Assembly: GCA_040507985.1 (NCBI GenBank)
Contig: JBEVNR010000057.1
Location: forward strand, 14,128 to 78,127
DNA: 64,000 bases
Origin: Rickettsiales bacterium
GTDB lineage: Bacteria > Pseudomonadota > Alphaproteobacteria > Rickettsiales > UBA6187
Reading direction: 5' to 3'
In this document: piece by piece, positions 1 through 64,000 of the stretch
Layout: each line of letters begins with the position of its first letter
How positions within the stretch are numbered: position 1 is the stretch's first letter
Program-made: the position numbers and the translations under genes
Notes under the pieces: model-generated
Told to the model about the DNA's origin: nothing
Seen by the model: only the letters and a program-made list of their open reading frames with translations
Database searches by the model: none

Positions 1-97
1 ATTAGGCTAATTTCCGCGCTTTTCATCAATATTTCATTATTATTGATATAATAATATTTATGGTGGAATAAGAGTAATTGGAACGATACGCGGAGAT

Positions 98-796
98 ATG
101 CGAACGCTTGACGACAACAACGCGAAGGGCGCGCGCGCGAATCGCAAGGAACGCCGGAACAAAAACTACGGCGGGGGATGGAATACGCTGGACGCATTTT
201 ATTTATGGGTCATTCGTCGGTTGCTTTCGCTGTTTTATCGCGTGGAACATAAGGCATTTCACCATATCCCCGAGCGCGGCCCCTGCCTTATCGTGGCCAA
301 CCACGTATCGTATCTCGACGGCGTATTCATTCAGGCGGCGTGCCGACGCCCGATACGGTTCGTGATCGACTACCACATTTACCATTCGCCCTTCGTGCGG
401 CATTTTATGAAGCTGCACCGCGCTATTCCCATTTTACCCAAACGCAACAACGTCAGGCAGGCGCTGGACGAAATTTCCCGCGCGCTTCGGCGCGGCGAGG
501 CGGTGATGATTTTTCCCGAGGGGCGCATCACCTATACCGGCGCGCTGGGGCGTTTTAAGCCGGGCATGGAGTGGATCGTCGACCGCGACCCGGTGCCGGT
601 GTATCCCGTCGCCATACGCGGATTGTGGGACTCGATGTTCAGCCGAAAATACCTGCGTTCCCGCCGCCGCATGTTGCCGCGCTTCTTTCGCTTGAAGGTG
701 GAGCTGGAATGCGGCGCCCGGATAGAGGCCGCCCGCGCGGACGCGCCGTCGCTGCAATCGACCATGATAAAGCTGCTTAAGGCCGGACGCGACTAA
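98..796 (+). CDS. Lysophospholipid (1-acyl-sn-glycerol-3-phosphate) acyltransferase family protein, PlsC-like
   Basis: 232-aa ORF. The translation contains acyltransferase motif I NHVSYLDG (HX4D) and motif III FPEGRIT. An AT-rich leader (1-97) lies upstream. Confidence 0.8.
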   Translation: MRTLDDNNAKGARANRKERRNKNYGGGWNTLDAFYLWVIRRLLSLFYRVEHKAFHHIPERGPCLIVANHVSYLDGVFIQAACRRPIRFVIDYHIYHSPFVRHFMKLHRAIPILPKRNNVRQALDEISRALRRGEAVMIFPEGRITYTGALGRFKPGMEWIVDRDPVPVYPVAIRGLWDSMFSRKYLRSRRRMLPRFFRLKVELECGARIEAARADAPSLQSTMIKLLKAGRD

Positions 797-954
797 GAGC
801 CTGTTCATTTCGTCCTTTTTACGGACGGCGCGTGACAGCGTCTCCCAAAATTTTTTATCTTTTATTTTTTAAAAAGGTTTTCGCCGGCCTGCCGCGATAG
901 GTTTGTTATAGGATAAGGAATCACGTCAAAGCAAATACGTCGAAAACGTAAGGC

Positions 955-1347
955 TTATTGGCGCTCAAAATAAAGGAAAACAAGTTTTCCTTTATCATCA
1001 AGCGTTATGCTATAGGCGGCATTATTCTTCGAATTCGTAGGAAAAAAGAGCGGACTGGATCCGATATTAATGCGAACCCCTGCCTTTATGTCGCTATGAA
1101 AGCAGTTGTCTCGAATAAAATGTATAGGGTTTTCTTCTTTTTCTGCCAGTTCTCTGAGGCTTTCGCGAGCGAATTCTGATTGCTCGGGGCTTATATTGCT
1201 CTTGTCGAAGCCCGGATATTTCTGCTCAAGCTCTCTAAGCAGCTGTAATTTAAATTCTTCTTTAGCAGCTTTAGTAACGGCCAGTCGTTCCACTTTCCGT
1301 CGGTTTCTATCTAAAAAAGAGCCGGTTGACGCAGACGCCATCGCCAC
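955..1347 (-). CDS. Hypothetical protein (ORFan, AT-rich)
   Basis: 130-aa ORF in an AT-rich stretch between plsC-like and pyrH. No motif recognised. A competing antisense ORF makes less sense. Confidence 0.35.
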   Translation of the reverse strand: MAMASASTGSFLDRNRRKVERLAVTKAAKEEFKLQLLRELEQKYPGFDKSNISPEQSEFARESLRELAEKEENPIHFIRDNCFHSDIKAGVRINIGSSPLFFPTNSKNNAAYSITLDDKGKLVFLYFERQ

Positions 1348-1528
1348 TAAATAGTTAGCAATATCGCAATAAAACGATGTGGCGGCAAAAAATGCTCGTA
1401 GAATCGGAAGGGATAATCACAAATAAAAGAACTTCCGCAAAGAATCAATTTCTTTCAATAAAAGTTGCATTCCGACGCGCTGAAATGTATTACCTTACGT
1501 TAAATGACATAAGGAATGACGGCAGGGC

Positions 1529-2269
1529 ATGGCGGCGTTATATAATAGGGTATTGCTGAAAATTTCCGGCGAATCGTTGATGGGGCAGAAAGCCTTCGGC
1601 CATGATTCCGAGTTCGTCCGCAGCTTGTGCCGCGACATAAAGGAAGTATATGACGGCGGAACGGAGATATGCCTCGTGGTGGGGGGCGGAAACATCTATC
1701 GCGGCGCCTCCGCCGCCGAGTTCGGCATGGAGCGCGCCGGCGCCGACTATGTCGGCATGCTCGCCACCGTCATTAACGCGCTCATCCTGCAAAACGTGCT
1801 GGACGGCATGGAAGTGCCTTCGCGCGTGCTGTCCGCCATTCCCATGACCACGGTGTCCGAGCCGTACATCCGCCGCCGCGCTCTGCGCCATTTAGAAAAA
1901 AAGCGCGTGGTCATTTTTGCCGCCGGCACCGGCAATCCGTTTTTCACCACCGACACCGCCGCCACGCTCCGCGCCGCCGAAATGAATTGCGACGTCATCA
2001 TGAAAGGCACGAAAGTCGACGGCGTGTATTCCGCCGATCCCGCCCGCCATCCCGATGCGGTGAGGTACGACGCCCTTACCTATAAAGAGGCGCTGTATCG
2101 CGATTTGGGCGTGATGGACAGCTCCGCCATAGCGCTTGCAAAAGATAACGGCATACCTATACTGGTTTTTTCCATTCACTCGTCCGGAGCGTTTAAAAGA
2201 GCGCTCTCCGGGGAAGGCGCGTTTACCCTCGTGAGCAATAGCGCGAGTTCGCCGGAAACAAAAAAATAA
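1529..2269 (+). CDS. pyrH: UMP kinase
   Basis: 246 aa. The N-terminal [10 protein letters not shown] and [10 protein letters not shown] motifs are typical of PyrH. It sits immediately upstream of frr, the classical synteny. Confidence 0.95.
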
Positions 2270-2279
2270 AGGAGGCTTT

Positions 2280-2837
2280 ATGGGCGCCGACGCCGTGATG
2301 AAAGACGCCGAACAACGCATGCAAGGGGCCGTCGCCGCGTGTCACCGCGACCTGCAAGGGATTCGCACCATGCGGGCGAATCCGTCATTGCTGGAAAACA
2401 TCGCGGTCGAAGTCTACGGCACCCGCATGCCGATCAACCAGGTGGCGACCGTGACCGCTCCCGAGCCGCGCATGCTGCTGGTGCAGGTGTGGGACGCGAA
2501 AAACGCCCCCGCCGTCAATAAGGCCATCGGCAATTCGTCGCTTGGGCTTAGCCCCATCGCCGAGGCGACCGTCATTCGCGTTCCCTTGCCGGAAATGACC
2601 GAGCAACGCCGCCGCGAACTGGCGAAAGTCGCGATGCAATACGCGGAAAAAGGACGCGTGGCGGTGCGCAACGTCCGCCGCGACGTCTTAGACTCGCTGA
2701 AAAAGTTAGAGAAGTCCGGAGATATTTCGGAAGACGAATTGCGCGACTATTCCGACCAAGTGCAAAAAAAGACCGACGCCGGCGTCAGCGACATCGACGC
2801 GCTCGCGAAAAAGAAAGAAGCCGACATTTTACAATAA
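2280..2837 (+). CDS. frr: Ribosome recycling factor
   Basis: 185 aa of typical length and sequence (..VEVYGTRMPINQVATV.., ..IRVPLPEMTEQRRRELAK..). An AAGGAGG Shine-Dalgarno lies just upstream. Confidence 0.95.
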   Translation: MGADAVMKDAEQRMQGAVAACHRDLQGIRTMRANPSLLENIAVEVYGTRMPINQVATVTAPEPRMLLVQVWDAKNAPAVNKAIGNSSLGLSPIAEATVIRVPLPEMTEQRRRELAKVAMQYAEKGRVAVRNVRRDVLDSLKKLEKSGDISEDELRDYSDQVQKKTDAGVSDIDALAKKKEADILQ

Positions 2838-2843
2838 ATTCCC

Positions 2844-3662
2844 ATGGCCGACGCACGCCCCGCTTTGCCGCCTTTGCCGGAATTGCTCGCTTTCGTCCAC
2901 CGCTTATGCGACGTGAGCGCGCGCATCGTCCGCAAGGCGCAAAGTGGCAACGTAAGCGTGACGCATAAGGACGACGCCACCCCCGTGACGGAAACCGATA
3001 CGCGGATCGAACATGCGTTGCGCAAGGAAATCGCCAAAAATTTTCCCGATCACGGCATTGTCGGAGAGGAATATGGCTCTACGGAGGGAAACTCTCCCTA
3101 TGCGTGGATCATCGACCCGATAGACGGCACGCTTTCTTTTATCACGGGAAGGCCGAATTACGGCACCCTCATTTGTTTTTCGGCTTACGGAACCCCACAT
3201 GTCGGGGCGCTTAACCAACCCGACCTCAAGCGGCGATGGGTAGGGGTGACGGGAGGAGAAGCCGTGTGCAACGGTTCCCTCTTGCGCACGTCAAGCGTGA
3301 AGGACGTCGATAAGGCGATTATTGCCACCACGTCGCCCGATTATTTTTCGCCGGAAGAATTTGCGGCGTTCTCGCGGGTGCGCTCCGAAACCAAATATGC
3401 CGTCTACGGCGGGAATTGCCTTGATTACGCCATGCTCGCCCAGGGAAAAATCGATCTGGTCGTCGAGGCGGGACTCAAGCCATACGACGTCGCCGCGCTC
3501 ATGCCCATCGTCAGCGCCGCCGGCGGCACGATCACCGACTGGAGCGGGCGCGGAATTAATCTTTCCGACACGCGCATCAACGTTATCGCTGCCGCGAACC
3601 ACGTATTGCACGAAAAGGCGATGATGGCGCTTCAGGATAAAGCGACGAAGGCTTCCCTATGA
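2844..3662 (+). CDS. Inositol monophosphatase family protein (SuhB/HisN-like phosphatase)
   Basis: 272 aa. IMPase signature WIIDPIDGT and the downstream metal-binding region are present. It starts 6 nt after frr. Confidence 0.85.
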   Translation: MADARPALPPLPELLAFVHRLCDVSARIVRKAQSGNVSVTHKDDATPVTETDTRIEHALRKEIAKNFPDHGIVGEEYGSTEGNSPYAWIIDPIDGTLSFITGRPNYGTLICFSAYGTPHVGALNQPDLKRRWVGVTGGEAVCNGSLLRTSSVKDVDKAIIATTSPDYFSPEEFAAFSRVRSETKYAVYGGNCLDYAMLAQGKIDLVVEAGLKPYDVAALMPIVSAAGGTITDWSGRGINLSDTRINVIAAANHVLHEKAMMALQDKATKASL

Positions 3663-4285
3663 CAGGAATTTTTCCCGCCGTCGCGTGGATGAGCGTATAC
3701 GCAAGCGTTTTTTTGTGGTCGGGATTTTCTCCCGTCGATAGGGCGACGTGGATCATGGAAGTCGCGCCGGCCATCGTCGCGGCGGCGGCAATGGCGCTGA
3801 CCTATAAAACATTTCGCCTCACTCCCCTGCTCTATTGGCTTATTCTCGCACATTGCGTCGTGTTGATGGTCGGCGGCAAATATACTTACGCGCACGTGCC
3901 CTTGTTCGACGACATAAAAGACGCGCTGGGCGGGGAGCGCAACAATTACGACAAGGTCGGGCATTTCATGCAGGGCTGCGTTCCCGTGTTGGTCGCGCGC
4001 GAGATTATCCTGCGCAAACGCGTCGTCTCCGGAAAATATTGGGCGGGATTTTTTTCGGCGTCGTTTTGCCTCGCCTTCAGCGCGCTGTACGAAATGATCG
4101 AATGGGGAGCGGCAGTCGCCCTCGGAAAGGGCGCCGACGCGTTTTTAGGCACGCAAGGCTATGCGTGGGACACGCAATCGGACATGGCCTTCGCCCTTAT
4201 CGGCGCCGTTTTCGGATTGCTCGCCTTTTCCCGCCTGCACGACGCGCAAATCACAAAACAGGGAACCGGCGCCGCGCCTATCTGA
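3659..4285 (+). CDS. DUF2238/YjdF-like inner membrane protein
   Basis: 208 aa with multiple hydrophobic helices. RNNYDKVGHF and WDTQSDM motifs resemble the YjdF family. There is an ATGA start/stop overlap with the upstream gene. Confidence 0.7.
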   Translation: MTGIFPAVAWMSVYASVFLWSGFSPVDRATWIMEVAPAIVAAAAMALTYKTFRLTPLLYWLILAHCVVLMVGGKYTYAHVPLFDDIKDALGGERNNYDKVGHFMQGCVPVLVAREIILRKRVVSGKYWAGFFSASFCLAFSALYEMIEWGAAVALGKGADAFLGTQGYAWDTQSDMAFALIGAVFGLLAFSRLHDAQITKQGTGAAPI

Positions 4286-5402
4286 TTCTAAAGAAATATT
4301 TTTTCCAACTGTCGCACATAGCGTTGACGTCCGACTCTCTGACGCCGGAACCCAAGCTAACGCGAACGGCGAAGGGCGCCAAGTCTTTCCGCATGGAGGA
4401 GAGCGCCGCTCCGGGCGTCGCCGTTCCGGAGGAGCATGCCGACCCGTTGCTGACGGCGAACCCGTCCAAATCGAAATGCGCCAATTGCGTGTCGCTTGCG
4501 GCGCCGCGCGTGGCGAAACAGCTTGTATTCGGCAGGCGGGGAGTTTTTTCGGCAAAAACATAGACGGAATCGCCGCCTATTTCCTTTATGTGCCGCTCCA
4601 TGGCGTCGCGCAAGGGCGCGCAGGCGAAAAATTCGGCGCGCACCTCGTCAATTCTTTCCGCCATATGGCCGAAAACCGCGACCGCCGGAACGTTTTCGGT
4701 GCCGGAGCGAGCGCGAAACTCTTGTCCGCCCCCGGCGACAAGCGGCGCCGGCGTCATGCCCGCCGGATAGACCAACGCCCCCGCGCCCGGCAATCCCCCG
4801 ATTTTATGGGCGGAGAGCGTCGCCATGTCGGCTCCGCATTCCTTCATTGAAAACGCTATTTTTCCATAGGCTTGCGACGCGTCGGTATGGAAAAACGCCC
4901 CATGTTTCTTCGCGATCTCCGCTAACGGAGGCACGTCGCAGACGGCGCCGGTTTCGTTGTTCGCCGCCATAACGGAAACGAGCGTCGCGCCTTCGGCTTG
5001 CCTGAGCGCCTCCTCCAGCGCCTCGAGGGAGATGCGCCCTTGTTCGTCCGAGGGGAGGACGAGCACGCGTTTCGCTCCGCATTCCGCCGCCGCCCGAACG
5101 GAGGGATGTTCCGTCGCGCCGACGACGATCGTCTCCCAACCAAAGCAGCGCATCGCCATGTTGTTTGCTTCCGTGCCGCCGGAGGTAAAAACGACGCGAT
5201 GCGCCGGCGTCGCGCCTATCGACGCCGCAAGCGCTCGACGGGATTTTTCCAATCTTCCTTTCGCAATTCGCCCAAAGGAGTGCAGCGACGACGCGTTATG
5301 CGGACCGAAGGGAAGAATCTCGCTTTCCAAAAAACGCCTCGCCTCCGGATGGAGCGGGGCGCCGGCGTTATAGTCCATATAGACGGGCGCGCGCCTAGCC
5401 AT
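4278..5402 (-). CDS. Cysteine desulfurase (class V aminotransferase, NifS/IscS-like)
   Basis: Contains the PLP-lysine motif SAHKIGG and the active-site region SNGSACSSG. I chose ATG 5402 (MARRAPVYMDYNAGAPL) rather than the track start at 5516. The 38-aa extension is Arg/Pro-rich and would run 122 nt into galU. Confidence 0.85.
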   Translation of the reverse strand: MARRAPVYMDYNAGAPLHPEARRFLESEILPFGPHNASSLHSFGRIAKGRLEKSRRALAASIGATPAHRVVFTSGGTEANNMAMRCFGWETIVVGATEHPSVRAAAECGAKRVLVLPSDEQGRISLEALEEALRQAEGATLVSVMAANNETGAVCDVPPLAEIAKKHGAFFHTDASQAYGKIAFSMKECGADMATLSAHKIGGLPGAGALVYPAGMTPAPLVAGGGQEFRARSGTENVPAVAVFGHMAERIDEVRAEFFACAPLRDAMERHIKEIGGDSVYVFAEKTPRLPNTSCFATRGAASDTQLAHFDLDGFAVSNGSACSSGTATPGAALSSMRKDLAPFAVRVSLGSGVRESDVNAMCDSWKKYFFRIR

Positions 5403-6291
5403 ACAGCCGCGCGTAATATTTTTTGACGATCTCGGCGGTGGAGTCGCGCGTCTCCGGCCTCTCCAAGGCATACGCAACGTTCGCCTCCAGAAAACCGCGC
5501 CTGCTGCCGCAATCAAAGCGCCTTCCCTCGAAGCGAAATCCGTAAAATGGGCAGTCGTTCACCATGTCTTGCAGCGAGTCGGTTAATTGTATTTCCCCCC
5601 CCTTCCCTTCCTTCAATTGATTGAGGTAGGAAAAAATTTTTGGCTGCAAAATATAGCGCCCCGTAATCGCCAGCCGGGACGGCGCCTCTTCCGGACGCGG
5701 TTTTTCCACCATCGCCGCAATCGGAACCAAGCGCGGCGAGTCGGTTATTTCCCCTTGCTTAGGGGTGATGATGCCGTACGAGGACGTTTCCTCCGGCCGC
5801 ACTTCGTCGATGGCGATGACGCATGCGTCCGGATGCACCTCAAAGGCGTCCGCCATTTGCTTAAGCGCGCCCGGAGAATGCAGGAACATCTCGTCCGGCA
5901 ACAGCAACGCGAACGGTTCGTCGCCGATAAGGTGGCGGGCGCACCAGACCGCATGCCCAAGCCCTTTGGGATCGTGCTGCGGCACGTAAGCGACCGCCGC
6001 TTTGTCGGGAATGGAGGCATAGACGTGTTTTAACCCTTCGTGCTTGTTCAAGCGCTTCAGGTTGGCCTGCAATTCCACCGCGTGGTCGAAATGGTTGTTG
6101 ATCGCTTCCTTATGGCGGCCGGTGATGAACACGCACTCTTCTATGCCGGCTTCCACCGCCTCTTCATAGGCATATTGGACGATAGGTTTCGACGCGACGG
6201 GCAGCATTTCCTTAGGAACGGATTTCGTCGCCGGCAAAAACCTTGTGCCAAGCCCTCCGACGGGAATGACGGCTTTACGTAAGCGGCCCAT
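5395..6291 (-). CDS. galU: UTP--glucose-1-phosphate uridylyltransferase
   Basis: 298 aa. The N-terminal KAVIPVGGLGTRFLPATKSVPKEMLPV is the GalU signature. Confidence 0.92.
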   Translation of the reverse strand: MGRLRKAVIPVGGLGTRFLPATKSVPKEMLPVASKPIVQYAYEEAVEAGIEECVFITGRHKEAINNHFDHAVELQANLKRLNKHEGLKHVYASIPDKAAVAYVPQHDPKGLGHAVWCARHLIGDEPFALLLPDEMFLHSPGALKQMADAFEVHPDACVIAIDEVRPEETSSYGIITPKQGEITDSPRLVPIAAMVEKPRPEEAPSRLAITGRYILQPKIFSYLNQLKEGKGGEIQLTDSLQDMVNDCPFYGFRFEGRRFDCGSRRGFLEANVAYALERPETRDSTAEIVKKYYARLYG

Positions 6292-6323
6292 ACTATGCTT
6301 CCGTCCCTTTCGCTTACGTTACG

Positions 6324-6998
6324 CTACGCGCCGTATCGCGCGCCGGAGGCGTCGCCGCCCGGAATGGCGCGAAGGTGGCAACGCTCTTCATGGACGCAAG
6401 ACATGGCGCCGCCGGCGTCTTTTCTTACCGTGACGACCGACGCCACGCCCTCGGCTGCGCGCTTAAAATACACGAGGCGTCCGCCTTCCGCCAATTGCGG
6501 CACGACGGCGTCCGGGACGGCGTCGTATAGGCGGGTGCTATTGCAGAATATCACGTTATACGGGGCGCCGGAGGGATGGCCGCTCATGTAATCGGCGCCG
6601 TTTAAGATAAAGGCGTTACGCAACCCTAAATCGTAGAATCGTTGGTTGATGGAGGAACTATACGCCGATTCGCTCTCCAGTACGATCACCGACGCGGCAA
6701 GACGGGCAGCCATGGCGGCTTCGCATCCAAACCCTCCCCCCAAAAACAACATGGCGTCCGTAGGAAGCACGTGAAGCCGCTGCAATATTTTCGCAAAGGC
6801 CACGGGCGGCATGACAAATCCTCCCCCCACATAAGGCACAGCTTCGTCGGCGTAGGAAAGCGCGATCAGACGGCGAGGAAAGAACAAATGGCGCGGCGTC
6901 TTTTTAAACGCGTCAAGCACACGCAGGTCAACCACGCCTTCCGGCAATAATTGGCCGTGAATGGCGTTGATTTGCGCTTTTTCAAAAAATCCCTGCAT
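6324..6998 (-). CDS. Protein-L-isoaspartate O-methyltransferase family protein (divergent)
   Basis: 224 aa. The N-terminus (..VVDLRVLDAFKKTPRHLFFP..) is typical of Pcm-family proteins. The SAM-binding glycine motif is degenerate (LFLGGGFGCEA). Confidence 0.7.
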   Translation of the reverse strand: MQGFFEKAQINAIHGQLLPEGVVDLRVLDAFKKTPRHLFFPRRLIALSYADEAVPYVGGGFVMPPVAFAKILQRLHVLPTDAMLFLGGGFGCEAAMAARLAASVIVLESESAYSSSINQRFYDLGLRNAFILNGADYMSGHPSGAPYNVIFCNSTRLYDAVPDAVVPQLAEGGRLVYFKRAAEGVASVVTVRKDAGGAMSCVHEERCHLRAIPGGDASGARYGA

Positions 6999-7017
6999 GA
7001 CGGCAACCGATTGCGGC

Positions 7018-7194
7018 CTACGCTGTCGGGCTGGGAAGTTTTTTCTCGTTAAACACGACGTGGCGACGCAGTATCGGATCGTATTTACGGAACGACAGTT
7101 TTCTTGTAATTTTTTTTGGGTTTTTATAAATGACTTTATAATACTCCGACTCGCTGCTTTTCAGCATAACTTTTACGACGTTTTTTTTCGCCAT
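7018..7194 (-). CDS. rpmG: 50S ribosomal protein L33
   Basis: Not in the ORF track because it is under 60 aa. My hand translation of the minus strand gives MAKKNVVKVMLKSSESEYYKVIYKNPKKITRKLSFRKYDPILRRHVVFNEKKLPSPTA*. The ..KL.FRKYDP..RRHV.F.E.K core matches L33. Confidence 0.85.
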   Translation of the reverse strand: MAKKNVVKVMLKSSESEYYKVIYKNPKKITRKLSFRKYDPILRRHVVFNEKKLPSPTA

Positions 7195-7423
7195 GACGTA
7201 ATCTCGTGGTGTTGTGTTCGGCCTTTTTCAGCGCGGCCTTTCGCGCAAGAAACCAGCATTACTTATTAAACGACCCGAGGAGTTTGGTCAAGCCAAGTTT
7301 TAGCTTGCTTGCGCACGATCAAAAACTATTTGCCGATACCCGGAACAGTGGCTATAATGACTTTCAACTTCCTTCCTCTATTGATCGCCCGTCGCCGTCA
7401 TCCCACTTAACCACCTTTCTCGC

Positions 7424-8317
7424 TTGCCAAGCGCGTTGCCTTACGTCATGCCGACGTCTATCGCCTCCGTAGAAAAGGAGAAAATATGCCACAGATGCAT
7501 TCACTCTCTTTCCCTCATAATGACTATTGTGGCCACTCTGGTTGCCGCATTTGGAATTGAATCCTACTACGTAATACAACACCAAAACAAAAGCGGAGGG
7601 ATGCCCCTTGACAAGTCTATTCCCTTGTTTTGGCTCATTCTTATTGTTGGCTCCGCTATTTATGATGTAATTTACGCATTCAACTCCTATTATTCTCTTG
7701 TATATCACGCAAAACCATATACAAAAAAATCTACCGACCACCCCGAAAACTCTCGCCTCGAAGAATCCGGTAAACCGGAAGAAAAAAATACCGCACAGAC
7801 GCAAAACAAAGTGACTTACCAAGACCTTGCCGATTTTGCTATGACGCAATATTATTGGAAGAATTTTCCACAGCCTTTCACTTATCGTTTACGCTTTGTT
7901 TTATATGCCGTCCTTTGCCTTTTCGCCATGTGTTGTAATTCGTTCCGTTTTATGGCATGGCGAAACGCAATGATCTTGGACGGAAAAGCAATACCGCTTC
8001 ATCCAGATTGGTTTTTAGGATTCGGATGGACCATGACGTACATAACCATGTGTCGGGTTATTGGCGCTATACGCAGCTTTCCGAAATTTGCAACGGACAT
8101 AAAGAACATTTCTGATGATGTTAGCGTACCGATTGATGAAAAACATCACAAAATGCTTAAGGAATCTTTTAAAAACCTAAGGCTATATGGAATCTTTTTA
8201 TGTTTGGCGTTGCCTGGATTCATTATATCAAGCCTCCCGCTAGCAGCGGAACTTATTGAAGCAATCGTTTGCTGGACCACCATATGCTTCGCTATCGCCG
8301 TCATCAAGATATTCTAA
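7424..8317 (+). CDS. Hypothetical multi-pass membrane protein (AT-rich ORFan)
   Basis: 297-aa ORF with several hydrophobic segments. Hand-counted lines give about 37-45% G+C. The true start may be internal (e.g. MTIVATL at 7519). It converges on the 3' end of the giant gene. Confidence 0.45.
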   Translation: MPSALPYVMPTSIASVEKEKICHRCIHSLSLIMTIVATLVAAFGIESYYVIQHQNKSGGMPLDKSIPLFWLILIVGSAIYDVIYAFNSYYSLVYHAKPYTKKSTDHPENSRLEESGKPEEKNTAQTQNKVTYQDLADFAMTQYYWKNFPQPFTYRLRFVLYAVLCLFAMCCNSFRFMAWRNAMILDGKAIPLHPDWFLGFGWTMTYITMCRVIGAIRSFPKFATDIKNISDDVSVPIDEKHHKMLKESFKNLRLYGIFLCLALPGFIISSLPLAAELIEAIVCWTTICFAIAVIKIF

Positions 8318-8491
8318 CTGTGATTGTATGACGCAATACATCGCTAAGGGTGCGCAAGGTAAGTCTTTTTCGATCATCTCCGCTTTTTTCCTTGCTTTGT
8401 CTTCCCTAGGCGCAGGTCGCCGTTTCCTTGATCTCCCGGATTCCGTCCTTACCTCGGCGTTAGGAGTGCTTTTTTAAAAAAATAAAAATAT

Positions 8492-11400
8492 TTACAACCC
8501 GTATTTTCCTCGTAAATACCCCATAATGGCCGCCTCGCTCTGGCCTTTAACGTGATTCTCGAAAATAATTGCTTCCGCGACGTCGTGGCTTGCCGTCGAG
8601 GCGTTGCCGCCGATATGCATGCCGAACGTCGTGTTCAGCGGCGGGAAAGAGGATAATCCCTTTGTCACCGATTGATTGACCGTCGACGACGCCGAACGTC
8701 GCACGAGCGTCGTCATGCCCATAAAGCGAGACGACGCGCTCACATAGGCATGGGTGACGACGGGCAACCCGACGGAGTCGGAAAGATTCATCCGTACCGC
8801 CGATTCGCCCGTTATGTCAAGCGACGCGTGGCCGTAACGGTAGCCTACGCCTCCCGGAAGCGAAGGATTGGCGTAGCTTTCGGCGTAATTCTGTTCGTCA
8901 AGATAGAGCGACCAATAGCTTCCGCCGTAAGGAAGCGACAGGCCGATATTGCGCGCCGGGTCGCCGAAGGCGATCAGGTTGTTCGGCGCACGCGTATTCT
9001 CCGTCGTCACCACGAACACGCTCAGCTCGCTTGCACTTGCGCCGAAGGGATCGGGAACGTCTAAACTCCGCGCCTTGCCGCTTTCGTAGGCGAAACGCAG
9101 CGCCGGCAACCCGCCGATCCCCGACCCTGCATAGGCGGGCCGCAAGGTCGGATCCGCTTGCGTCGCGTCGTTGCCCTTGCCGGATTTGTCGCGCCATATG
9201 GCGGGGCGAACGGACTGGTCGTAGCGCAGCGAGCCTTGGCAATAGGGATCGGAGGCGTCGAGCCATAATTTTACCTCCGGCAAACCGCTTATGCCGCCGG
9301 GAGACGAGGAGGACAGGCATTCGCTCGTTTCGGGGTTGCGCACGATCGTAATTCCCCATTTCACGCCAAGATAATCCTCCATCGCCGTCATTTGCGCCAG
9401 CGTCACGTTTTGGTCGCCGTAGGCCAATATTTCGCCGACGGCGCCGCTCCAGGTCGCGTACCCTGCAAGCGCTCCGGCGGCGCCCACCGCGTTCGATCCG
9501 TTCGCCTGCCCGCTGCGCGCGGGCGGGGAGTCGGCCATCCGTGTTATGCCGTTGGTGCGTATGCGGCGCATATTCCCGTCGTAATACGCCGAAACGACAA
9601 AGGGTTGGCTCGTCGAAAACCCGAGGGCGCCGGCGGAGTAGGAACCTTTCCAGCTATTTTCGATCAGCGTCGCGCTGCGCATCGCGATGAAATTGCCGGC
9701 CATGTCGACGTCGGTGCGCCCTAAATTGAGCAGCCCCTGCGCCCGCGCCGTCTCCGCCGTCGCCACGGCGAACAAGGCGTAGCGTCCGGCGCCGTTAAAG
9801 GCCGCGACGTTCGGCAATCCCATGTAATCGTTCGCTCCGTCGAACACCATCGCGGACTTGCCGGAGAGATACGACTTGACGTATAGCGGACGGTAATTCG
9901 CCGTCGATTGCACCGCGTCGTTGCCGTTCCGCGACTTATCGCGCCATATGCCGGCCGCTTCGGCGTCGGAATAATTGGCGAGCGTTCCCAAACATAGCGG
10001 GTCGTCTGCGTCCAGCCACACCGCCGGCGTTTGGGTCACGCCCGAAACGGAGGGCGACGCAGCCGACATACATGGCGCCGTCGTCATGTCGTAGGCGGCA
10101 ATCGCGTATTTCGTGCGCAAATAGCTTTCGAGCGACGCAATTTGCGTGCCGGTTAGGCTCGTGCCGGCATAGGCCAGGACTTCGCCGATTTTTCCGTCCC
10201 AATTGGAATATCCGTCCACGCCGCCAACGGAGAAACGTCCGCCCGCCTGGCCGTTGCGCGTTCCGACGCTTTCTTCCGCCAATTTTGCGCCGTTCACCCG
10301 CACCGATCGATTGAATCCGTCATAGGTCGCGCTAATAATAAAGGGAGAGGTGGGCGCAACGCTCACCGGCGCGTTGGTGCCGTCGGACCACCAGCTATTG
10401 CGCCATTCGTAGCCGGACGTTCCGCTCGCCAGCGCCAGCACGTTCGATTTGCCGGATTGCTGCGCGTGGTGGAAGGCGAGCAAGCCTTGCGCCCTCGTCA
10501 CGTCGGCTTGCGCCGCCATGAACACGGCGTACACGTTCGCCCCTTCGAGCGCCGTCATCTCCGGAAGATCGAGCGCGTCGTCCGTGCCGTCGAAATTCAT
10601 CGCGCCCTTACCGTTCGTCCAGCTTGCGACGTAGAGAGGGCGAGGAGAGGCGGAATCCCATTGCGCGGCGTCGTTGCCCTGGCCGGACTTGTCGCGCCAT
10701 ATGGTCACGGCGGCCCCATCGGCGTAGGCGGGAGAGGCCCCGCACAGCGTGTCCGATCCGTCCAGCCATAGTTTAAGCCCGGTCGTCACCCCCGTACCGC
10801 CCGGATTAGAGGAAGACGTGCATGCGCCTTGCGCGGGGGGCACGACGAACGCTCCCCATTTTTGGCCTAAATAATTTTCCACGGACTTAGATTGCGTCGC
10901 GTTCAGCGCCCCTTTATAAAGTAAGACTTCTCCGACGTCGTTTTGCCCCCAGTAATTGTTCCGCACGTGGGAAATATAATACACGTCGGGCGCGATCGTG
11001 GAGTTATTGGCGAACGGATCCTGCGCGATAAGGTTTTTATTGCGATAGACTTGCGCCTTTCCTGCGGCGAGTTGCAGGCGCCACACCGCCATGCCGGCGG
11101 CGAGCGCGCCCGACATGTTCACGTCGCCGTTATCCATGGCGACGGAGAACGTGCCGTCGGTCTGGCCGACAAGGAAGGACAGCCCGGCCGGTTCTTGCGC
11201 GACATAGCTATAGCTCGACGCTTTTTTGTCGAACGCGAATATCGCGTCGCTATCGGAGGCGCTATCGTAATTGCGCGAGGCAAGGAAGATCGTAGCCTCC
11301 CTTCCCGTCAGCGAGAACGCCATGTTGCCGCTCATCGCGTCGTCGACGCCATCGAACCGTATGACGGGCAATCCGTTCTCCATGTTCTTTTTGTAGGTGG

Positions 11401-14400
11401 GAGAACCGTTTTTCAGCGTCGCGTTATAGACGTTGCCGGACTTGTCGCGCCACAGATCGACCGCCGCCCCGTCGGCATATTGCACCGACGCGCCTTGGCA
11501 ATAGGGGTCGTTCGCGTCCAGCCAGACGGTTAGCCCGGCGACGACTCCGGTCGCGCCCGGATCGGCAGTCGACGCGCAGGCGGCGGTTCTATTGTCTTTG
11601 GCGAACCATTTCGCCTGTAAATAGGATTCAAGCACATTCACGTTCGCCGCGCTTAGGGCGCCTTCATATAATAATATTTCGGCAAAATCGTTGCGTCCGA
11701 AATTGGCGCCGCGCACGTGGGATACGTAATATTTATCGGGCGTGACGGTAGATGTGTTCGCGAAATTGTCTTGTCCCGCCAACGCTCCGTTGCGATAAAG
11801 CGACGCCACGCCGGATTTGAGCGCCAGACGCCATACCGCAAGCCCCGTGGGAATGTCGGCCAACGCGTTTATATCGCCTTGGTCCATCAAAAGCTGCGCC
11901 TTGCCGTCCGTGGAGTAAACGGCGAAATTCAGTCCGGCCGGTTGGAGCGCCAGCGTTGCCGTCGAAGGCGCGGAACGGTCGGTGGCGAATATGCCGTCCC
12001 AGTCGGTGACGGAGTCTTTATTGTCCGCCGCAATGAATATGGTTGCTTCGCGATTCGTAAACGTTAAGGCGCCGAAGCCGCTCATCGCGTCGTCCACCCC
12101 GTCGAAACGCACGACGGGCAATCCATTTTGCGCGTTCGTGACGTAACTTGGCGTGCCGCCGTCCAATACGGCGTCATATCCCCTACCGGATTTGTCGCGC
12201 CACGTATTGACGGTAGATCCGTTTGCGTATTGGGCGCTTGATCCTTGGCAATACGGATCGTTCGCGTCCAGCCATAATTTCAGGCCGGAGGTGACGCCGC
12301 TTCCGCCCGGCCCGGCATTCGACGCGCAGGCGACATACGCCGCCGTGCCCCATTTATTGCCCAGATATTGTTCGACGGAACGCATTTCGCCGTCGGACAA
12401 GGCGCGATTATAAAGAATAATTTCGCCGAAATCGGCTTTTGCCATCGATCCGTCGCGCTCATAGCCTATGGTGACGACATTCGACGTCACGGCGCTTGCA
12501 TTAACGTAGGCGTCTTCCGCGACTTTCACTCCGCTGCGGAACATTTTCAATGCCCCCGCTTGCGCGCGCATCGACCATACGGAGAAATTGACGTCGGCCG
12601 CCACCAGCCCCACCATATCGTAATTATCGCGTTCGGTGAACAATTGCCCGTCGACGTCGCTGACGCCGAACACAAACGCGTTAGGATCCTGATACACGTT
12701 GCTATAGGCCGAGTTGGTATTGTCTAACGTAAAGAGCGCCCTCCAGTCGCTTTGTAAGTCTTTCGGAGCCATCGCAAAAAACAGCGTCATTTCCCGTTGC
12801 GGCAAACTTATCGGCGCTTGTACGGCCATGGCGGAACCGGCGTCCGCGCCGTTAAAATACATCACGGGCAATCCGTTCTGCGTATTTTTCTTATAGACGG
12901 GAGCGTCGTACGTCGTGACGGCGTCGCGCACGTATCCGGATTTGTCGCGCCATACGCTAACCCTTTCTGCGTCTGCATATTGGTTGGCCGCGCCTTGCGC
13001 TTTAGGATCGTTCGCGTCCAGCCATAATTGCAGCCCGCTCGTCACGCCCAAATTGCCGGGATTGCCTCCCCCTGCCCCGCCGCCGGAGGTAATGCCCCAT
13101 TTCGTCATTAAATAGTTTTCAAGCGCCGTTATTTGCGTATCGTTCGGCACGCTGCCGCCATAGACGAGCAATTCCGCCTCTATGCCGTCCCAATAATTGC
13201 TTCCTGCCGCATTGCCGCCGATACGGTTCGAACCGTTTTGCGTGAAACTTGGCGCGCCGGGAGCGTCCTGGCCTTTAAGCGCGCCGTTTATTTTCAGTTT
13301 ACGCGCGGAACCGTCCCATAAGGCGGACACAAGAAAGAGCTGACCTTGCGTCACGCCCGCCGCCACCGTTTGGTTGCTTGGCGCGCCGCTCCAATCTTGC
13401 TTCCATATATTGCCGGACGTCAATAATTGCGCGTTGTTTTGCATGATGGAAATTAAATGCTGCGAGGCTTTGGAAACATCGTCCGTCGCGGCGACCCCGA
13501 ACACGGCATACGGCGCGTTGCCGACAAGCGAAGAGAAATTTCTCAATATTACATCATCGCTGCTGCCGTCGAAATTCATCCCGGCACGGGCGCCGGGCAA
13601 ATTCGTGACGTCATAGGTCGGCCAGGCGGCGGGATTATCCTGAACGGCGTCGTTGCCGTTGCCGGATTTGTCGCGCCACAAGGCGACCGACGCTCCCGAC
13701 GCATAGCGCGACGCCGCTTTTTGACAATAAGGATCTTCCGCGTCGAGCCATAATTTCAGCCCCGCCGTCGCCCCCGCGCCTCCCGGGTCGGACGACGATG
13801 CACACGCCGCACCTTCTTTTGGTATGGTAATTTTCCATTTGTTCATTAAATATTTTTCGAGGGCGATGCGCTCGGCGTGCGTCTGCGTTGTGCCCACATA
13901 GGCTAACGCTTCGGCGATCGCGCCTTTCCACGGGTAGAGTATCGCGCTTGCGTTGCCCGGATCAGGCATCGCGCCGATCATGTTTCTTGTGCCCGGCGAG
14001 AAATTCGGAGCGGAAGGAGAAAGCCATTTCTTCGTTTCGCCATTCTTTTTCACCAGCAATTCGCTGCCGTTCCATACGGAGGAAACCAAAAACAATTGAT
14101 TTACGGAAGGGGTTACCCTAGTTAATTGCTGGCCTCCTCCCCATGATTGATTCCATGAATTGATTGGAGTAAGGCTTTGCGACATGTATTGCGCCGACGT
14201 CGTATCGCTTAAAGAAACGACCGTTCCGCTCGCCGCTCCAAGCGAAGACGCGCTCATTACCATAAAAGCGGCGTACGGGGCGTTACCCGTCATACTCGGC
14301 ATAGACGGCACGCTTAAATAATCGTCCGTACCGTCGAATTTTATCAATGCGGGCAGGGAGGCGTCCGACGTATCGTAAGTCGGTTTGTTCGCCGCCGTGT

Positions 14401-17400
14401 TTTGCGTCGCGTTACTCGCGTTGCCGGACTTGTCGCGCCAAAGATTGACCGCTCCGGCGTTCGCATAGGGGGTATATCCGCCTTGGCAATACACGTCGGC
14501 GGCGTCGTACCATAACTTTAATCCCGTGGTCACGCCCGTGGCGCCCGGATTGGGGGACGACGTGCACGGATAGGCGGAGGCGTCTATCGATATGCCCCAT
14601 TTATTGGCAAGGTAGGCGGTCACGGCGTTTATGTTCGCCTCCGTCAGCGTCGTGCCGCCATAGACCATAATTTCTCCGATATGGCCAATCCAGCTTTGGT
14701 CGGCGCCCGCCCGCTGGCCAATATAGCCAAATCCGTCGAAATATTGGTTTCTGGCGCCCGGCGTGTCTTGATTTCTTACTACCCCGTTAAATCGCGTGTC
14801 ACGCGTCGTGCCGTTCCAGGTGGCAAGATAAATAAAAGGCTGGTTTGCCGCAATCGACGCAGTGGAGGTGTTTTGCGTCGTTCCGAACCAATCGTGCGCC
14901 CATTGGTTAGAAGAATTTAAAAAATGGGAATTAGAAGAACGATTCGTCCATTTGCCAAAATCCAACAGCTTTTGCTGATAACCTGCTATGGCATTAACCT
15001 CCGTTAGCGCGAAAACATAGTAATTCGCGTTACCGCCTAAGGATTTGACGGCAGGAACGTTCATACGGTTGGCGTTTGTGGTGAAATACACGGAGGAAAG
15101 TCCATTGCGCCAGCCGGAGACATTCGTGGGTTTATAGCTTGCCGTGCTCTGCCTTGCGTCGCGCCCGTTGCCGGATTTGTCACGCCAAAGGGAAATGGCG
15201 GCGCCGTTCGCATATTGGCTTGCGGAGCCTCGGCACAAAGGATCGGAGGCGTCCAGCCATAACGATAAAAGGTTCGTTGCTCCGGTGATTTTGGGATCCG
15301 CCGATGAGGTGCATACCGCAGGAAAAGCCGATATCGCCCATTTATCCGCCAAGTACCTTCCGATTTTCACCACGTCGGGATCGCTCAGCACGACGTTGCC
15401 GTAAACAATGGCTTCGGATATTTTTCCGTCCCATTTTTCCCCCGACGTTTGCAGCGCGCGCCCGATGGAGTTAATGCCGCTTTGTTGGCCCGCATGGGCG
15501 GAAAAAGAGGCTTCCGCCCGCGTCACGCCGTCAAAACGCAAGACGCGAAGCGCATTCACGTTATCCCACAGCGCCCCGTAAATAAACGCCTTGTTCGCGG
15601 CAAGGGCGCTATCGGCTTGCGATACGTCGAGATCCCCCCCCCACCAGGAATTGCGCCAATCACCGGAGGCGCTGCTAATGGTGTTTTCGATATAGGCGTT
15701 GGTGATATTCGGCGTTCCTATCGAAATGATGGACTGCCTCCGCAACGCGTCCGTTTGCGCGACCATAAAAATCGCGTAGGAATTGTTTCCGAGCAGCTCC
15801 GGCAGATTGGGAAAACCGATATAATCGTCCGTGCCGTCAAAATCCATCGTCGGCAAGCCGTTGAGTCCGGTTTGTATATATTTAGGTTTATAGGCGTCGA
15901 CAAACTGCACGCCGTTTGATTCTTTTCCCGATTTATCCCGCCATAGGCCGACGGAGGCGTTGTTCGCGTATTGCGTCCCGCTTCCCATACAATAGGAATC
16001 GGCGGCGTCCAGCCACAGCGCCAAGCCGGCCGTCACGCCCGTATTGCCTGGATTGCTTCCCGAGGTGCAGGCAAGCGGCACGGATATGCCCCATTTTGCC
16101 GCAAGATAGCGTTCTACCTTAATGACGTCGGCGTCGCCAAGCGTCGCGTTGCCGTAACCTATGGCCTCAGCAATTTTGCCATCCCATCCACCATAATTTG
16201 ACCGTACCTTCCCGAATCCGTTCGCTTCTCCGTATTGAAGCGCGTGCGTCCCGGAATTCGTTTCCATCGCCAGCATTCCGTTAAAGCGAAATTTCCGCAC
16301 CGACGTCAAAGGGTTCCATACCGCCGAATATATAAACGGAGCGTTAGCGGCTATTTTGGATACCGACTGCGTAACGGATCTATCGTTGCTTCCCCACCAC
16401 GCATCTATCCATGTACCGCTTGAATCAACCATCGCGGTTCCTTCATAGGCATCGTTCGTGCCGCTTTTACCTATAACAAACAACATTTGTTGCTTTAATA
16501 CATCCGGCTGCGCGACAAAGAAAAGCGCATAGGCGTTGTTGCCGGAAAATTCCGACATATCCGCCATCGCGAGCACGTCGTCCGTACCGTCAAAATCTAT
16601 GGCCGACAGAGAGTTGACTGCTGTTTTACGGTACGCCGGCTTATAGGCCGCCGTCGTTTGCGTCGCGTTATTGGCCTTGCCGGACTTATCTTTCCATAGC
16701 GCTACCGCCGCGCCGTCGGCATAGGGCTGCCCCGTTCCGGTGCATAACGGATCGGCGGCGTCCAGCCAGAACGTCAATCCGCTCGTGACGTTCGTGCCGC
16801 CCGGATTGCCGGCGCCGGAGCAGGCCCCGTACGCGCCCAGTCCCCATTTCGCGGCGAGATAATTTTCTACGCTCGTCATGTTGGCGTCGCTGAGCGTCGC
16901 ATTGCCGTAGGCGATGATTTCCGCGATTTTTCCGTTCCAGTATGATCCGGGGGACGGGGTAAAGTGACCGATCTGGTTGCCCCCGTTTTGCTCGCCGGCA
17001 AAGGCGGGAGCGGTCGCCTCATATTCCGTCGCGCCGTTTAAGCGAAGCGTTTGCAGCGTGCGCGCGGCGTCCCACCGTGCGGCATATATAAACGGCGTCG
17101 AAACGCTAAATTTGGAGATATCGATCGTTGCCCCGCCCGCGCCCCAATTATATTTCCATGCGTTGTTCGCGGGAGACATCTCATGCGACGTAAAGGAGTT
17201 GACGCCAACGGCGGACTTGCCGACGCCTAACAGCGTTTGCTGCGCGATAACCTCCGGTTGCGCTACGACAAAAAAGGCGTAGGAACTATTCCCCGTAAAC
17301 GCCGCCATGTCCGGAAGCGTCAAATAATCGTCCGTTCCGTCAAAACGCATCGCGGGCTTTCCGGTCGCCAATCCCTGTCCGGCATAGACCGGTTTTTTCG

Positions 17401-20400
17401 ACGCCTGCGACTGCGCGGCGTCGTTGGCTTTGCCGGATTTATCGCGCCATAATCCGACGGCGGCGCTTTCGCTATATTGCGCGGCAACGCCGGAACATAG
17501 CGGATCGGACGCGTCCAGCCAAAACGTCGGCACGCTTGCCACGCCGGCCGGCGCCACGTACGGGGCACACGCGCCAAGAGAGGACGACGTTCCCCATTTG
17601 GTCGCCAAATAGGTTTCCAGCGTTTGGGCGTCGGAGGACGTGATCGCGCCGTCATAGACGATAAGCTCGCCAATATCCTGATCGCTTGATCCATACCCGA
17701 CATAAGCGCCGCCTTTCGTCGACAGATTGCCGGAGGTTTTCGTCGTTTCCGCCGCTTTCGTGCCGTTCACCACGATTTTGGCTTTTAAGTTAGAGCTTGA
17801 ATAATAGGCGCGCACAATGGAGATGCCGCCGACGGACGTCGTGCCGGCAGGCATGGAAAGCGTCGGCGCACCCGAAGTGACCCATTTCCACATCGGATTC
17901 GTCGAGCCGGCCGCCTGTAAGTACAACCCTGCCTCCGCAGCGCTCGGCGCGCCGTCGAAGCTAATGAATTTATTGTCGGCGGCAACGTTCTCGCGCAACG
18001 CGGCAAATATGTACATGTCGGCAAGTCCGCCGCCGAACGTGTCGGCGCGCTTCATGGCGTCGCTCGTGAAGCGTATCGCCGGCAGCGCGTTCATATAATT
18101 CGTGCGGTATTCCGGCATAACGGCGACGTCGGTTTGCGACAGCGCGGCGTTATGGCCGGACTTGTCGCGCCACAGGAAGATTTTTTCGCCGTCCGTATAT
18201 TTCGTTCCCGTTCCCTGACATAGCGGATCTTCCGCGTCGTACCATAGCGCAGGCGCGCGGGAAAGCGTCGCGCCGCCCGGCAAGGTGGAGGACGAGCACG
18301 CGGCGTTGATCGGCGAGGCCACGCCCCATTTTTGCGCCAGATATTTTTCCGCCGCCCACGCCTGCGTCGGGCTTAGCGCGCTATCGTAGAGCAATATTTC
18401 CCCGACGTCGGCGCGTCCGAAATTTTGGCCTCCGCGCACGTGGCCCACATAATACGCGTTCGGCGAAATAAGGTCGGCAAGATACGACGCGTCGCGCGAC
18501 GTCACCACCCCGTTTTTTGCGACGAACGCTTGCGCGCCGTCGATTTCCGCCCGCCATACGCCAAAGGAGACGTCGGCGGCGGAAGAAACGTTAATGTCTT
18601 GATTGTTGCTCAGCAATCCTACATTTTGATCGGAGGTCCCTCCTCTTCCGAAATAGATTAACGACGGATCGGAAAACGGCGATGCGGTAGACGCGCGGTC
18701 GTCCAGCGTAAAGACGGCGTCGCTATGGCCGGCGGCGTCTCCGGCGGCAAGCGCGACGACAATCGTCATTTTTTTGTCGGGGAAACGCCAGGACGCATAG
18801 CCCGTGAGGCCGTCGTCCACACCGTCGAACCGCATGACGGGCAGCGCGTTTTGGATGTTTTTCTTAAATATCGGCGCGCCGTAGACGATATCAGCATGGT
18901 AGTTGTTTTTTGATTTGTCCGCCCAGCGATAGGGAACGGCGCCGTCTTCGTAAAGGGCGTTGTTTTGGCATAGCGGATCGGCGGCGTCGAGCCACAATGC
19001 CGGCGTGGCGTCTACCCCGACGATCATGGGGTTGGAAGACGAGGCGCACGTCCGCGCCGGACCGGGAATATCGTATTTATCGCGCAGATAGGTGACGACC
19101 GTCGCTTCTTCCTCCGCCGTCGTCGCGGCGTTATAGGCGACGAACTCTTTTACGTTCCACGTGCCGCCGCCATAACCGAGCATCACGTTCGATAAATTGC
19201 TTACGCCGGCGCCGGCGCCCGTCCATTTCATGCGCCCTCCCCTATCGCCGCCGGCTTTAATGGCCCCTTCTTGGTAGGAAGCGAAGCCCATTTCGTGTTT
19301 GGAAGAAGAGATATAACCGCCATAGACGCCAAGCGCGCCGAGCGTCTCCAGCGCCGCGCTCGACTGCAACGACGTATCGCCGGTATGGGCGAGCGTCCAC
19401 GCCCCGGCGTTGGCCGTTTTCGCCGTTAACGAGAAAATCGACGCGTTGTCGGCGCTAAGGAAGGTCGCGAAGCCTTTTTTCTCGGCGGCGACGGCGCCGT
19501 CGTAGGCTATTGGAGCGATCGCCATATAAAACGACAACTCGCCGCCTGCGCCGAACGCGCCGCCGTGATGCCATAGGGCGGCCTGCTCGAACGTCGCCCC
19601 CGGTTCCACATTCGAGACGTAGGGAATCTTATTGCTTGAAAAAACGTTATTTTTAATGCTTCCGGGCTGCGGATAAACGTCGTATCCTTTTCCGGATTTA
19701 TCGCGCCATATTAAAAACGGATTAATAATTGTGCCGGCGCCGCCTCCGGGCAGAGCAAACTTATCTCCCGTGCAATAGACGTCTTTGCCGTCCAACCACA
19801 ACGCCATGTCGGCGGCGCGCGATTCCATTCCCGGAATGGAATCCGGCACGCAATCCGCCAATATTTTTATAGCCTCGACAATATTCCATTTTTTGGCGAG
19901 CGCAAGATTCAGCGCCCGCGCGTCGGCGTCGTTATACGCGCGGTTATAGGCAATAACCTCATGAACGGCGCCCCTCCAATATACGCCTCCGGCGCTACCC
20001 AGCATAAACGCGTCGCTTGCACTTGACGCCCTGCTTTGCGCCGGCGCGTCCGCCGCGCGCCATAACCCGTTTTTATAGATTTTTCTCGTCGTTCCGTCCC
20101 ATGACGCTTCATATAAGAACGTTTCTTGTTGCAGCGCCATGGGAAAGGCGTGGACCATAAAGGTTTGTTGCGGAACTAAAAGATCGTTGCCTTTCCAGCT
20201 ATTTGCCCAATTATGCGTTGCGCCGTCAAATAGGTGCGCGTTCGCGTGATTGTTCGTTGAGGAATCCGGTAAGGCCAGCATCCCGCGCGCGGCGCTCACA
20301 TCGTCTAAACGTGCGACGGCAAAGATGGAATAAGGCGCGTTGCCAGCAAGTTCCGTGACGGCCGGCACGCTTAAGCGATCGTCCGTGCCGTCGAAAACGA

Positions 20401-23400
20401 CGCCGCGCCGATTGAATCCGTCCGATACGGCGTAAATCGGCGCGAATCCGTCCGTTTTTTGTCTGGCGTGATAGTTTTTGCCGGATTTATCGCGCCACAG
20501 GGACACGCGTTGCCCATCTCCATAACTCGAGGCTCCGTTGCAATAGACGTCATTCGCGTCCAGCCATAAAGCGGGCGCGTTCGCTCCGGTCACGCTCGCC
20601 GCCGGCCCGGCCCCGGGCGAACACGCGACGTCTTGCGGACGCGCTATTCCCCATTTCGTCGCAAGATAGGATTCGACGGTTTCGATATCGTCGGCAGAGA
20701 CGGGTTTTGCCGTCAGTATCGCCTCTCCAACATAGAGAACGGAGCCGGCGCCGTTCGTCGCGCCGCTCGCGCCGCCGATTCTAAACGCGGCGTTCGCAAA
20801 GTCGTAGCTTGAGAAATTCGCAGCGCCGAGGCGTTCCGTCACGCCGTCGACGCGTAGCCCCGCACGATTATTGGGCGCATGTAAGAAAGCCGTCGCAATA
20901 TGATAGCCGGCGTTCGTTCCTGCGGTCGTTTTGGCGACGGAGACGCTAAGCGGAAGCGCGCCGGCGGCAACGTTGAGCGCGCCCATGTCGGTTGCGCCGT
21001 TTGCCGCGCCCAGCATATAAAACGATCCGTTGCCGTTAAGCGCGCCGCTTATGTACCGCGCCGTCGCATCGGGCTTGCGGAAGACGACGAACGCCGCCCC
21101 GGAATCCGTTCCGCCCAAGTCGGAAACAAGCGTCGGCCCATCATAAAAATCGTTTGCCGCCATTTTTATCACCGACCGCACGCCATGGTCGCGCTTATCG
21201 TACGCGGGAGCGCCGCTTGCCGTTAACTTTCTGCGCGCGCTCGATTTATCGTACCAGTATTGCGCGGTTTGGCCTTGCGTATATTGCGAGGTGCGGCCGG
21301 CGCAGAACGGATCGTCGGCGTCCATCCACATATCCGGCGGCGTCGTCAGTCCATCCAGCGCAGCGTCGTGGGCGCACGACATGCCCACGCCCCAATTGCC
21401 GGAAATTTGCCCTTCGACGGCCTGTATCCCTTCGTCGCTCAAGGCGGCGTCGTAGAGGATAATCTCGGCGACGTCGCCTTTATAGTAATGCGGACCGTCG
21501 CTACCTATCGCCAAATCGCGCTCATAATAATTGAAGGAGGGAACGGACGTGGCGCCTCCGCTCGCGACGTCCGCGCCGTCGATGCGAAGCCGCATGTTTG
21601 CGCCGTCCCGTTGCGCCGTATAGAAATGCCAATTATCCGCAAAACCGCCGGCGGGGACGAATGCAAGGCGCCCGTTGCCGGAAGTCGCGTTTCCGACGTC
21701 GAAAAACAGGCTTCCGCCGCCGGAAAGCGCCGTTATCCCCATATACGCCGGCTCGCCTTCTTCGTCTCCCCACGTGAATATTTTTCCTTCATGGGCGGGA
21801 GAAGCATAATTCGCGAGGGCAAAAAACGTCATGTCGCCGTTTGCGCCAAAGATTTTTCTTCCCTCTACGTTTACGCCCAATTTATTGCTTGTGCCGTTAA
21901 ACCGCACGATCGGCCGACCGTTTAATATGTTCCTCTTAAACGTCGGACGGCGCGAAGAATCGCTCGCATACACGTCCCTTGCCCACCCCGAACGATCTTT
22001 CCACAAGGCGACGGCGGCGCCGTCCGCCAAAGGATGCCGCACCCCTTGGCACGCCAGGTCGTTTGCCGAAATTCGGAAAGTTAAATGCGTTTGAGGTATG
22101 GAATCGTCCGCCAGACAATCGTTGCCGTCCGAATCGCCCGTGGCGTCGCCTTCTTTTGGCGAGGCGTCGTTTTGTTTCTGGTCGATGCCCCATTTTTCCA
22201 GAAGATAGCGCTGAACGACGATTACATCGCCTTGGGACAAGGGTGATCCATAGATTATGACCTCTCCCGCCTCCCCGTCCATCCAGGAAGAATTCCCCCC
22301 TTTGGCTCCGATTCGATTGTCTATGCCGGTCGCCGCATGATTTTTAACGCCGTCGGGCGCCAACATGGCGGCGTCGGCGTTAAATAATATCGCTCTGCCC
22401 AGGGCGGGATCGTATACCACGCTCGCCGCATAGAGCATGAAGGGAGAGACGCTGTCCGTTCCCATGGAAATGGGTCCGCCGGAGAATCCGTACAGCGTCA
22501 AGTCTCCCCGCACCCCTGCGTGGGCGAGCTCAAGCGCGGTATACGATCCCAAAGAAGCGGCATTGCCGCCGGAGACAAGCGTTTGCGCGCTTGTGTTCGT
22601 CGCTTCGCGGAATACCGCGAAAATCGTAAAGGGACTATTGCCGACGGGAACGGTTTCGTCAGGAATATGCAACCAGTTTTGCTCCGACGCCACGAATTTG
22701 ACGGCGTTATGGCCGTTTCGGGTTTCGCGTCCGACGTCGGTCGCCTCCACATAGGGGCGGCGCGCGTCGGTGAGGTGATAGGCATGGCGGTAATGGCCGC
22801 TTTTATCGCGCCATACGGAGAGTTTTTGTCCGTTCGCCGCGACCGAGTCGGATTTGCAATCGCCGTCCAGATCGTCGCCGTCCAGCCACAAGGCAAGGCC
22901 GGTTCCTTTAGTAGCGGGAATCGAGTTCAGCGCGCAATCCCTGTATATGCCCCATTTTTCCTGCAAATAGCGTTGAATTGACGCCGTGTCGCTGCCGACG
23001 CCCGCGCCGAGGCGACGATTAAACAGAATAATTTCCGCCACGTCGCCCTTATAACACTCGCCGGAACAAGCGGTTGCCGTGCTAACCAGACGCGCCGCTC
23101 CGATCGAGTCCATACGGCTCGCCGCGTCTTGCGCCCTAGCGGCGGAAGAAGAGACGAGCGTGCGCTCCTCGCCGTCCACATACATGTTGGTCGTCGCCGC
23201 GCTTCCCCGCACCGTCAGCACGCGCATCGTCTGCGGGAAAAGATTCGCGCCCGTTTTAAGCCGTTGTTCCGTACCGTTCGTATTGTAGTGGCGCATGAGC
23301 GACGCGTCGACGCCGCTTAACAAATAGCCGTGCGTATTAAGTCCGCCTTTTTCCTGCCCATAGATGAATTGTTGCGTGGCGCCGTCTTGTAAATTCGTGC

Positions 23401-26400
23401 TAAACGCCGCGAACAGGGTATAGTTATCGTTATATTTCGGAAAAACGGACTTTCTTATGCCCAAATAATCGTTAATTCCGTCAAAAGAGACAATGTTGCG
23501 CATCGAGCCGTCATTGCCTTGCACGGTGTTTTTCACCACGTTCGGTTTCGCCGCGCCCCACGCGTCCGCGTTATTGCCGCTTTTATCTTGCCAAGCGTCC
23601 GCCGCGCCGGCGGGAGTGGCGTCGTCCGGCACGCAGTCGGCGTCGATATCGTCGGCGTCGAGCCATAACGTCAGGCCGGAGACGTTCGCCAGCGATTTTT
23701 CGGAGCATACGCTCACGATATTCCATTTTTTATTTAAGTATTCTTCCAGGTCGTAGATTTGTCCGTATTGCGCGGACGACAGCGCCGCGTTATAGACCAG
23801 CATCTCCGCGATGGAGCCGTTAAAATAGGCCGACGCCGCCGCGCCGTCGCGCCCGATCTGGTTGTTGCCGCCGGTCGCCGACGTCGACGTCGAGGCGCCG
23901 ATCTCTTGCTTGCGGTTGATACGGATCGTGCGCGCGCCCGAATCGTATCGCGCCACCAACATCTGCGCCATGTCGGGCATGACGCTGCCCCAGTCGGTCG
24001 ACGTAAAGGTTGCGCCGACGCCGATTTTGGCGGTGAAGTCGTCTCCCAATCCCACGCCGAAGCGCCCGCCGCCCGTGCCGCCCGACATAAGGAAGCGATC
24101 GCCCGTTCCCGGCAACGCCTTATACGTCAATATGGCGGCGACGGTGTACGGATCGTTGCCGAGCGGAATGGTTTTATCCTGCATGCGAAAATATTCCCCG
24201 CTCGCCGCGTTAAAGGTGACGGCGTTGCGGTTATTGACTTTTACGCCGTCGATGGACGGCGCCACGCCCCACGACGCGTGGTTGCCCTTGCCGGATTTAT
24301 CCACCCACACCACCACGTCTTGGTTCGGAATATTGCCGTCAGGGGTGCAATCGCCGTTCACGTCGTCGGCGTCGAGCCACATTTTTAAATTGGCGCCGGC
24401 GATTTTCACGGGCGGATTGGTCGACGCGTCGCACGACGACAGCAACGCCCATTTAGAGATAAGGTAGTTTTCCACCTCTTTTAAGTCGACGGTAGAAAGT
24501 GCGCTGCGGTAATAGAGCATTTCGGCGATATGGCCGTCAAAATTGAACGTCTCGAGCAGGTCGCCGTTTTCGTTGCGATGTACGCCCGCGCCGATCCAGA
24601 TATATTGGCTCGCGTTGCCGTTGCGCGACGTCGTGTCGAAGGCCGATCCTATTTCCTCGCCGTTCACCCGCACCATGCGCCCGTCGGCGTTTTTATCGTA
24701 ACGGAAGCTGAGCGCGTAGGGAATCGAGCGCGCGACTTTATAGGGCTTCATTAAAGGGTACGCATTGATCGCGCCGTCGACGCTCGTCTCCCACAGATTT
24801 TCGACCGCGCCGGTCAGGCTGCGATAGAGGCTAAAGACGTTCGGAGCCGTGGCGCCGGCGACGCCGTATTCCGACGAGGCCAGCAAATATTGCTCGGCGT
24901 AGCGTTCGGTTTGCATCACCGCCAGCATGGTGTAGGAATTATTGCCGTTTGGCATAAGCGGATGGTTGGCCGGCGCGACCGGGTTCAGCAACGACAAGTT
25001 TTCGTTGTTCGCGCGGTCGAAGGTGACGACGTTTTTCCCGGCAATCACTTTTCTGCCGACCGACGGCGGCGATTTTGCGCCGGGCGTAGGTGCGGAGGCG
25101 TTAATCGCCCATACGGTGCCGTCCGCGACGGCGTTATATCCGCTGCCGCTTTTGTCCTTCCAAGCGCTTACGTCCGTTTCGGCATAAAGCGCCGCGTCGG
25201 TTTTGCAATTCGCGTCCATGTCGCCGGCGTCGAGCCACAGCGCCAGATCGTTGCTTGGCGCGTAATTAGTCGGGATTTCGGGGCAAAGATAGCCGCCGAG
25301 ATCCCACTTGCCGGCCAGATAGCTTTCAATCGCGGAGACGTTTTTCGCCGTGAGCGTCGAACCGGCATACACCAAGACTTCCGCGATCATGCCGTTCCAA
25401 TAACGATTCGCCCCGTCGTTATAGACGCCGATGCGGTTATTGCCGTTTTGCAGCGTATTATGGGCGGGAGGCGCGTCGGAGGCGACCTGCCTTCCGTTCA
25501 TGCGCACCGTGCGCGCCGCGCCGTCCCACGCGCCGGCGAACATGAACGCGCCGACGCCCATATAAGAGGCCGCATTGGGGCTAAGCGCCGTTCCCTGCCA
25601 ATCGTGGTTCCATAGCTGATTCGTGCCGTTATACCAATGGCCGTTGCCTTTATTGGCCTGGCCGGAGGCGCCAAGCATGGCGAAGCCGTTTTTCGCGGCG
25701 GGCGCCCGCGCATAGCCTATTCCGAACACGTAATATTTCGCGTTGCCGGCGAGGGCCGCAATGTCCGGAAGCGCGAGATTGTCGTCCGTGCCGTCAAAAT
25801 TCATCGCCGGTTTGCCGAAGCGCCAATTCGTCGCATAGGTCGGCTGCAATGCCGCCGTCGATTGCCCGGCGTTATTGCCCTTGCCGCTGCGGTCGCGCCA
25901 TAAATACACCGCCGCGCCGTTTGCGTATTGCGCCGCCTTGCCCTGACAATAGGGGTCTTCCGCATCCAGCCATAATTGCAACCCGTCCGTGACGCCCGTC
26001 GCTCCCGGATCGGACGAGGACGCGCACGCGCTCGTCGCGTCGGAAGAAATTTTCCATTTTTTCGACAAATAATCGTGGACGGTCGCGATTTGCGTGCCGG
26101 TTAAGGCGGTATTATACAGCAATATCTCGCCGACTTCCGCTTTGAGGTAATTCGGATCGCCCGCCGCCGGATTGCCCGCGCCCACCCACAGCGCGTCGTT
26201 CGTGTCTTTAATGGCCGTTGACACGAAATTATGGGTTTTCGTCAATTTGCCGTTTTCATAGAACGACGCCGTGTTGCCGGTTCCCGCGTTGCCCATGTCG
26301 AGCGCGACGGACAGCATCACCGGCTTGTCGACGTTCGGCTTGGGGGAGACATAGCTATACGACGCCGCGCCCGCGTCTTTAAAGAACAACCGCTGGACGC

Positions 26401-29400
26401 CGCTGCCGCCGGTCGCGCCGGTCCCCAGCAGCGAATTAATGCGCCAATTATAGGCGTTGTCCGCGCCTTTCGACAAGAGATAAGCCGGGCGATCCAAATT
26501 CGAGACGCTCAGCACGATAAAGCCGGTCATGTCTTGCGATAGGCTTAAACCCACACTATCGGCGGCGGCCATGTAGTCGCCCCCGGCAAAAACGACGGAC
26601 GGCAGGCTTGCGCCGAAGCCGGACGTCGTTTTATAGACGGGCTTCGCCGCCGCCACGGTTTGGCCGGCGTGGTTGTTGTTGCCGGATTTGTCTTTCCACG
26701 ACGCCAACTCTACGCCGTCGGACAATTTTCCGCCATAGCAGGTCGGATCGGTTGCATCCAGCCATAATTGCAGGCCGCCCGTCACGCCGGAGCCGGAGGA
26801 AGGCACGCACGCCGCCGCCGTTGCGATTCCCCATTTTTGCGCCAAATACGCCTCTATCGCCGGCACGGTGGCAGCGTCCATCGACGTATCGGCATAAACG
26901 AGCATTTCCGCCATCATGCCGTCAAACGTATATCCGGACGTATGCAACATGCGCCCGATGGCGTCAACGTTCGTATTGCTCATATTGCGCGCGCCGGGCG
27001 CGTCCTGCGCCTTGACGGCGCCGTTAATGCGGGTCGTGCGGATCGCGCCGTCCCATGTTAGGGTGGCAAGGAACGGCACGCCGGCGCTGACGCCCGCCGC
27101 CGCCGCCGACACGTCTAAATCCGCTCCCCACCAGGCCTGGCGTAAATTGGCGTTAGAAAATTCAAGCGATAAGTATGATCTGTTGCTTGGCTCGCCCAAC
27201 GCAATGAAATTTTTTGTGGCTACCACGTCGGTTTTTACGACGAGAAAAATATTATAAGCGTTGTTGCCGTTCAGTGCGGAAATCACCGGAAGATTGACGT
27301 AATCGTCCGCCCCGTCAAATTCGACGGCAGGTAGCGCGTTCATGCCGGATTGGCGATAGACCGGCATAAGCAAGGCCGTAGACTGATAGGCGTGATGCGA
27401 GGAACGAGACTTATCGCGCCATAACGAGACGGCGCCGCCGTCGGCGTAGCGCGTCGCCTCTCCAAGGCAATACGGATCGTTTGCGTCCAGCCACAGGCGA
27501 AGCCCTGCCGTTTTTCCGGTATTTCCCGGATCGGCGGAAGAAGTGCAGACGCTTTGGGCGCTTATGCCCCATTTGACCGCCAGATAATTTTCGACCGTCG
27601 CGATATTGACGTCGGAGAGATTCGTATTTCCATAAACGACGATTTCCCCGATTTTTCCGTCCCACCGCTCGCCCGTCGTGTGCAGCGCGCGTCCGACGCT
27701 ATTTATGCCGCTTTGTTGTCCGTTATGGGGGGAGGGCGCGATTTCAGTAATTTTTTTCCCTTCGAAGCGTACCGATAGCTTGCCGCTCGCATTATTCCAC
27801 ACGGCGCCGTAGAGGAAAGGTGCAGTTGTCGCTATTGTATTCTCTTGCGTAGCGACGTCGATATAGGCCCCTGTTCCTCCCCACCCATGTCGCCACGCCC
27901 CTGCCGCATCGTTTAAGGTGTTTTCAATGAAAACGTTGTTAATGCTCGGTGTGCCGATGCTTAGCAACGCCTGCCGCCTTAACGCGTCCGGCTGGGCCAC
28001 CGCAAAAATGGCGTAGGAGTTATTCCCCAGAAGTTCCGGCATGTCGGGCAGGGACAAATACCCGTTCGTGCCGTCGAAATCGAGAACGGGAAGCGCGTGT
28101 ATGCCGGGCGTCGGCGCATAAACCGGCCACGAGCCGTTAAGCGGCTGCGTCGCGTCGTATCCTTTGGACGATTTATCCCGCCACAGACGCACCGCCTCGC
28201 CGGAGGCGTATTGCGCGCCTGTTCCTTGACAGAACGGATCGGCGGCGTCAAGCCAGAGCGCAAGTCCGCCGGAGACGCCGCCGGGACCGGAGGAGAACGA
28301 AGACGCGCAGGCGTTAAAGACGCGCAACGCTTTCGCTATGCCCCATTTCGTCGCCAGATAGCTTTCGACGCTTTTAACGTTGGCGGCGGTTAACGTCGTT
28401 CCCGCATAAACGCTTACCTCTTCGACGGCCCCGTCCCAATATCCGCTGCCGGAGAAGGTTTCGCCGATGGCGTTTAAGCCGTTTTGCAGCCCGTTATGCG
28501 CGACGGACGGCGTTCCGGAGCCGGTCGCGACGCCGTTAAAGCGCGTGGTGCGCGTCGTGCCGTTCCACGTGGCCGCATAAAGGAACGTTTCTCCGGCGGT
28601 AAAGACGACGGGGGTGTTTTGGTCGTTCCCGTACCAATTATGCCGCCAGTTCGTGGCGCTGCTCATGAAATGCACGTTCGATCCGTACAAATTCGTCGTC
28701 GACGTCAGGTTAAGCAGCGATTGCGACCGGATTGTATCGGCATTCGCCACCGCAAAAATGTAGTAATTCGCGTTGCCCAACAACTCCGGCATGTCCGGCA
28801 TGCGCAAGCGGTCGTCCGTTCCGTCGAAATCCACGGCAGGTTTTTCGTTTTGGCGATTCAGACGATAGATCGGGCGGTATCCGGAGGCAGAAATGGCGGC
28901 GTCGTTGCCCTTGCCGGATTTATCGCGCCATATCGCCACCGTCGTGTCGCCGCCATATTGGTTTTCTTTGCCTATGCACAGGGGATCTTCGGCGTCCAGC
29001 CACAATATGTTGCCGGTCTGATAGGGAAGCGGCTGCGTGATCGGGCCGCACGCCACCCCGACGCCCCATTTATGACCAAGATAGGCTTCGTTTACCGCCC
29101 GCTCCGTCGCCGTGACGGCATGGTCGAACAGCACTATTTCCCCGACGTCCACCCTGCCCCAATCGTTATCCCGCGCTGCCGCTATGGAATACGTATCCGG
29201 AGCGAACGCCGTTCCCGCATACGCGTCCTGCGTGATTTGTGCGCCGTTTTTGTAAAGCGTCGCCATGTTTGACGCGAGTCGCGCCGTCCATATCGTAAAA
29301 TCCGTCGGCGTCGCGGCGGTCGCGTCCAACCCGTAGCCCGCGCCGTGCAACCGCAGGGTATTATCCGCCACGGCGTTGCCCAACCCCAGAAAATTCGGTT

Positions 29401-32400
29401 CCGAAGAGACGGAAGCTCCGCCTTGCTTATCTAAGGAAAACACGTAGGCATTGTCTTTGGCTCTATCGACGACCGCCGTCGCCACCATAAGCGTCATGTC
29501 GCGCGAGGCGAAGCCGAACGCTCCTTTGCCTTGCATGCGCTTATTGCCGTCGAAGCGCATGACGGGCAGGGCATTTTGCGCGTTAGCGGTGAAAAGAGGC
29601 GCCGTCGCCGTTAGAGGAGAGCTAGCATATCGGTCGTATCCGGATTTATCCAGCCATAACGTAGCCGATTCGCCGTTCGCATAGGCGCTCGCGTCGCCGC
29701 ACATCGGATCGCCCGCGTCAAGCCATAATTGCAATCCCGCCTTATAAGGAAGCGCGTCGTCTTCGCTGACGCATACGGCGGCGGCCAATCCCCACTTCGC
29801 CGACAAGGCGCGTTCGGCGCCGCGCCTTTCGTCTGCCGACATGGTGCGGCCATAGAGAACGATTTCGCCGATGCGTCCGGAAAAGGGCGCGCTTCCGTCC
29901 GATTTCGCGCCGATGCGCAAACCTTTATTGAGCGTGACGGCGGAAAGATTATACGGCGTCGTCGCCATGTCGCCCGAGGCGTTTATTCCCAGTTGCAGCG
30001 TGTCGGCCGTGTTGTTCCACACAAAACTATACAGCGCCGTTTTTCCGGCCGTATCTTCTTTCGACGCGGCGCCGGTCGTGACGCCAAACGCGACGTTCTG
30101 CTTAAATAGTGACAGGCCTAACGCGCCTTCTCCTTCCGCAAAGCTTGCCGACAGCATAGTTTGCGCGCTTTCGCCGACCGACGGAGCGGCAACGATAAAA
30201 CCGGTAAGATTCGATACGTTCAAGAATTTATCGGCGCCGACGTCAAAAAAATCGCCCGCTTGCAACTCGGCCATCGGTAATCCGTTCTGCGCCTTGCTTT
30301 GCCAACGTATGGCGTTGTTGGCGCCGGCATGTATCATATTCGTCGTCTTATCTTTCCATGTGCCGACGGAAGAAGCCGTCGTCAGCGTGCCCTTGCAATC
30401 GGCGTCGGCGGCGTCGAGCCATAATATCCTGTTAACGGTAGGTAACGACATGTCGTTATAAGAACAGGTGCGATCAATGGGAATTCCCCATTTCGTCGCC
30501 AGATAATCTTCGACGAATTGCCGTTCGTTTTCGGCAATCACGGCGGAATAGACAATCACGTCGCCGATATTGCCCTTAAAGTAGCGCTCGTTGCTGAGTC
30601 CGTTCGCGGAATCGGGCGAGGCGCCGATCATAATGCGTCGTACCGACGCGATATTTGCCGGGCTTTGGTCGCCGTACACCCGCTGATTGCCGTCAACATA
30701 GAGTTTTATTTCGGAATTTTTCGCCGTCAGGTTATATATCCGCATCGCGTCGGTGGTATAGGCGCCGAGCGTGCGGGCGCTTCCCGAAACGTCGTAGCGC
30801 AGCAAATGCGACGTGGCGACGCCGAATTCCAGACTTTGGACGGGAAGCGGATTGGGCGCCTGCGCGCCTTGGCCGTATAGACGCAGCATCGTGCCGGGCG
30901 TCGCCGTTTCTTCGGCGGTTTTCGCGGTGACGAATAACGTTAGCAACGACGAATCCGCCACTTTCAGGTCGACGGAACCCACGGCGCCGGCGCGATGCCC
31001 CGCCACGTCGTCGACGCCGTCGAAGCTAATGGCGCCAAGGGCGCCCGACGTCGCCATTTTCGCCCCGCCGCGCACCGGCAGGCTTGCGCCAGAGCCGGAT
31101 TTATCGTTCCATACCGACACGCTCGCACCGTTTACCGCCGCCTCGCCGGTGCAGTACGGGTCTTTCGCGTCCAGCCATAATTTAAGTCCGGCGGGATAGG
31201 GGAAGGGAATATTGCCCGCGCACGTCGTCGCCGTTTTTTTAATATGCCATTTATTCGCCAGATAGGTCGAGACGGTCGTCAGGTCCGTGTCGCTCAGCGC
31301 GTCGGAATAGAGAATCGCTTCGCCCAGCTGAATGGTATTGTAGGCGTTGTCGTATCGTCCAAGGAAATAGGCGCCCGGGGTGACGGTAGCGCCGACATAG
31401 CCGACGTCGCCCAGTTTTTTCGTGCCGTCGACAAACAGCTCGGCTTCCGTCGCCTTTAAGCGAAGTGCGTATGCCGCCACGCGGTCGGGCGCGTCGAGAG
31501 AGTTTACGCGATTTTTGGCCAGAAACGAAAAGTTTTTATTCGCGGCCGGGTCTATCGCCACGTTAATCCCCGTCGTTTCCGCGTACCCTCCCCATAGACC
31601 GGTCGCCGGCGCGGCTTTGGTTAAGATAAACACGCCGGCGCCGTCTTTGGTGAGATCAAGCAGATCGGCCACGACGAATATCGTCGCCTTGCCGCCCGTT
31701 AGAGTGACGTTATACGTGCCTGAGAGATAATCGTCCACGCCGTCAAATACGAGCGCCGCCTTGCCGTTTAGCGTGTTAAGCGTGCGCGTCGGGGCGTTGG
31801 CGGGAAGAGGAGCGGTTGCGGCGCGGCCTTTGCCGCTTTTGTCGTTCCATTGCGCAAGCGGCGCCGTCGGGGAGGAAGATTCCGCGCAGGCCGACGTCGG
31901 GTCGGTCGCGTCGAGCCATAATTCCATTTTTGCGGAGGGAATGCCGACATTGTCCGCACAAAATCCGGAAATTCCCCATTTCTTGCCGAGATACGATTCG
32001 ATTCGCCCGCGATCCGTGTCGGAAAGCGGCACGTTATACGCCAATATTTCCCCGATATAGCCTTTATAGGCGTTGCCGTTCGTGGGAACGGCGCCGACGC
32101 TGAACTGGTTGGATTCCATCCATCCCGTGGGCGCCGCCGCGTTGGTTGCCGTCAGATTTCCCGAATTATATAACGACACGGTAGCGCCGGAGCGTTTGGC
32201 CGCAACCAAATACGGAGCGCCGGCCGGCGTTGCCGCACTCAACTCTACCGCCGCCGGCGCGTTATATATGCCGAACCGAAGGGCGCCTCCTCCGAAAGCG
32301 AACGTAAAATCGCGGCCGGACGCTATGTCCATGCTAATCAACCCGCCGTTATCGGTAGAGGCGGGACCGCCGGACGCGCTTCCCGCATCGGGATATATAA

Positions 32401-35400
32401 TCGCAAATAACGTAAAGTCAGCGTCAAGCCCTTTGGGAGCGGTCATGTGACTATGATCGAAATAGAACGCCTCGCGCCCGTTAATACCCGATTTTTTATA
32501 GACGGGGCGAGTATTTTCCGCGACGGCGCCCATATGGCGGGCGGCGCCGGACTTATCGTACCAGAACCATGTTTTTTCATTGTCGGCATATTTCTTCGTC
32601 GCGCCTTTACATTGCGGATCGGCGGCGTCGAGCCATAGTTGCAATCCGCTCATGCCCGTGATTCCGCCGGGATTGGAATCGGAGGTGCAAGCGCCGAAAT
32701 CGGGAGCGTCAACGTTCCATTTTTTCGCCAGATAGGATTCGACCGCGTTGCGTTTATCGTTCGCCAGCGCGCTGTCATAGGCCACGATTTCCCCGATATG
32801 GCCCTGATATGACGCGTTGGCGGTACGAACGGAGCCTATGCTCATGCCGTCAGCGGCATTGAGCGCGCCGGAGGCGGCGTTGCCTACCCATTGTTTTTGC
32901 AACCCTTCGGCAAATAACTGCAAAATGGCGCCTTGCCGCCGTAAGGTCGCCATGCGCGTCGTCTCCACGCCGAAAACGGAGGATATAAACACGTCGTTCA
33001 CGCCAAAATAAAGCTTTTGTCCGCCGTACGACACGTTGAACCGTAAGCCGCTTGCGGCGTCCGCGCTTAGCAATCCCCCGTTCTGGTTGGGATAGACGCC
33101 GGAAGCGCTCGCCGCTAGGGGTTTGAAGGCGATAAAGGCGGTAAAGTCGTTTCTGAGAATGTTCGCCGTTTGCAGCGCGCTATTGTTCGCCGCGTCGAAA
33201 TACATCATCGAACGTCCGTTATAGCCGGCGTTCCAGGCGAGCGTCGGCTTACCCTTGCCGAATTGCGGCGCGGCGTCGTGCGCTTGGCCCGACTTGTCTT
33301 TCCATAACGGAACGGACGCGTTGTTCGGATAGGCTTTCGCGTTGCCGGAGCACAGCGGGTCGTTCGCGTCCAGCCACAACACAAGGCCGGCAGGCGCCAG
33401 CGAGGAATCGCTCGCGCAGGCGCCGCCCGTAAACCATTTGCCGGAAAGATACGTCTGCACCGTCGCCGCGTCGACGTCCGCGAGCGGAGCGCCGTAGGAG
33501 AGAATTTCGGCGATCGCGGCGTCGGCGTAATACGCGTCTTTTTGCGCGCCGATGCGCCACAGATTGCCCGATTGGGCGTTGAATCCCGCCCCCGTTTGGG
33601 CTTGTTGGGCACCGTCGACGAAAATTTTCGACGGCGTTCCCGTTTTCAGGCGATAGACGTGATAGTCGACGTCGGACGGCGGCGCGACGTAAGCGGTCGA
33701 TCCGTTCGCCTTGCCGTAGAGGCGGGCGTCGCTTTGCTTATAGAAGAAATACTCGTCGCCGGTCGACAGCAGCGTTCCCGACTCTCCGCTATTGGCGAAC
33801 GAGGCGACGACGAACATGTCCCCCCCCGTGACCGGCAGGGACGGCGCGGCGAAATGGCTGCCGCTTGCGCTAAATACGAACGCGCCCTTGCCGTTTCGGG
33901 CGTCCGCCTTATAGGCCGGGCGACGATACTGCACCGCAAAGGATTTGGCGGCGCTTTTATCGCGCCATATCCACGATTTCACCGACGACGCGCTCGACAG
34001 GCCGGCCGTGCCGTCGCAGTCCGGATCGGCGCCGTCCAGCCACAGATTTAATCCCGTTTGGTAGGCAAGCGCGGCGTCCGGCTTGCATGTCGGCGCGGGT
34101 TGATAGCTCGCGCCCCATTTTTTAGATAAATACGCGCCCACGTTGGCCGCGTCGGCGTCGACGGCAGGGGCGGCGTAGGCGATGATTTCCGCAATATATC
34201 CGTCCAGATAGGCGTCGGCGCCCGCTCCCTTGCGTTGGCCGATATAGAAACTGTCGTTCAGCAAGGCTTGCGACGGGGTTTGCACGCCGAAGCTTTCGCC
34301 GTCGGCATAGGCGCTTAACGCTCCTCCCGCCGCCTGCGACACTCTATATATATGCATGCCGTCGGCGGGGGCGGCGACGCTTGCGGTCGCGAGCAGTTGC
34401 AGCCGCTCGGTTTTCGTGCGTTCCCACAAGCGGAAATTTGCGTCGGTGCGTCCGCCCATAAAGGCGCCGGCCGAGTCGCGCGCATTTTGCGATCCGACGA
34501 GGAAAATATCGCGCGGCGCAAAGGCGGTCGCAATTTCGAGCGATTGCAGCGACGCGGAAGAAAACGTCACCGCCGGCATGTTGTTCGCGACGCCGGTCGC
34601 GTATTTCGGCGCCGTCACGGCGTAGGCGTGACGGTTGTTGCCGGATTTATCCATCCACGCCGGCACGACGTCGCCGTTTTTATAGCGCGTGGCGCCGTCG
34701 CATAAAGGATCGGCCGCGTCAAGCCAGAGGCTTATGCCGTTTTTATAGGTTAACGTTTGATCGGATACGCAACTGAGCGCGACTTTCCATTTCAGGCTAA
34801 GATACGTCTCCGCCGCGCCGCGTTCGGTGGAATCTAGCGCGTGGTCGTAGATAAGCATTTCGCCGAGAGCGGCGTTTAAGTAATAGGGGCCGGGGTCGTA
34901 CCCTATCCCGAAACGTTCGACGCGCAGCGGCCCGGCAAGGGCGCCGGAGGCGTGCGCCCCGCCGTTACGATAAACGGACACGGCGCGATCGGCGGTGACG
35001 GTGACGGCGTACACGCCGAAAAATCCCATGTCGGCGGCGGGTGCGGCAATGTCTAACGTGGTATCGCTTCCCCCGGCGGCGGTGAATAAAAACAGCGAGG
35101 CGGGAGCGCCGGGAAGCAATATCGTTTCGTTGCCGCTAGACGCCGACGAACGCCGCGCGAACAACCCTTGCTTATTGCCGCCGACGGTGAATTTCGCCGC
35201 CATCAGCAAGGTTTTGTCGGTGAGGTCGTACAGATCGGTAAATTCAAGAAAATCGTCCGTACCGTCGAGCGTCACCAGTTTTTTATTGTTTTGCGTGACG
35301 GTGGAGCTAAGCGTCGGGCGCGCGCCGTCTCCGTTCACGGCGCCCGGCGTATGGCCGGACTTGTCGCGCCACATGTTTTTCGCGCTGCCGATATTCGCCC

Positions 35401-38400
35401 CGCCGGAGAGAGCGCCGCCTTGGCAATCGACGTCGCTTGCGTCTAACCACAAGGCCAGCCCGTTTTGCGGCGCGCTCGCGTCGCTGCGGCACGCGCCGTA
35501 AGTCGGCAAGTTCCATTTCGCCGTTTCATAGGCGGTGAGGGCAGCGATCTCCGCGTCGGAAAGCGCGACGTCGTAGGCGATAATTTCCTGCACGTCGCCC
35601 GCGAAATAGCGGCTTGCCGCGCCGCCGGAGGAGGACGGGCCGCCGATGGCCACCGGTCCCGCCGTCGCGCCCGGCGCGGCGGCTTCCGCAATTTCCGCGA
35701 GCGTCAGCTTGGGCAAGGTTATGCCGTCCTGCATCATCTGCGTTCCGCCGACATGGACGGATTGCGTCACGCCGAAATTAATGCGCGCGACGACGAACGC
35801 CCCCTCCCCTTTGCTTGCGGGAAGCGGGAAGTAATCTTCCTTTCCTCCGCTTGCGGTCGGGCTAAGCAGGTAGCCCGAGCCGCCCGAAGCGCCAAGCCCC
35901 CATACTTGCCCCGCGCCTTCGTAGCCGAACGCGAAGGCGAGCCGGTCGTTGCTCGCGCTTTGCCGCGCCGCCGAGGGCGCCAGCGCCACGGCCAGCGTGA
36001 CGCCGCCGCTCGCGCTCGTGAGGTAATTCGCCCCCAGCGTCAACCGGTCGTCCGTTCCGTCAAATTTCACGGAAGGAAGCGCGTTTAGCCCTTTGGGATT
36101 ATAGACGGGCATAGACGCGGTCGCGAGCGCCGAGGCAGTGAATGCGCTCGCCGATTTGTCGCGCCACACATAGCCGGCCATACCGACGGGATGCGATTCG
36201 GTCCAGCCGGCGCCGCTGCATGCGGGGTCTTTCGCGTCGAGCCATAATTTTACCGAGGCGGGTCGTACCGTTAACGAGACGTCGGCCACGCACGCAACGG
36301 GAACGTTCCATTTTTCCCCCGCGCTCGCCCATACCGAGCGCAATTCCGTGGGCGTCAATACGCGGTTATACGCCATAATTTCGCCGACGGCGCCGTTGTA
36401 ATAATTGGCGTTATGTTGTCCCGCGCCGATAAGCGCGTCGTCGGAGGGCGATTGAACGGACGTCTCGCTGCCCGTCACCGTCGCGCCCGCCTTGCCGTTG
36501 ACGTAAAATATCGCTTGCCGCGTCGCTCCGTCAAAGGTCGTCGTCAGGATAGACGGCGTTTGCAACCCGACGTCTTGCGTGTCGCAATGGCGGGTGAAGG
36601 CGGGAGTTCCCGCGCCGTCATTCACCAGCAGCCATTGCCGGTTATTCGTCGCGGAGGCTCCGGCACAGGTGGCGGAGTTCGATTCCGTATGCCATCTAAA
36701 GCCGTTATCCCCCCCTCCGACGATCGAGCCGCTATTGTCGCGGCTAATCACCGCCATGAGGGTAAAGGCGTTCGATATGCCTAGGCCAGAACGTTTTATG
36801 CGCAGATAATTGTTGTTAAATCCTATGGCGGAGCCGTTTCCGAGCGTCGTCGCGGTTTTTTTATAGGTCGGACGCTGCGACGCAACGACTTGATAGGCGA
36901 CGTTGCCCGATCCGGATTTGTCGCGCCACACGCGCAAGCCCGATCCGTCCGTGGGCGCCGTTTTGCCGTCGTCGCAATGTGCGTCTTTCGCGTCGAGCCA
37001 AAGTTTCAGACCGCTCGCGACGCTCGCCGCTTTATTGGTACAGGCGGATTGAAGCGTCGTTTTCCATTTTTTCGCCAGATACGTTTCCATGCTTTTTTTC
37101 GCGCTATCGGCAAGCGCGGTTTCGTAGACGAGAATCTCCGCGACGTCCGAACGTGTCGGAAGCGATCCGTCGTTCGCCGCGCCGATATTGGCTATGCCCG
37201 TTCCCATGGCGCCGGCAGCGGTGAGCGTGGATATGTCGAGCGCGTCTCCCCTAAAAGACGGCAATCCGTCCAGCCCGTCGGTGCGCGGCGTCGTCACCCA
37301 AAACGCGCCGCGATTGTCGGCGTAGACGGCGGCGGTTCCGTCACCTCCCCTTCCCCACAAGGCATTGGCGGCGCCGGCGCGGAAATCGAGTAATACCGAC
37401 GTCGCCCCGGGCGCCGTGTTATGCACGATGAAGGCGGTGCGAACGTTGACGGCGCTCCGTGTGGTCATGCGGTCGTCGACGCCGTCGAATTTCAGCAGCC
37501 CGACGCCGGCGACATAACTAAAGACGGGCGCGGCGGCATCAGTGGCGGAGGCGTGGTTTTTATTGCCCGACTTGTCGCGCCATATGCCGATTTTGTCGTT
37601 GTTCGCTATCGTGATTTTGCCGGTGCAGGACGGATCGGCGGCGTCGAGCCACAAGGCGAGTCCGGCGGAAGGCGCGGCGCTATCGTCGGCGCACCCGACG
37701 AACACGCCCCATTTATCGGCGAGATACGTTTCGACGGCGCGTCGCGCCGCGTCGTCCAGCGCCCGACTATAGACGATCGTTTCGGCCATGTATCCGGCGA
37801 ATCCCTTGGCGAATCCGCCGTTTGACGGGTCGTACCCGATCGCGAGACGTTGCGGTTTGGCGCCGGCGTATTGTTCAGCCGCATTGTCGGAGCGATCCGT
37901 CGCGCCGTCGATATAGATCGCGCGCGCGCTTCCGTTTCTAGTAAATTCCGCGATATGCGCGTCGGGCGTCGCCCTGACTTTGCCGGCGGAGACGAGCGCG
38001 CCGCCGGCCGGCGTCGTTTCGTCGTAAAATAGGGTGAAGTCGGCGTTCATGCCGAATTGGTGGGCGGTTTGTCCGCTATTTTCGGCGTAATGCCCGAATA
38101 ATTGCCCCGTTTGCGCCTTGCTTGCGTCGGGAGCGATCACCGTAAAGATGCTATAGGCCGTCGCGTCGCCGGGAATGACGTTCGACTTGCCGTACAGTCC
38201 GTCCCCTCCGTCGAAATACACCGCCGGCTTGCGGTTGATTTTTGCGGTGACGTATGTCGGGCGGCGGTTGGACGCGCTTTGCGTTAAACGGTTGCGATCG
38301 TCGCTTTTGTCGCGCCATTCGTAGGCTCCGACGCCCGTTTCCGATTGCGAGGGCCAGCGCGTCGCGCCGTCGCAAGCGGGGTCGAGCGCGTCGAGCCACA

Positions 38401-41400
38401 ATTCTAATTTATCGTGGTTTAGCGTTTTGTCGATCGCGCAGGGGCGATTGAGCGCCGCGCCCCATTTATTCGCCAAATCCATTTCGACGTCGCGCCGTTC
38501 GTTCGCGGCGAAAGCGCGTTTATAGAGACGTATTTCCGCAACGTCGCCCTTAAAATATTGTCCGGCGGTCAGCGCGCCGGAGAGCGCGCCCACAGTGAAC
38601 GGACCCGCGCCGGCGGTCGCTCGGGCAGGGGCTTCGCTGATTTTCGCGGCATCAAGCGCGGTCGGCGCGGCTTTGGCCACGATAGGATCGGCGCCGCTCA
38701 CCGACAATTTTTGCGAATCGCCGAACGTCACCGCATACGACAACACGGCGAAGGCGTTTTGCTCCAAGCCAAGCTCGCTTGCGGTCTGGCCGCTTCCGCT
38801 CGCCTCGACCGCATAAAAGCGCAATGAGGACGGCGCGAAGTCCAGTCCCCATCCCCCCGAATATCTGGCGCCGAAATCGAGCGCCGGCTTTTGCGTCGTC
38901 GTCGCGCTTCTGAGGACGACGAACGCCGTCATGCCTCCGTCGCCCGTGTTGATGTACGGGTAATATTTCCCGAGCGTCAAGCAATCGTTGGAACCGTCGA
39001 ACCGCACGACCGCCTTTCCGCCGGCGGCGCCATAGATATAGCTTGGAGGATCGCACGCCGCGTCGGCGTCGGTCGCCATAAACACGTTGGCCGATTTGTC
39101 GCGCCATAGCGTGATCGCTCCGCCGTTCGCCGGCGTCGTCGCGCCGTCGCAATTGGGGTCGGAGGCGTCGAGCCATAGCGCCATGTCGGTCGGCTTGGCG
39201 GCGCCGTCCTCGACGCAGGCGGAGCGCACGACCAGTTTCCATTTCGTGCTTAAATAGCGTTCGACGGCGGCGACGTCCGTCACCGACAAGGCGCGGTCGT
39301 AAAATAATATCTCGCCAATCATGCCTTTGTAGTTTTTCACCGGCACGCCCGACGACGACGAGGCGCCGATCACCATGTAATCGTCGGTTTTCGCCGCCGG
39401 ATGGTAGGTCGCGCTTGCGCCCTCGACGCCGTTCCAGCTTGCCGTCGCCTTGCTGCCGTCCATGACGAGGCGGAACACCCCGTTCTGGTTGGTTTCGGTC
39501 GCCAGGTTTTTCCCCGTCGCGTTCGCGTCGCCCGCCTGCAAGACAAGATCGCCGCTCGGAGAGAACAGGCCGGATACGCCGTCCGTCGCGCTATCGACGG
39601 CGCCGAACAATCCGTAATGGTTGGCGTAGGTCGCCGGCGTCCGCGCCACCACAAAGGCGGTGAAGGGCGAGCCGGGACGATAGTCGGTCATGATATATTC
39701 GTTGCCGCTAAACGACACGGCCGGCAAAGCGTTCAGCGGCGAAGCGAGCGCGTAAGACGGCGCTCCCGCGTCGTAGGAATAGCCGTTATAGACGGTCGCC
39801 GCGCCGCTTTTGTCGCGCCACAGATAGCCGCCCGTACCGACTTTGGCGCCGTCAGGCCACGCCGTGACGCCGTCGCACGCCGGATCGGCGGCGTCAAGCC
39901 ATAGCGCGAGGCCGGTTTTGTCGACGTTGCCGCTCGCGGCGCATCCGTTGTCTAACGCAATTCCCCATTTGCCCGAAAGCTGGCGTTCGAGCGAGGCGAG
40001 CGAGGCGGAGGAAAGCTCGCGATCATATACCAATAATTCCGCAATCGCACCGGAGAGCGAGGCCGTACCCGCCGGGCTGCGCCCGATAAGCAGGTCGGTC
40101 GCCACGCTCGCCGCCGGCAAGGCAGGTTTGGCAATCGGCGCTTTTTTGCCGACATAGCCGCCGTTCACGCGCATCGTCTGGTAGTTCGAAGCAACGCTGC
40201 GCGAAGCGGAATAGACGGCAAAATTGCCGTAAGAGAATCCCCCTACCTGCGATTGCGCGAGGTCGGCGCCCGCCGTTCCGGCGGTCAAGGGGCTGTGGTG
40301 ATGGAATGACGCGCGGCCGGTTTGGGTGTCGAGCAGCATCCCGATTTTCGTCGGCGCGCTCGCGTCGCGCAGCGAAATCAGGCTGTCGGCGGCGTCGGAG
40401 GCGATTTTGGCGGCCATTACCACGCTATATCCGTCTTTTGCGGCTAGCGCGTTAAAGGCGAGTATTTCGAGCGAATCGTTGCCGTCGAAGGTGACGGCGG
40501 GAGAAATTCCCCCCACGGCGTGCGCGTCGTATTTCGGTTGCGCCGACGCGGTCGCCTGTCCGGCATGGCGCCCGTTGCCGCTGCGGTCGCGCCACGGGCT
40601 AGCGGCGGTGACGGAGGCGCCGTCCGCCATGTATCCGGCCTGTCCGTTGCATCCCGGGTCGCTCGCGTCCAGCCATAAGGCAAGGCCGGAGATGGGAACC
40701 GATCCGTCCGACACGCAGGAATCGTTCGAGACGGCGATACCCCATTTCGTCGCAAGATAAGTGTTAATGGCAGCGGTTTGGGCGGCGTCGGGCGCGACGC
40801 TGAAAATCAGCGTTTCGGCAATGTCGCCGCTAAAGAAATTGGATTTTTGCGCGCTTCCCCCAAGGTAAAACTCGCCGATGGCGCCCATGACGGCGGCGCC
40901 GTCGGTCGCGTTGTCGACGCGAACGCCGTTGCGGTAGATTTTATATCCGGCGTCGTATTTGAGCGACAACAACATCGGCTCGACGGCCATTTCCGCCGCC
41001 CGCCCCGTATAGGCGCTGTGATAACCCGCGCCGGCCGCGTCGGAATACGACGCCACCTCGCGTGACATGCCGGACACCGCGTTGCCCAGCGCCAGCCCCG
41101 AGCCGAGCGCGCCATAATTAGGATCAAGTACTTGCGCCGCTGCCGAGAAAGGCGTAACGGTCGCCGCCGGCGTCATCACCACGAACGCCGCCGCCATCGG
41201 CACGCCGCTTAAATTCGCGCCCGCCAGATATTGTCCCTGACCGGAAAACCGCATCGCCGGTTTGGTATTGACGGCGCTCGCGACGTAGGTCGGCGCGGTT
41301 TCGTCCGTTCCTTTTAGCGTCATGGCATAGCGGCCTTTATTTTTCCACCCTAAGTTAGACGCCAGTTTCGCGCCGTCGTTATAGGCGGTTTTGCCGTCGC

Positions 41401-44400
41401 AGGTGGGATCGGTCGCGTCGAGCCACACGGCGAGATTGTCGGTCGGCACGAGGGGAGAGTTGCTTGCGGTGTAACAGGTGTGGCCGCCGCCCGATCCGTC
41501 GCCGTTTAACGCCACGTTCCACTTGCTCGCCAGCTTGTCTTGAATGCCGTTAATGGAGTTAGCGGATAAAAAGGAATTATAGAGAATGATCTCAAAAATG
41601 TTGCCTTCATATTGCTTGGGACCAATCCCGCCGCCTATCCATAGGGGCACGCTTTGGCGGTCCGGCGCGTCGGCGCCCGTGCTGACGGGTGTGCCTCCGT
41701 CTACGGACAAATAGAGTTTTTTCGCGTCGCCCCCGTCGTAATAGAGCGCGGCGACGTGAACCCGATTGTCGGAGACGGCTTTTTTCACGATTTTATCCGA
41801 TCCGCTAGATTCCTCCGTAAAGCCGGCGAACACCTCCGGTCCGGTTTTGATGGTGAGTCCGATATTGCCGGCCTGATCGGCGAAAATGGGAGCGTTGCCG
41901 GAGATATAGGCGGCGCCGGCGTTGGCCTGTGCTATTTTAAAGACGCTGAGCGCGGTAAACCCGGCCGAGCCGAACAGGTTTTGCGACGTGGCCCCCGCCA
42001 CCGTGTAATAGTCGTTTCCGCCGAAATCCGCGCCGATATGACCATAATATTTCACCATTTTGGCCGCGTGCGCGCTTGTCGTCGTCGCGCTCCGCCCGTT
42101 TGCGCTGCGATCCTTCCAGCACAATACCTTATCGCCTTCCGTCGCCGCCGTCGCGCAGTCGGCGGACGAGGAAAGCGAACCGGATTGGCTCGCGTCGAGC
42201 CACAATTGCAATCCCGCGCACTCGCCGTTCGGGCACGGCTCTTCGTCGAGCGGCGTCACGTCCCACCGCTCGGCGAAATATTGTTGCAGCGTGGTTTGCT
42301 CGTTGATCGTGAGCACCCGGTCGTAGACGGCGACTTCCGCGATATCGCCCGCCCAATAGGGGCTTGCGGGATTGCCTTCGGTAAAACCGCCGAGCGCGAA
42401 GGGTTTCGAGCTGGCGTACGGCGCGCTATTGTCGTCGCCCTCCCCGACCGGCATGCCGTTTAAATAGGTTTCAAAGTCGCCGCTGACGCTGCCGCCGAAC
42501 GACGCCTCAAACACGTACATTTGCCCTGCCTTGACGGCGCCGAACCCTTGAACGTTCCAGTTTTGCGCTCCCCCGCGCGCATAGGCCGCCCCCGGAGTGA
42601 ACGCGGCGCCGAGCGTCGAGTTCCAGCTTAGCTGGATGTTTGAGCCTTTGGAAAGCGGGCCGGCGCAACATAGCGCCGCGTTGGGCGAAGCCGTTCCCGC
42701 CGCCACCACGTAATAATGCCAGTCGTCTTGGTTGGGAACAGTCGCGTTTTGCAATATGTTCGCCGTGCCGTTAAATCGCACCACGGCATTGTTGCCGGCT
42801 TTCGCAACGGAAGGCGAGGCGGCGGCGGAAGGCGACGACAAATGCCGCGCGTTCACGCTTTTATCTTTCCACAGATCCGCCCCCTGCCCCAGCTTCATGC
42901 CGGCGGCGAGCGCGGTTTTTCCGTCTCCGGTAATGTCTTTGGCGTCGTACCACACCACCAACCCGTCGGAGATGCCGGCCGGTCCTTGGTCTTTTTCCAC
43001 CGCGACGGAAATGCCCCAGCGGTTACCCATGTCGGCTTCAATTTTTAAGCGTTCGTCGTCGCTGACGAAACGGTTATACAGCGCGATCTCCCCGATATGG
43101 CCGTTATAGTAATCGCTTTTGAGCGTCGAATTTCCCCACGTGCCCACGTAAATCGGCACGTCTTCGTTGACCGCCACGAGCGACACATTATTCACCGCCT
43201 GCCGCTTGCCGCTTAAAAACACGTGCGGCGCGGTGCCGTTCCACGAGACGGAATAAATAAGCGGTTTGCCGTTCGTGTCGGGGTGCGCGTAATTATTGAC
43301 GGTCGTCGTAAAGCGCAAGCCCAGCGGAGAAGCGGCGTTGGCCGTCGAATCCATAAATAAGCGGAACGGCGCGGCGGTCGCGGCTGCGGCGCGTCCTTTA
43401 GCCAGCAGTGTGCCGTTGCTTCCGGCCGCCGGCTTAGCCACGACGAACACGCTGTAACGTCCGCCCTTGGTGGCTTTCAGGCTAAGCCCGTCTATCGTCG
43501 TCGCGTCGGCGTTAAAGCGAAAATAATCGTGAACGCCGTCGAAATACACGGCCTCCCTGCCGTTGATCGCGCCCGTATCAGCTTCCGGCGCGCCGAACCC
43601 GTAAAGCGGATTACCCTTGTTACTCGCGTCGCGCCAATAGCCGACATTGTCGCCGTCGCCGGCTTCGGTGGTGATATTTTCGTCGGTGAATAACGGTTTA
43701 TATTGCGTGTCCACCGCGTTCGACCAGTTGACGATGCCGTCGGTGACGTCGCCGGGGCCGCGCAATCCCGCGCCTTTGCAAAGCGACGCCAGATCCGTCG
43801 CCGCTTCGCTGTCGGCCTTCGTCCAATTGCCGTCGTCGCAACGCAAATGGATTTTACTTTGCGGGTCGCTGCCCGCATATTGGTAGCCGGTTTTGCATTC
43901 GGCCTTCACCTCATAGGCCACGCCGTCGCCGGCCTCGAACGGGCCGCCATAGATAGTCATGTTCCACGGTTTGTTTTCCAATTCGGCGCGGGAGCAGGTT
44001 TTGCGGACGCACGATCCGTTTTCCGGCCACACCCATTCGCCGTCTTTGCCGCATACCGCCGTGGGCGTCGATCCGGCCGGGGTGAAATGTTTCTCGCAGC
44101 CCGACGCTTCGTGAGACGATCCGTCCGCCTCCGCGTTCGGCCATATGATATGGTTGAGCGTGACGGTTTTGCAGATAGATTTCGAACAGTTTTTCTCGCT
44201 TACCTTCCATACGGGTTTGTCTACGTCGTCGAGCGCGCACACTTCATACATGACGCCGTCTTTCGCGCCCGGGCAATTTTCGGTCACGATGGCGCGCATT
44301 TCGCCTAGCGCGTACTCACCGCACGACACGGGCTTGCAGGTGTCGCGCTTCACCGTCCAATAGGGAGAGACGTTTCCGTTATCGACGCAAAGCAGCGTCG

Positions 44401-45814
44401 CCTGCCCCTCTTCGCCGGGAGGACAATCGCGCGTGACGGTTTGGCCGCCGGTGCAAGACGCGCCGCCGTAATCCAACCGGCAACTATTCGCCACCGGCAC
44501 CACCACGTCGTCGCCGCCGCCGGTGCACATATAGGTGACGCGTCCGCTATAGCCGCTCGGGCAATTATTCCTCTCGGTCGTCTCCCATATTTTTAACCCG
44601 CCGTTGCAGGTAACGGGAGAACATTTATTAACGCTCGCGCCCACCCAATACCATTGCGAGGCGGAGACATCCGTGCAGGTTTGCGAGACGTATCCCTCTT
44701 CGCCCCAGCGGCACGCGCGGTAGCGTAGTTTCGGATCGCCCGCCGGATCGGGCACGCAGCGATACACGGCGCCGGCGGCGGAACCGTCGACGATTTTGCA
44801 ATCGGTGTCGAAATCGTCCAATCCGTCCGGATCGGGCTTGTTCGCCCACACGCCGTAGTCGGAACAATATTGCGCGTTATAGGCGCCGACGAAATCGTTT
44901 ATGCATTCTAAACTGCGTTCGTCGCCCGGCGCCTTGCCGCCGTAGCACGTGGCTTGCTCGCAGGCTTTGTGGGTTTCTTGCCACATCAATTCGCCGTTAT
45001 CGTCTTGCTTGCAGGTTTCGTACACGGCGCCGCGATAGCCGGCGGGGCACCCTTTGGTTTCGTCCGACACCTCGCGCACCGCTCCCAGCTCGGAGCAGCG
45101 GCCGGAATATTCCGATCCCTCGCCGCCCATGGCCGACGCGCCTTCCGCGGACAAGAATGCCAGCACGCAATTCGGCTTGTCGTCGGACGCGTTATACGCA
45201 TTGCCCGACGCCAGGCATTTCCCCCCGCCCGACCCGTCGAAGGCCCGCACGCGCCCGGTCTTGGGCAAACCGTCGTCCATGCGTTCGTCCATGAGCTTGG
45301 CGTCTTCCGGGGAAATTATCCCGACGCCGTCGTCATTTGAGGTAAACCCCGCGAAGGCGAAGCCGAACGCCTCCTTCGGCGCGTTCGCTATATTATAAAG
45401 TACGCGGAACCCGCTGCCTGCGATGCTGCCGGCCGGCACGCCCTTGCCGGGAACGTAACGGCTCGTGCCGTCCGCGTCTTCTTCGATGAGTCCGGCGGCG
45501 CGCAAATGCAACCAGAATTGCAGCGCCTCGCCTTCGGTATCGATGGCGCCGTTGCCGTTGCCCGGCGTAAGCGTGGCGCCTTTGGGCGCGGAAAAAGGCG
45601 GAGAGGAGGCGTTGAACGCCATGTCGCCGGGAAGCGCGTTGTAAATGCTGCGGAAATCCTGCGCGGCCTTGGTGTATTTCGCCGCTTGCTTCACGATCGA
45701 GCCGCGGCGCGACTTATCGACGAGCGACATGCCGCCGGCGACCATGACGCTCAGCGCCGCCACCGCCCCCAGCACGGCCGCCATCTCGATTAAGCTAAAG
45801 CCCGTCCGCCGCAT
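8492..45814 (-). CDS. Giant modular pilin-like protein (12,440 aa): prepilin-type signal and pilin domain, 8 four-Cys CCP/Sushi-like modules, about 47 tandem LamG/ConA-like modules
   Basis: A single open frame of 12,440 codons runs from ATG 45814 to TAA 8492-8494. All other frames across the span are fragmented. N-terminus MRRTGFSLIEMAAVLGAVAALSVMVAGG. Periodic conserved motifs recur throughout (see the sub-features). Confidence 0.9.
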   Translation of the reverse strand: MRRTGFSLIEMAAVLGAVAALSVMVAGGMSLVDKSRRGSIVKQAAKYTKAAQDFRSIYNALPGDMAFNASSPPFSAPKGATLTPGNGNGAIDTEGEALQFWLHLRAAGLIEEDADGTSRYVPGKGVPAGSIAGSGFRVLYNIANAPKEAFGFAFAGFTSNDDGVGIISPEDAKLMDERMDDGLPKTGRVRAFDGSGGGKCLASGNAYNASDDKPNCVLAFLSAEGASAMGGEGSEYSGRCSELGAVREVSDETKGCPAGYRGAVYETCKQDDNGELMWQETHKACEQATCYGGKAPGDERSLECINDFVGAYNAQYCSDYGVWANKPDPDGLDDFDTDCKIVDGSAAGAVYRCVPDPAGDPKLRYRACRWGEEGYVSQTCTDVSASQWYWVGASVNKCSPVTCNGGLKIWETTERNNCPSGYSGRVTYMCTGGGDDVVVPVANSCRLDYGGASCTGGQTVTRDCPPGEEGQATLLCVDNGNVSPYWTVKRDTCKPVSCGEYALGEMRAIVTENCPGAKDGVMYEVCALDDVDKPVWKVSEKNCSKSICKTVTLNHIIWPNAEADGSSHEASGCEKHFTPAGSTPTAVCGKDGEWVWPENGSCVRKTCSRAELENKPWNMTIYGGPFEAGDGVAYEVKAECKTGYQYAGSDPQSKIHLRCDDGNWTKADSEAATDLASLCKGAGLRGPGDVTDGIVNWSNAVDTQYKPLFTDENITTEAGDGDNVGYWRDASNKGNPLYGFGAPEADTGAINGREAVYFDGVHDYFRFNADATTIDGLSLKATKGGRYSVFVVAKPAAGSNGTLLAKGRAAAATAAPFRLFMDSTANAASPLGLRFTTTVNNYAHPDTNGKPLIYSVSWNGTAPHVFLSGKRQAVNNVSLVAVNEDVPIYVGTWGNSTLKSDYYNGHIGEIALYNRFVSDDERLKIEADMGNRWGISVAVEKDQGPAGISDGLVVWYDAKDITGDGKTALAAGMKLGQGADLWKDKSVNARHLSSPSAAASPSVAKAGNNAVVRFNGTANILQNATVPNQDDWHYYVVAAGTASPNAALCCAGPLSKGSNIQLSWNSTLGAAFTPGAAYARGGAQNWNVQGFGAVKAGQMYVFEASFGGSVSGDFETYLNGMPVGEGDDNSAPYASSKPFALGGFTEGNPASPYWAGDIAEVAVYDRVLTINEQTTLQQYFAERWDVTPLDEEPCPNGECAGLQLWLDASQSGSLSSSADCATAATEGDKVLCWKDRSANGRSATTTSAHAAKMVKYYGHIGADFGGNDYYTVAGATSQNLFGSAGFTALSVFKIAQANAGAAYISGNAPIFADQAGNIGLTIKTGPEVFAGFTEESSGSDKIVKKAVSDNRVHVAALYYDGGDAKKLYLSVDGGTPVSTGADAPDRQSVPLWIGGGIGPKQYEGNIFEIILYNSFLSANSINGIQDKLASKWNVALNGDGSGGGHTCYTASNSPLVPTDNLAVWLDATDPTCDGKTAYNDGAKLASNLGWKNKGRYAMTLKGTDETAPTYVASAVNTKPAMRFSGQGQYLAGANLSGVPMAAAFVVMTPAATVTPFSAAAQVLDPNYGALGSGLALGNAVSGMSREVASYSDAAGAGYHSAYTGRAAEMAVEPMLLSLKYDAGYKIYRNGVRVDNATDGAAVMGAIGEFYLGGSAQKSNFFSGDIAETLIFSVAPDAAQTAAINTYLATKWGIAVSNDSCVSDGSVPISGLALWLDASDPGCNGQAGYMADGASVTAASPWRDRSGNGRHAGQATASAQPKYDAHAVGGISPAVTFDGNDSLEILAFNALAAKDGYSVVMAAKIASDAADSLISLRDASAPTKIGMLLDTQTGRASFHHHSPLTAGTAGADLAQSQVGGFSYGNFAVYSASRSVASNYQTMRVNGGYVGKKAPIAKPALPAASVATDLLIGRSPAGTASLSGAIAELLVYDRELSSASLASLERQLSGKWGIALDNGCAASGNVDKTGLALWLDAADPACDGVTAWPDGAKVGTGGYLWRDKSGAATVYNGYSYDAGAPSYALASPLNALPAVSFSGNEYIMTDYRPGSPFTAFVVARTPATYANHYGLFGAVDSATDGVSGLFSPSGDLVLQAGDANATGKNLATETNQNGVFRLVMDGSKATASWNGVEGASATYHPAAKTDDYMVIGASSSSGVPVKNYKGMIGEILFYDRALSVTDVAAVERYLSTKWKLVVRSACVEDGAAKPTDMALWLDASDPNCDGATTPANGGAITLWRDKSANVFMATDADAACDPPSYIYGAAGGKAVVRFDGSNDCLTLGKYYPYINTGDGGMTAFVVLRSATTTQKPALDFGARYSGGWGLDFAPSSLRFYAVEASGSGQTASELGLEQNAFAVLSYAVTFGDSQKLSVSGADPIVAKAAPTALDAAKISEAPARATAGAGPFTVGALSGALTAGQYFKGDVAEIRLYKRAFAANERRDVEMDLANKWGAALNRPCAIDKTLNHDKLELWLDALDPACDGATRWPSQSETGVGAYEWRDKSDDRNRLTQSASNRRPTYVTAKINRKPAVYFDGGDGLYGKSNVIPGDATAYSIFTVIAPDASKAQTGQLFGHYAENSGQTAHQFGMNADFTLFYDETTPAGGALVSAGKVRATPDAHIAEFTRNGSARAIYIDGATDRSDNAAEQYAGAKPQRLAIGYDPSNGGFAKGFAGYMAETIVYSRALDDAARRAVETYLADKWGVFVGCADDSAAPSAGLALWLDAADPSCTGKITIANNDKIGIWRDKSGNKNHASATDAAAPVFSYVAGVGLLKFDGVDDRMTTRSAVNVRTAFIVHNTAPGATSVLLDFRAGAANALWGRGGDGTAAVYADNRGAFWVTTPRTDGLDGLPSFRGDALDISTLTAAGAMGTGIANIGAANDGSLPTRSDVAEILVYETALADSAKKSMETYLAKKWKTTLQSACTNKAASVASGLKLWLDAKDAHCDDGKTAPTDGSGLRVWRDKSGSGNVAYQVVASQRPTYKKTATTLGNGSAIGFNNNYLRIKRSGLGISNAFTLMAVISRDNSGSIVGGGDNGFRWHTESNSATCAGASATNNRQWLLVNDGAGTPAFTRHCDTQDVGLQTPSILTTTFDGATRQAIFYVNGKAGATVTGSETSVQSPSDDALIGAGQHNANYYNGAVGEIMAYNRVLTPTELRSVWASAGEKWNVPVACVADVSLTVRPASVKLWLDAKDPACSGAGWTESHPVGMAGYVWRDKSASAFTASALATASMPVYNPKGLNALPSVKFDGTDDRLTLGANYLTSASGGVTLAVALAPSAARQSASNDRLAFAFGYEGAGQVWGLGASGGSGYLLSPTASGGKEDYFPLPASKGEGAFVVARINFGVTQSVHVGGTQMMQDGITLPKLTLAEIAEAAAPGATAGPVAIGGPSSSGGAASRYFAGDVQEIIAYDVALSDAEIAALTAYETAKWNLPTYGACRSDASAPQNGLALWLDASDVDCQGGALSGGANIGSAKNMWRDKSGHTPGAVNGDGARPTLSSTVTQNNKKLVTLDGTDDFLEFTDLYDLTDKTLLMAAKFTVGGNKQGLFARRSSASSGNETILLPGAPASLFLFTAAGGSDTTLDIAAPAADMGFFGVYAVTVTADRAVSVYRNGGAHASGALAGPLRVERFGIGYDPGPYYLNAALGEMLIYDHALDSTERGAAETYLSLKWKVALSCVSDQTLTYKNGISLWLDAADPLCDGATRYKNGDVVPAWMDKSGNNRHAYAVTAPKYATGVANNMPAVTFSSASLQSLEIATAFAPRDIFLVGSQNARDSAGAFMGGRTDANFRLWERTKTERLQLLATASVAAPADGMHIYRVSQAAGGALSAYADGESFGVQTPSQALLNDSFYIGQRKGAGADAYLDGYIAEIIAYAAPAVDADAANVGAYLSKKWGASYQPAPTCKPDAALAYQTGLNLWLDGADPDCDGTAGLSSASSVKSWIWRDKSAAKSFAVQYRRPAYKADARNGKGAFVFSASGSHFAAPSLPVTGGDMFVVASFANSGESGTLLSTGDEYFFYKQSDARLYGKANGSTAYVAPPSDVDYHVYRLKTGTPSKIFVDGAQQAQTGAGFNAQSGNLWRIGAQKDAYYADAAIAEILSYGAPLADVDAATVQTYLSGKWFTGGACASDSSLAPAGLVLWLDANDPLCSGNAKAYPNNASVPLWKDKSGQAHDAAPQFGKGKPTLAWNAGYNGRSMMYFDAANNSALQTANILRNDFTAFIAFKPLAASASGVYPNQNGGLLSADAASGLRFNVSYGGQKLYFGVNDVFISSVFGVETTRMATLRRQGAILQLFAEGLQKQWVGNAASGALNAADGMSIGSVRTANASYQGHIGEIVAYDSALANDKRNAVESYLAKKWNVDAPDFGACTSDSNPGGITGMSGLQLWLDAADPQCKGATKKYADNEKTWFWYDKSGAARHMGAVAENTRPVYKKSGINGREAFYFDHSHMTAPKGLDADFTLFAIIYPDAGSASGGPASTDNGGLISMDIASGRDFTFAFGGGALRFGIYNAPAAVELSAATPAGAPYLVAAKRSGATVSLYNSGNLTATNAAAPTGWMESNQFSVGAVPTNGNAYKGYIGEILAYNVPLSDTDRGRIESYLGKKWGISGFCADNVGIPSAKMELWLDATDPTSACAESSSPTAPLAQWNDKSGKGRAATAPLPANAPTRTLNTLNGKAALVFDGVDDYLSGTYNVTLTGGKATIFVVADLLDLTKDGAGVFILTKAAPATGLWGGYAETTGINVAIDPAANKNFSFLAKNRVNSLDAPDRVAAYALRLKATEAELFVDGTKKLGDVGYVGATVTPGAYFLGRYDNAYNTIQLGEAILYSDALSDTDLTTVSTYLANKWHIKKTATTCAGNIPFPYPAGLKLWLDAKDPYCTGEAAVNGASVSVWNDKSGSGASLPVRGGAKMATSGALGAISFDGVDDVAGHRAGAVGSVDLKVADSSLLTLFVTAKTAEETATPGTMLRLYGQGAQAPNPLPVQSLEFGVATSHLLRYDVSGSARTLGAYTTDAMRIYNLTAKNSEIKLYVDGNQRVYGDQSPANIASVRRIMIGASPDSANGLSNERYFKGNIGDVIVYSAVIAENERQFVEDYLATKWGIPIDRTCSYNDMSLPTVNRILWLDAADADCKGTLTTASSVGTWKDKTTNMIHAGANNAIRWQSKAQNGLPMAELQAGDFFDVGADKFLNVSNLTGFIVAAPSVGESAQTMLSASFAEGEGALGLSLFKQNVAFGVTTGAASKEDTAGKTALYSFVWNNTADTLQLGINASGDMATTPYNLSAVTLNKGLRIGAKSDGSAPFSGRIGEIVLYGRTMSADERRGAERALSAKWGLAAAVCVSEDDALPYKAGLQLWLDAGDPMCGDASAYANGESATLWLDKSGYDRYASSPLTATAPLFTANAQNALPVMRFDGNKRMQGKGAFGFASRDMTLMVATAVVDRAKDNAYVFSLDKQGGASVSSEPNFLGLGNAVADNTLRLHGAGYGLDATAATPTDFTIWTARLASNMATLYKNGAQITQDAYAGTAFAPDTYSIAAARDNDWGRVDVGEIVLFDHAVTATERAVNEAYLGHKWGVGVACGPITQPLPYQTGNILWLDAEDPLCIGKENQYGGDTTVAIWRDKSGKGNDAAISASGYRPIYRLNRQNEKPAVDFDGTDDRLRMPDMPELLGNANYYIFAVANADTIRSQSLLNLTSTTNLYGSNVHFMSSATNWRHNWYGNDQNTPVVFTAGETFLYAATWNGTTRTTRFNGVATGSGTPSVAHNGLQNGLNAIGETFSGSGYWDGAVEEVSVYAGTTLTAANVKSVESYLATKWGIAKALRVFNACASSFSSGPGGVSGGLALWLDAADPFCQGTGAQYASGEAVRLWRDKSSKGYDATQPLNGSWPVYAPTPGIHALPVLDFDGTNGYLSLPDMPELLGNNSYAIFAVAQPDALRRQALLSIGTPSINNVFIENTLNDAAGAWRHGWGGTGAYIDVATQENTIATTAPFLYGAVWNNASGKLSVRFEGKKITEIAPSPHNGQQSGINSVGRALHTTGERWDGKIGEIVVYGNTNLSDVNIATVENYLAVKWGISAQSVCTSSADPGNTGKTAGLRLWLDANDPYCLGEATRYADGGAVSLWRDKSRSSHHAYQSTALLMPVYRQSGMNALPAVEFDGADDYVNLPVISALNGNNAYNIFLVVKTDVVATKNFIALGEPSNRSYLSLEFSNANLRQAWWGADLDVSAAAAGVSAGVPFLATLTWDGAIRTTRINGAVKAQDAPGARNMSNTNVDAIGRMLHTSGYTFDGMMAEMLVYADTSMDAATVPAIEAYLAQKWGIATAAACVPSSGSGVTGGLQLWLDATDPTCYGGKLSDGVELASWKDKSGNNNHAGQTVAAAKPVYKTTSGFGASLPSVVFAGGDYMAAADSVGLSLSQDMTGFIVLSVSNLDRPAYLLSKGADNAYNWRINSLLGTGATGGSGVQRLFFKDAGAASYSYVSPKPNVDKPVMLSVALDMGNAGTGNTASFYENGKLTKTHNFVSTAIKDTNDALWVGAGNPAAGDPNYLKAEVGEILLYNTALTGTQIATVHDYLSKKWKISSDATSACASSSDPGATGVTDGLQLWLDAEDPYCQGKAAQYANGAAVYLWRDRSGKGNNAGQSTAALQPTYATNWRFGKPAMNFDGTDDNLALPDIAALAGNAKYYVFGIGYARAPAAKNGFAMLGASGQANKGNGHWYNGTNQLWNHDWQGTALSPNAASYMGVGAFMFAGAWDGAARTVRMNGRQVASDAPPAHNTLQNGNNRIGVYNDGANRYWNGMIAEVLVYAGSTLTAKNVSAIESYLAGKWDLGGYLCPEIPTNYAPSNDLALWLDAGDMDANCKTDAALYAETDVSAWKDKSGSGYNAVADGTVWAINASAPTPGAKSPPSVGRKVIAGKNVVTFDRANNENLSLLNPVAPANHPLMPNGNNSYTMLAVMQTERYAEQYLLASSEYGVAGATAPNVFSLYRSLTGAVENLWETSVDGAINAYPLMKPYKVARSIPYALSFRYDKNADGRMVRVNGEEIGSAFDTTSRNGNASQYIWIGAGVHRNENGDLLETFNFDGHIAEMLYYRSALSTVDLKEVENYLISKWALLSSCDASTNPPVKIAGANLKMWLDADDVNGDCTPDGNIPNQDVVVWVDKSGKGNHASWGVAPSIDGVKVNNRNAVTFNAASGEYFRMQDKTIPLGNDPYTVAAILTYKALPGTGDRFLMSGGTGGGRFGVGLGDDFTAKIGVGATFTSTDWGSVMPDMAQMLVARYDSGARTIRINRKQEIGASTSTSATGGNNQIGRDGAAASAYFNGSIAEMLVYNAALSSAQYGQIYDLEEYLNKKWNIVSVCSEKSLANVSGLTLWLDADDIDADCVPDDATPAGAADAWQDKSGNNADAWGAAKPNVVKNTVQGNDGSMRNIVSFDGINDYLGIRKSVFPKYNDNYTLFAAFSTNLQDGATQQFIYGQEKGGLNTHGYLLSGVDASLMRHYNTNGTEQRLKTGANLFPQTMRVLTVRGSAATTNMYVDGEERTLVSSSAARAQDAASRMDSIGAARLVSTATACSGECYKGDVAEIILFNRRLGAGVGSDTASIQRYLQEKWGIYRDCALNSIPATKGTGLALWLDGDDLDGDCKSDSVAANGQKLSVWRDKSGHYRHAYHLTDARRPYVEATDVGRETRNGHNAVKFVASEQNWLHIPDETVPVGNSPFTIFAVFREATNTSAQTLVSGGNAASLGSYTALELAHAGVRGDLTLYGFSGGPISMGTDSVSPFMLYAASVVYDPALGRAILFNADAAMLAPDGVKNHAATGIDNRIGAKGGNSSWMDGEAGEVIIYGSPLSQGDVIVVQRYLLEKWGIDQKQNDASPKEGDATGDSDGNDCLADDSIPQTHLTFRISANDLACQGVRHPLADGAAVALWKDRSGWARDVYASDSSRRPTFKRNILNGRPIVRFNGTSNKLGVNVEGRKIFGANGDMTFFALANYASPAHEGKIFTWGDEEGEPAYMGITALSGGGSLFFDVGNATSGNGRLAFVPAGGFADNWHFYTAQRDGANMRLRIDGADVASGGATSVPSFNYYERDLAIGSDGPHYYKGDVAEIILYDAALSDEGIQAVEGQISGNWGVGMSCAHDAALDGLTTPPDMWMDADDPFCAGRTSQYTQGQTAQYWYDKSSARRKLTASGAPAYDKRDHGVRSVIKMAANDFYDGPTLVSDLGGTDSGAAFVVFRKPDATARYISGALNGNGSFYMLGAANGATDMGALNVAAGALPLSVSVAKTTAGTNAGYHIATAFLHAPNNRAGLRVDGVTERLGAANFSSYDFANAAFRIGGASGATNGAGSVLYVGEAILTAKPVSADDIETVESYLATKWGIARPQDVACSPGAGPAASVTGANAPALWLDANDVYCNGASSYGDGQRVSLWRDKSGKNYHARQKTDGFAPIYAVSDGFNRRGVVFDGTDDRLSVPAVTELAGNAPYSIFAVARLDDVSAARGMLALPDSSTNNHANAHLFDGATHNWANSWKGNDLLVPQQTFMVHAFPMALQQETFLYEASWDGTTRKIYKNGLWRAADAPAQSRASSASDAFMLGSAGGVYWRGAVHEVIAYNRAYNDADARALNLALAKKWNIVEAIKILADCVPDSIPGMESRAADMALWLDGKDVYCTGDKFALPGGGAGTIINPFLIWRDKSGKGYDVYPQPGSIKNNVFSSNKIPYVSNVEPGATFEQAALWHHGGAFGAGGELSFYMAIAPIAYDGAVAAEKKGFATFLSADNASIFSLTAKTANAGAWTLAHTGDTSLQSSAALETLGALGVYGGYISSSKHEMGFASYQEGAIKAGGDRGGRMKWTGAGAGVSNLSNVMLGYGGGTWNVKEFVAYNAATTAEEEATVVTYLRDKYDIPGPARTCASSSNPMIVGVDATPALWLDAADPLCQNNALYEDGAVPYRWADKSKNNYHADIVYGAPIFKKNIQNALPVMRFDGVDDGLTGYASWRFPDKKMTIVVALAAGDAAGHSDAVFTLDDRASTASPFSDPSLIYFGRGGTSDQNVGLLSNNQDINVSSAADVSFGVWRAEIDGAQAFVAKNGVVTSRDASYLADLISPNAYYVGHVRGGQNFGRADVGEILLYDSALSPTQAWAAEKYLAQKWGVASPINAACSSSTLPGGATLSRAPALWYDAEDPLCQGTGTKYTDGEKIFLWRDKSGHNAALSQTDVAVMPEYRTNYMNALPAIRFTSDAMKRADTFGGGLADMYIFAALRENVAADNKFISFDGAPSAAEAGLYLQAAGSTNPMWKWVTSGAPTLSMPAGTTSVGGISIVRAYYSSSNLKAKIVVNGTKAAETTKTSGNLSTKGGAYVGYGSSDQDIGELIVYDGAITSSDAQTLETYLATKWGTSSSLGACAPYVAPAGVASVPTFWLDASDPLCSGVAAQYSESAAVGLWRDKSGKANDAAQSQASKKPVYAGQGLATGKPAMRFDGTDDYLTLPDMAAFTGNSSYAFFVVAQPEVIAQQTLLGVGKSAVGVNSFTSHEMSPANNAWKYNWGAGGATIDISKFSVSTPFIYAARWDAARTLQTLRLNGATEYEATAPAFAGEQNGGNQIGHFTPSPGSYWNGKIAEIIAYGNATLSDANMTSVENYLAAKWGLGAYGACSGAGNPGGTNVTSGLTFWLDAADPLCTGTGQPYADGAAVALWKDKSGKANNATQTTAAYKPAYRKTAVNSLSAIDFDGTDDVLAMADMSEFSGNNAYALFFVAQPDVLKQQMLFVIGKSGTNDAYEGTAMVDSSGTWIDAWWGSNDRSVTQSVSKIAANAPFIYSAVWNPLTSVRKFRFNGMLAMETNSGTHALQYGEANGFGKVRSNYGGWDGKIAEAIGYGNATLGDADVIKVERYLAAKWGISVPLACTSGSNPGNTGVTAGLALWLDAADSYCMGSGTQYANNASVGLWRDKSGKESNGVQFVDAYKPKYIQTGLNGLPTMDFDGTDDYIGFPNLPELLGNNSYAIFMVAQTDALRRQSIISIGTPNITNAYIENTISSASGDWRNSWWGGDLDVSQADSALAANKAFIYGALWDNVNALRVLRFDGVTRAEASFSAHAGQQSGINSIGRALQTSGEKWDGKISEAIVYGNVVLSDPDVVKIGRYLADKWAISAFPAVCTSSADPKITGATNLLSLWLDASDPLCRGSASQYANGAAISLWRDKSGNGRDARQSTASYKPTNVSGWRNGLSSVYFTTNANRMNVPAVKSLGGNANYYVFALTEVNAIAGYQQKLLDFGKWTNRSSNSHFLNSSNQWAHDWFGTTQNTSTASIAANQPFIYLATWNGTTRDTRFNGVVRNQDTPGARNQYFDGFGYIGQRAGADQSWIGHIGEIMVYGGTTLTEANINAVTAYLANKWGISIDASAYPCTSSPNPGATGVTTGLKLWYDAADVYCQGGYTPYANAGAVNLWRDKSGNASNATQNTAANKPTYDTSDASLPALIKFDGTDDYLSVPSMPSMTGNAPYAAFMVMSASSLGAASGTVVSLSDTTSAQYMSQSLTPINSWNQSWGGGQQLTRVTPSVNQLFLVSSVWNGSELLVKKNGETKKWLSPSAPNFSPGTRNMIGAMPDPGNASAILYPWKGAIAEALAYVGTTQTHAERIALEKYLMNKWKITIPKEGAACASSSDPGGAGATAGLKLWLDAEDPYCQKAASRYASGASVALWRDKSGNGNDAVQDNPAAWPTYDVTNLPGARAGMNFDGSSDDVILRNFSSLVGNAPYAVFGVAATDDVSKASQHLISIMQNNAQLLTSGNIWKQDWSGAPSNQTVAAGVTQGQLFLVSALWDGSARKLKINGALKGQDAPGAPSFTQNGSNRIGGNAAGSNYWDGIEAELLVYGGSVPNDTQITALENYLMTKWGITSGGGAGGGNPGNLGVTSGLQLWLDANDPKAQGAANQYADAERVSVWRDKSGYVRDAVTTYDAPVYKKNTQNGLPVMYFNGADAGSAMAVQAPISLPQREMTLFFAMAPKDLQSDWRALFTLDNTNSAYSNVYQDPNAFVFGVSDVDGQLFTERDNYDMVGLVAADVNFSVWSMRAQAGALKMFRSGVKVAEDAYVNASAVTSNVVTIGYERDGSMAKADFGEIILYNRALSDGEMRSVEQYLGNKWGTAAYVACASNAGPGGSGVTSGLKLWLDANDPYCQGSSAQYANGSTVNTWRDKSGRGYDAVLDGGTPSYVTNAQNGLPVVRFDGVDDAMSGFGALTFTNREATIFIAADNKDSVTDWDGIFATDRSAPSTATLALQPAGLNFAVYSTDGKAQLLMDQGDINALADIPTGLAVWRLALKSGVASLYRNGALAGQDNFANTSTVTPDKYYVSHVRGANFGRNDFAEILLYEGALSAANVNVLESYLQAKWFAKDNRTAACASTADPGATGVVAGLTVWLDANDPYCQGASVQYADGAAVDLWRDKSGNVYNATLKNGSPTYKKNMENGLPVIRFDGVDDAMSGNMAFSLTGREATIFLASRNYDSASDSDAIFAFDKKASSYSYVAQEPAGLSFLVGQTDGTFSVAMDNGDVNMSGALAAGMAVWRLQLAAGKAQVYRNKNLIAQDPFANNSTIAPDVYYISHVRNNYWGQNDVGEVLLYKGALNATQSKSVENYLGQKWGAFVVPPAQGACTSSSNPGGTGVTTGLKLWLDGSDTLCGASPAYADGAAVTIWRDKSGQGNDAAQWDSASPRPLYVASWTNGKGAMNFDGTDDALDLPEMTALEGANVYAVFMAAQADVTRAQGLLAFHHAQQSGKSNVLALASGTSGYEWRNSWWSDGTNAPVSVAPTSPFIISATYDGFNRSVRVNGAKLAEESVGTRNGQAGGRFSVGGVDGYSNWDGKIGEVLAYAGTSLTGTQIASLESYLRTKYAIAAYDMTTAPCMSAASPSVSGVTQTPAVWLDADDPLCLGTLANYSDAEAAGIWRDKSRNGNDAVQSTANYRPLYVKSYLSGKSAMVFDGANDYMGLPNVAAFNGAGRYALFAVATAETARAQGLLNLGRTDVDMAGNFIAMRSATLIENSWKGSYSAGALGFSTSQPFVVSAYYDGNMRRIRTNGITRMADSPPARSGQANGSNAVGAAGALAGYATWSGAVGEILAYGDQNVTLAQMTAMEDYLGVKWGITIVRNPETSECLSSSSPGGISGLPEVKLWLDASDPYCQGSLRYDQSVRPAIWRDKSGKGNDATQADPTLRPAYAGSGIGGLPALRFAYESGKARSLDVPDPFGASASELSVFVVTTENTRAPNNLIAFGDPARNIGLSLPYGGSYWSLYLDEQNYAESYANPSLPGGVGYRYGHASLDITGESAVRMNLSDSVGLPVVTHAYVSASSRFMGMTTLVRRSASSTVNQSVTKGLSSFPPLNTTFGMHIGGNASTASHDVAEAIIFENHVKGQSEAAIMGYLRGKYGL
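8495..43790 (-). repeat. Array of about 47 diverged tandem LamG/ConA-like (Laminin_G_3-type) modules, period 651-858 nt (mean about 750)
   Basis: The Trp codon of the module-initial LW(L/Y/M)DA motif lies, all in frame, at 43724, 42950, 42200, 41423, 40673, 39899, 39173, 38396, 37649, 36998, 36242, 35447, 34724, 34040, 33374, 32633, 31916, 31175, 30419, 29723, 29000, 28253, 27491, 26762, 25970, 25235, 24377, 23663, 22886, 22073 (degenerate, Arg), 21326, 20564, 19796, 18992, 18242, 17519, 16766, 16013, 15257, 14510, 13748, 13022, 12272, 11522, 10766, 10016 and 9263. Each module also has W.DKSG.., ..FDG.. and a terminal ..E..(V/L)Y...L....E.YL..KWG. Confidence 0.85.
43778..45097 (-). repeat. 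Eight tandem four-cysteine modules (CCP/Sushi/SCR-like spacing)
   Basis: Residues 240-679 contain 32 Cys in eight C..C..C..W..C units of about 45-75 aa. Several have GY after Cys2 and Trp before Cys4, e.g. CSRAEL..AECKTGYQYAGS..LRCDDGNWTKA..SLC. Confidence 0.6.
45155..45724 (-). other. Pilin-like globular region ending in a Cys200-X15-Cys216 loop (D-region-like)
   Basis: Residues about 31-220. ..GGGKCLASGNAYNASDDKPNCVLAF.. sits at the C-terminal end of a pilin-sized domain. The Cys200 codon was verified at 45215-45217. Confidence 0.6.
45725..45814 (-). other. Class III (prepilin-type) signal: leader MRRTG, predicted cleavage G|F, Glu+5, hydrophobic alpha1-N helix
   Basis: Residues 1-30 are MRRTG/FSLIEMAAVLGAVAALSVMVAGGMS. 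This matches the G/F(T/S)LIE consensus of type IV pilins and T2SS pseudopilins. Confidence 0.8.
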
Positions 45815-45947
45815 ATATATAACAAGTATGTTTCAACTTTTCTAACGTCAGCGCCCGCGTTTTTTCGCCTTTTAAAGACGCGCGACTCCCCAACCTAAAA
45901 AACAGGGCACCTTCACGTCAGCATAAAGAGGAAAAGATAAGGAAGGG

Positions 45948-46334
45948 TTAACCGAGTAAAGGAGGGAGGCGAATAAAAAAGCGTCGGATTGACCCGTTTA
46001 GGCGCCTATGGTAAATACGCCTTACGCGTTTTCGCAGCAGATAGTCTTCCTTCGCTATGGCGTCGCGGCTTTTAGGTTTCTTGGCGATTCGCTTGGGATA
46101 CACTTTTTCGAGAGCAAAAACGTGCAGACCTCGCGTCGCCGCCGTCTTGGCGCAGAATTTCCCGACGGCAGGAGACAGACGATCCCATCCGTCTTCGCCT
46201 TCCATGTGATTGAACTCGGAAAAATGTTTAATCGTCGCCGCAATGCGGCTTGCTTCAAAAAAATTATCGGTCACGAATGTAGCGCTCTCTCCAAGAAGTC
46301 TGCTTCCTCCTGCAACGACGGCGCCTATAGACAA
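45948..46334 (-). CDS. Hypothetical protein directly upstream of, and co-oriented with, the giant gene
   Basis: 128-aa ORF in the AT-rich spacer with no recognisable motif and a basic C-terminal tail. It competes with an overlapping plus-strand ORF (46008..46397) that looks less protein-like. Confidence 0.3.
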   Translation of the reverse strand: MSIGAVVAGGSRLLGESATFVTDNFFEASRIAATIKHFSEFNHMEGEDGWDRLSPAVGKFCAKTAATRGLHVFALEKVYPKRIAKKPKSRDAIAKEDYLLRKRVRRIYHRRLNGSIRRFFIRLPPLLG

Positions 46335-46532
46335 GTTGACGGCGTCGACATAAAGTTTCTCAATATTGCTCGAGCGTATGCCGGAATTGCTAATTAACGA
46401 TTGACTATCTGCTTATAATAAATTATTATTAATAATAATCCATTCATCCGCTTACAGCCTGCCATATTCGCCGCTCTTCCTCGCTTACGCTCCGAACGTC
46501 TTTCCATTATATCGTCGCGCCGGTTCGCTACG

Positions 46533-47147
46533 ATGTTCTCTCCATACGGATTGTTCACGATGGACAGATTCCTAAATGCGGTTCGCCATATCCCGACAAT
46601 GCTTGCCGCCATAGCGAAGTTTTGTCTTCGGTGGTTAGCTTTCCCGGTTTTCGACCTCAGGCCATCCCGCATTCTTCTTCCCACGCATTCTCGAATAGGA
46701 TATGGGATCGTTGGTATGCTGACATGGATTGTTTATCTTTTGCGAGCAATCGCAAAAACGTTTGTAGATAAATATGTGCTCCTCATATGTATTTTGGTTT
46801 CCTTGGGCGTCGTCTGTGGTTTATTGCTATGGACCGAGATTTACCATCTTAGATGGAAAAGACCGTTCAGAGAAGCGATCAAAGTGCAATATATCTTTCG
46901 TACCGCATGGTTAATCAGTCTGGGCGTCGTATATATATTGTATGCATTAAGCGATCTCCGCAATGCTCCGCCTATCGCCGTTCCGATTGTCACAATCGTC
47001 CTGATAGTCTTATCTTTTGCATGTTACGTCGTTATAGCGCGGTCTTTATTGCCAAAATATTTCTGGAACAAACAAGAAAGAATTCGAGCTTATGCAATAC
47101 AGAATCAATCGGAAGCAGAACGTCAATGGCCTACAAATCGCAATTGA
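46533..47147 (+). CDS. Hypothetical multi-pass membrane protein (AT-rich ORFan)
   Basis: 204-aa ORF with about 4 hydrophobic helices. No family recognised. Confidence 0.45.
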   Translation: MFSPYGLFTMDRFLNAVRHIPTMLAAIAKFCLRWLAFPVFDLRPSRILLPTHSRIGYGIVGMLTWIVYLLRAIAKTFVDKYVLLICILVSLGVVCGLLLWTEIYHLRWKRPFREAIKVQYIFRTAWLISLGVVYILYALSDLRNAPPIAVPIVTIVLIVLSFACYVVIARSLLPKYFWNKQERIRAYAIQNQSEAERQWPTNRN

Positions 47148-47292
47148 AAGATTTATGAAAAAAGGAACGTTGCCAAACGTTCGCAAGAGGAGGAGAAGGG
47201 GAAAAATGGCGCGCGGCGCCGTTTTTTCCCTTCTCCTTTTTTATTCCGCGCATTTTACCTTCGCCGCGCGATCAAATCTTTATTGAAAACGG

Positions 47293-48672
47293 ATGCGCCG
47301 CGCGTTATGGGTAACATATTGCACCTTAAAGCGGCCCATCATGTTTGACGCGACACAATTTTTATATTTTCTTGAGCGCCGCGCGACGCTGCTTGCGAAC
47401 GACGTCGCCATATGGTTTAAAGACCCGGCCAGCTATTTTCAATTTCCGCTCATCGCCGCCTCCGTCGCCTTGGCATGGATAGGCTCCAGGGTGCTGCGGC
47501 GGCGTTTCTCCCTGTTGCGCGAACCGGAGCCTATAGTGCGCCGCTTTTCGCGCGGCTGGTTTGTCGGGCGCGCCGGGCGGCTCATTTTCCCGCTGCTCGC
47601 CATGATATGCTTCGCCTTGTCGGAAGAGGTGATGACGCTTTCCACCTCGCGCTACATGCTTGTTCAGGCGGCGGAGCGGGTGGCGGTCGTGTGGCTGCTA
47701 TGGGTGACGCTGCGGGCCTTCGTCACCAACATGCTGGTGCGCGCCGTGGGCGTGTGGATATTGGTGCCGGCGGCCTTGCTGCAACTGTTCGGCCTGTTCG
47801 GTCCGGCGGCGGCGCAATTAAACCAATACGGCGTAACGCTAGGGCAGGTACACATCACCGCCTATACCGTCATCAAAGCCATTTTCATCGTCAGCCTGGT
47901 GGTGTGGATCGGGCAAATCATCAGCCGCACCGCCGAAAGCCGCATTCGTCGCAACATGGCCATCAGCCGGCCGACGCAAGAATTGTTGATAAAATTATTC
48001 GACATTCTGCTCTATCTCGCGCTGGGCATGACGACGCTTAACCTGCTGGGCATCGACCTCACGGCGCTGGCGGTGTTTAGCGGGGCGCTCGGCGTGGGGC
48101 TGGGGTTCGGATTGCAGAAAATCGCGTCCAATTTCATCAGCGGCATTATCTTGCTCACCGAAAAATCGATCAACATCAATAACCTGATCGAGATGGACGA
48201 CGGGGTTTCCGGCTACGTGCGCAAGCTGGGCGCGCGCGCCAGCGTGGTGGAGACGTTCGACGGCAAGGAAGTGATGGTGCCGAACGAAGACTTCATCACG
48301 TCGCGCGTCGCCAACTTAACGCACACCACCTCGCGCGGACGGGTGGACGTGCCCGTTCAGGTCGCCTACGGCAGCGATTTGCGGCTTGTGCAACGCCTGA
48401 TGCTGGGCGCGGCGCAAAACAGCCCCCACGCCTCGAAAGAAGAGGAATTGACGCCACAATGCTTTCTGCGCGCCTTCGGCGAAAGTTCGGTGAATTTTCT
48501 ACTGACCTTTTGGCTGGACGACGTCACCCAAGGACGCTGGCGCGCGCAAAGCGACGTGATGTTCGAAATATGGGAGAGCTTTACAGCCCATAACGTTCAG
48601 ATTCCCTTTCCCCAACGCGACGTCTACATACGCAGCGCGCCGAAAGAGATGGCGCCGCCGCGCACGGTGTAG
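47293..48672 (+). CDS. Mechanosensitive ion channel family protein (MscS-like)
   Basis: 459 aa with N-terminal TM helices. The pore-lining/MscS core ..GALGVGLGFGLQKIASNFISGIILLTEKSI.. is followed by a beta-domain. The start could be the internal Met at 47341. Confidence 0.9.
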   Translation: MRRALWVTYCTLKRPIMFDATQFLYFLERRATLLANDVAIWFKDPASYFQFPLIAASVALAWIGSRVLRRRFSLLREPEPIVRRFSRGWFVGRAGRLIFPLLAMICFALSEEVMTLSTSRYMLVQAAERVAVVWLLWVTLRAFVTNMLVRAVGVWILVPAALLQLFGLFGPAAAQLNQYGVTLGQVHITAYTVIKAIFIVSLVVWIGQIISRTAESRIRRNMAISRPTQELLIKLFDILLYLALGMTTLNLLGIDLTALAVFSGALGVGLGFGLQKIASNFISGIILLTEKSININNLIEMDDGVSGYVRKLGARASVVETFDGKEVMVPNEDFITSRVANLTHTTSRGRVDVPVQVAYGSDLRLVQRLMLGAAQNSPHASKEEELTPQCFLRAFGESSVNFLLTFWLDDVTQGRWRAQSDVMFEIWESFTAHNVQIPFPQRDVYIRSAPKEMAPPRTV

Positions 48673-48765
48673 TCGAGGGAATGACGAAGGAGAGAATCTT
48701 TAATTCGTTAATTTATAAAATTACCCTATGGTCGGCATATCTCTTACGAATTAACGATTAAGCAA

Positions 48766-49626
48766 TTATTCCGTGGCGGCCCCTAATATTTCCGCATGCA
48801 AGCGCAAGTGGGAATCCATAAAGCTCTGGACGAAAAAATACCCGTGGTCGTATCCTTCCCGCATGTTCAGCGCCAGATCTATGCCGGCGGCGCGGCAGAC
48901 GCGCTCCAACTCGTTCGGCATAAGGTTTCCTTTGGACAAAAACGGATCGTCGGTTCCCTGATCGACCAAAAGCCGCGCTCCGTCCGCGAAGCGGAAGCCG
49001 CTTTCTATCAGGCGGCACGCGTCGTGTTTTTCTCCGGCGCGCGCCGATCCAAGATACGCCGGAAAGATTTTTTCTCCCCACGCGCATTTCGTCGGGGCGC
49101 ATATCGGCGCGAAGGCCGAGACGCTGCGGTATAGGCGGGGATGCTTCAGGGCCAGCGTCAGCGCGCCGTGGCCGCCCATTGAATGCCCAAATATGCCGAC
49201 GCGACCTAAATCAACGGGGAAGTTCTGCGCCGCGACGTCGCGTAAATCGCCCGTGACGTAGCTTTCCATTCGGTAATGTTTGTTCCAAGGCTCCTCCGTC
49301 GCATCAATATAGAACCCGGCGCCCGTTCCTATGTCGTCGCGGTCTTCGTCGGGAATTCCATCTCCCCTGGGAGAGGTGTCCGGAGCGACGACGATCAATC
49401 CGAGTTCCTCCGCCCGGCGATACGCCCCCGCCTTGACGGTGAAGTTTTCTTCCGTGCAGGTGAGGCCGGAGAGGTAGAATAGCGTCGGCAGCTTTCCTCC
49501 CTTCTTCGCGCGCGAAGGGATAAATATCGTGAATCGCATGTCGCAGGCGGTCTCCTCGGAGCGATGGACGACGTAAGAAAGCCGCCCCCCGAAGCATATA
49601 TGCGAAGAAACGACGCGCATAAGCAC
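48766..49626 (-). CDS. fghA: S-formylglutathione hydrolase (esterase D)
   Basis: 286 aa, colinear with FrmB/YeiG: ..LFYLSGLTCTEENF.., ..VAPDTSPRG.., nucleophile elbow GHSMGGHGAL, ..EGYDHGYFF... Confidence 0.92.
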   Translation of the reverse strand: MLMRVVSSHICFGGRLSYVVHRSEETACDMRFTIFIPSRAKKGGKLPTLFYLSGLTCTEENFTVKAGAYRRAEELGLIVVAPDTSPRGDGIPDEDRDDIGTGAGFYIDATEEPWNKHYRMESYVTGDLRDVAAQNFPVDLGRVGIFGHSMGGHGALTLALKHPRLYRSVSAFAPICAPTKCAWGEKIFPAYLGSARAGEKHDACRLIESGFRFADGARLLVDQGTDDPFLSKGNLMPNELERVCRAAGIDLALNMREGYDHGYFFVQSFMDSHLRLHAEILGAATE

Positions 49627-49734
49627 GCTACCTTTTTTTATGTAAGCTGCCTAGCGACAGGCTAGCGTCATTATGCCGCGAACGTCTCCTGTCCGTCATC
49701 CGTCGCGGCGCGAAAAACGTTCCCGTAAACTATC

Positions 49735-51183
49735 CTAGCGTCGCAACGCCAAGTCAAGTCGTTCTATCGCCTTATCGAGTTCTGCGTCGGTTTTTCGCAA
49801 AAGATCGATGCGCTTGACGGCATGCATGACGGTCGTGTGGTCTTTTTTCTCGAATTTACGGCTTATTTCTCCAAGGCTGCGGGTCGTTAGGCGTTTGCAT
49901 AGATACATGGCGACTTGACGCGGCAGGACGATATTCTTCGTGCGTCCGCTAGAAAGCAGATCGGCCTGCGCCACTCCGTAATATTCCGCCACTTTTTTCT
50001 GCACGTCGGCGACGGACGGAACGACGGAAGCGGCGGCGTCGGCGCGCGGCATGTCGCTTAAAATATTTTCCGCCGATTCGCGGGTGACGCGGCGGTTCAG
50101 CAACACGGCGTGGGCGATCACGCGATTTAGCGCACCTTCCAAATCGCGTACGCTGCCCGCGATTTTTTCCGCGAGCAACGCCATCACCTCGTCGTCAACG
50201 CCGACATGGGGATAGCGGCCGCATTTGTCTTCCAGCAACTTATAGCGCAGCGCGTAGCAGGGCGCGCGCATTCCCACGGTCAGTCCTCCTCCGAGGCGCG
50301 ATTGCAGCCTGGGATTTAACCCCTCCAACATGTGCGGAGGACGGTCGGCGGCGACGACCACGCGCTTGTTATGGTCGAGCAGGGCGGTCAGCGTATGGAA
50401 AAACTCTTCCTGCGTGTTATTTTTTCCGCAAATGAATTGCACGTCATCGACGATAAACATGTCGACGTTGCGAAAATCTTCCTTAAAGCGCATCGCCTCC
50501 TTGTTTCTCAGCGCGGTAACGTAATGGAACATAAATTTTTCCGCCGACATGTACACGGTACGCAACTCCGGGCGCTCTTCGCGCATGCGATGGGCGATTG
50601 CTTGCAGCAGATGCGTTTTTCCTAGCCCTACGGCGCCGTACAGAAACAACGACTCCGCTCCCGGCCAGGCGTCGGTCGATTCGCACACGGCGTGCGCGGC
50701 CTGGTACGCCATTTTATTCCCCCCTCCGACAATAAATCGGTCGAAACGCATGGAAGGACTAAGCGGCGAGGAGCATTCTTCCGTTTTGGCGTCGTCAGGG
50801 ATTATGGGAAGAGGTTCCGCGTTTGCCAAGGTCGGACGCTCGGCGGCGGCCACCTCTATCCGAACGATCACGTGACGGCCGGCGGCCTCGCGCGCCGCGC
50901 CTTGAATTTTACGGGCGTAGTGCGTGTGTATCCAATCGCGGACGAAGCGGGACGGCGCGGACAGCACCATTTCCGCCGGCGTCGACGCCACGCAGTCGAG
51001 CTGCGACAACCAATTGCCGTAGACCGATTCGCCAAGCGTGCGGCGAAGCGTGGCGGCCACCGACGGCCATAGGTCGGGGCAATAGGTTTCCGTTGCGTCG
51101 TACGACGCAACCGTTGCTAATCTCGGCATGAATCTTCTCGCTCCTCTCGCGCTTTGGCATACCTTTCGGCATATCCTAAACAT
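49735..51183 (-). CDS. dnaA: Chromosomal replication initiator protein DnaA
   Basis: 482 aa with Walker A GAVGLGKTHLL, box VII/sensor regions and the C-terminal DNA-binding ..DHTTVMHAVKRI... The true start may be the internal Met at 51129 (MPRLATV..). Confidence 0.95.
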   Translation of the reverse strand: MFRICRKVCQSARGARRFMPRLATVASYDATETYCPDLWPSVAATLRRTLGESVYGNWLSQLDCVASTPAEMVLSAPSRFVRDWIHTHYARKIQGAAREAAGRHVIVRIEVAAAERPTLANAEPLPIIPDDAKTEECSSPLSPSMRFDRFIVGGGNKMAYQAAHAVCESTDAWPGAESLFLYGAVGLGKTHLLQAIAHRMREERPELRTVYMSAEKFMFHYVTALRNKEAMRFKEDFRNVDMFIVDDVQFICGKNNTQEEFFHTLTALLDHNKRVVVAADRPPHMLEGLNPRLQSRLGGGLTVGMRAPCYALRYKLLEDKCGRYPHVGVDDEVMALLAEKIAGSVRDLEGALNRVIAHAVLLNRRVTRESAENILSDMPRADAAASVVPSVADVQKKVAEYYGVAQADLLSSGRTKNIVLPRQVAMYLCKRLTTRSLGEISRKFEKKDHTTVMHAVKRIDLLRKTDAELDKAIERLDLALRR

Positions 51184-51581
51184 TTTACGCTATCGCCGCG
51201 TTTTTATGCGGCGCGCGCAGGAAGAAAGACATGACGCCTTCTTCCCCGCGCAATCGCGACGTTGCTTTAAAAAGGCAAAAACCACCTGCTTCGCCTTGCC
51301 GTAAAAACGGCAAGAACGATGCGGAGCGCATGTTTCGCCTTGTCGTAAAAGGAAAGGGAAAGCGTCCTCAGCGCCTTCATTTCCTTAGGTCAAGGCAAAA
51401 AATACGGTTGCGACCGCGTCCGTTAAAAGGCGGGGTACGCTTGGTGACGTCAACGTAAAATGCGGTGTTATTGTTACTAAAATACCGAATTAACCCGGCA
51501 AAACCGTAGTTTTACGGAAGGTTTCGGCGCCTTATGCAGTGTCCTCGGCCAAAATTAATGACGCCATTTTTCCCGTCCGTA

Positions 51582-51618
51582 AACCGTTTTTTTTCCCTTA
51601 ACGAAAAAAAAAACGGTT
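51582..51618. repeat. A/T-tract inverted repeat in the divergent dnaA/ABC-F intergenic region
   Basis: AACCGTTTTTTTT (51582-51594), a 9-nt spacer, then AAAAAAAAAACGGTT (51604-51618). This is a potential 13-bp stem. It lies between divergently transcribed genes, so a terminator role is unlikely. Confidence 0.4.
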
Positions 51619-51816
51619 GACGCCGCCGGGCTTACCTATGGCGCGCGGGAGGCGGAAAACCTATAAAAATCAATAAACTAAAGCGTTTACGGATAAAGAA
51701 TTATCACGTCCGTTAATGCGCTTCCGGAAGGGAGGGAGAAGATATTTTTGCGTTCGACAAAAATCGGCGATACGGTATAGTCGACGCGTAAACGTCGTTA
51801 TTCGGAGAATCCATTC

Positions 51817-53652
51817 TTGCCTGCCCCCATCCTTTCCATTCGCGACGCCTGCGTCCGCTTCGATAAAAACTATTTATTTGAAAATTTGTCGCTCACCGTC
51901 TGCGAAGGCGATAAAATTGCGCTCGTCGGCAAGAACGGCGCGGGGAAAACCACGCTTATTAACGTCATTACCGGAAAATGCGAGCCGGAGACGGGCGAGC
52001 GGCAGGAAAAGGCGGGGCTGACGGTCGGGTATTTGTCCCAAGACATTCTTGCCCTGCCGCGCGACGGCACGGTGCGCGCATATGTTCTCTCCGGCATGAA
52101 GGAAGAGAACCGGGGAGAGGATTCCGCCTACATGATCGACATGGCGGTGCGTCCGTTAGGGCTAGACCCCGAAGCGTCGATGGCCACTCTCTCCGGCGGC
52201 AACATTCGCCGCGCGGCTTTGGCAAGGGCGCTGGCGGAGCAGCCGGACATTTTGCTGCTCGACGAGCCGACCAACCACCTAGATTTAGAGACGATATTGT
52301 GGCTGGAGTCGTATCTTGCCGGTTACGGAGGCGCGCTGCTGTGCATCAGCCACGACCGAGCGTTTCTGGCCGGCGTCACCAACCGCGTGTTTTGGCTGGA
52401 CAGGGGAAGGCTGCGCGTCTGCGCCAAGGGATTCGCCCATTTTGAAACATGGGCGCAGGAATTGCTCGACAACGAGGCGCGCGAGCTGCATAACCGCGAA
52501 AAAACGCTCGTCGGCGAGCTGGAATGGGCAAATCGCGGCGTAAAGGCGCGGCGTAAGCGCAACGTGCGCCGCCTGGAAATGGCGAAGGAGGAAAAAGACC
52601 GGCTCGAAAGGGATCAAGCCTCGTACCGCAAGGCGACGCGGCGCCTGAAAATTCCGACCGTCGAGGCCGACGAAGGATCGCGCATGCTGGCCGAGTTTTA
52701 CCGCGTCGACAAGCATTTCGACGACAGAAAAATTTTGGAAAAATTTAGCCTTAAAATCCAAATTACCGACCGCATCGGCGTCATCGGCAAAAACGGCGCC
52801 GGAAAAACCACGTTTCTGCGCCTGCTCACGGGGGAGGAAGAGCAGGACGCGGGAAAAATCAAGCGCGCGCTCAATTTGCGCACGTCCTATTTCGAGCAAC
52901 ACGCCATGCCGCCCAAGCCGCACGCGACGGTGAAGGAAATTTTATGCCCGGAAGGAGGCGATTATTTAGAGGCGCACGGAAAAACGCGCCACGTCTGCGG
53001 CTACTTAAAAGACTTCATGTTCGATCCGAAAGACGCGGAATCGCCGTTTCTATCGCTCTCCGGCGGACAGCGCAACCGGTTGATGCTGGCGAAAACGCTG
53101 GCGAAGCCGGGCAATTTGCTCATTCTCGACGAGCCAACCAACGATCTGGACGCCGACACTCTCGACAATTTGCAGGACATCATCAACGCCTATGGCGGCG
53201 GATTGGTAATCGTCAGCCACGATCGAGACTTTCTCGACCGCACCGTCGATAAAATCATGGCGTTCGAGGGCGAGGGCGTCGTCGACGTCTATAACGGCGG
53301 CTATAGCGACTATCTGGCGGCAAGGGAACGCGCGGAGGAAGCGGCGAAGGCGGAAGAGAAAAAGCAACGCGCTCCCCTTTTTGCTTCCGTCGTGAAAGAA
53401 CCGGTAAGGGAACCGGCGAAAAAACTTTCCTACACCCTGCAACGCGAATGGGAAAATCTTCCCGGGGAAATAGAAAAACTGGAGCGAGAAAAACGCGATC
53501 TCGACGTCGCCCTGGCCGACGGAGACTTTTATAACCGCGACCCGGACGGATTCGACAAGGCGGTGAAAGACTATGACCGCATTAAAAAAACGCTCGACGA
53601 GAAGGAAAATCGCTGGCTGGAGTTGGAGGAAATGCGCGAAGAAAAAAAATGA
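51817..53652 (+). CDS. ABC-F family ATPase (Uup-like, tandem ABC domains with C-terminal coiled coil)
   Basis: 611 aa with two Walker A sites (GKNGAGKTT twice), two LSGG signatures and a Lys/Glu-rich C-terminal tail. It starts at TTG 51817. Confidence 0.9.
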   Translation: MPAPILSIRDACVRFDKNYLFENLSLTVCEGDKIALVGKNGAGKTTLINVITGKCEPETGERQEKAGLTVGYLSQDILALPRDGTVRAYVLSGMKEENRGEDSAYMIDMAVRPLGLDPEASMATLSGGNIRRAALARALAEQPDILLLDEPTNHLDLETILWLESYLAGYGGALLCISHDRAFLAGVTNRVFWLDRGRLRVCAKGFAHFETWAQELLDNEARELHNREKTLVGELEWANRGVKARRKRNVRRLEMAKEEKDRLERDQASYRKATRRLKIPTVEADEGSRMLAEFYRVDKHFDDRKILEKFSLKIQITDRIGVIGKNGAGKTTFLRLLTGEEEQDAGKIKRALNLRTSYFEQHAMPPKPHATVKEILCPEGGDYLEAHGKTRHVCGYLKDFMFDPKDAESPFLSLSGGQRNRLMLAKTLAKPGNLLILDEPTNDLDADTLDNLQDIINAYGGGLVIVSHDRDFLDRTVDKIMAFEGEGVVDVYNGGYSDYLAARERAEEAAKAEEKKQRAPLFASVVKEPVREPAKKLSYTLQREWENLPGEIEKLEREKRDLDVALADGDFYNRDPDGFDKAVKDYDRIKKTLDEKENRWLELEEMREEKK

Positions 53653-53964
53653 TTTTTTTATAAGGGTTTTATCTCGGAATCCGGCCCGTAAAAAAACAAA
53701 CGCAAAGCAAAAAAGCATGGAGTCAAGAGCCTAACAATATTAATTTCATGCTTAGAGATTGTATGGCTTCGTACAATCCGGCCGGAGGGCGAGGGAAAAA
53801 TTGACGAGGAAACGGAGCGATTTTTTATTGGATTCTTCCGCGCCGGCATAGTATGCTGCAGCGCTTGCATTTTTTGGCGACGCCGGGAAATGCAACGATA
53901 AACACCATGTTCGCGCGTTCGTAAGGAACGCGGCGAGATAAGATATAATGGAGAATGCATCGCC

Positions 53965-54177
53965 ATGGCCGTACCTAAGCGAAAAACATCGAAGTCAAAA
54001 CGCAACATGCGCCGCTCTCACCACGCGCTTAAGCCCGTCAATCTGGTGGTCGACAAGGAAAGCGGCGAGTATCGCCTTCCGCATCGCCTTGACGTGAAGA
54101 GCGGCACCTATAACGGTCGCCAGATTATCGTCGACAATTCGCCGAAGAACGACGAAGGCGACGCCGACGCTGCGTAG
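53965..54177 (+). CDS. rpmF: 50S ribosomal protein L32
   Basis: 70 aa beginning [23 protein letters not shown], the canonical L32 N-terminus. GGAG lies upstream. plsX-fabH follow. Confidence 0.95.
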
Positions 54178-54183
54178 CGCCGC

Positions 54184-55218
54184 ATGTATCCGTCCGAAAA
54201 ACAGCATATCGTCCTGGCGATCGACGCGATGGGAGGCGATCGCGCTCCCCATGCCGTCGTCGCCGGCATTAAGCGCGCCGCCGACGATGATCCCGATCTG
54301 CGTTTCGTCGTCTACGGGTGCGACGAGGTCGAGGGGTTGCTGAATGCGCAGGGATTGTCCGACCGCGAGCGCTTTCGCTACGTCGCCACGCTCGACGTCG
54401 TGGCCAACGACGACAAGCCGTCGGTGGTGGTGCGTAAGGGGCGCAAGTCAAGCATGTGGCAGGCGGTGCAGGCGGTAAAGGAAGGCAGGGCCGACGCAGT
54501 CGTGTCCGCCGGCAACACCGGCGCCTTGATGGCCGTGGCGAAATTAGTGTTGCGCGCCTTGCCCGGGGTGGACAGGCCGGCCATCGCCTCGCTTTTCCCC
54601 ACCCTTAAAGGCGCGTGCGTGCTGCTCGATTTAGGCGCGAACGTCGTGTGCGACGCCGAAAATCTGGTGCAGTTCGCCGTCATGGGCGACGCCTTCGCGA
54701 AGGTGGCGCTCGGCTGCGACGAGCCGCGCGTAGCGTTGCTGAACGTGGGAGAGGAGGAGGCGAAGGGATCCGACGTCGTGAAAACCGCCTCGGAGGAATT
54801 GCGCAGCGGGCGGTTTCCCATAAATTATATTGGTTACGTCGAAGGCGACGGCATCGCCGAGGGTAAGGCGGACGTCATCGTCGCCGATGGTTTTACCGGC
54901 AACGTGGCGTTAAAATCGGCGGAAGGCGCCGGGCGCATTTGCATGCATTACGTCAAAACTGCCTTTTCCTCGTTCCCCTTCGGCATGTTGGCCGGCGCCA
55001 TCGCGCGACCCTATTTAAAACGCACCTTTAAGCGGATGGACCCTCGCCTGCATAACGGCGCCATGTTCATCGGGCTAGGGGGAATAGCCGTCAAAAGCCA
55101 TGGCGGCGCCGACGCCGTGGGTTACGCCAACGCCCTAAAAGTGGCGGCCAGCCTCGCGCGGCAAGACATAAACGGCAAAATCACCAAGCTATTGCAAGCC
55201 CATGACGTCGACGCATAA
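54184..55218 (+). CDS. plsX: Phosphate acyltransferase PlsX
   Basis: 344 aa with ..LAIDAMGGDRAP.., ..VSAGNTGALMA.., ..DGFTGNVALK... Confidence 0.95.
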   Translation: MYPSEKQHIVLAIDAMGGDRAPHAVVAGIKRAADDDPDLRFVVYGCDEVEGLLNAQGLSDRERFRYVATLDVVANDDKPSVVVRKGRKSSMWQAVQAVKEGRADAVVSAGNTGALMAVAKLVLRALPGVDRPAIASLFPTLKGACVLLDLGANVVCDAENLVQFAVMGDAFAKVALGCDEPRVALLNVGEEEAKGSDVVKTASEELRSGRFPINYIGYVEGDGIAEGKADVIVADGFTGNVALKSAEGAGRICMHYVKTAFSSFPFGMLAGAIARPYLKRTFKRMDPRLHNGAMFIGLGGIAVKSHGGADAVGYANALKVAASLARQDINGKITKLLQAHDVDA

Positions 55219-56182
55219 AACGGCGCGGTTGCTTGTCGCGCGGTCGTATCTTCCCGAACGATGCGTAGAGAACGACGCCCTTCCCGCCTCGCTGGAAACG
55301 AGCGACGAGTGGATTGCCTCGCGCACCGGCATTCGCCGGCGCCATATCGCAAGCGACGTGGAAACCGTCGCCTTCATGGCGGCGGAAGCCGCGCGCCGCA
55401 CGTGCGAGCTGGCGAACGTAAGCGCGGAGGAGGTGGGGCTTATCGTCGTGGCCACCACCACGCCGGACGCGGTATTCCCCTCCGTAGCGACCGACGTGCA
55501 ACGGCGCATCGGGGCGCACGGCGCCGCCGCGTTCGACGTGCAGGCGGTGTGCGCGGGGTTCGTCTACGCCCTATCCGTCGCCCGTTCCCTGATGGCGCAG
55601 CGCCCGGACATGCGCTACGCATTGGTGATAGGGGCGGAAAAAATGTCGTCGATCGTCGATTGGACCGACCGATCCACCTGCGTGTTGTTCGGCGACGGCG
55701 CCGGCGCGGCGTTGCTGCGGGCGGAGGACGGCCCGGCGGAAGGGCGCGGCGTGATCGACTTCACGCTTCGGGCCGACGGACGCCATCGCGACATTCTCTA
55801 TGCCGACGGCGGCACGAGCCAAAAAACGATAGGCTTGCTCCGCATGCAGGGGAGAGAGGTGTTTCGCCACGCCGGCAAGCTGATGGCGGGTGCGGTGCAA
55901 GAGCTTCTCGACAGGCAGAGCATGGCGGCGTCTGAGATAGATATGCTCGTTCCCCATCAAGCCAATAAGCGCATCATCGACATGACGGCGGAGTTGCTTG
56001 GCGTTCCTGCCGAAAAAACGCTTTGCACCGTGGATAGGCACGCCAACACGTCGGCGGCCTCCGTTCCGCTCGCGCTGGCCGACGCCGACGCGGCGGGAAA
56101 GCTTCGTCCGGGGGCGCTGCTGGCCCTTACTGCGCTTGGCGGAGGGTTAAGCTGGGGCGCGGCGCTGGTGCGGTGGGGATAA
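55202..56182 (+). CDS. fabH: 3-oxoacyl-ACP synthase III
   Basis: 326 aa with active-site ..AFDVQAVCAGFVYAL.., ..VPHQANKRII.., ..GNTSAASVPLAL... It overlaps the plsX 3' end by 17 nt. Confidence 0.95.
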   Translation: MTSTHKTARLLVARSYLPERCVENDALPASLETSDEWIASRTGIRRRHIASDVETVAFMAAEAARRTCELANVSAEEVGLIVVATTTPDAVFPSVATDVQRRIGAHGAAAFDVQAVCAGFVYALSVARSLMAQRPDMRYALVIGAEKMSSIVDWTDRSTCVLFGDGAGAALLRAEDGPAEGRGVIDFTLRADGRHRDILYADGGTSQKTIGLLRMQGREVFRHAGKLMAGAVQELLDRQSMAASEIDMLVPHQANKRIIDMTAELLGVPAEKTLCTVDRHANTSAASVPLALADADAAGKLRPGALLALTALGGGLSWGAALVRWG

Positions 56183-56337
56183 AGATGCTCCCGCCAAGGC
56201 GAGTTTTGCAAGAGCTCTATTGCGTATGCTGCCGTTGCGACGCCCATAAAAAATTTCCTTTCACCCGCGCGTCGTTTTCGCGTATGCTCAAATAGGACTT
56301 ATGCAGTGCGTAGATTTTTTGACGGAGCTTTAGCGGT

Positions 56338-57534
56338 ATGGCCGTATTTCCCTTTAAGTTTAAGCGCACCCCCCTCCTTTCCGCGTCGACGGAGCGGCGC
56401 AAGGGTTTTTCGTTGAAAGGGGCGACGTCCGAATCCAAGGGAGCGATCGAAAAAATAAAAACGGGTTGGCAAACCATATGCCTGCGGTTTGGACGCCTGA
56501 CCGAATCGAACTACGCGCTGGCGCATTACCACGTGCGGGCGGGCAACGATTTTGACGCCGGAATGCGCTTTCGCTTCGTGCTGCGTCGCAAGCCGAACGA
56601 CGCCGAGGCGCAGTTTTATCTTGGGCGCCTGTACCTTCGTTCGCCAAAAGACAAAACCTACGCCGAAGGCGCCCGCGCGCTCAGGCGCCTGGCCGAAGGC
56701 GGCGCGATGGCGGGCGAATCAAAATACGCGCTCGCCACGGAATCGCGCGAGGCAGAAAAACGGCTGCCGCGCCGGGTTCCGTTTCGCCTTATGTGCGACG
56801 CCGAACAAAACCTTACCCAATTTAAGGATGAAGTTCTTCCCCGTTACATGCGAATCGACGCCTTATGTGTGCCTGCGGCGGCGGAGGAAATGTCCGAAGA
56901 CGGAGAAATGCTGCGCCCGGCGCAACCTCGCCTGTGCGCGTTATGCCTGGGTTCGGACATGGAACGCAAATACGCGATGCAACTGGTGAACTTAATGACG
57001 GAAAGCCTCGCCTCGCCGTCAGGAAAACTATTGCTTCTTGGCGACAGATACGGCCAAACGGGGCGTTATTTAGACGAAAAAGACGCCTTTCCCGCGCGCG
57101 TAAACGCCTGTTTGCCTCGCTTCATTCCCGAAATGCCGGAGGCCGGACAAGAGGCGAAACCGAAAAGAGCCGAAAAGGGACCGGAGATTGCCTCCCTGCC
57201 GGACGCAACGTTAAGCGCTCCGGAGGGATTTGACGCCGTCGTCGTTCCGTATTGGGGACTATATTACGGCAAGCCCTCCGACATGTGCAACGCCGTTCCC
57301 GCCTTGCGCCAGGGCGGCGTAATCGCGTTCGGCACGCTCGAAAGCGACGCGGAAGCGGCGGAGCCGGCCGCACATTTTACCGCAGCCGACGTATTTACGC
57401 ACAATCCTGCCTTCGTGCGCAAGGACATGGAACAAGCGGGATACGAATATATCGCCGCACGTCCGTTTACGGCGAACGGTCGCCCGACGCGAAGGCAATT
57501 ATACGTGTTTCGCAAGCGCGCGCTTCCTGCATAA
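56338..57534 (+). CDS. Hypothetical protein (TPR-like N-terminal region, degenerate class I methyltransferase-like C-terminal region)
   Basis: 398-aa ORF. ..AEAQFYLGRLYL.. is TPR/Sel1-like. The C-terminal KLLLLGDRYGQTG.. and ..FDAVVVPYWGLYYG..GGVIAFGT resemble weak MTase motifs. The start is uncertain. Confidence 0.5.
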   Translation: MAVFPFKFKRTPLLSASTERRKGFSLKGATSESKGAIEKIKTGWQTICLRFGRLTESNYALAHYHVRAGNDFDAGMRFRFVLRRKPNDAEAQFYLGRLYLRSPKDKTYAEGARALRRLAEGGAMAGESKYALATESREAEKRLPRRVPFRLMCDAEQNLTQFKDEVLPRYMRIDALCVPAAAEEMSEDGEMLRPAQPRLCALCLGSDMERKYAMQLVNLMTESLASPSGKLLLLGDRYGQTGRYLDEKDAFPARVNACLPRFIPEMPEAGQEAKPKRAEKGPEIASLPDATLSAPEGFDAVVVPYWGLYYGKPSDMCNAVPALRQGGVIAFGTLESDAEAAEPAAHFTAADVFTHNPAFVRKDMEQAGYEYIAARPFTANGRPTRRQLYVFRKRALPA

Positions 57535-57711
57535 GATAGCGAAGGCGATATGTGATAAATAAAACCCTTGCTAACGATTGACGTTTTTGGGTTGGAAGCG
57601 TTTTATTTTTGCATTTTTTTTCTTTCGGAAAGAGGGACGGACGATTAAGAAAAAAATCCGACGACCTGCGACGGAAAGGAAAGATTTACTCAAAAATCAT
57701 GTGTCATTCGG

Positions 57712-58785
57712 TCATCTTTCCGTGGGAACGGAGGAAGATAAGCCGGACAAAAATTGATTGGCCTCTCGTTCGGTTTTTTGAGAGGAATAGAAGTCCAGCG
57801 CCTTGCATACCTCATCCCAATTCGAGACAAAATATACCAGCAGGGCGCAGCTTTTGCAGTTCGGCATACGTTCGGATATATTCAGCGGAAGAGGGTCGCT
57901 TCGCTGCTTGAGGTGCGCGCACAAAGCGGCGCAGGCAAGGCATACATCAATCGCGTCAACTAAAGCTTTCTTTGCCTCCGAAACGTCTTGCGTTATCACA
58001 TCTTTATAATTTTCTATCACTACTGTTTCGTGGCCCACTTTAGTCAAGATTTCAAGCAAGGAGCAAACTAAATCAAGCAACGGTGTCGTCTTGTCGTCCG
58101 CTGTGCTTGCAAGCGTGGTGACGGCAGCCATTAAGGCTGCGTTCGTTTGATTCAGTTCATTCAATTTTGCCTTGAGGTTGGCGCATTCGGTGCAAGGAGC
58201 TTGCGAATCGACTTCCATTGCGTCCGCAGAAGGGACGGTCGGAGCGACGGCGAGTGAAGGCGTTACCTTTGACGGAAATATCAGGCGGCTTAAATTGCAG
58301 TCGGATTTTTTATCTGCGTCAAGAAAATTTTGCGCAACCGAAAACCCTACCTCCACCTCTCTTTTCTTGTGCAACAATGCTCCCGAGTTATGCACGAAAC
58401 CAAAAAAGAAACTTAGGATCGTATTGTTGGATCGGCCTGACGAAGCGCTCACATCAAAAAAAACGATCGTATCTTGTCGTAATTCCTCAGGAAGCCACTG
58501 AGTGAGATCGGCATTTCGGTATTTGTCTCCAAGGGTATCGAGGAATTCATTCGGCATTTGAGTGTATTTACACACGATAGCTAACGATTGGCATCCTTTA
58601 TCCGCAGGTATCTCTTTACGTATAAGAACTGCTCCGGTTGGCTCCTCGTAGCGAGTCATTTTAACACCTATCATATTTCCAGTTTGGCCGTTCTCTTTGA
58701 ATTTTTGTTTGGCTATAGCTATAGGTAAATCAGAGAAATATATTGCGAGAATTCGAGAATCCGCCCCGGAAGACTTCTCCATCAT
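57712..58785 (-). CDS. Hypothetical protein (AT-rich ORFan, Cys-containing, central coiled-coil-like segment)
   Basis: 357-aa ORF in a visibly AT-rich island. No signal peptide or known motif recognised. Confidence 0.5.
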   Translation of the reverse strand: MMEKSSGADSRILAIYFSDLPIAIAKQKFKENGQTGNMIGVKMTRYEEPTGAVLIRKEIPADKGCQSLAIVCKYTQMPNEFLDTLGDKYRNADLTQWLPEELRQDTIVFFDVSASSGRSNNTILSFFFGFVHNSGALLHKKREVEVGFSVAQNFLDADKKSDCNLSRLIFPSKVTPSLAVAPTVPSADAMEVDSQAPCTECANLKAKLNELNQTNAALMAAVTTLASTADDKTTPLLDLVCSLLEILTKVGHETVVIENYKDVITQDVSEAKKALVDAIDVCLACAALCAHLKQRSDPLPLNISERMPNCKSCALLVYFVSNWDEVCKALDFYSSQKTEREANQFLSGLSSSVPTER

Positions 58786-59005
58786 TCAGGAATTGATTTC
58801 TCTCACGTGGGCGTTCGTAAAGCAAAGAGTGGCCTATGGAGGCAAAAAAAGTCGTGAGAAATTAATAAAAGTGATTGTAGAGGCAATGTCATAGAAAGTA
58901 AAGAGCGGATGCCGGAACGTCATGAAACTATTTCTTTGAATTAGGCCGGAACCTTGCTATACCTTGAAAATTAGAAAAACAACGTTAGTCTGCCTTGCCC
59001 GCCCT

Positions 59006-60379
59006 ATGTCTTTAGCCCGTCATTTTGAACATGCGCCCGCCGCTAAAAAGAAACTGTACGTCAAGACATACGGTTGCCAGATGAACGTCTACGATTCCGC
59101 CTGCATGGAACGGTTGATGGGGCATATCGGCTACGAAAGCTGCGACGCGCCGGACGACGCCGACATGACCATTTTAAACACGTGCCACATTCGCGAGAAG
59201 GCGGCGGAGAAAATGTATTCCGAACTTGGGCGCATCAATGTCATAAAGTCTGCGCGCAAGGCGCAGGGCAAAAACATGACGGTCGTGGTCGCCGGTTGCG
59301 TGGGGCAAGCGGAGGGCGAGGAAATCTTCGCGCGGGCGCCTTACGTCGACGCCGTCGTCGGCCCGCAATCGTACCACCATTTGCCGGACATGATTCTCGG
59401 CATCGAACGCACCGCCGGCCGCGCGATCAACCTGGATTTCGACGACGCGAAGTTCGACAAGCTGCCGGAGGAAACCTGCCTGCCGGAGCCGGGCGTCGCC
59501 TATGTGTCGATTCAAGAGGGATGCGACAAATTTTGCTCGTTCTGCGTCGTTCCCTATACGCGCGGAGCGGAATATTCCCGGCCGCTGGACGCCGTCATGC
59601 GCGAGACGATGCGCGGCCTCGCCTTAGGCGCCCGGGAAATCGTCCTGCTCGGCCAAAACGTGAACGCCTATCACGGCGCGCAGCCCGATAAAGACGCGCC
59701 GTGCAATCTTGGAGAACTTATTCGCCATATTTCCGCGCTTTCGGGGGTCGAGCGCATCCGCTATTCCACCTCGCACCCGCGCGACATGCACCAAGCGCTA
59801 TACGACGCCCACGGGAACGTTCCCGCGTTGATTCCCTTCGTCAGCCTGCCGGTGCAATCGGGCGCCGACGCGGTGCTTGAGGCGATGAACCGCAAGCACG
59901 ACCGAAATTTTTATTTTTCGATCGTAGACAAGCTGCGCGCCAAGCGGCCGGACGCGCAATTCGGGTCGGACTTTATCGTCGGTTTTCCCGGAGAGACGGA
60001 CGCGGATTTCAACGACACGATGGATTTAGTCCAACGCGTCGGATTCATTCAAGGCTACAGCTTTAAATATAGCCCTCGCCCGGGTACGCCGGGCGCAGAG
60101 CGGAGCGATCAGATTTCGGAAGAGGTGAAGGACGCGCGCCTACAGGCCCTGCAATCGCTTATTATGGCGCAACAGCAGGCGTTCGCGCAATCGTGCGTCG
60201 GAAAGACGATGCACGTATTGCTTTCCAAAAAAGGACGCAAGGACGGGCAGTTGCTTGGCCGCACCGAATTCATGCAATCTGCCCATGTCGACAACGCTCC
60301 CGACGCATGGCTGGGAAAAGTGGTGCCCGTAGAAATTATTGAGGCTTGCCCCAACAGCCTTAGGGCCAAGGCAGCGTGA
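59006..60379 (+). CDS. miaB: tRNA-2-methylthio-N6-dimethylallyladenosine synthase
   Basis: ..KKLYVKTYGCQMNVYDS.. (UPF0004 domain), the radical-SAM CDKFCSFCVVPYTRG motif and a TRAM C-terminus. I chose ATG 59006 over the upstream TTG at 58964. Confidence 0.93.
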   Translation: MSLARHFEHAPAAKKKLYVKTYGCQMNVYDSACMERLMGHIGYESCDAPDDADMTILNTCHIREKAAEKMYSELGRINVIKSARKAQGKNMTVVVAGCVGQAEGEEIFARAPYVDAVVGPQSYHHLPDMILGIERTAGRAINLDFDDAKFDKLPEETCLPEPGVAYVSIQEGCDKFCSFCVVPYTRGAEYSRPLDAVMRETMRGLALGAREIVLLGQNVNAYHGAQPDKDAPCNLGELIRHISALSGVERIRYSTSHPRDMHQALYDAHGNVPALIPFVSLPVQSGADAVLEAMNRKHDRNFYFSIVDKLRAKRPDAQFGSDFIVGFPGETDADFNDTMDLVQRVGFIQGYSFKYSPRPGTPGAERSDQISEEVKDARLQALQSLIMAQQQAFAQSCVGKTMHVLLSKKGRKDGQLLGRTEFMQSAHVDNAPDAWLGKVVPVEIIEACPNSLRAKAA

Positions 60380-61275
60380 CGCCGGCGCTTCCTTTGGTGC
60401 GCGGCGCCTACCGCTTCGACGCGAACCTGGCCCCAACCATGTGGTTTCAGACGGGCGGACCGGCGCGCGCGCTGTTTCGCCCCGCCGACGCCGACGATCT
60501 GGCGCAATTCATGCGGGAATATGACGGCGACCTTCCCGTCCTTCCCTTAGGGCTTGGCTCTAACACGCTGGTGCGCGACGGCGGCGTCAACGCCGTGATC
60601 GTTAAATTAGGAAAAGGCTTCACGCAAACCGAACGATTGGGCGAACGTCGCATGTATGTCGGGGCGGGATTGCCGGCGGCACAGGCGGCAAAATTTGCGG
60701 CGGCGCAAGGATTGTCCGGCGCGGAGTTTATGATAGGCATTCCCGGCGCGATCGGCGGATTGGTGAAAATGAACGCCGGCGCCTACGGCGGCGACATGGC
60801 GGGCATAGTCGAATATGCCGACCTTATCGACGGACGCGGCGAACGCATTCGGCTTTCGGTCGCCGAACTCGGTTACGGCTACCGCCATAGCGCATTGCCG
60901 AGCGGATCGGTATGCGTGGGGGCGGCGTTAAAATTATCTCCGGACGACGCCGAATCCGTCGACAAAACGATGGGCGGTTATATGGAGCAACGCGCGCTTT
61001 CCCAACCCGTGAAGGGAAGAACCGGAGGCAGCACGTTTAAAAATCCGCCGGGCGACAAGGCGTGGAGGCTCATCGACGCCGCCGGATGCCGGGGCCTGAC
61101 GCGCGGCGGGGCGCAAGTGTCGGAGCTGCATTGCAATTTTCTGCTTAACGTCAACCACGCCGCCGCTTCCGATATTGAGGAATTAGGCGAAGAGGTGCGC
61201 GCAAAGGTGCTGGCGCATAGCGGAACGGCGCTGGAATGGGAAATCATTCGCATCGGAGAGAAAAGAGAGGCATAA
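60376..61275 (+). CDS. murB: UDP-N-acetylenolpyruvoylglucosamine reductase
   Basis: 299 aa with an FAD-binding N-terminal region (..WFQTGGPA.., ..LGLGSNTLVRDGG..) and ..GSTFKNPPG... The GTG start overlaps the miaB stop (GTGA). Confidence 0.93.
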   Translation: MTPALPLVRGAYRFDANLAPTMWFQTGGPARALFRPADADDLAQFMREYDGDLPVLPLGLGSNTLVRDGGVNAVIVKLGKGFTQTERLGERRMYVGAGLPAAQAAKFAAAQGLSGAEFMIGIPGAIGGLVKMNAGAYGGDMAGIVEYADLIDGRGERIRLSVAELGYGYRHSALPSGSVCVGAALKLSPDDAESVDKTMGGYMEQRALSQPVKGRTGGSTFKNPPGDKAWRLIDAAGCRGLTRGGAQVSELHCNFLLNVNHAAASDIEELGEEVRAKVLAHSGTALEWEIIRIGEKREA

Positions 61276-61387
61276 TCAAACGCACGTCGAAATTTTTGTC
61301 GGATTCAGCGCCGAAAAAATAATCCGTATTTCTTTTTTTGTTACGAATAAGGAAACGCAAGCGAAACCGACGACGTCAAGGAAGAAG

Positions 61388-61930
61388 TTATTGCATATCG
61401 ACGATCATAACCGTGTAGACGTACGACGCAAACACGTTCGGATCGTTCTTCCATGCGGCGATGGCCATTTGCAATTTGATGGCTCCTTCATTGTTTTTAT
61501 AGGAAGATCGCATATAGGGAGGAAAAGGAACGAAATCCTTGATCGTTTTTTCCGGGCGTTTCTCGGCCATAAAAGAATAACGGTCGGGGAAGTCGGTAAG
61601 GTTATAGGTAAATGAAATCGCCATCGTTTTGCCGAATTCCGCAAGGCACGCATAGGAGGAAAAAATACATTTGTCGCTTTCTCCCGCACATGCGTTGCGT
61701 ATGCATTGTCCTTCCTCTACGAAGAATTGACAAATCGCGATTTTTTCAATGCAGTCTTTTACTATCGGCTGCTCCAGGCATTGCGCAACGCCACAGCTCT
61801 CGGAAAGGGAATGCAAACCCGACGGAATTTGTAACACATGTTCTTTTTGAGGGCCATATTCGTCGCTAGCGAAGAAAAACGATCCTGCGACCAAACGCAA
61901 CAGCAAGAAAAAAGGCGTTAGTCCGCGCAT
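61388..61930 (-). CDS. Hypothetical secreted protein (signal-peptide-like N-terminus, Cys-rich, AT-rich ORFan)
   Basis: ATG 61930 gives MRGLTPFFLLLRLVAGSFFFA.., which is signal-like. The track start at 61960 is TTG. There are 8 Cys in the mature part. No family recognised. Confidence 0.45.
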   Translation of the reverse strand: MRGLTPFFLLLRLVAGSFFFASDEYGPQKEHVLQIPSGLHSLSESCGVAQCLEQPIVKDCIEKIAICQFFVEEGQCIRNACAGESDKCIFSSYACLAEFGKTMAISFTYNLTDFPDRYSFMAEKRPEKTIKDFVPFPPYMRSSYKNNEGAIKLQMAIAAWKNDPNVFASYVYTVMIVDMQ

Positions 61931-62369
61931 GACGAAAGCGAAAGCGGCTAAATCAGACAATGTGAGGATATTGACGATATGTCGTTATGTAAGCGATGAT
62001 TGTATGCAGACACCATGTTTTTAATTTTTTTGCAATGGTTTTCGCCAGTAACGGCAGATTTTTTTAGGACAATTTGTGAAAGGTTGCTCTAAAAATAGCA
62101 TCATAAGGTCCCTGCTTACGCCGGGATGGCGAACATGGGGCGTTGGCAAGATAGTGACGCTAACGTGTCGCTAGTCCTTAAGATTAACAATTTAAATATT
62201 TTTAAAGGATTGATGCCTTCGCCCTGTCCGTCTCTAGACTATCCGACAAAAATAATGCGCTTCCACGATTTCAGGCTTGCAACATTTTCGTTTATCGGGC
62301 AAGAAGCTTACATAAGCTGCCGCGTTATAACGCGGCGTAAAATCAATGTAGGCGCAGGTTTAGGTAAGT

Positions 62370-63704
62370 ATGCACATGCCCGTCACGCGGCAATCGCCGG
62401 TTGGTCGTTCCTTCACTCAAGCGGCGCGTGCGGTTGCTGCGCTTCCCGTCCTGGCCGTTTTCCTTGCCGTCGCGTCGTGCGGCCATCTGCCGGGAAAAAA
62501 CAAGGACGTTCCCGAAAAAAAAGACGCCGAACGGACGGCCCGTCCGTCTCTCGAGAAAAAATGCGACGGCGGCGACGTTGCGTATTGCTACGCCCTTGCG
62601 GCGTCTTACGAACGCAGCGCGGCCATCGATCCCTCCATGTCGGCCAAGGCGTCGGAAACGTATAAAAACGCCTGCGACAAAGGGTTCGGCGAAGCCTGCA
62701 TCGACCTCGGCATTTATCGAGCCAACGGCACGGGCGGAGAGCGCGACCTGCCTCGCGCCGCCGCCTTGTTCGGCAAGGCGTGCGACGAAGGTAAGTTGCT
62801 CGGATGCGCGAATCTGGCGGAATTTTACCTGAACGGCGTCGGCGTAAAAAAAGACGCGGAAAAAGCGAAAAACATCCTCAAAAAATCATGCGACAAAGGA
62901 TTTGAGGTGGCATGCATGAAACTGCGCGGATTCAAGCAATACGCGCACGTCAAGCCGCAACCGCAAAAATTAATCGCGTTTAGCCGCAAGGCGCAGGAAT
63001 TGCGCTACGGCCCCATGGAGTCCGTCTATCGCGAGCGGTGCGAAGCGGACGATTTTTACGCCTGCCATTATTTGGGCGTGCTGTATCTGGAAGGGCAAAG
63101 CGGCACGAAAGATCCTGCGCTTGCGGCGAAACTGTTTAAGGGCGCCTGCGACCATAAGGTGGGCGCCGCCTGTTCCGCCTTCGGCGCCATGTACGTCAAA
63201 GGCGCGGGCGACATAGAAAAAGACGTCGATAAAGCCGGCGAACTGTTTGAAAAAGGATGCGACGTCGGCGACGGGTCCGGCTGTTTTTTAGTCGGCGTCA
63301 TGCATAACGAAGGAAAAAGTAAGGAAAAAAGCCCGAAAAAAGCCGCCGCATATTTCGCCAAGGGATGCGATTTAGACGACACGCTGGCCTGCAACAGCCT
63401 GGGACTTGCGACCCTGCAAGGCGCCGGCGTGGACAAGGATGCGGCAAAAGCGGCAAAAATATTCGACGCCGCATGCGCCAAAGGCCAGCCGTTAAGCTGC
63501 ACGAATTTAGGATTGATGTACGCTAAAGGCGTGGGCGTGGAAAAAGACGGCAACAAAGCGGCGCGGCTGCTGATCGTCTCATGCAAGAAAGGCGATCACG
63601 TCGCCTGTGCGGTGCTGAAAAGTCAGGCGAGAAAAGTCGGAAACGGCGCCGCGACGCGCGTCCATAAAACCCCCGGCGCGCCGGTGTTAAGGGAACGGAA
63701 GTAA
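62370..63704 (+). CDS. Sel1-like repeat, cysteine-rich lipoprotein (Helicobacter Hcp-like)
   Basis: 444 aa. The lipobox-like LAVASC follows a hydrophobic N-terminus. About 10 units match ..(K/G)(A/S)CD.G...(A/G)C..LG..Y..G.GV.KD..KA...F.., each bracketed by a Cys pair. Confidence 0.88.
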   Translation: MHMPVTRQSPVGRSFTQAARAVAALPVLAVFLAVASCGHLPGKNKDVPEKKDAERTARPSLEKKCDGGDVAYCYALAASYERSAAIDPSMSAKASETYKNACDKGFGEACIDLGIYRANGTGGERDLPRAAALFGKACDEGKLLGCANLAEFYLNGVGVKKDAEKAKNILKKSCDKGFEVACMKLRGFKQYAHVKPQPQKLIAFSRKAQELRYGPMESVYRERCEADDFYACHYLGVLYLEGQSGTKDPALAAKLFKGACDHKVGAACSAFGAMYVKGAGDIEKDVDKAGELFEKGCDVGDGSGCFLVGVMHNEGKSKEKSPKKAAAYFAKGCDLDDTLACNSLGLATLQGAGVDKDAAKAAKIFDAACAKGQPLSCTNLGLMYAKGVGVEKDGNKAARLLIVSCKKGDHVACAVLKSQARKVGNGAATRVHKTPGAPVLRERK

Positions 63705-63706
63705 TT

Positions 63707-64000
63707 TTAGCGCCGCACCATTTCCCATAATTTCCTTGGACGGTAGCGCGGCGCGACCATGCAGGCAAAGCCGTAGGCGAGCGCCCCGACGGAAATGCGC
63801 GCCGCCGCGTCAATCCCGGCATTGCCGAACGAAAATTTCTCCGCCGCATATAGCGCTCCCGCCATGCACAGCGTGGCGCCGATTTGCGCCGGCAGCCATG
63901 ACCCCATGCGGAAATCGGCGGGGGAAAGCTTCCGCTTCCGCAAAATGACCGCATAGGCCAGCCCGTTCGCCCACGCCGCCGCCGCCGGGCCGAACGCAAG
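63707..64000 (-). CDS. Hypothetical membrane protein, 3' part only (ORF open to the window edge)
   Basis: The frame stays open from stop 63707-63709 to position 64000. The track's TTG at 63943 is probably internal. Translation is hydrophobic (..GATLCMAGALYAAE.., ..VGALAYGFACMVA..). Confidence 0.4.
   Translation of the reverse strand, partial: LAFGPAAAAWANGLAYAVILRKRKLSPADFRMGSWLPAQIGATLCMAGALYAAEKFSFGNAGIDAAARISVGALAYGFACMVAPRYRPRKLWEMVRR

Follow-up and report, generated by a model that had tools for sequence, protein, structure and literature searches.

Genomic context of a 12,440-residue lectin-like repeat protein gene in an alphaproteobacterial genome

The giant gene of the 64-kb window (the whole stretch of DNA analysed here), a single open reading frame encoding 12,440 amino acids (aa), is native to its chromosome by G+C content and codon usage. 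We judge it rather probable that this native gene depends on filament machinery encoded at an unlinked locus, and that the AT-rich orphan genes bordering it belong to a generic class of small islets and are mere neighbours. The giant gene would be a long-resident chromosomal gene situated between rpmG and the mscS-fghA-dnaA block. The host, labelled 'Rickettsiales bacterium', appears to be a deep-branching alphaproteobacterial MAG; its closest DnaA in the searched collections is 40–48% identical, with no close relative there.

Composition and product of the giant gene

Against a window mean G+C of 0.578, the giant gene shows a G+C of 0.596, a GC3 of 0.711 and a CAI of 0.72, all inside the housekeeping range, and its RSCU correlates with that of the housekeeping genes at r = 0.969 (individual housekeeping genes, 0.75–0.93). 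These values indicate a native gene, as the preliminary description had proposed from sampled lines of about 43–72% G+C that looked higher overall; 60-nt lines within the gene in fact span 0.32–0.83 (median, 0.60). The contrast with the flanks is present both in G+C (0.434 for 7270–8491 and 0.458 for 45815–47292, vs 0.596) and in codon usage (RSCU r 0.04–0.22 vs 0.969).

Table 1. Features of the window (positions in window coordinates)
Feature	Position	Strand	Description
Control AT-rich ORFan, 130 aa	955..1347	-	Unrelated to the giant gene's flanks
galU	5395-6291	-	TIGR01099, 323 bits (cut-off 326.8; just below)
Left AT-rich islet (rpmG + ORFan297)	7000..8491	.	G+C 0.40-0.49 in 300-nt windows
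rpmG	7018-7194	-	TIGR01023, 45.9 bits (cut-off 23.95)
ORFan297	7424..8317	+	5-TM orphan membrane protein; NCBI ABW189_09360 from ATG 7448, 289 aa
Giant gene	8492..45814	-	Single ORF, 12,440 aa, 37-kb
Prepilin-type leader-like motif MRRTG/FSLIE + hydrophobic helix	45737..45814	-	N-terminus of the giant gene
Antisense ORF pair	45948..46397	.	128 aa (-) and 129 aa (+), overlapping in codon register
Promoter-like site TTGACT-17-TATTAT	46401..46429	+	Upstream of ORFan204; consensus match only
ORFan204	46533..47147	+	4-TM orphan membrane protein
Intrinsic-terminator-like hairpin	47191..47237	+	20-22 bp, G+C-rich, then T-run; 44 nt past ORFan204 stop
MscS-family mechanosensitive channel	47293-48672	+	Pfam MS_channel domains, above cut-off
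fghA, S-formylglutathione hydrolase	48766-49626	-	TIGR02821, 376.8 bits (cut-off 281.7)
dnaA	49735-51183	-	TIGR00362, 446.9 bits (cut-off 343.9)
dnaA-uup intergenic, 633 bp	51184..51816	.	Bulk cumulative GC skew minimum 51,300; CCGTWAA cluster
Control AT-rich ORFan, 357 aa	57712..58785	-	NCBI ABW189_09415; control islet
Control AT-rich ORFan, 190 aa	61388..61960	-	Control islet

In the product, the N-terminus is class-III-signal-like and is followed by a Cys-rich, Sushi-like stretch (aa ~200–680) and then by ~45–46 diverged LamG/concanavalin-A-like units of ~250 aa each. Pfam Laminin_G_3 matches the protein with 72.6 bits, and the repeat profile retrieved lectin modules from the PDB, among them the PilC minor pilin 7oa7 as well as further ConA-like ones. 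The repeats are mutually 19–47% identical at the protein level, with no near-identical long DNA copies among them, and the Logan assembly yields an identical 12,440-aa product, so that two assemblies agree. Such old and diverged repeats, free of near-identical DNA copies, point to long residence and make an assembly artefact unlikely.

A six-frame scan of the window revealed one class-III-signal-like motif, that at the N-terminus of the giant gene, which is accompanied by a hydrophobic segment at aa 8–26. The leader scores just under the cut-off of TIGR02532 (15.2 vs 16.3 bits) and below that of Pfam N_methyl (12.8 vs 21.2 bits). The pilin assignment comes from a short motif scoring just below curated cut-offs. 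No pilin globular module was recognised in the protein, its first 700 aa gave no match at E <= 0.001 in a word-seeded protein search, and no relative turned up when JGI metagenome contigs were scanned for the repeat signature.

AT-rich flanks and their orphan genes

Both ends of the giant gene had been described as AT-rich, which the mean values given above support; the left onset lies at ~7000 rather than 7270, with rpmG inside, and 45900–46400 on the right is only mildly AT-rich (0.50–0.52). Hand counts of ~37–45% G+C at 7.5–7.7 kb are matched by 0.40–0.41 in the 300-nt windows at 7.5–7.9 kb. The two multi-pass membrane ORFs, ORFan297 and ORFan204 (respectively convergent with and divergent from the giant gene), are as unrecognisable as first reported. 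They contain five and four hydrophobic segments, respectively, as regularly spaced helices of ~19 residues, and each retrieved only itself from 5.8 billion proteins, ORFan297 also in a full HMMER scan of 1.84 billion representatives; neither matched Pfam, NCBIfam, PHROGs or the PDB. Their codon usage is foreign (GC3 0.45 and RSCU r 0.22 for ORFan297; GC3 0.44, CAI 0.46 and RSCU r 0.04 for ORFan204). With 297 and 204 codons, both outlast every stop-free run obtained when their segments were shuffled 1000 times. ORFan297 is called by NCBI and Logan alike; the exact ORFan204 protein is recorded from Logan gene calls only and is absent from NCBI. Promoter-like sites are found for ORFan297 (7330–7358) and ORFan204, the count of such sites not exceeding that of shuffles. 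The two genes would be transcribed from the strand opposite the giant gene, apparently as their own units, which makes them its neighbours and not its demonstrable partners. As for the co-oriented 128-aa ORF reported at 45948..46334, NCBI (ABW189_09370) and the Logan caller both pick the opposite-strand 129-aa ORF (46008–46397) instead; neither frame has family matches, and the 128-aa ORF is probably a shadow of, or shadowed by, the annotated one.

Comparable islets exist away from the giant gene. Seven low-GC segments were found in the 64 kb, five of which hold orphan ORFs longer than chance (RSCU r 0.04–0.64), and AT-rich ORFan islets occupy three further window junctions and one just outside, a sixth AT-rich orphan membrane gene lying to the left of the window. 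The genome contains at least six AT-rich orphan genes, both giant-gene flankers included. Comparison of the islets with one another revealed no protein or DNA similarity, and four of the five window ORFans are antisense to both native neighbours. The two flanking segments would belong to a population of small islets spread over the genome, each with one atypical-codon orphan gene, and these orphans may have been acquired recently or may be young, lineage-specific genes whose composition has yet to drift towards that of the host.

Could the flanks instead be decaying or non-coding spacer, their ORFs remnants or chance frames? The total lack of homologues, a GC3 not above GC1 or GC2, the low CAI, the low-confidence AlphaFold single-sequence models (pLDDT 48 and 62), the antisense shadow pair and the restriction of the exact ORFan204 protein to Logan calls would fit such a view, but the length of the 297- and 204-codon ORFs relative to the shuffles, the regular spacing of their hydrophobic helices, the strong terminator hairpin behind ORFan204 and the agreement of NCBI and Logan on ORFan297 render it improbable. 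Slightly less probable still is one of the two options offered by the preliminary description, that the orphan membrane proteins on either side serve the giant protein as dedicated accessory factors (the other being unrelated lineage-specific genes). Such factors, lineage-specific in turn, might be membrane anchors or export, quality control or immunity partners, and would take the place of the secretion loci that lie beside giant genes of other phyla, as the conserved secretion neighbours of Omnitrophota giant genes illustrate (10.1101/2023.11.21.568195). Both giant-gene junctions hold islets (P ~0.05 for five islets placed at random over the 20 native-gene junctions of the gene map), both flankers are multi-pass membrane proteins, a feature that might suit partners of a pilin-like precursor anchored in the membrane, and no other machinery lies nearby. 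However, both flankers occupy the strand opposite the giant gene, ORFan204 has its own terminator, and RSCU r values of 0.04 and 0.22 vs 0.97 argue against old partners, which would be expected to have converged on host composition; moreover, equivalent islets sit at unrelated junctions and the flankers show no similarity to pilus or secretion families. Given the opposite strand, the foreign codon usage and the separate promoter-like and terminator signals, an accessory role has no support beyond adjacency.

We find it highly improbable that a single horizontal transfer brought the giant gene together with its AT-rich borders, as an island, into the rpmG-mscS junction. Such an event could explain the two AT-rich borders, the unmatched N-terminal 700 aa and the lack of relatives in the JGI contigs, but the codon usage and G+C of the giant gene are indistinguishable from housekeeping genes, integrase, transposase and tRNA genes are absent, no direct repeats are common to both borders, and the left and right flanks have no sequence in common.

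Neighbouring genes and replication origin

Profile matches confirm the reported setting of the giant gene amid galU, rpmG, an mscS-like gene, fghA and dnaA, with galU marginally sub-cut-off. The start codon of the giant gene lies 3,920 bp from the dnaA stop on the same strand, in keeping with the earlier estimate of 4 kb and co-orientation. No window ORF matched pilus, T2SS, Tad, T1SS, integrase or transposase families of Pfam or NCBIfam; the sole ABC protein (51817–53652) is of the soluble ABC-F/Uup type, and the window contains no tRNA or Rfam families. Neither pilus nor secretion genes were found from ~-5.5 kb to ~+67.5 kb (window coordinates), nor integrases or transposases in the window and ~5 kb past each end. 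Thus, the reported absence of such genes holds, also ~5 kb beyond the ends, and over this span the claim that the assembly machinery is encoded elsewhere agrees with the data. Pilin genes are commonly encoded apart from assembly genes.

An origin of replication near dnaA had also been considered. It is possible, though on balance doubtful, that the dnaA-uup intergenic region is oriC, in which case the giant gene, ~5.5 kb off, would have a high dosage and run in the direction of the leftward fork. The minimum of the bulk cumulative G-C curve lies there, genes to its right are 8:2 plus-strand in the gene map, and the region adjoins dnaA, is relatively AT-rich (0.48), contains A/T tracts, is 15-fold enriched in CCGTWAA and has no GATC site (4.3 expected). 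However, the minimum falls there because the coding strand switches at that point, and with left-side genes numbering 8 minus vs 9 plus, the bulk skew mostly mirrors one 37-kb coding strand. Four-fold-site skew does not single out the position either: z is 1.4 at 51.5 kb and stays within 1.2–2.7 throughout 45.9–64 kb, so these sites cannot place the origin. Furthermore, no DnaA-box cluster was found, and boxes resembling TTATCCACA number 0 at <=1 mismatch and 1 at two mismatches (chance level) in the candidate region. The Caulobacter origin, Cori, lies at hemE/duf299 and not beside dnaA (PMC6393856); the candidate region resembles it as an AT-rich intergenic stretch close to dnaA in which short motifs recur and the bulk skew reaches its minimum, and differs in having no G-box/W-box-like DnaA boxes, no CtrA-type TTAA-N7-TTAA sites, a single GANTC site, and neither hemE, absent from the whole window, nor duf299. 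Wherever the origin lies, the pooled four-fold-site G/C counts (z ~1.4–2.7, around +2, for the minus strand as leading, vs ~-1.9 for the reverse) weakly favour a giant gene on the leading strand. Co-orientation with dnaA on a probable leading strand would be as expected for a 37-kb transcription unit.

Comparison with known systems

Daubin and Ochman are said to have described, in 2004, AT-rich ORFans and recently acquired genes in bacterial genomes. The present orphans resemble bacterial AT-rich ORFans (reviewed in PMC4462595) in being short, AT-richer than the host, atypical in codon usage, devoid of homologues and dispersed among native genes. In contrast, the islets studied here lack mobile-element hallmarks and phage-family matches, several encode membrane proteins, and most are antisense to their neighbours.

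Omnitrophota giant genes are preceded by a conserved type II secretion-like locus of >10 genes, with small class-III-signal genes close by, and lie ~100 kb from the origin (10.1101/2023.11.21.568195). They share with the present gene a very long single reading frame and a predicted role in attachment, and their co-orientation with the replichore, where dnaA marks the origin, can be likened to that seen here (10.1101/2023.11.21.568195). Unlike them, the gene described here has no secretion or class-III-signal genes within ~14 kb on its upstream side or ~22 kb on its downstream side; here it is the giant protein that carries the class-III-like signal, and dnaA is 3.9 kb off.

Streptococcus sanguinis PilC combines a pilin module with a concanavalin-A-like lectin module, and PilB is likewise a modular type IV pilin (PMC8179133; PMC9934059). 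The giant protein resembles modular pilins in its N-terminal class-III-signal-like leader followed by grafted adhesive/lectin modules, and its repeat profile matches PilC itself (7oa7). It differs in its 12,440 aa and ~46 lectin-like modules, against a multi-domain extreme in the survey of 860 aa and 12 motif copies (PMC8179133; PMC9934059), in a leader just under curated cut-offs, in lacking a recognised pilin globular module and in a locus without machinery. In summary, the unusual object is the giant gene itself, and the surrounding context is ordinary. Its product, a putative prepilin-type leader-like N-terminus followed by ~46 lectin-like modules, would most likely be processed and displayed, or secreted, by type-IV-filament-class machinery at an unlinked locus.

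Gene content of the locus and its nearest relatives

The DNA belongs to a metagenome-assembled genome (MAG) labelled "Rickettsiales bacterium" at NCBI (locus-tag prefix ABW189), and an independent Logan assembly from run SRR28982155 covers the same DNA. No mention of the run, the locus-tag or the protein accessions was found in the literature. Gene order was assigned with Pfam and NCBIfam (see table), and the identification of galU, rpmG, an mscS-like gene, fghA and dnaA confirmed the housekeeping setting that the preliminary description had given to the giant gene. Its placement of dnaA about 4 kb away and in the same orientation was equally borne out, the dnaA stop codon lying 3,920 bp from the start codon of the giant gene with both genes on the minus strand. 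At this locus dnaA is not followed by dnaN.

Features of the window in their order along the DNA
Feature	Position	Strand	Remarks
Acyltransferase	98-796	+
AT-rich 130-aa ORF	955-1347	-
pyrH, frr, inositol monophosphatase, DUF2238			between the 130-aa ORF and the NifS/IscS-like gene
NifS/IscS-like cysteine desulfurase			after DUF2238, before galU
galU	5395-6291	-
PCMT-family methyltransferase			between galU and rpmG
rpmG	7018-7194	-
ORFan297	7424-8317	+	MET0156291.1, ABW189_09360
Giant ORF	8492-45814	-	12,440 aa
Overlapping 128/129-aa ORF pair	45948-46397
ORFan204	46533-47147	+
MscS-family channel	47293-48672	+
fghA	48766-49626	-
dnaA	49735-51183	-
ABC-F/Uup ATPase	51817-53652	+
rpmF, plsX, fabH, then a 398-aa unknown ORF			right of the Uup gene
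AT-rich 357-aa ORF	57712-58785	-
miaB, murB			between the 357-aa and 190-aa AT-rich ORFs
AT-rich 190-aa ORF	61388-61960	-
Sel1-repeat protein			last in the gene order

DnaA-anchored scans covered 185,579 species-representative GTDB genomes together with JGI metagenome contigs. The nearest DnaA relatives, found in Micavibrio-like, Rickettsiales and Geminicoccaceae MAGs (loci L002-L042), are 40-48% identical. In none of 40 relatives' loci did mscS, fghA, the ORFans or a giant gene lie next to dnaA, and the local gene order recurred in none of them. The lineage appears to be deep-branching and unsampled.

As stated in the preliminary description, the ORFs of the window include no integrase or transposase and give no match to components of pili or of T2SS, Tad or T1SS systems; the sole ABC protein is a soluble ABC-F, and the window contains neither tRNAs nor Rfam families. 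The Logan contigs reach past the window and add, on its left, TamB and a 266-aa orphan and, on its right, MurJ, a PAP2 protein and a sensor kinase/response regulator, none of which is a pilus gene. No prepilin peptidase, assembly ATPase or platform protein was found in the window or within ~5 kb past either end, and the absence of linked machinery is solid. The earlier claim that such machinery is encoded elsewhere stands as far as this absence is concerned; its position would be at an unlinked locus. The TamB (translocation and assembly module) gene, encoding 1,346 aa, lies ~100 bp upstream of the first gene of the window (1425-5465 of L043, the Logan contig locus reaching past its left end), and its presence points to a diderm cell envelope equipped for assembling outer-membrane proteins.

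Composition and predicted product of the giant gene

In composition, the giant gene matches the housekeeping genes around it, as the preliminary description had proposed. Its G+C content is 0.596 (0.578 for the window), its GC3 is 0.711 and its CAI, calculated with the recognisable genes of the window as the reference set, is 0.72, the housekeeping ranges being 0.67-0.79 and 0.66-0.81, respectively. The correlation of its RSCU with that of all housekeeping genes pooled is r = 0.969, compared with 0.75-0.93 for single housekeeping genes against the rest. The repeats (~45-46, LamG/ConA-like) are only 19-47% identical, and their likeness at the DNA level is limited to short motif stretches of 60-80% identity; such divergence indicates that the array is old and makes an assembly artefact unlikely. 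Moreover, the 12,440-aa product is identical in the two assemblies. Against an acquired island comprising the giant gene and its flanks, atypical composition is restricted to the short flanks, and no integrase or transposase, adjacent tRNA or flanking direct repeats are present at the giant gene. These findings demonstrate that the giant gene is a native, ancient resident of the genome and no recent import. Within the gene, G+C is ~0.62 over the 5' 12 kb, 0.58-0.59 in the middle, falling locally to 0.555 at gene positions 30-33 kb, and again 0.62 at the 3' end. No intrinsic-terminator-like site was found after its stop codon.

A class III signal was defined as a short basic leader ending in Gly, followed by F/M at +1, Glu at +5 and ~20 hydrophobic residues. 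The leader of the giant protein, MRRTG|FSLIEMAAVLGAVAALSVMVA, has each of these elements, reading MRRTG|FSLIE and then a hydrophobic helix, and a six-frame regular-expression scan found this N-terminus to be the only class-III-signal-like motif in the whole window. Its scores lie just under the curated cut-offs (15.2 bits versus 16.3 for TIGR02532; 12.8 versus 21.2 for Pfam N_methyl), and membership of the pilin family is consequently probable rather than established. Residues 1-250 had no match in a sequence search of the PDB, nor did a protein search with the first 700 residues return a homologue. A Cys-rich region between the leader and the repeats (aa ~200-680, window positions 43775-45214) contains ~34 Cys in ~480 aa, and shows a borderline match to Pfam Sushi/CCP (20.6 bits versus a cut-off of 20.7) and a weak one to Ephrin_CRD.

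C-terminal to the pilin-like leader are located ~46 ConA-like/LamG modules, for which Pfam Laminin_G_3 gives 72.6 bits (cut-off 27.6). The repeat profile matches lectin modules in the PDB, including that of the PilC minor pilin (7oa7, E = 0.003). The 45-repeat alignment was too diverged to serve as a query. With nine closer repeats, a scan of JGI metagenome contigs for the repeat signature WLDAxD[PS][YLF]C returned no relative. We propose that the class-III-like signal would insert the giant precursor in the inner membrane, where a prepilin peptidase would cleave it, and that a type-IV-filament-class machine, encoded elsewhere, would present or release the product. The giant protein could then act as a very long multivalent glycan-binding adhesin. 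Its closest functional counterparts would be modular pilins, S. sanguinis PilC with its ConA-like lectin module being one example. The most extreme multi-domain case in a survey of modular pilins has 860 residues and 12 motif copies (PMC8179133), and the giant protein is more than 14 times as long.

Flanking ORFans and other AT-rich islets

Both flanks of the giant gene are AT-rich, with G+C contents of 0.434 and 0.458 versus 0.578 for the window and 0.596 for the gene, and the computed value of 0.40-0.41 at 7.5-7.7 kb agrees with the earlier hand counts. The multi-pass membrane ORFs previously reported there were recovered: ORFan297 (left) and ORFan204 (right) contain five and four ~19-residue hydrophobic segments, respectively. 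Each exceeds the longest stop-free stretch in 1000 shuffles of its segment. Among 5.8 billion clustered proteins each matched only itself, as did ORFan297 when 1.84 billion representatives were scanned exhaustively with HMMER, and Pfam, NCBIfam, PHROGs and PDB sequence searches returned no match for either, known pilus and secretion components of Pfam and NCBIfam included. Single-sequence AlphaFold models are all-helical and of low confidence (pLDDT 48 and 62). Both ORFs therefore qualify as AT-rich ORFans by lack of homologues, low G+C (0.42-0.44 versus 0.58) and atypical codons, with GC3 values of 0.45 (ORFan297) and 0.44 (ORFan204). Their RSCU correlations with the housekeeping genes, 0.22 and 0.04 versus 0.969 for the giant gene, indicate foreign codon usage and confirm the anticipated contrast in G+C and codon profile between flanks and gene.

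ORFan297 is convergent and ORFan204 divergent to the giant gene, which excludes co-transcription of either with it. ORFan204 seems to form a unit of its own, with a promoter-like site at 46401-46429 and, starting 44 nt past its stop codon, a G+C-rich 20-22 bp hairpin plus T-run (47191-47237) predicted to be a strong intrinsic-terminator-like element. This segment, between ORFan204 and mscS, forms an inverted repeat of 22 nt that is nearly perfect (91% complementarity, loop of 3 nt). The only candidate co-oriented with the giant gene is the 128-aa ORF (45948-46334, minus strand). This reading frame is present as previously described, but it is antisense to a 129-aa ORF (46008-46397, plus strand) with codons in register, and NCBI (ABW189_09370) and Logan annotate the plus-strand ORF. 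In-register antisense overlap is an arrangement that typically gives rise to shadow ORFs. Composition does not separate the two.

Simple segmentation detected seven low-GC segments in the window, three of which (701-1700, 57401-59250 and 61101-62450) hold further orphan ORFs of 130, 357 and 190 aa, respectively, with G+C of 0.43-0.47, RSCU correlations of 0.24-0.64 and lengths above chance. A sixth AT-rich orphan membrane gene, located immediately beyond the left end of the window (L043:276-1076), encodes a signal peptide, a single TM and an acidic low-complexity tail. The four orphans away from the flanks of the giant gene have G+C of 0.43-0.48 and lie between housekeeping genes, the density of such islets (short AT-rich segments with an orphan ORF between native genes) being ~1 per 10-13 kb. 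Four of the five orphans in the window (955-1347, 7424-8317, 57712-58785 and 61388-61960) are on the strand opposite to both native neighbours. No protein or DNA similarity is shared between islets, and no direct repeats bracket the giant gene.

The preliminary description had left open whether the flanking ORFans are accessory factors of the giant protein or unrelated lineage-specific genes. Their occurrence at both of its junctions is suggestive of an association at most: with five islets over 20 native-gene junctions, the probability of finding islets on both sides of a given gene is C(18,3)/C(20,5) = 0.053, a post hoc calculation of our own. Against an accessory role stand their opposite strand, their foreign codons and, most decisively, the islets elsewhere; as comparable islets recur across the genome, the position of AT-rich orphans beside the giant gene is no reason to regard them as its accessory factors. 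The orphan status was upheld. Daubin and Ochman reportedly observed in 2004 that recently acquired genes are AT-richer than their hosts. The most plausible reading of the flanking ORFans is that they are young genes or recent acquisitions yet to drift toward host composition, AT-richness above that of the host being a known trait of recent acquisitions (PMC4462595).

Orientation relative to replication and significance of the locus

The preliminary description had reasoned that, if the origin lies near dnaA, transcription of the giant gene would be co-directional with the leftward fork. The cumulative G-C count reaches its minimum at 51,300, within the 633-bp dnaA-uup intergenic region (51184-51816). 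However, coding strands are G-rich at codon position 1, and the bulk skew therefore follows the coding strand: left of 51,300, the minus strand carries 43 of ~50 coding kb, of which a single gene accounts for 37, while by gene number there are 8 minus versus 9 plus on the left and 8 plus versus 2 minus on the right. Such a minimum is no evidence for an origin when a single huge gene dominates a short window. A comparison of four-fold skew on the plus strand between the two sides of 51.5 kb (+0.017 on the left, -0.053 on the right) was rejected because it ignores the C3 > G3 baseline of coding strands, and it was replaced by a leading-versus-lagging test scanned across the window. With an assumed origin at 51.5 kb, four-fold-site G/C skew was -0.037 for leading and -0.083 for lagging genes (z = 1.36); z was 1.2-2.7 wherever the origin was placed between 45.9 kb and the right end, the case of a window lacking an origin included, and about -1.9 when the giant gene was placed on the lagging strand. 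These results weakly favour co-direction of the giant gene with replication and do not locate oriC.

In the dnaA-uup region, no TTATCCACA-like DnaA box was found at up to one mismatch, and one was found at two mismatches (1.05 expected). There were likewise no TTAA-N7-TTAA (CtrA) sites, and a single GANTC site represented no enrichment. GATC sites numbered 0 versus 4.3 expected. The region contains a cluster of CCGTWAA (6; 0.41 expected) and CGTAAA (8; 0.54 expected), present at most as a single copy in other AT-rich intergenic stretches; these motifs may be sites of a lineage-specific regulator or initiator. In Caulobacter the origin lies at hemE/duf299 and not beside dnaA (PMC6393856); hemE is absent from the window. 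An oriC within the dnaA-uup region is possible, though we lean against it. It is highly improbable that the flanking ORFans are lineage-specific, dedicated partners of the giant protein (in membrane handling, anchoring or release) at an origin-proximal leading-strand site selected for 37-kb transcription; if true, this would be a self-contained giant-adhesin locus working without a linked secretion cluster. This window does not bear out the accessory-factor inference or the origin inference. Taken together, the preliminary observations hold, and their interpretation is supported in part.

To our knowledge, there is nothing unusual for a bacterial genome in an unlinked arrangement or in AT-rich orphans as neighbours. 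In Omnitrophota, giant genes have a conserved T2SS-like locus immediately upstream and lie ~100 kb from the origin (10.1101/2023.11.21.568195). In contrast, upstream of the giant gene studied here are orphan ORFs, mscS, fghA and dnaA, and no T2SS-like cluster; unlike its Omnitrophota counterparts, it has no assembly system beside it. The context of the locus is largely ordinary, and its interest resides in the giant gene itself, whose native and ancient status implies that its function belongs to the core biology of the organism.

Follow-up and report, generated by a model that had tools for sequence, protein, structure and literature searches.

A 1.3-MDa lectin-repeat protein from an uncultured alphaproteobacterium, a probable hyper-expanded modular type IV pilin

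That type IV filaments can acquire new functions through modular pilins has been recognised recently. The modular pilins that have been characterised bear one or two extra modules; among them is PilC of Streptococcus sanguinis (PDB 7OA7 and 7OA8; PMC9934059). Type IV pilins with lectin modules of the PF13385 family have already been described, PF13385 being among the most commonly grafted modules, and the most elaborate multi-domain modular pilin noted in a 2021 survey has 860 residues (PMC8179133). Here we report the analysis of a gene whose product bears 55 extra modules, has a total mass of 1.3 MDa, and thereby extends the concept more than tenfold. The precedents just cited mean that its design principle is already known. 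Nor is its size exceptional in itself, since proteins of at least 10,000 aa number in the thousands in metagenomes (3,650 in one 2026 corpus, with lengths up to 147,155 aa; 10.64898/2026.06.07.730766). On the whole we consider it probable (about 0.6) that the gene is an intact native alphaproteobacterial gene for a hyper-expanded modular type IV pilin. The case rests on four sets of observations, concerning the gene, the modules of its product, its relatives, and the ways in which such a protein might be displayed.

The gene and its surroundings

The window, by which we mean the whole stretch of 64,000 nucleotides that was analysed, is dominated by a single ORF of 12,440 aa that begins at ATG 45814; the ORF listing and the translation contain one stop only, the terminal one. 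An in-frame stop lies 7 codons 5' of this ATG with no alternative start codon in between, which identifies ATG 45814 as the start. In the other frames over the same span the largest ORF is at most 269 aa long. Since stop triplets represent 2.0% of the triplets of the gene, the probability of 12,440 stop-free codons is approximately 1e-111. GC3 remains between 0.64 and 0.75 throughout the gene, and its relative synonymous codon usage is correlated to that of 13 flanking housekeeping genes with r = 0.966, as compared with 0.34 and 0.37 for the off-frames.

TRF recognizes no tandem repeats in the gene, and its direct repeats are short motifs (31-96 nt) that share 60-87% identity with the reference copy; with repeats this short and diverged, an assembler is unlikely to have collapsed or expanded any of them. 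On a Logan contig (SRR28982155_3303, 47,261 bp), produced by an independent assembler possibly from the same reads as the GenBank assembly, a gene is called whose 12,440-residue product is the same, and the contig is identical to the window over the 10,919 nt compared. The ORF is an intact, native chromosomal gene under selection. That it is real and selected is what the earlier note had proposed, together with short off-frames and a mass of about 1.3 MDa, and these points all stand (the computed mass is given in Table 1); its estimate that one molecule takes more than 10 min to transcribe and translate is also arithmetically correct, on the E. coli rates that it assumed.

The flanking proteins correspond to GenBank MET0156283-300, titled 'MAG: ... 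[Rickettsiales bacterium]'. No Shine-Dalgarno sequence is evident 5' of ATG 45814, no sigma-70-like site occurs on the minus strand of the upstream intergenic region, and an intrinsic terminator for the gene was looked for and not found. Genes for a prepilin peptidase (Peptidase_A24), an ATPase, a platform protein or a secretin are absent from the window, and so are T1SS genes; the ABC protein encoded at 51817-53652 combines two ABC ATPase domains with an ABC_tran_CTD domain, as is typical of soluble ABC-F proteins. Rfam yielded no RNA families in the window, and DnaA boxes are not enriched there (10 matches vs 6.6 expected).

Table 1. Features of the giant gene, with positions in the window and residues of the product.
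Feature	Position	Strand	Remarks
Whole gene	8492..45814	(-)	12,440 codons + TAA stop (8492-8494); product 1.307 MDa, pI 5.1
Class III (prepilin) signal, residues 1-28	45731..45814	(-)	basic leader MRRTG, predicted cleavage after Gly5
Type IV pilin module (predicted), residues 1-227	45134..45814	(-)	alpha-1 helix 8-58, beta-sheet head, conserved Cys200/Cys216
Eight Sushi/CCP-like modules, residues 228-715	43670..45133	(-)	32 Cys = 8 groups of 4
47 LamG (Laminin_G_3) modules, residues 716-12440	8495..43669	(-)	217-286 aa each; Pfam, hmmsearch, segmentation
Modules 20-25	25259..29746	(-)	20-23 and 25 in same younger paralogous subfamily as 36-46
Modules 36-46, younger paralogous block	9287..17542	(-)	best match inside giant
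Upstream intergenic region	45815..46532	.	718 nt, locally AT-rich, GC 0.47

Pilin module, Sushi-like modules and LamG array

The class III signal reads MRRTG/FSLIEMAAVLGAVAALSVMVAGG, where the slash marks the predicted cleavage site: it starts MRRTG/FSLIEM, with Gly at -1, Phe at +1 and Glu at +5, followed by a hydrophobic stretch, and a six-frame search of the window gives no second instance of the motif. Its scores fall slightly under both curated cut-offs (15.2 bits vs 16.3 for NCBIfam TIGR02532, 11 bits vs 21.2 for Pfam N_methyl), which, like the absence of filament-machine genes from the 64-kb window, counts against the pilin reading. Among 121 homologues of the module F6, L8 and E10 are nearly invariant. 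Stand-alone homologues (n = 123, 200-370 aa, covering approximately 90% of 240 aa) carry PF07963 (N_methyl) in most cases, and their source names are those of prepilin-type or T2SS proteins. One of them (P0257) is encoded in an operon with a T2SSE (MshEN) ATPase, T2SSF and a second N_methyl protein; the gene for another (P0193) adjoins a further N_methyl gene, with T2SSE/T2SSF at a distance of 9 kb.

An AF2 model of the pilin module, calculated with the input of 121 sequences (an input of 8 sequences gave a pLDDT of 49 and was discarded), has a pLDDT of 89.7 and a pTM of 0.83, and consists of a 51-residue helix (8-58) and five beta-strands. The best match of this model in a Foldseek search of the PDB is the type IV pilin PilA1 of C. 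difficile (prob 0.95-1.00, with TM(target) 0.57-0.62 for three crystal chains; prob 0.89 for an MBP fusion), and no non-pilin structure is matched above prob 0.07. The similarity is modest on an absolute scale (E 1e-3, TM(query) 0.37), a further point against the pilin reading, and the profile of the module yields only chance-level matches to PDB sequences: kinship to PDB entries can be recognized by comparison of folds, not of sequences. Judged from sequence and model, residues 1-227 combine two features of type IV pilins, a class III signal and a helix of approximately 50 residues with an antiparallel beta-sheet head. With its pilin module followed by modules foreign to T4P biology, the giant fits the definition of a modular pilin (Raynaud et al. 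2021).

The Cys-rich region that comes next resembles Sushi domains at the margin of detection. Pfam Sushi (PF00084) scores 21.4 bits (cut-off 20.7), with just 2 stretches of the region matched, and comparison with the PDB gives weak matches to the CCPs of C4b-binding protein (E 0.15). The Cys columns of the region are invariant in a 14-sequence alignment (A2), and in those modules that were read a Trp precedes the fourth Cys.

The remainder of the protein is an array of LamG modules, each with LWLDAxDPxC and WRDKSG motifs at its start and YLxxKWG at its end. In the first two 5,000-aa chunks PF13385 is matched with E values of 2.4e-72 and 2.6e-69, with 9 and 11 stretches, respectively, passing on their own; the last 2,440 aa fall below the Pfam model, yet they match the HMM built from the modules of the gene itself. 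Self-BLAST gives 46 matches, and hmmsearch with the module HMM recovers 47 modules and a C-terminal tail of 0 residues, such that the protein ends with module 47. These results reproduce the architecture read earlier from the letters (a pilin-like N-terminus, Cys-rich modules, about 47 lectin-like modules, no C-terminal sorting signal). Pairwise identity between the segmented modules is 25% on average and 55% at most; one position is invariant and a further twelve are nearly so, most of them within the framework motifs LWLDAxD, WxDKSG, FDG, E and KWG. A pair of cysteines, 21-28 aa apart, is found at 44 of the 46 junctions between modules, while the other two junctions, one of them that of module 42, lack both cysteines: joint loss of this kind is expected for disulfide partners. 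In all, the giant contains 132 Cys arranged as ordered pairs, a pattern that argues for an extracytoplasmic location.

When compared with the PDB, the profile of the LamG module matches lectin or CBM-type domains. Among them are that of the minor pilin PilC, in its lectin module (7oa7, E 2.6e-5), lectin domains of sialidases and an arabinanase domain. By analogy with the folds of these solved relatives the modules are predicted to bind carbohydrates, but they may be mere spacers.

Relatives and growth of the array

The giant is no orphan in architecture. A word-index search with 720 aa of the N-terminus came back empty and suggested an orphan N-terminus, but this was overturned by an exhaustive profile search and phmmer. 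At least 14 representative proteins match the N-terminal region over its full 600 aa (phmmer E 1e-45 to 1e-98). They consist of a pilin module, a Cys-rich region and 4-13 LamG modules, span 1,605-3,863 aa, and in most cases end at the KWG motif (P0037, P0039, P0129, P0159 and others; loci L002-L004 and L010). Over the N-terminal 600-700 aa, identity between the giant and these proteins is 29-36% and all cysteines are conserved. A scan of contigs with a profile from the trimmed alignment A3 placed relatives in three alphaproteobacterial MAGs, while a single 720-aa query found none and A2 was too divergent for this use; a word-index search with the profile of the LamG module matched only proteins shorter than 500 aa. 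On the evidence of sequence, the giant is to be regarded as a true member of the pilin, Cys-rich and LamG family. As to whether a characterised family of the same architecture exists, a point raised in the earlier note, the architecture does recur, but the family in which it recurs is uncharacterised: pilin, Sushi-like and LamG repeats define an unstudied family in uncultured Alphaproteobacteria labelled Rickettsiales/Rickettsiaceae. Its members lie in unrelated housekeeping contexts that differ among relatives, which speaks against the pilin reading. A conserved gene neighbourhood was considered and rejected, as the 289- and 297-aa neighbours in the window and at L003 are unrelated and the contexts vary.

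The 47 LamG modules are approximately four times as many as in any relative found, and 39 of them have their nearest relative within the giant itself. The trend is clearest for modules 36-46, which share 39-54% identity and score 152-276 bits inside the giant, against 69-101 bits for the best match elsewhere in the family. M22 and M38, from the younger subfamily, provide an example (54% identical); module 24 pairs weakly, and only with M10. Growth of the array mainly by internal duplication in the lineage of the giant, starting from a family with 4-13 modules, appears to be the best explanation of these sequence relationships.

Display, rival explanations and comparison with known systems

These results can be combined into a scheme for the prepilin processing, the filament display and the ligand of the giant. 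The hydrophobic N-terminus would insert into the inner membrane, and the remaining 12,200 residues would be translocated to the oxidising side, where the Cys pairs would close. A prepilin peptidase would cut after Gly5, and a type IV filament machine (T2SSE ATPase and T2SSF platform) would incorporate the pilin module, most likely at the tip of the filament, because the body of a filament has no room for a bulky appendage. From there the modules would extend away from the cell as a beads-on-a-string fibre of approximately 0.2 micrometres (an estimate from typical domain sizes), which might bind glycans multivalently, and probably with several specificities, as an adhesin for the surface of a host, a prey or a substrate. 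To our knowledge, neither assembly nor passage through a secretin has been demonstrated for a pilin approaching this size. A more ambitious version, in which the 1.3-MDa pilin would sit at the tip of a retractable filament and its 47 lectins would form a 'fishing line' of some 0.2 micrometres for host or prey glycans, reeled in by the motor, seems to us doubtful.

Since the sequence comes from a MAG, since promoter, ribosome-binding site and terminator were all looked for at the gene and not found, and since the Logan contig was possibly built from the same reads, one may ask whether the gene was created by faulty assembly, or is a relic that is in decay and not expressed. This is hardly credible in view of the odds against 12,440 codons without a stop, the native codon usage and uniform GC3, the agreement of two assemblers on a gene whose repeats are neither long nor similar enough for mis-joining, and the retention of the fold motifs in 47 of 47 modules and of the Cys pair in 44 of 46 junctions. 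Size and repetitiveness, on the other hand, are all that would recommend one of the classical giant classes (T1SS RTX/Bap adhesin, T5SS, Rhs/YD toxin, NRPS/PKS), and this possibility can practically be dismissed: in 12,440 aa Pfam finds no family typical of any such class (no RTX, cadherin or Big repeats, no condensation, adenylation or KS domains, no YD repeats), but only Laminin_G_3 and, all under their cut-offs, weak overlapping hits to Sialidase and Laminin_G_2 and a single ATP13 hit at chance level, the C-terminus is a tail-less LamG module, and the window is free of T1SS genes. The earlier exclusion of RTX/Bap, NRPS/PKS and Rhs proteins is thereby upheld.

The pilin reading itself has to be weighed against the idea that the class III signal serves for export or anchoring only and the protein never enters a filament, being either tethered by its N-terminal helix, cleaved or uncleaved, or pushed out in a T2SS-like manner as a surface fibre or coat. 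Filament genes are absent beside the giant gene and beside its multi-module relatives, and the size of the giant seems hard to square with incorporation in a filament and passage through a secretin. Class III signals in non-pilin use also have precedents: certain archaeal sugar-binding proteins carry them and require an assembly system, and are not pili (PMC3047682), and the giant genes of Omnitrophota lie beside T2SS/T4P-like systems and small class III genes, and are not pilins (10.1101/2023.11.21.568195). We nevertheless regard export or anchoring alone as unlikely, though to be taken seriously, because the entire 227-residue pilin head is conserved, beyond the signal alone, because stand-alone homologues of the module sit in T2SSE/T2SSF operons, and because Glu+5, the fold of the head and Cys200/Cys216 would be needless for a mere anchor. 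A separate matter is whether the LamG array is purely structural (a stalk, spacer, coat or matrix fibre), with ligand binding lost and function confined to a few modules or to the Sushi-like region. Identity between modules of only about 25%, near-invariant positions that are mostly framework motifs, and the fact that no ligand-site residues can be assigned would all fit such a role; it is rendered improbable by the carbohydrate-binding domains that are the nearest solved relatives of the modules, by the common use of multivalent lectin arrays for avidity, and by the consideration that a pure spacer does not need a lectin fold of 250 aa repeated 47 times.

For a group labelled Rickettsiales/Rickettsiaceae, the means of contact with a host are of evolutionary interest. 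Display of the giant at a filament tip, if true, would imply that filament machines and secretins handle a subunit approximately 80 times the size of a normal pilin, and would give an uncultured Rickettsiales-like bacterium a novel means of reaching a partner and holding on to it. The pilin reading raises the questions of how Sec translocates 12,000 residues behind a pilin signal, whether an assembly platform and an outer-membrane secretin can accept such a subunit, and whether 47 diverged lectin modules confer multi-specific adhesion.

Among known systems, the closest characterised analogue of the giant is PilC. Both proteins have an N-terminal class III signal, a pilin module and lectin of the ConA/LamG type, and in both a small beta-module precedes the lectin, Ig-like in PilC and Sushi-like in the giant. 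PilC, however, is a protein of 52.8 kDa with one lectin module from a monoderm, whereas the giant has 1,307 kDa and 47 lectin plus 8 Sushi-like modules, and comes from a presumably diderm alphaproteobacterium; in such a host it would, unlike PilC, also have to cross the outer membrane. No sequence relationship between the two pilin heads is detectable, and tip location and glycan binding, which have experimental support for PilC, are deduced by likeness for the giant.

The T1SS adhesins (SiiE, LapA, MpIBP) resemble the giant in being very long, extracellular, built of tandem beta-sandwich modules and probably suited to extend an adhesive region from the cell. They are equipped with an RTX/T1SS signal at the C-terminus and a retention module at the N-terminus, and their genes are neighbours of T1SS genes. 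For the giant none of these features is found: its targeting information is N-terminal and of the pilin type, while theirs is C-terminal. The giants of Omnitrophota share with the present one a length of at least 10,000 aa, an origin in uncultured, possibly host- or prey-associated bacteria, and links to T2SS/T4P-like systems (10.1101/2023.11.21.568195; 10.64898/2026.06.07.730766). Theirs, however, are proteins rich in transmembrane helices, with enzymatic domains of mixed kinds, and their pilin-like genes are separate small neighbours, whereas the giant described here has only one helix, at its N-terminus, an almost uniform array of lectin modules, and the pilin fused on.

Integrity and surroundings of the open frame

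The claim of the earlier note that a minus-strand frame of 12,440 codons is real was upheld. The translation contains a single stop, the terminal one, and a further in-frame stop lies 7 codons upstream of the ATG at 45814 with no alternative start codon in between, so that this ATG is the start. Of all triplets within the gene, 2.0% are stop triplets, so that a run of 12,440 codons without a stop has a probability of ~1e-111; the other frames over the same span have no ORF longer than 269 aa. GC3 stays between 0.64 and 0.75 from end to end, and synonymous codon usage is highly correlated to that of 13 flanking housekeeping genes (r = 0.966, versus 0.34 and 0.37 for the off-frames). On the strength of the stop statistics, GC3 and codon usage, the gene is native coding DNA throughout. 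TRF found no tandem repeats in it; the direct repeats that were found are motifs of 31-96 nt, 60-87% identical to the reference copy. A Logan contig (47,261 bp, run SRR28982155), produced by a second assembler from possibly the same reads, has a called gene with the same 12,440-residue product, and is identical to the window over the 10.9 kb compared. Misassembly is unlikely, and the gene is intact.

Features of the window discussed in the text
Feature	Coordinates	Strand	Remarks
Hydrophobic protein gene	7424-8317	+	297 aa (289 aa in the Logan contig); directly flanks the giant gene
Giant gene	8492..45814	minus	ATG start, 12,440 aa; from the ORF listing
Hydrophobic protein gene	46533-47147	+	204 aa; directly flanks the giant gene
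dnaA	49735-51183	minus	
Intergenic region beside dnaA	51184-51816		
Sel1-repeat ORF	62370-63704	+	444 aa; Pfam E 1e-36

The wider flanks encode PyrH, Frr, inositol monophosphatase, L33, MscS, DnaA, an ABC-F protein, PlsX, FabH, MiaB and MurB; by exact look-ups, the flanking proteins are GenBank MET0156283-MET0156300, titled 'MAG: ... [Rickettsiales bacterium]'. A scan of GTDB species representatives did not recover the window. The two hydrophobic proteins apparently have several transmembrane segments each, and no family of Pfam or NCBIfam matches either of them. The window also holds an ORF with Sel1 repeats, which are often found in host-associated bacteria. The cumulative GC skew has its minimum at ~51-52 kb, adjoining dnaA, with negative skew leftward and positive skew rightward; DnaA boxes are not enriched in the window (10 matches versus 6.6 expected). 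Should this minimum mark the replication origin, the start of the giant gene would lie ~6 kb away from it, with transcription running outward and co-oriented with the fork, an arrangement that would suit a gene needing many minutes for transcription.

Architecture of the giant protein

The pilin-like N-terminus, the Cys-rich modules, the roughly 47 lectin-like modules and the lack of a C-terminal sorting signal, all described in the earlier note, were each recovered. The N-terminus (MRRTG followed by FSLIEMAAVLGAVAALSVMVAGG) has the class III (prepilin) pattern, in which Gly occupies −1, Phe +1 and Glu +5, together with a hydrophobic helix; it scores just below the cut-off of TIGR02532 (15.2 versus 16.3 bits) and below that of Pfam N_methyl (11 versus 21.2 bits). 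A profile of the pilin module (residues 1-227) retrieved 123 stand-alone proteins of 200-370 aa, with ~90% of the domain covered; most carry PF07963, their source names are prepilin-type or type II secretion system proteins, and some come from Rickettsiales or Alphaproteobacteria MAGs. With these homologues as the input alignment, AlphaFold gave a confident model (pLDDT 89.7, pTM 0.83) with the 'lollipop' shape of pilins, composed of a 51-residue N-terminal helix (8-58), a short helix and a beta-sheet. In a Foldseek search of the PDB the first four matches were all to the type IV pilin PilA1 of C. difficile (three crystal chains with prob 0.95-1.00 and TM(target) 0.57-0.62, and an MBP fusion with prob 0.89), the best probability beyond PilA1 being <=0.07. 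Cys200 and Cys216 are nearly invariant among the homologues; many pilins have a paired cysteine loop close to the end of the head.

No pilus genes adjoin the giant gene or its multi-module relatives; scattered pilin genes are usual. Among the stand-alone homologues, P0257 shares a cluster with T2SSF, a TPR protein, a second N_methyl protein and a T2SSE ATPase that has an MshEN domain, and P0193 (from a Rickettsiales MAG) is 9 kb away from T2SSE/T2SSF, adjoining another N_methyl gene; two further homologues are orphan genes. The pilin module of the giant is homologous to pilins located with type IV filament genes.

Residues 228-715 contain 32 Cys in eight groups of four, all 32 of which are kept in relatives. 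Since the Pfam Sushi match is borderline (21.4 bits versus a cut-off of 20.7) and PDB matches to C4b-binding protein are weak, we term these modules Sushi-like rather than Sushi.

The remainder (residues 716-12440; 8495-43669 in the window) is an array of LamG modules, each 217-286 aa long. Within the first 10,000 residues of the giant, Pfam Laminin_G_3 is matched with E 2e-72 and 3e-69, and an HMM built from the giant's own modules counts 47 copies, the last of which stops at the final residue and thus leaves no C-terminal domain or sorting signal. Pairwise identity among the modules averages 25% (maximum 55%); one position is invariant and 12 are nearly so, and the conserved positions lie in the motifs LWLDAxD, WxDKSG, P, FDG, G, E and KWG, plus a linker Cys. 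At 44 of the 46 junctions a single Cys stands on either side, in the linker and after LWLDAxDP, with a spacing of 21-28 residues; both are absent at junctions 2 and 42, and the two columns are also present in relatives. Loss of both together is as expected of a disulfide pair, and the pattern suggests that a disulfide closes a loop where each module begins. Cysteines in such order point to folding of the giant in an oxidising, extracytoplasmic compartment. Among solved proteins, the module profile has matches by sequence in 4qvs, a protein with an S-layer domain (E 3e-11), in the accessory domain of an arabinanase, in the lectin module of PilC, a minor modular pilin of Streptococcus sanguinis (7oa7, E 2.6e-5), and in lectin domains of pneumococcal and clostridial sialidases.

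Relatives and growth of the array

An exhaustive search with the module profile gave matches to 247,103 representative proteins at E <= 1e-3, of which 12,479 reach E <= 1e-30, so that the LamG module type is very widespread. The best 150 matches reach 7,023 aa, and none of them has more than 15 near-full-length modules in one protein. As to whether orthologues of the same architecture exist, 14 of these 150 have the whole N-terminal 600-700 aa in common with the giant (phmmer E 1e-45 to 1e-98; 29-36% identity, cysteines aligned), followed by 4-13 LamG modules, and most end, like the giant, at the KWG motif; the family is unstudied. Genomic relatives come from three MAGs, two labelled 'Rickettsiaceae bacterium' and one 'Alphaproteobacteria bacterium', with ORFs of 3,418 aa, 2,223 aa and one interrupted by a contig end; complete ORFs from metagenomes range from ~500 to 1,618 aa, and two others are interrupted by contig ends. 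Judging by these common N-termini, the combination of pilin, Cys-rich and LamG modules is a family of which the giant is the extreme member, with 3.6 times as many modules as the next largest among the matches listed.

Other very long members may exist outside the search libraries. The giant itself is evidently missing from the protein libraries, as its expected score is far above that of the top match; the gene index does have an entry for this 12,440-aa protein. Word-index searches missed all family members when started from the 720-aa N-terminus, and returned only proteins <500 aa with the module profile, so that null results of such searches are unreliable for very long proteins.

In the MAGs labelled Rickettsiaceae, the contigs with family members (loci L002 and L003) code for histidine biosynthesis proteins of the HisA/HisF type, an enzyme of the EPSP synthase family (MurA and AroA are not told apart by Pfam), a protein of glutamate-cysteine ligase family 2, and Dcd. 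Because this gene content and the GC of the window (55-60%) are atypical of classical Rickettsiaceae, the NCBI taxonomic labels are probably loose. The 297-aa flanking protein of the window shows no relationship to the 289-aa neighbour of the L003 homologue.

For 39 of the 47 modules the best match lies within the giant itself; a tighter subfamily consists of modules 20-23, 25, 32, 34 and 36-46, whose best matches are 36-54% identical. The array therefore grew mostly by internal duplication in its own lineage, long enough ago for extensive divergence. Two long proteins, P0079 (6,910 aa) and P0086 (7,018 aa), have 24 module-profile matches each, and N-termini (MNRGQTTLEFLMILGVALL... and ...RFRGQSSTEFLILFAAAVAIF...) that look like archaeal-type class III signals; for this reason the design of a pilin signal plus many LamG modules may have arisen more than once. 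Across the profile matches, the full LWLDA-to-KWG module occurs behind quite different N-termini: some proteins have an ordinary signal peptide and then '...SPGGVS..', and many of 1,400-2,000 aa have a module right from the start.

Proposed mechanism and known systems

In the most likely mechanism, the class III signal would direct membrane insertion with translocation of the C-terminal 12,200 residues, the disulfides would close on the far side of the membrane, and prepilin peptidase would cut after Gly5. A type IV filament machine would then take up the pilin module, most plausibly as a tip subunit, because only there can bulky modules be accommodated, as argued for PilB and PilC (PMC8179133, PMC9934059). 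The Sushi-like and LamG modules would form a flexible extended chain, ~0.2 micrometres long by a rough estimate from typical domain sizes, and would serve as a multivalent glycan adhesin.

A class III signal used for export or anchoring alone, without filament incorporation, is a less probable reading that still deserves weight: the sheer size of the giant and the absence of machinery genes nearby speak for it, but conservation of the full pilin head speaks against it. That the LamG array is a structural spacer or coat rather than an array of lectins we consider improbable. That the gene is an artefact or relic is essentially excluded; so too, and slightly more firmly, is membership in a classical giant-protein class, in agreement with the earlier statement that the usual classes are not matched. 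The multivalent, filament-borne adhesin is our preferred reading.

Since proteins of at least 10,000 aa are frequent in several phyla (10.1101/2023.11.21.568195), with 3,650 of them, the largest of 147,155 aa, in a 2026 corpus (10.64898/2026.06.07.730766), the size of the giant is by itself unexceptional. NRPS/PKS and surface-attachment proteins account for most huge bacterial proteins (PMC11573180); the unusual point here is that the giant would be a pilin, in an unstudied alphaproteobacterial family, which raises clear mechanistic questions about Sec translocation, filament assembly and secretin passage. In a survey of >1,200 modular pilins with 264 architectures, PF13385 is among the commonest modules grafted on pilins, and the most elaborate modular pilin noted has 860 aa (PMC8179133). 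PilC is modelled at the pilus tip, and the ligands of its ConA-like module are sialylated glycans and GAGs of the heparin type (PMC9934059). The lectin module of PilC is akin by sequence to the LamG profile of the giant, whose mass is ~25 times that of PilC.

Follow-up and report, generated by a model that had tools for sequence, protein, structure and literature searches.

A 12,440-residue protein of an uncultured bacterium labelled Rickettsiales combines a type IV pilin head with a cysteine-rich stalk and 47 LamG/ConA-like domains

Modular pilins are known, and PF13385 is among the modules most commonly grafted onto them (PMC8179133). In PilC of Streptococcus sanguinis, the graft is a ConA-like lectin module that binds glycans and that modelling places at the tip of the pilus (PMC8179133, PMC9934059). 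Among the multi-domain pilins cited in a survey of these proteins, the most extreme comprises 860 aa (PMC8179133). Among giant adhesins, SiiE, which is exported by a type I secretion system (T1SS), contains 53 BIg domains (595 kDa), and a Mobiluncus mulieris adhesin of 7,651 aa contains 51 Ig-like domains (PMC5466336, PMC10619420). PF13385 is also found in Omnitrophota giant ORFs, archaeal 'huge proteins' and DPANN LamG proteins, which have been proposed to be cell-cell adhesins (PMC10066038, PMC11573180, PMC5498576). Type IV pilus genes have been reported from basal Rickettsiales lineages (PMC9352585, PMC10847448).

The stretch of DNA analyzed here (64 kb, hereafter the window) belongs to a metagenome-assembled genome of an uncultured organism labelled 'Rickettsiales bacterium' at NCBI. 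It harbors a giant gene whose product is composed, from the N-terminus, of a type IV pilin head, a stalk of cysteine-rich repeats and an array of 47 differing LamG/ConA-like domains. The following features were delineated.

8492-45814, minus strand: complete giant ORF of 12,440 aa (1,307 kDa, pI 5.1), from the ORF list and its translation
45800-45814, minus strand: class III (prepilin-type) leader MRRTG, with a predicted prepilin-peptidase cut after Gly5 and Phe as residue +1
45140-45799, minus strand: type IV pilin module (mature residues ~6-225), from alignment, AlphaFold2 (AF2), Foldseek and a PDB profile
43775-45103, minus strand: stalk of eight four-Cys repeats (aa 238-680, ~45-75 aa each), from a Cys map and repeat alignment
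8495-43759, minus strand: array of 47 contiguous LamG/ConA-like modules (aa 686-12440, 217-289 aa each), from a local HMM, alignment, Pfam PF13385, AF2, Foldseek and a PDB profile
25265-29761, minus strand: internal block of modules 20-25, members of two less-diverged subfamilies, from clustering
9302-17557, minus strand: C-terminal block of modules 36-46, the most similar modules, from the identity matrix and clustering

An ORF scan showed that the giant gene is a single frame without interruption, closed by a stop codon at 8492-8494. Its GC content (59.6%) and GC3 (71%) are equal to those of the neighboring housekeeping genes, indicating that its composition is native, and dnaA/oriC lies ~6 kb away. 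A 37-kb frame devoid of stops, together with 47 in-register profile matches, is not accounted for by chance.

A local module HMM, built from 13 modules and run on the giant protein, detected 47 modules back to back, with E values from 1e-13 to 1e-98. The modules, of ~250 aa, account for 94% of the protein, which ends directly after the last of them (…YLRGKYGL*). The preliminary description had placed about 47 tandem modules at 8495-43790; the HMM thus returned the same number, between 8495 and 43759. The module-initial Trp (LW.DA) was present in 46 of the 47 aligned modules, the remaining one having Arg, and the second Trp (W.DKS) in all 47. In this alignment, the first Trp residues of successive modules lie 217-286 aa apart (651-858 nt, mean 749.2 nt), values identical to those given previously, and the regular period proved exact. 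The motifs described earlier were also retrieved as consensus sequences (LWLDA.DP.C.G, WRDKSG, FDG and G.I.E...Y...L....E.YL..KWG). The two DNA strings quoted with them, GTCCAGCCA[TC]A (14 occurrences) and CCGGA[TC]TTGTCGCGCCA (10 occurrences), were found in the array and nowhere else in the window; they are the reverse complements of the codons for W-L-D and W-R-D-K-S-G.

The modules are old and diverged, with low pairwise identity (mean 25%, maximum 54%). Clustering at ≥35% identity resolved subfamily A (modules 21, 22, 23, 25, 36-41, 45 and 46) and subfamily B (modules 20, 34, 42, 43 and 44), leaving the remaining 30 modules as singletons. Identity between adjacent modules reached 54% within modules 36-46, the block in which the latest duplications took place. 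Nearly every module junction is straddled by a pair of Cys residues located 22-28 residues apart. The protein contains 132 Cys in total, and their regular pairing points to export to an oxidizing compartment, where disulfides would form.

The LamG assignment made in the preliminary description was borne out by profile and structure searches. Pfam PF13385 (Laminin_G_3) matched the first 4000 aa with an E value of 7e-65 and, when modules were taken singly, 24 of the 47 at E≤1e-3. AF2 modelled module 38 as a β-sandwich with a C-terminal helix (pLDDT 95.1, pTM 0.92). Foldseek matched this model to ConA-like lectin and carbohydrate-binding (CBM) domains of the PDB: the trans-sialidase lectin domain, the Hc-N domains of tetanus and botulinum toxins, NTNH, domain 4 of the GH43 enzyme AbnA, CBM40 and S. 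sanguinis PilC. The module profile also matched LamG/ConA-like PDB chains by sequence, the top match being 4qvs, an 'S-layer domain-containing protein' (E 1.8e-11). The lectin module of PilC (7oa7) was recovered both by fold (Foldseek, E 1.7e-6) and by profile (E 1.5e-3). These results support the identification of the modules as LamG/ConA-like domains, a fold from which carbohydrate or calcium binding may be expected. The same LamG subtype is also present in non-pilin proteins, and a related module lies inside an RTX-repeat giant ORF of Pelomonas (L002).

The preliminary description did not cover the N-terminal 685 residues, which comprise the pilin head and the Cys-rich stalk, would fix the export and anchoring of the fibre and are more unusual than any other part of the protein. 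The leader junction (MRRTG/FSLIEM) combines Gly at -1, Phe at +1 and Glu at +5 with a hydrophobic tract of ~23 residues, and is the sole prepilin-type motif in the six frames of the window. The giant N-terminus scored just below the cut-off of TIGR02532 (14.9 versus 16.3 bits) and below that of PF07963 (12 versus 21.2 bits); these cut-offs were reached by four and three, respectively, of the six homologues scanned, and aligned stand-alone homologues pass both models. The pilin module contains a hydrophobic α-1N segment (FSLIEMAAVLGAVAALSVMVAGG), Glu at +5, a four-stranded sheet and a C-terminal Cys200-Cys216 pair, the α-1 helix spanning residues 8-58 (51 residues). AF2 modelled the head as a 'lollipop' formed by the long α-1 helix and the sheet (pLDDT 91.7, pTM 0.85). 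The best Foldseek matches were the ETEC type IVb pilin (9iuf_A) and C. difficile PilA1; the fold matches of the head had modest TM-scores (0.37-0.60). All 22 matches of the head profile to PDB sequences were type IV pilins or pseudopilins. In an alignment of the head with 55 small homologues, E10, C200 and C216 were invariant; conservation of Glu+5 and of the Cys pair across the family indicates selection for pilin function. The leader motif, the fold, the profile matches and the existence of stand-alone homologues identify residues 1-225 as a type IV pilin module.

The repeats of the stalk follow the pattern C..G.TR...CP.G..G...E.C....G.W.....C, the Cys columns of which are kept in 83 homologues. 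Pfam matches were weak and sub-threshold (Sushi, 19.9 versus 20.7 bits; HRM; Ephrin_CRD), and comparison of the stalk with PDB sequences gave no significant match. The pattern resembles Sushi/CCP or HRM domains, which are candidate families only. At the other end of the protein, no C-terminal sorting signal was found. A Pfam scan of the whole protein returned Laminin_G_3 alone, with no RTX/HemolysinCabind repeat, C-terminal secretion signal or BIg domain. Since the protein and its homologues also finish right after the last module (…KWG[IL] in the latter), anchoring must be N-terminal.

A HMMER search with the N-terminal 686 aa as the query retrieved 7,079 proteins, many of which were stand-alone proteins of ~220 aa aligned over residues 3-220; the head family, of ~220-aa pilins, occurs in alphaproteobacterial contexts. 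Metagenome homologues, for example of 3,863 aa (P0045), 1,875 aa (P0012) and 1,405 aa (P0011), have the pilin head and four-Cys stalk in common with the giant protein, as well as the LWLD…WRDKS…YL..KWG module type; identity over the N-terminal region is at most ~40%. Their genes, like the giant gene, are located amid housekeeping genes. Homologues sharing head and stalk harbor 0 to 13 LamG modules, versus 47 here. The shared head and stalk show that the family is real. To our knowledge, none of these homologues has been characterized. No genes for a prepilin peptidase, assembly ATPase, platform protein or secretin were found within the window or adjoining the five homologue loci inspected.

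Starting from what is established here, namely the architecture, the folds of head and modules, the family membership of the head, an intact native gene and a C-terminus devoid of a sorting signal, we propose as the probable explanation that the protein is a giant modular pilin that functions in a type IV filament and displays a multivalent glycan-binding fibre of ~0.2 µm. The hydrophobic α-1N helix would be inserted co-translationally into the inner membrane, and the MRRTG leader would be removed by a prepilin peptidase. The head would then be built into a type IV filament, either a pilus or a pseudopilus, with the tip or its vicinity as the most probable location, and the tail of ~12,200 residues would be threaded to the outside as a chain of beads of roughly 0.2 µm. 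This chain may act as an adhesin of multiple glycan specificities directed at a host, prey or particle surface. The junction Cys pairs and the export signal strengthen the reasonable notion, put forward in the preliminary description, of a surface fibre made of a single polypeptide. Passage of the 1.3-MDa tail through a secretin is a conjecture. We know of no pilin of similar size shown to assemble.

The pilin-like N-terminus might instead be a signal-anchor or a degenerate, exapted pilin domain, the fibre being anchored in the inner membrane, never entering a type IV filament, and either filling or spanning the periplasm or reaching the surface by another route. The sub-threshold score of the giant's own prepilin motif, the missing filament machinery in the window and beside the inspected homologue loci, and the physical difficulty of moving 47 folded domains through a secretin speak for this arrangement. 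We nevertheless consider it unlikely, as the residues at -1, +1 and +5 are kept, Glu+5 and the Cys pair are invariant in the family, the head retains a complete and confidently modelled pilin fold, and a rod of ~0.2 µm is too long for the periplasm unless folded back. Instead of acting as a lectin adhesin, the protein could also form a structural or matrix scaffold, with LamG modules serving as inert spacers or self-associating units of a sheath, S-layer-like coat or biofilm matrix, and module divergence reflecting drift and avoidance of recombination rather than diversified ligand specificity. This would agree with the S-layer annotation of 4qvs, with the assignment of the conserved positions to the core and junctions, the central 100 residues being merely variable, and with the fact that ligand-binding residues were not identified in the modules. 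Most structural neighbors (CBM40, the trans-sialidase lectin domain, AbnA domain 4, toxin Hc-N and the PilC lectin) bind carbohydrate, however, and a coat is poorly built from one copy per filament tip; we regard a scaffold, too, as unlikely.

Size and tandem-domain layout recall type I-secreted RTX or BIg adhesins of the SiiE, LapA and MpIBP kind, in which case the hydrophobic N-terminus would be incidental; the related module in the Pelomonas ORF points the same way. This reading is effectively refuted by the domain scans, which detected no RTX, BIg or C-terminal secretion signal; moreover, the last LamG module is the protein end, no T1SS ABC, MFP or TolC genes were found flanking the giant gene, and the N-terminus has a pilin fold. 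There is hardly more reason to suspect a repeat-induced chimera or a pseudogene with a meaningless long ORF. Giant repetitive genes are often mis-assembled, and the source is a metagenome-assembled genome, but repeat mis-assembly is improbable because ~25% protein identity between modules leaves no long DNA repeats whose copies could be lost or gained in assembly. An independent Logan assembly (run SRR28982155) also calls this 12,440-aa product, and the stop-free 37 kb, the 47 modules in register, the kept core residues and the native codon composition likewise argue against a dead gene.

Under the modular-pilin reading, the protein is an extreme form of a known type and far exceeds in size any other modular pilin that we encountered. 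S. sanguinis PilC (pilin and ConA-like lectin, 7oa7) and PilB (pilin and vWA) have the same plan: a class III signal peptide, a pilin module and a C-terminal graft. PilC carries one lectin module in a few hundred residues (PDB chain of 373 aa), whereas the giant protein carries 47 lectin-like modules and an eight-repeat stalk in 12,440 aa. Its head belongs to a pilin family other than that of PilC, and its host is a diderm, so that secretin passage would be needed; it is not known to have partner minor pilins. SiiE and the M. mulieris adhesin are likewise single polypeptides of ~50 tandem β-sandwich domains, which form long adhesive surface fibres (PMC5466336, PMC10619420). Their domains are Ig-like, and they depend on T1SS or on Sec and sortase anchoring, with C-terminal signals or anchors; the giant protein has LamG/ConA-like domains, an N-terminal pilin anchor and no C-terminal signal. 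The Omnitrophota, archaeal and DPANN proteins are also very large and predicted to lie at the surface, and they come from uncultured microbes that are probably host-associated. In contrast to these proteins, in which mostly unannotated sequence is accompanied by a few LamG domains and numerous transmembrane helices, the giant protein consists almost entirely of its LamG array, held by a single N-terminal pilin-type anchor.

An ORF scan of the window placed the LamG/ConA-like array in one unbroken ORF (8492..45814, minus strand) encoding a protein of 12,440 residues and 1,307 kDa, referred to below as the giant protein. Thirteen modules of the translation were used to build an HMM, which delineated 47 contiguous modules between residues 686 and 12440 (window 8495-43759), with domain E-values of 1e-13 to 1e-98 and start-to-start distances of 217-289 residues. 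The preliminary description of this DNA, made from the sequence alone, had proposed a tandem array of about 47 modules. This count was confirmed by the HMM within a single ORF, the spacing of the first Trp codon was reproduced exactly (651-858 nt, mean of 749.2 nt), and the two recurrent DNA strings were found at 14 and 10 positions, all confined to the array. Of the 47 aligned modules, all have the second Trp (W.DKS) and 46 the first (LW.DA). Conservation was highest at the N-terminal strand and its motifs (LWLDA.DP.C, WRDKSG, and FDG), in which the conserved acidic residues D15, D18, and D39 are located, and the strand and helix at the C-terminal end formed a second conserved zone (G.I.E…YL..KWG), the ~100 residues in the centre being highly variable. 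Pairwise identity among modules averaged 25% and did not exceed 54%; clustering recovered only two recognisable subfamilies (12 and 5 members), the remaining 30 modules being singletons. A pair of Cys residues, 22-28 residues apart, was present at nearly every module junction, its first Cys shortly preceding the boundary and its second lying within DP.C. This arrangement suggests that disulfides may form at the junctions and, therefore, that the chain may reside in an oxidising, extracytoplasmic location.

The giant gene is intact and native to the genome. Its base composition (59.6% GC, 71% GC3) is similar to that of the flanking housekeeping genes, and an independent assembly of run SRR28982155, from Logan, yielded the same 12,440-residue product.

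To identify the module family, the translation was compared with Pfam, and PF13385 (Laminin_G_3, clan CL0004) matched the first 4,000 residues in eight stretches (218.2 bits, cut-off of 27.6, E of 7e-65) and the next 1,000 residues with 45.4 bits. Taken singly, 24 of the 47 modules matched PF13385 at E≤1e-3 (best, 7.7e-12), and some isolated modules remained under the gathering score, such as module 38 (24.7 bits). The intra-protein HMM matched all 47 modules; those devoid of a significant PF13385 match have diverged too far to be recognised by Pfam. Module 38 was modelled with AlphaFold2 using the other 46 modules as the alignment input, and the model displayed 12 strands forming a β-sandwich followed by a C-terminal helix (pLDDT of 95.1, pTM of 0.92). 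Foldseek comparison of this model with the PDB returned 365 matches at E≤1e-3, the top-ranked being ConA-like lectin and carbohydrate-binding (CBM) domains (TMq of 0.55-0.65). The neighbours included the trans-sialidase lectin domain, the Hc-N domain of tetanus and botulinum toxins, NTNH, domain 4 of the GH43 enzyme AbnA, CBM40, and the lectin module of the Streptococcus sanguinis minor pilin PilC. A module profile compared with PDB sequences matched 4qvs, neurexin LamG, AbnA domain 4, CBM40 sialidases, and, again, PilC. The LamG/ConA-like assignment initially proposed is thus upheld by three approaches: a family match above the gathering score over the first 4,000 residues, a single-module prediction yielding a ConA-like jelly-roll β-sandwich, and the PDB profile matches. 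No conserved carbohydrate or Ca2+ site could be assigned in the modules; judging from their fold neighbours and from PilC as a precedent, they may bind glycans. Divergence of the central region is compatible with many specificities, but equally with simple drift.

The preliminary description, whose account of the array stands and whose overall interpretation is supported, had overlooked the N-terminal 685 residues and hence the most interesting feature of the protein, a pilin head (residues 1-225) borne by a 1.3-MDa chain of 47 lectin-like modules. The giant protein begins with MRRTG followed by FSLIE MAAVLGAVAALSVMVAGG. In class III (prepilin) signals, a short, basic leader whose last residue is Gly or Ala precedes a hydrophobic stretch of ~21 residues, and position +5 is occupied by Glu. 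These features are all present, since the basic leader MRRTG ends with Gly and is followed by FSLIEMAAVLGAVAALSVMVAGG, which provides Phe at +1, Glu at +5, and the hydrophobic tract. The giant protein narrowly missed the curated prepilin HMMs (14.9 versus 16.3 bits for TIGR02532; 12 versus 21.2 bits for PF07963). Among six homologues scanned, four stand-alone proteins reached the TIGR02532 cut-off, three of them also that of PF07963, and the stand-alone homologues above these thresholds align with the giant protein from its N-terminus. The pilin family of the head appears to lack a curated model other than those for the general N-terminal motif. Glu+5 and the two C-terminal Cys residues C200 and C216 were invariant in 56 sequences (the head and 55 stand-alone proteins). 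A C-terminal disulfide-bonded D-region is a feature of many diderm pilins. AlphaFold2 modelled residues 1-235 (pLDDT of 91.7, pTM of 0.85) as a 51-residue helix (residues 8-58) packed on a four-stranded sheet (134-139, 151-156, 189-193, and 216-221), in agreement with the pilin 'lollipop', in which an α1 helix of ~50 residues lies against an antiparallel β-sheet. The best PDB folds identified by Foldseek were the type IVb pilin of ETEC (9iuf_A, E of 1.6e-4, probability of 1.0) and Clostridioides difficile PilA1. All 22 PDB matches of the head profile were type IV pilins or T2SS pseudopilins, including PilE, geopilin, PilA, MshA, PpdD, GspG, TcpA, and the CFA/III pilin. As the predicted fold and the profile matches are all pilin-like, we assign the head to the type IV pilin modules.

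The head and the array are separated by a stalk of eight four-Cys repeats (residues 238-680) with the pattern C..G.TR…CP.G..G…E.C….G.W…..C, the Cys, Gly, and Trp positions recurring in the eight repeats. The stalk scored 19.9 bits against Pfam Sushi (PF00084; cut-off of 20.7, E of 1e-3), homologues gave only weak matches to HRM, Sushi, and Ephrin_CRD, and comparison of the repeat profile with the PDB yielded nothing significant (best E of 0.023). The repeats recall Sushi/CCP or HRM domains, but all profile matches were below threshold. At the other end, the last LamG module is located directly at the C-terminus. Pfam scans of residues 1-5000 and of all 47 modules detected only Laminin_G_3 and one marginal DUF4933 match, and revealed neither an RTX nor a sortase signal, nor any other C-terminal sorting signal recognisable by Pfam. 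Anchoring must therefore be N-terminal.

When the N-terminal 686 residues were searched against a word index, no homologue was returned, whereas an exhaustive HMMER scan of a protein database with the same region matched 7,079 proteins, including 72 at E≤1e-30. Thus, the former result reflects a sensitivity limit rather than an absence of relatives. The HMMER matches comprised proteins of ~340-3,900 residues aligned over most of residues 3-610 and many stand-alone proteins of ~220 residues aligned over residues 3-220. A set of 83 proteins homologous to the N-terminal region combined this head and stalk with 13, 11, 10, 8, 7, 6, 5, … 1 or 0 LamG modules of one and the same subtype as in the giant protein, the polypeptides typically terminating in …KWG[IL]. 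Examples are P0045 (3,863 residues, NCBI GCA_964352935.1), P0012 (1,875 residues), and P0011 (1,405 residues). The 47 modules of the giant protein are 3.6 times the number present in the next largest homologue seen. The family, in which a pilin head and a four-Cys stalk are followed by LamG modules in varying number, is previously undescribed and includes at least 72 close metagenomic relatives in the N-terminal region (E≤1e-30).

Neither the GTDB species genomes nor the JGI metagenomes yielded an orthologue of the giant protein. In these collections and in an index of 5.8 billion proteins, the modules had no close relatives, the best full-module matches reaching at most ~31% identity; a locus search seeded with 12 modules recovered relatives only at 25-31% identity over the full module, and a single-module query of the index gave only 10 weak matches. 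Carriers of the LWLD…WRDKSG module subtype other than pilins were also detected: Pseudomonas Sec-signal proteins of ~500 residues (loci L013 and L016), RTX-repeat ORFs of more than 5,000 residues in Pelomonas/Roseateles (L002 and L003), ORFs of more than 4,000 residues running off contigs of Opitutales MAGs (L011, L012, and L018), and two adjacent proteins with five and four modules from a freshwater metagenome (L029). This subtype seems, from its sequence distribution, to be a widely reused building block of surface proteins.

Stand-alone pilins of ~220 residues were encoded among housekeeping genes in alphaproteobacterial contexts (L024, 10001-11397; L022, 10001-10669), which included PAS_5, Alph_Pro_TM, and GTA-like portal and protease genes; a second N_methyl gene was located directly downstream of one small pilin gene. 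The genes for P0011, P0045, and P0012 (loci L019, L020, and L021) each adjoin a Dioxygenase_C gene, and two of them also a DJ-1/PfpI gene. The P0012 locus additionally encodes a 611-residue ABC-F ATPase, like the ABC-F gene present in the window (51817-53652) ~6 kb from the giant gene. These recurrences suggest conserved chromosomal neighbourhoods in a related lineage.

The DnaA protein encoded by the window was 100% identical to an NCBI protein annotated as 'MAG: … [Rickettsiales bacterium]', the next best match being at 53%, and further matches at 41-47% were to Rickettsiales, Rickettsiaceae, and Alphaproteobacteria MAGs. Thus, the host is a deep-branching alphaproteobacterium labelled Rickettsiales, although its placement is uncertain since a GC content of 56-60% is unusual for this order. 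The neighbours of the giant gene encode an acyltransferase, PyrH, Frr, an inositol monophosphatase-family protein, an aminotransferase, an NDP-sugar transferase, PCMT, MscS, and an esterase, and the window also contains dnaA, the ABC-F gene, plsX, fabH, a miaB-like gene, and murB, a housekeeping content overall. The cumulative GC skew reached its minimum at ~50-52 kb, with a sign change, beside dnaA, and the replication origin is probably located in this region. The giant gene starts ~6 kb from the putative origin and points in the direction in which the leftward replication fork moves. Two hydrophobic ORFs closely flank the two ends of the giant gene. Sel1 repeats, present in one product of the window, are common in host-associated bacteria. 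The corresponding features are as follows.

7424-8317, plus strand: hydrophobic, multi-TM-like ORF of 289-297 residues, without Pfam or NCBIfam family, called on the Logan contig
46533-47147, plus strand: hydrophobic, multi-TM-like ORF of 204 residues, without Pfam or NCBIfam family
49735-53652: probable origin region from GC skew, with dnaA (minus strand), an intergenic segment (51184-51816), and the ABC-F gene (plus strand)
56338-57534 (plus strand), 57712-58785 (minus strand), 61388-61960 (minus strand), and 62126-62665 (plus strand): ORFs of 179-398 residues without Pfam family
62370-63704: Sel1-repeat protein

In the region upstream from the giant gene (45815-46060), the ATG at 45814 is not preceded by a recognisable Shine-Dalgarno sequence, and no σ70-like promoter was detected on the minus strand. 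A terminator scan found none downstream of the gene, and no tRNA gene or Rfam family was detected in the window.

On balance, we favour the view that the giant protein is a modular type IV pilin, a proposal that we regard as reasonably probable. The domain architecture, the folds, and the pilin family membership of the head come directly from the analysis, whereas processing, filament assembly, tip position, disulfides, and ligand binding are inferred. By analogy with pilin biology (PMC9934059), the α1N helix would hold the nascent chain in the inner membrane, a prepilin peptidase would cleave after Gly5, and the head would join a type IV filament by polymerisation. Owing to its bulk, the giant subunit would be located at the filament tip, a position argued for modular pilins generally (PMC8179133) and modelled for PilC (PMC9934059), and its tail would exit the cell as a chain of beads. 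Based on assumed per-domain lengths, the extended chain would span roughly 0.2-0.25 µm. Such lengths are ~4 nm for a LamG-type sandwich and ~3-4 nm for a small disulfide repeat.

Other readings bear on filament assembly, on the role of the modules, and on the export route. The chain may be a fibre tethered by its N-terminus and not polymerised into a filament. Genes for pilus or secretion machinery (including prepilin peptidase, ATPase, platform protein, and secretin) were absent among the larger flanking ORFs of the 64-kb window, which contained no other prepilin motif, and none was found beside the homologues at five loci inspected. Type IV pilus genes have been reported in basal Rickettsiales (PMC9352585, PMC10847448), the placement of the host being uncertain. 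The head is pilin-like in both fold and profile matches, and we consider a tethered fibre unlikely. Alternatively, the modules may serve a structural role or build a matrix scaffold instead of acting as a lectin adhesin, a reading supported by the S-layer-domain protein that ranks first among the PDB sequence matches of the module profile. With ConA-like lectins and carbohydrate-binding domains top-ranked among the structural neighbours, this role appears quite improbable.

Giant adhesins exported by type I secretion systems (T1SS) combine BIg-type repeats with C-terminal RTX nonapeptide repeats and a secretion signal, and are encoded next to a T1SS operon. In contrast, the neighbours of the giant gene are pyrH, frr, dnaA, the ABC-F gene, plsX, and fabH, with no T1SS operon, and the domain scans refute an adhesin of the SiiE/LapA/MpIBP type, which we regard as virtually untenable. 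An assembly artefact or a pseudogene is scarcely credible in view of the low identity between repeats, the concordance of the two assemblies, and the preserved reading frame.

Extending the modular pilin proposal, the giant protein might be the tip subunit or the functional body of a new type IV filament. It would then display 47 lectins of differing specificity on a ~0.2 µm line, extended and reeled in by a motor, and dock a deep-branching Rickettsiales-like bacterium to a eukaryotic host or prey. The ~220-residue head would represent an uncharacterised pilin family repeatedly fused to LamG arrays, in alphaproteobacterial contexts at the loci examined. We offer this full scenario as a tentative one. 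The giant protein is a candidate organelle for attachment to the host in this uncultured lineage, labelled Rickettsiales; how host association arose in that order is under active debate. The giant protein raises the questions of whether a 1.3-MDa subunit could be handled by type IV machinery and a secretin, whether a pilus motor could pull a 0.2 µm lectin chain, and whether 47 diverged modules amount to 47 specificities.

Modular pilins account for new functions gained by simple type IV filaments, and those of S. sanguinis are the closest known systems, PilC combining a pilin module with a glycan-binding ConA-like lectin (PMC8179133, PMC9934059). More than 1,200 modular pilins were reported in a 2021 database survey, PF13385 being among the commonest grafts; known members carry one or few extra domains, and the largest multi-domain pilin cited had 860 residues (PMC8179133, PMC9934059). 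Our literature search on giant pilins or pilin-LamG proteins in Rickettsiales found no account of the family described here. Giant ORFs with scattered Laminin_G_3 domains have been reported in Omnitrophota and archaea (PMC10066038, PMC11573180). The fibre logic is similar to that of SiiE, with 53 BIg domains, and of the 51-domain adhesin of Mobiluncus mulieris, but these proteins differ in domain type and export route (PMC5466336, PMC10619420). The giant protein follows the same principle as the modular pilins at more than 10 times the size of the 860-residue example. Its head comes from another pilin family, a Cys-rich stalk is present in addition, and its host is a diderm.

Follow-up and report, generated by a model that had tools for sequence, protein, structure and literature searches.

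Our analysis of a 64-kb stretch of DNA from an uncultured Rickettsiales lineage (the whole of this stretch is called the window below) suggests that two cysteines, which occur together at almost every module boundary of a giant repeat protein, are bonded to each other within the same boundary. That is, the first Cys, located in the linker (C1), and the second, located after the DP motif (C2), would form a local intramolecular disulfide and thereby close a loop that takes in a conserved segment at the N-terminal side and β1 (LWLDA), the first strand of the downstream module. We consider this reading likely, with a probability of roughly 0.7.

The protein is encoded by an ORF of 12,440 aa on the minus strand (8492..45814), in which a prepilin-like N-terminus and a Cys-rich region are followed by 47 Laminin_G_3 modules. 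The array of modules (8495..43747, minus strand) starts at about residue 690 and runs to the end of the protein. The modules are about 250 aa each, and both the sequence and a structural model indicate a ConA-like/LamG fold. Laminin_G_3 (PF13385) matched two stretches of a two-module piece, with 46.3 bits against a cut-off of 27.6. The AlphaFold2 model of module 42 (pLDDT 88, pTM 0.87) was an all-β jelly roll, and a Foldseek search with the module model returned lectin and LamG-type domains with E values down to 4.5e-10, among them the lectin domains of trans-sialidases, BoNT/TeNT Hc-N, an AbnA domain, ERGIC-53 and PilC of S. sanguinis. When the module profile was compared with the PDB, it matched 4qvs, sialidase B, and the LG domains of laminin and neurexin; no solved structure matched by sequence the first 73 profile positions, which hold the linker, the LWLDA strand, the DP-x-C turn and the WRDKSG hairpin. 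The identity between modules of the array was 19-55%. The window protein is 3-9 times longer than any relative recovered.

The boundaries were anchored on the LWLDA strand, which gave 46 inter-module boundaries for the 47 modules and not 47 boundaries, as a sequence-only reading of this DNA had counted. We defined C1 as the linker Cys that precedes the L of LWLDA by 13 to 18 residues (-13 to -18) and C2 as the Cys after the DP motif. C1 and C2 occurred together at 43 of the 46 boundaries, which bears out the impression of that reading that a Cys pair is present at nearly every module boundary. The spacing between C1 and C2 at these 43 canonical boundaries was 22-28 residues (18-25 had been estimated). 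Counted from the L of LWLDA, C2 stood at +9 in 38 boundaries and at +11 in five (modules 16 and 25-28). In modules 25-28 (22115..25336, minus strand), the shift of C2 by two residues gives D-x-D-x-x-C, for example DDVNGDC, and the same shift is seen in module 16. Boundary 42 (12236..12352, minus strand) illustrates the canonical pair, with C1 at residue 11163 (12326-12328) and C2 at residue 11189 (12248-12250).

The remaining boundaries were 1, 2 and 41. Neither C1 nor C2 was present at boundary 1, which encodes RWGISVAVEKDQGPAGISDGLVVWYDAKDITGDGKT (42914..43021, minus strand), or at boundary 41, which encodes KWGITSGGGAGGGNPGNLGVTSGLQLWLDANDPKAQGAA (12986..13102, minus strand). The joint loss of both Cys at these two boundaries had been recognized in the sequence-only reading, which overlooked boundary 2 (aa 1184-1240; 42095..42265, minus strand). 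At boundary 2, the canonical pair is absent and has been swapped for an alternative one: the linker holds a local CPNGEC, and Cys are found at +16 and +28, forming a type-B pair (Cys1220/Cys1232) of which the latter residue lies directly before WKDRS. Not one of the 46 boundaries had a single Cys. Co-occurrence across all boundaries had been proposed as the test of the idea, and it was perfect in the window; an outcome with many single-Cys boundaries did not occur.

The protein contains 132 Cys in total, of which 98 are in the array, and all of them can be grouped into pairs no more than 28 residues apart. The number of Cys per module is even throughout. Outside C1 and C2, and apart from the linker CPNGEC of boundary 2, there are 10 other Cys across about 11,750 array residues, and these ten also form close pairs (1049/1050, 1220/1232, 2254/2278, 3050/3077 and 7583/7587). 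Cys679 sits at a C1-like place but belongs to the last Sushi-like unit of the Cys-rich region.

These counts bear on the possibility that the Cys bond in another register, that is, C2(n) with C1(n+1) over the length of the module body, or from one molecule to another, so that the array is cross-linked. Connectivity cannot be read from sequence alone, and the AlphaFold2 confidence around C1 was moderate (pLDDT blocks of 65-67 when one module was modeled and of 60 when two were); both points favor such a possibility. A shifted register, however, would strand the C1 at the start and the C2 at the end of the series in the window protein as well as in its relatives P0184 and P0185, and the loss at boundary 41 would in addition deprive C2 of module 40 and C1 of module 42 of their partners, whereas pairing within the same boundary leaves no Cys unpaired. 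Moreover, all other Cys of the family are in short-range pairs. We think that bonding in another register is very improbable.

Fisher's exact test of C1 against C2 gave p=6.6e-5 when boundary 2 was coded as lacking both residues and p=0.0029 when its linker Cys was coded as C1; because the modules are paralogues, these values reflect two or three independent events of loss or swap, not 46 trials. At the canonical boundaries C1 was 100% conserved, while the adjacent linker positions were conserved to 49% at most. Since C1 is invariant against such a linker in modules that are only 19-55% identical, it is not in doubt, as far as this sequence comparison goes, that selection acts on the C1 and C2 positions.

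The DNA of boundary 41 indicates how both residues were lost. The C1 site is GGG in a Gly run (13076-13078), and the C2 site is GCG (12998-13000), preceded by AAA (13003-13001); the location of this boundary and its codons CCT AAA GCG CAA had been given correctly in the sequence-only reading. Compared with the paralogue DNA, TGC of C1 was replaced by GGG within a new run of Gly codons, and TAT TGC of the C2 region was replaced by AAA GCG. About 72 nt between the two changed patches are well conserved (...GGC GTG ACG AGC GGG CTG CAA TTA TGG CTG GAC GCG AAC GAT CCT...). Since separate multi-nucleotide patches flank this conserved stretch, the joint loss at boundary 41, as judged from the DNA, is two events, not a single deletion or conversion tract. 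Its Gly run would make boundary 41 the joint with the greatest flexibility in the distal part of the array.

This finding also concerns the explanation that the pair is functionless and was simply copied with the amplification of modules, its joint absence being due to single replacement events or plain divergence. It is true that the 43 co-occurrences are not independent, because the modules are paralogous, and module 1 is too diverged for its history to be reconstructed. Nevertheless, C1 and C2 remained invariant while their neighbors and the module bodies drifted to about 25% identity, the two sites of module 41 changed in separate patches around a conserved core, and among about 850 modules there are essentially no intermediates with a single Cys. 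A functionless pair is very improbable in our opinion.

The covariation of the two positions was examined in 806 modules from 147 relatives. Six of these modules had a Cys in the C2 zone but no C1; four of the six, all belonging to P0188, have another Cys five residues on (C-x4-C), and the other two are lone. A subset among the best 150 representatives shares the architecture of the window protein, namely a prepilin-like N-terminus, a Sushi-like region with about 34-36 Cys, and LamG modules. An automatic criterion recovered 18 proteins of this architecture, and others were also seen; one cluster of them is annotated as a Rickettsiaceae MAG protein. N-termini homologous to that of the window ORF were present in P0122, P0123, P0136 and P0169.

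In the proteins of the same architecture, the start of a module is in one of a few mutually exclusive states: C1 and C2 together (type A), the alternative pair (type B), another local pair, or no Cys. Type A was seen in three modules each of P0184 and P0185, which are two independent relatives. Type B, which is the same as the pair at boundary 2 of the window, has Cys at W+15 and directly before the W of WxDKS, and was seen in 56 modules. The other local pairs are linker-local in P0172 and of a helix-linker form in P0197 and P0268. The order of modules in P0184 and P0185 is as in the window, with type B first and type A after it. With regard to the span of the pairs, type A would extend from the linker to the β1-β2 turn, and type B would extend across the β1-β2 hairpin.

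This covariation and mutual exclusion in the relatives is the strongest evidence at hand for the predicted partnership of C1 and C2. That is, we regard C1 and C2 as partners because the boundaries of the window have both residues (43 of 46), neither (two) or a swapped pair (one), and never a single one, and because the states found in the relatives exclude each other.

The exclusive states are also informative with regard to a different idea, that the thiols stay reduced as ligands of a metal or cofactor, or that the protein is cytoplasmic. ConA-like domains often bind metal ions, and there are conserved Asp residues close to C2 (D-A-x-D-P-x-C, and D-x-D-x-x-C in the variants), which is in keeping with a role as ligands. 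But two thiols alone are no usual metal site, there is neither a conserved His nor a conserved third Cys, and exclusive alternative pairs (type B, C-x4-C and helix-linker) are what one would expect of staples that can replace each other and not of a fixed site. A cytoplasmic location is at odds with the signal anchor at the N-terminus and with the Cys-rich, Sushi-like region, both of which point to export. We consider it extremely improbable that the thiols stay reduced for either reason. Thioester (Cys-Gln) chemistry, which was prompted by the CQG motif, was rejected, since the Gln is not conserved (C-D/N/S/T/Q-G).

A homologue search with module 42 returned short one- or two-module proteins only, with the pair in 0 of 107 module starts, and in the top 40 multi-module relatives the pair was present in 0 of 261 module starts. 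The profile of 46 modules collected 202,599 representative proteins at E <= 0.001. Scanning of the GTDB species genomes and JGI metagenomes for the patterns WLDAxDP[YL]C and WRDKS yielded no further carrier of the pair; the eight loci obtained from these scans were all Cys-less distant relatives. Among everything searched, only the window protein, P0184 and P0185 had the putative C1/C2 clamp on modules of the LamG_3 type, which makes it a rare feature. The modules of the window have the family match and the jelly-roll fold in common with the Laminin_G_3 (PF13385)/ConA-like lectin-glucanase superfamily, but differ in possessing the C1/C2 pair, which is missing from almost all of about 200,000 representative relatives. 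Almost the entire wider family folds in the absence of Cys, which means that the fold does not depend on the pair. The identity of module bodies was about 25% throughout in a comparison meant to trace a single or repeated origin of type A. In the literature, we found no description of the protein family or of the C1/C2 pair.

The sequence-only reading had proposed that the disulfide staples each linker to the following domain and would rigidify the chain. The covariation in the window and in the relatives supports its view that the two Cys are partners, but the name of an N-terminal clamp, acting within a single module, suits the pair better than that of an inter-module staple, because a variable spacer remains between KW and C1 and because the segment enclosed by the two Cys is conserved. 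The offset from the W of the KW of the preceding module to C1 varies, being mostly 6-15, and the spacer is usually 5-14 residues long. Given this free stretch ahead of C1, the rigidification of the chain is a conjecture. The conserved positions between C1 and C2 are S18, P22, G23, G26 and G30.

The structure models were examined at the same regions. In the one-module AlphaFold2 model, the Cys-bearing linker of module 42 had pLDDT blocks of 65/67/89 (residues 1-30). In the two-module model (overall pTM 0.71), for which the alignment was built from non-overlapping module pairs, the Cys-less linker of module 41 had blocks of 53/51/71 at the equivalent place, and the linker holding C1 of module 42 had blocks of 85/60/84. 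The blocks of 65/67/89 against 53/51/71 mean that the linker with Cys was modeled at higher confidence than the one lacking Cys, a weak and indirect signal. The 14 residues from C1 to β1 exceed what is needed for the return along a six-residue strand, which indicates that the C1-C2 bond is geometrically feasible, a statement of feasibility only. An isolated β-bridge assigned by DSSP beside C1 was rejected as evidence of proximity, since it was present in the one-module model and absent from the two-module model.

If the pair is a disulfide, a hypothetical protein of 1.27 MDa is placed outside the cytoplasm. The N-terminus of the protein, MRRTGFSLIEMAAVLGAVAALSVMVAGG, resembles a prepilin-type signal anchor. 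A motif like that of the prepilin-type (class III) signal anchor is seen in the sequence as MRRTG|FSLIEMAAVLGAVAALSVMVAGG (45725..45814, minus strand), and the ORF start, MRRTG-FSLIE-MAAVLGAVAALSVMVAGG, shows a motif of the G|F-x-x-x-E type together with a hydrophobic stretch. Pfam N_methyl (PF07963) gave 12.8 bits on this N-terminus against a cut-off of 21.2; NCBIfam gave no match, and a PDB sequence search with the first 200 aa gave no meaningful match. The Cys-rich region comprises aa 199-679 (43778..45220, minus strand) and has 34 Cys in Sushi-like units. Sushi (PF00084) gave 20.3 bits on this region, below the cut-off of 20.7; its units are CCP-like, with four Cys each and a Trp ahead of the last of them. 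Because the GFSLIE motif and the hydrophobic stretch are followed by this 34-Cys region, we propose that the 12,440-residue protein is exported, and it is probably extracytoplasmic. The same location had been suggested in the sequence-only reading, and the signal-anchor-like N-terminus and the Sushi-like region support it. The route of export is something that we infer, because the Pfam N_methyl match is sub-threshold.

The formation and action of the predicted clamp can be considered as follows. Two Arg residues precede the signal anchor, and the remaining chain would be threaded from its N- to its C-terminal end into the periplasm. C1 would emerge first and C2 22-28 residues later, and an oxidase of the DsbA type may join these consecutive Cys; DsbA oxidizes consecutive Cys during translocation (PMC8405906). 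Since each Cys pair of the array consists of nearest neighbors, no isomerase would be needed, and the array would be an ideal DsbA-only substrate. The closed loop may pin β1 and the N-terminal S/T-rich cap to the β1-β2 turn. It would then fix the start of the module and shorten the mobile linker, which otherwise measures about 20 residues, so that only the variable spacer behind KW stays free; it might also guard the edge strand from peeling or from swapping with neighboring repeats. One leftover Cys among about 90 others could shift the pairing register, so that single-Cys states would be purged and both residues lost together. The near-absence of single-Cys states would be explained in this way, because a lone Cys invites register-shifted mispairing.

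By analogy, the closest functional parallel to the C1/C2 clamp is the A-B strand disulfide of the type 1 pilus subunits of E. coli (FimA, FimF, FimG and FimH), which is conserved, is made by DsbA and serves as a "mechanical lock" (PMC6048123). In both cases, each β-sandwich domain has a Cys pair near the N-terminal strands of a unit of a long chain, the bond being a prediction for the window protein. The two systems differ in several respects. The Fim subunits are Ig-like with donor-strand complementation and are separate polypeptides, whereas the 47 modules of the window are ConA/LamG jelly rolls in one chain. The Fim Cys lies in strand A, whereas C1 precedes β1 and belongs to the linker. The role of a mechanical lock is a feature of the Fim subunits, while the window protein is known from its sequence.

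Another system to be compared is PilC of S. sanguinis (PDB 7oa8), a modular type IV pilin with a grafted lectin module (PMC9934059), which was matched to the window module by Foldseek with E=7.4e-7. PilC, which belongs to a monoderm, is a protein of about 480 residues with a single lectin module, against 12,440 residues and 47 modules in the window protein; furthermore, the N_methyl match of the latter is sub-threshold, and no pilus genes are nearby in the 64-kb window. The giant genes of Omnitrophota have genes of type II/IV-like secretion and of class III signal peptides nearby (bioRxiv 10.1101/2023.11.21.568195). Giant surface proteins of bacteria that consist of tandem repeats, those of Omnitrophota included, resemble the window ORF in being very long, with repeated domains, and extracellular, the last being a prediction for the window ORF. 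The Omnitrophota giants, however, come from another phylum than the window (a Rickettsiales MAG) and consist of another type of domain, and no per-module Cys pair is described for them in that paper.

It may be imagined that giant pilin-like lectin arrays restricted to Rickettsiales use interchangeable clamps (type A, type B, helix-linker and linker-local) as tuned mechanical locks in a filament of about 200 nm that bears force or is threaded through a secretin, with boundary 41, Cys-less and rich in Gly, as a deliberate hinge. We regard this picture as a speculation that is unlikely to hold as a whole.

Per-domain disulfides are well known in exported repeat proteins. The C1/C2 pair is a lineage-specific variant of this familiar theme, and no general principle is changed by it. 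A disulfide at this place would show where the modules truly begin and end, a help in designing expression constructs. Likewise, type A, type B and Cys-free modules with one fold would then be a natural experiment on the effects of local staples on the folding and mechanics of long arrays.

The genes around the giant ORF in the window are housekeeping genes, and dnaA is located about 4 kb away. Neither a Dsb gene nor genes of pilus machinery or T2SS assembly were found in the 64-kb window. The contig of P0184 encodes MlaA and MlaC as well as two small N_methyl genes, and a diderm envelope is indicated for the bearer of P0184 because MlaA and MlaC are on its contig, which fits an exported protein. 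The DnaA of the window is 100% identical to one from a Rickettsiales MAG, and the next-closest DnaA was only 53% identical to it.

The boundary between two modules of the giant protein, which usually carries one Cys in the linker and a second after the DP motif, is not uniform along the array. An Asp-rich variant follows LWLDA in modules 25-28 (22115-25336, minus strand) and also in module 16 (aa 4632), with sequences such as GDMDANC, DDVNGDC, DDIDADC and DDLDGDC, and in these five modules the second Cys is shifted two residues downstream. The variant resembles a D-x-D-x-D loop and is a possible cation-binding site. At boundary 29 (about 22100-22190, minus strand; aa 7875-7905), an acidic linker of unusual length, KQNDASPKEGDATGDSDGND, is followed by an atypical first strand that reads FRISA in place of LWLDA, and the Cys pair is kept despite both changes. 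Boundary 41, which lacks both cysteines, carries the Gly run SGGGAGGGNPGN (about 13060-13095, minus strand; aa 10907-10918) where other boundaries have A-C-(A/T)-S-S, and this run may act as a flexible hinge.

Four extra Cys pairs were found within module bodies of the giant protein, at aa 1049/1050, 2254/2278, 3050/3077 and 7583/7587. All are short-range, and among them are a vicinal CC and a CSGEC that directly precedes the last strand. The distant family member P0188 has a local C-x4-C pair in the β1-β2 loop (GTSCNTGSC) of its modules at aa 452, 1287, 2122 and 2957, which is another independent solution for a Cys pair at the same module edge.

The module consensus reads GLxLWLDA…WxDxSGNG…FDGxDD…GDIAEIIVYNRALS…VExYLxxKWG. 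Among the protein representatives searched, 202,599 cluster representatives match the module profile (A2), and many of these are multi-module giants. No solved structure matched profile positions 1-73 of the module at the sequence level.

The giant ORF itself (8492-45814, minus strand) encodes 12,440 aa, or about 1.27 MDa, whereas relatives of the same architecture, with a prepilin-like N-terminus, a Sushi-like Cys-rich region and LamG modules, are 1,373-3,863 aa long; those that carry names come from Rickettsiaceae or Rickettsiales MAGs. The Cys-rich region (43778-45220, minus strand; aa 199-679) holds 34 Cys in repeating four-Cys units of a pattern such as CPAGYRGAVYETC…W…C…C, and the corresponding region of the relatives holds 34-36. 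These units resemble Sushi/CCP domains in sequence, and the Pfam Sushi score of the region is slightly under the cut-off.

The giant gene has a G+C content of 59.6%, against 55.1% in the rest of the window; the overall value, 57.8%, is unusually high by Rickettsiales standards. The giant gene starts about 4 kb away from dnaA (49735-51183, minus strand) and is therefore probably located near the replication origin. The encoded DnaA shares 100% identity with its counterpart in a Rickettsiales MAG, but only 53% with the next relative.

On the contig of P0184 (L010), a relative with the same architecture as the giant protein, two small N_methyl (pilin-like) genes lie about 7 kb downstream (13843-15370), and MlaA and MlaC are likewise encoded there. 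No such small pilin genes were seen in the window. The window also encodes, at 62370-63704 on the plus strand, a Sel1-repeat protein of 444 aa; in intracellular bacteria, proteins of this kind are frequently associated with interaction with the host.
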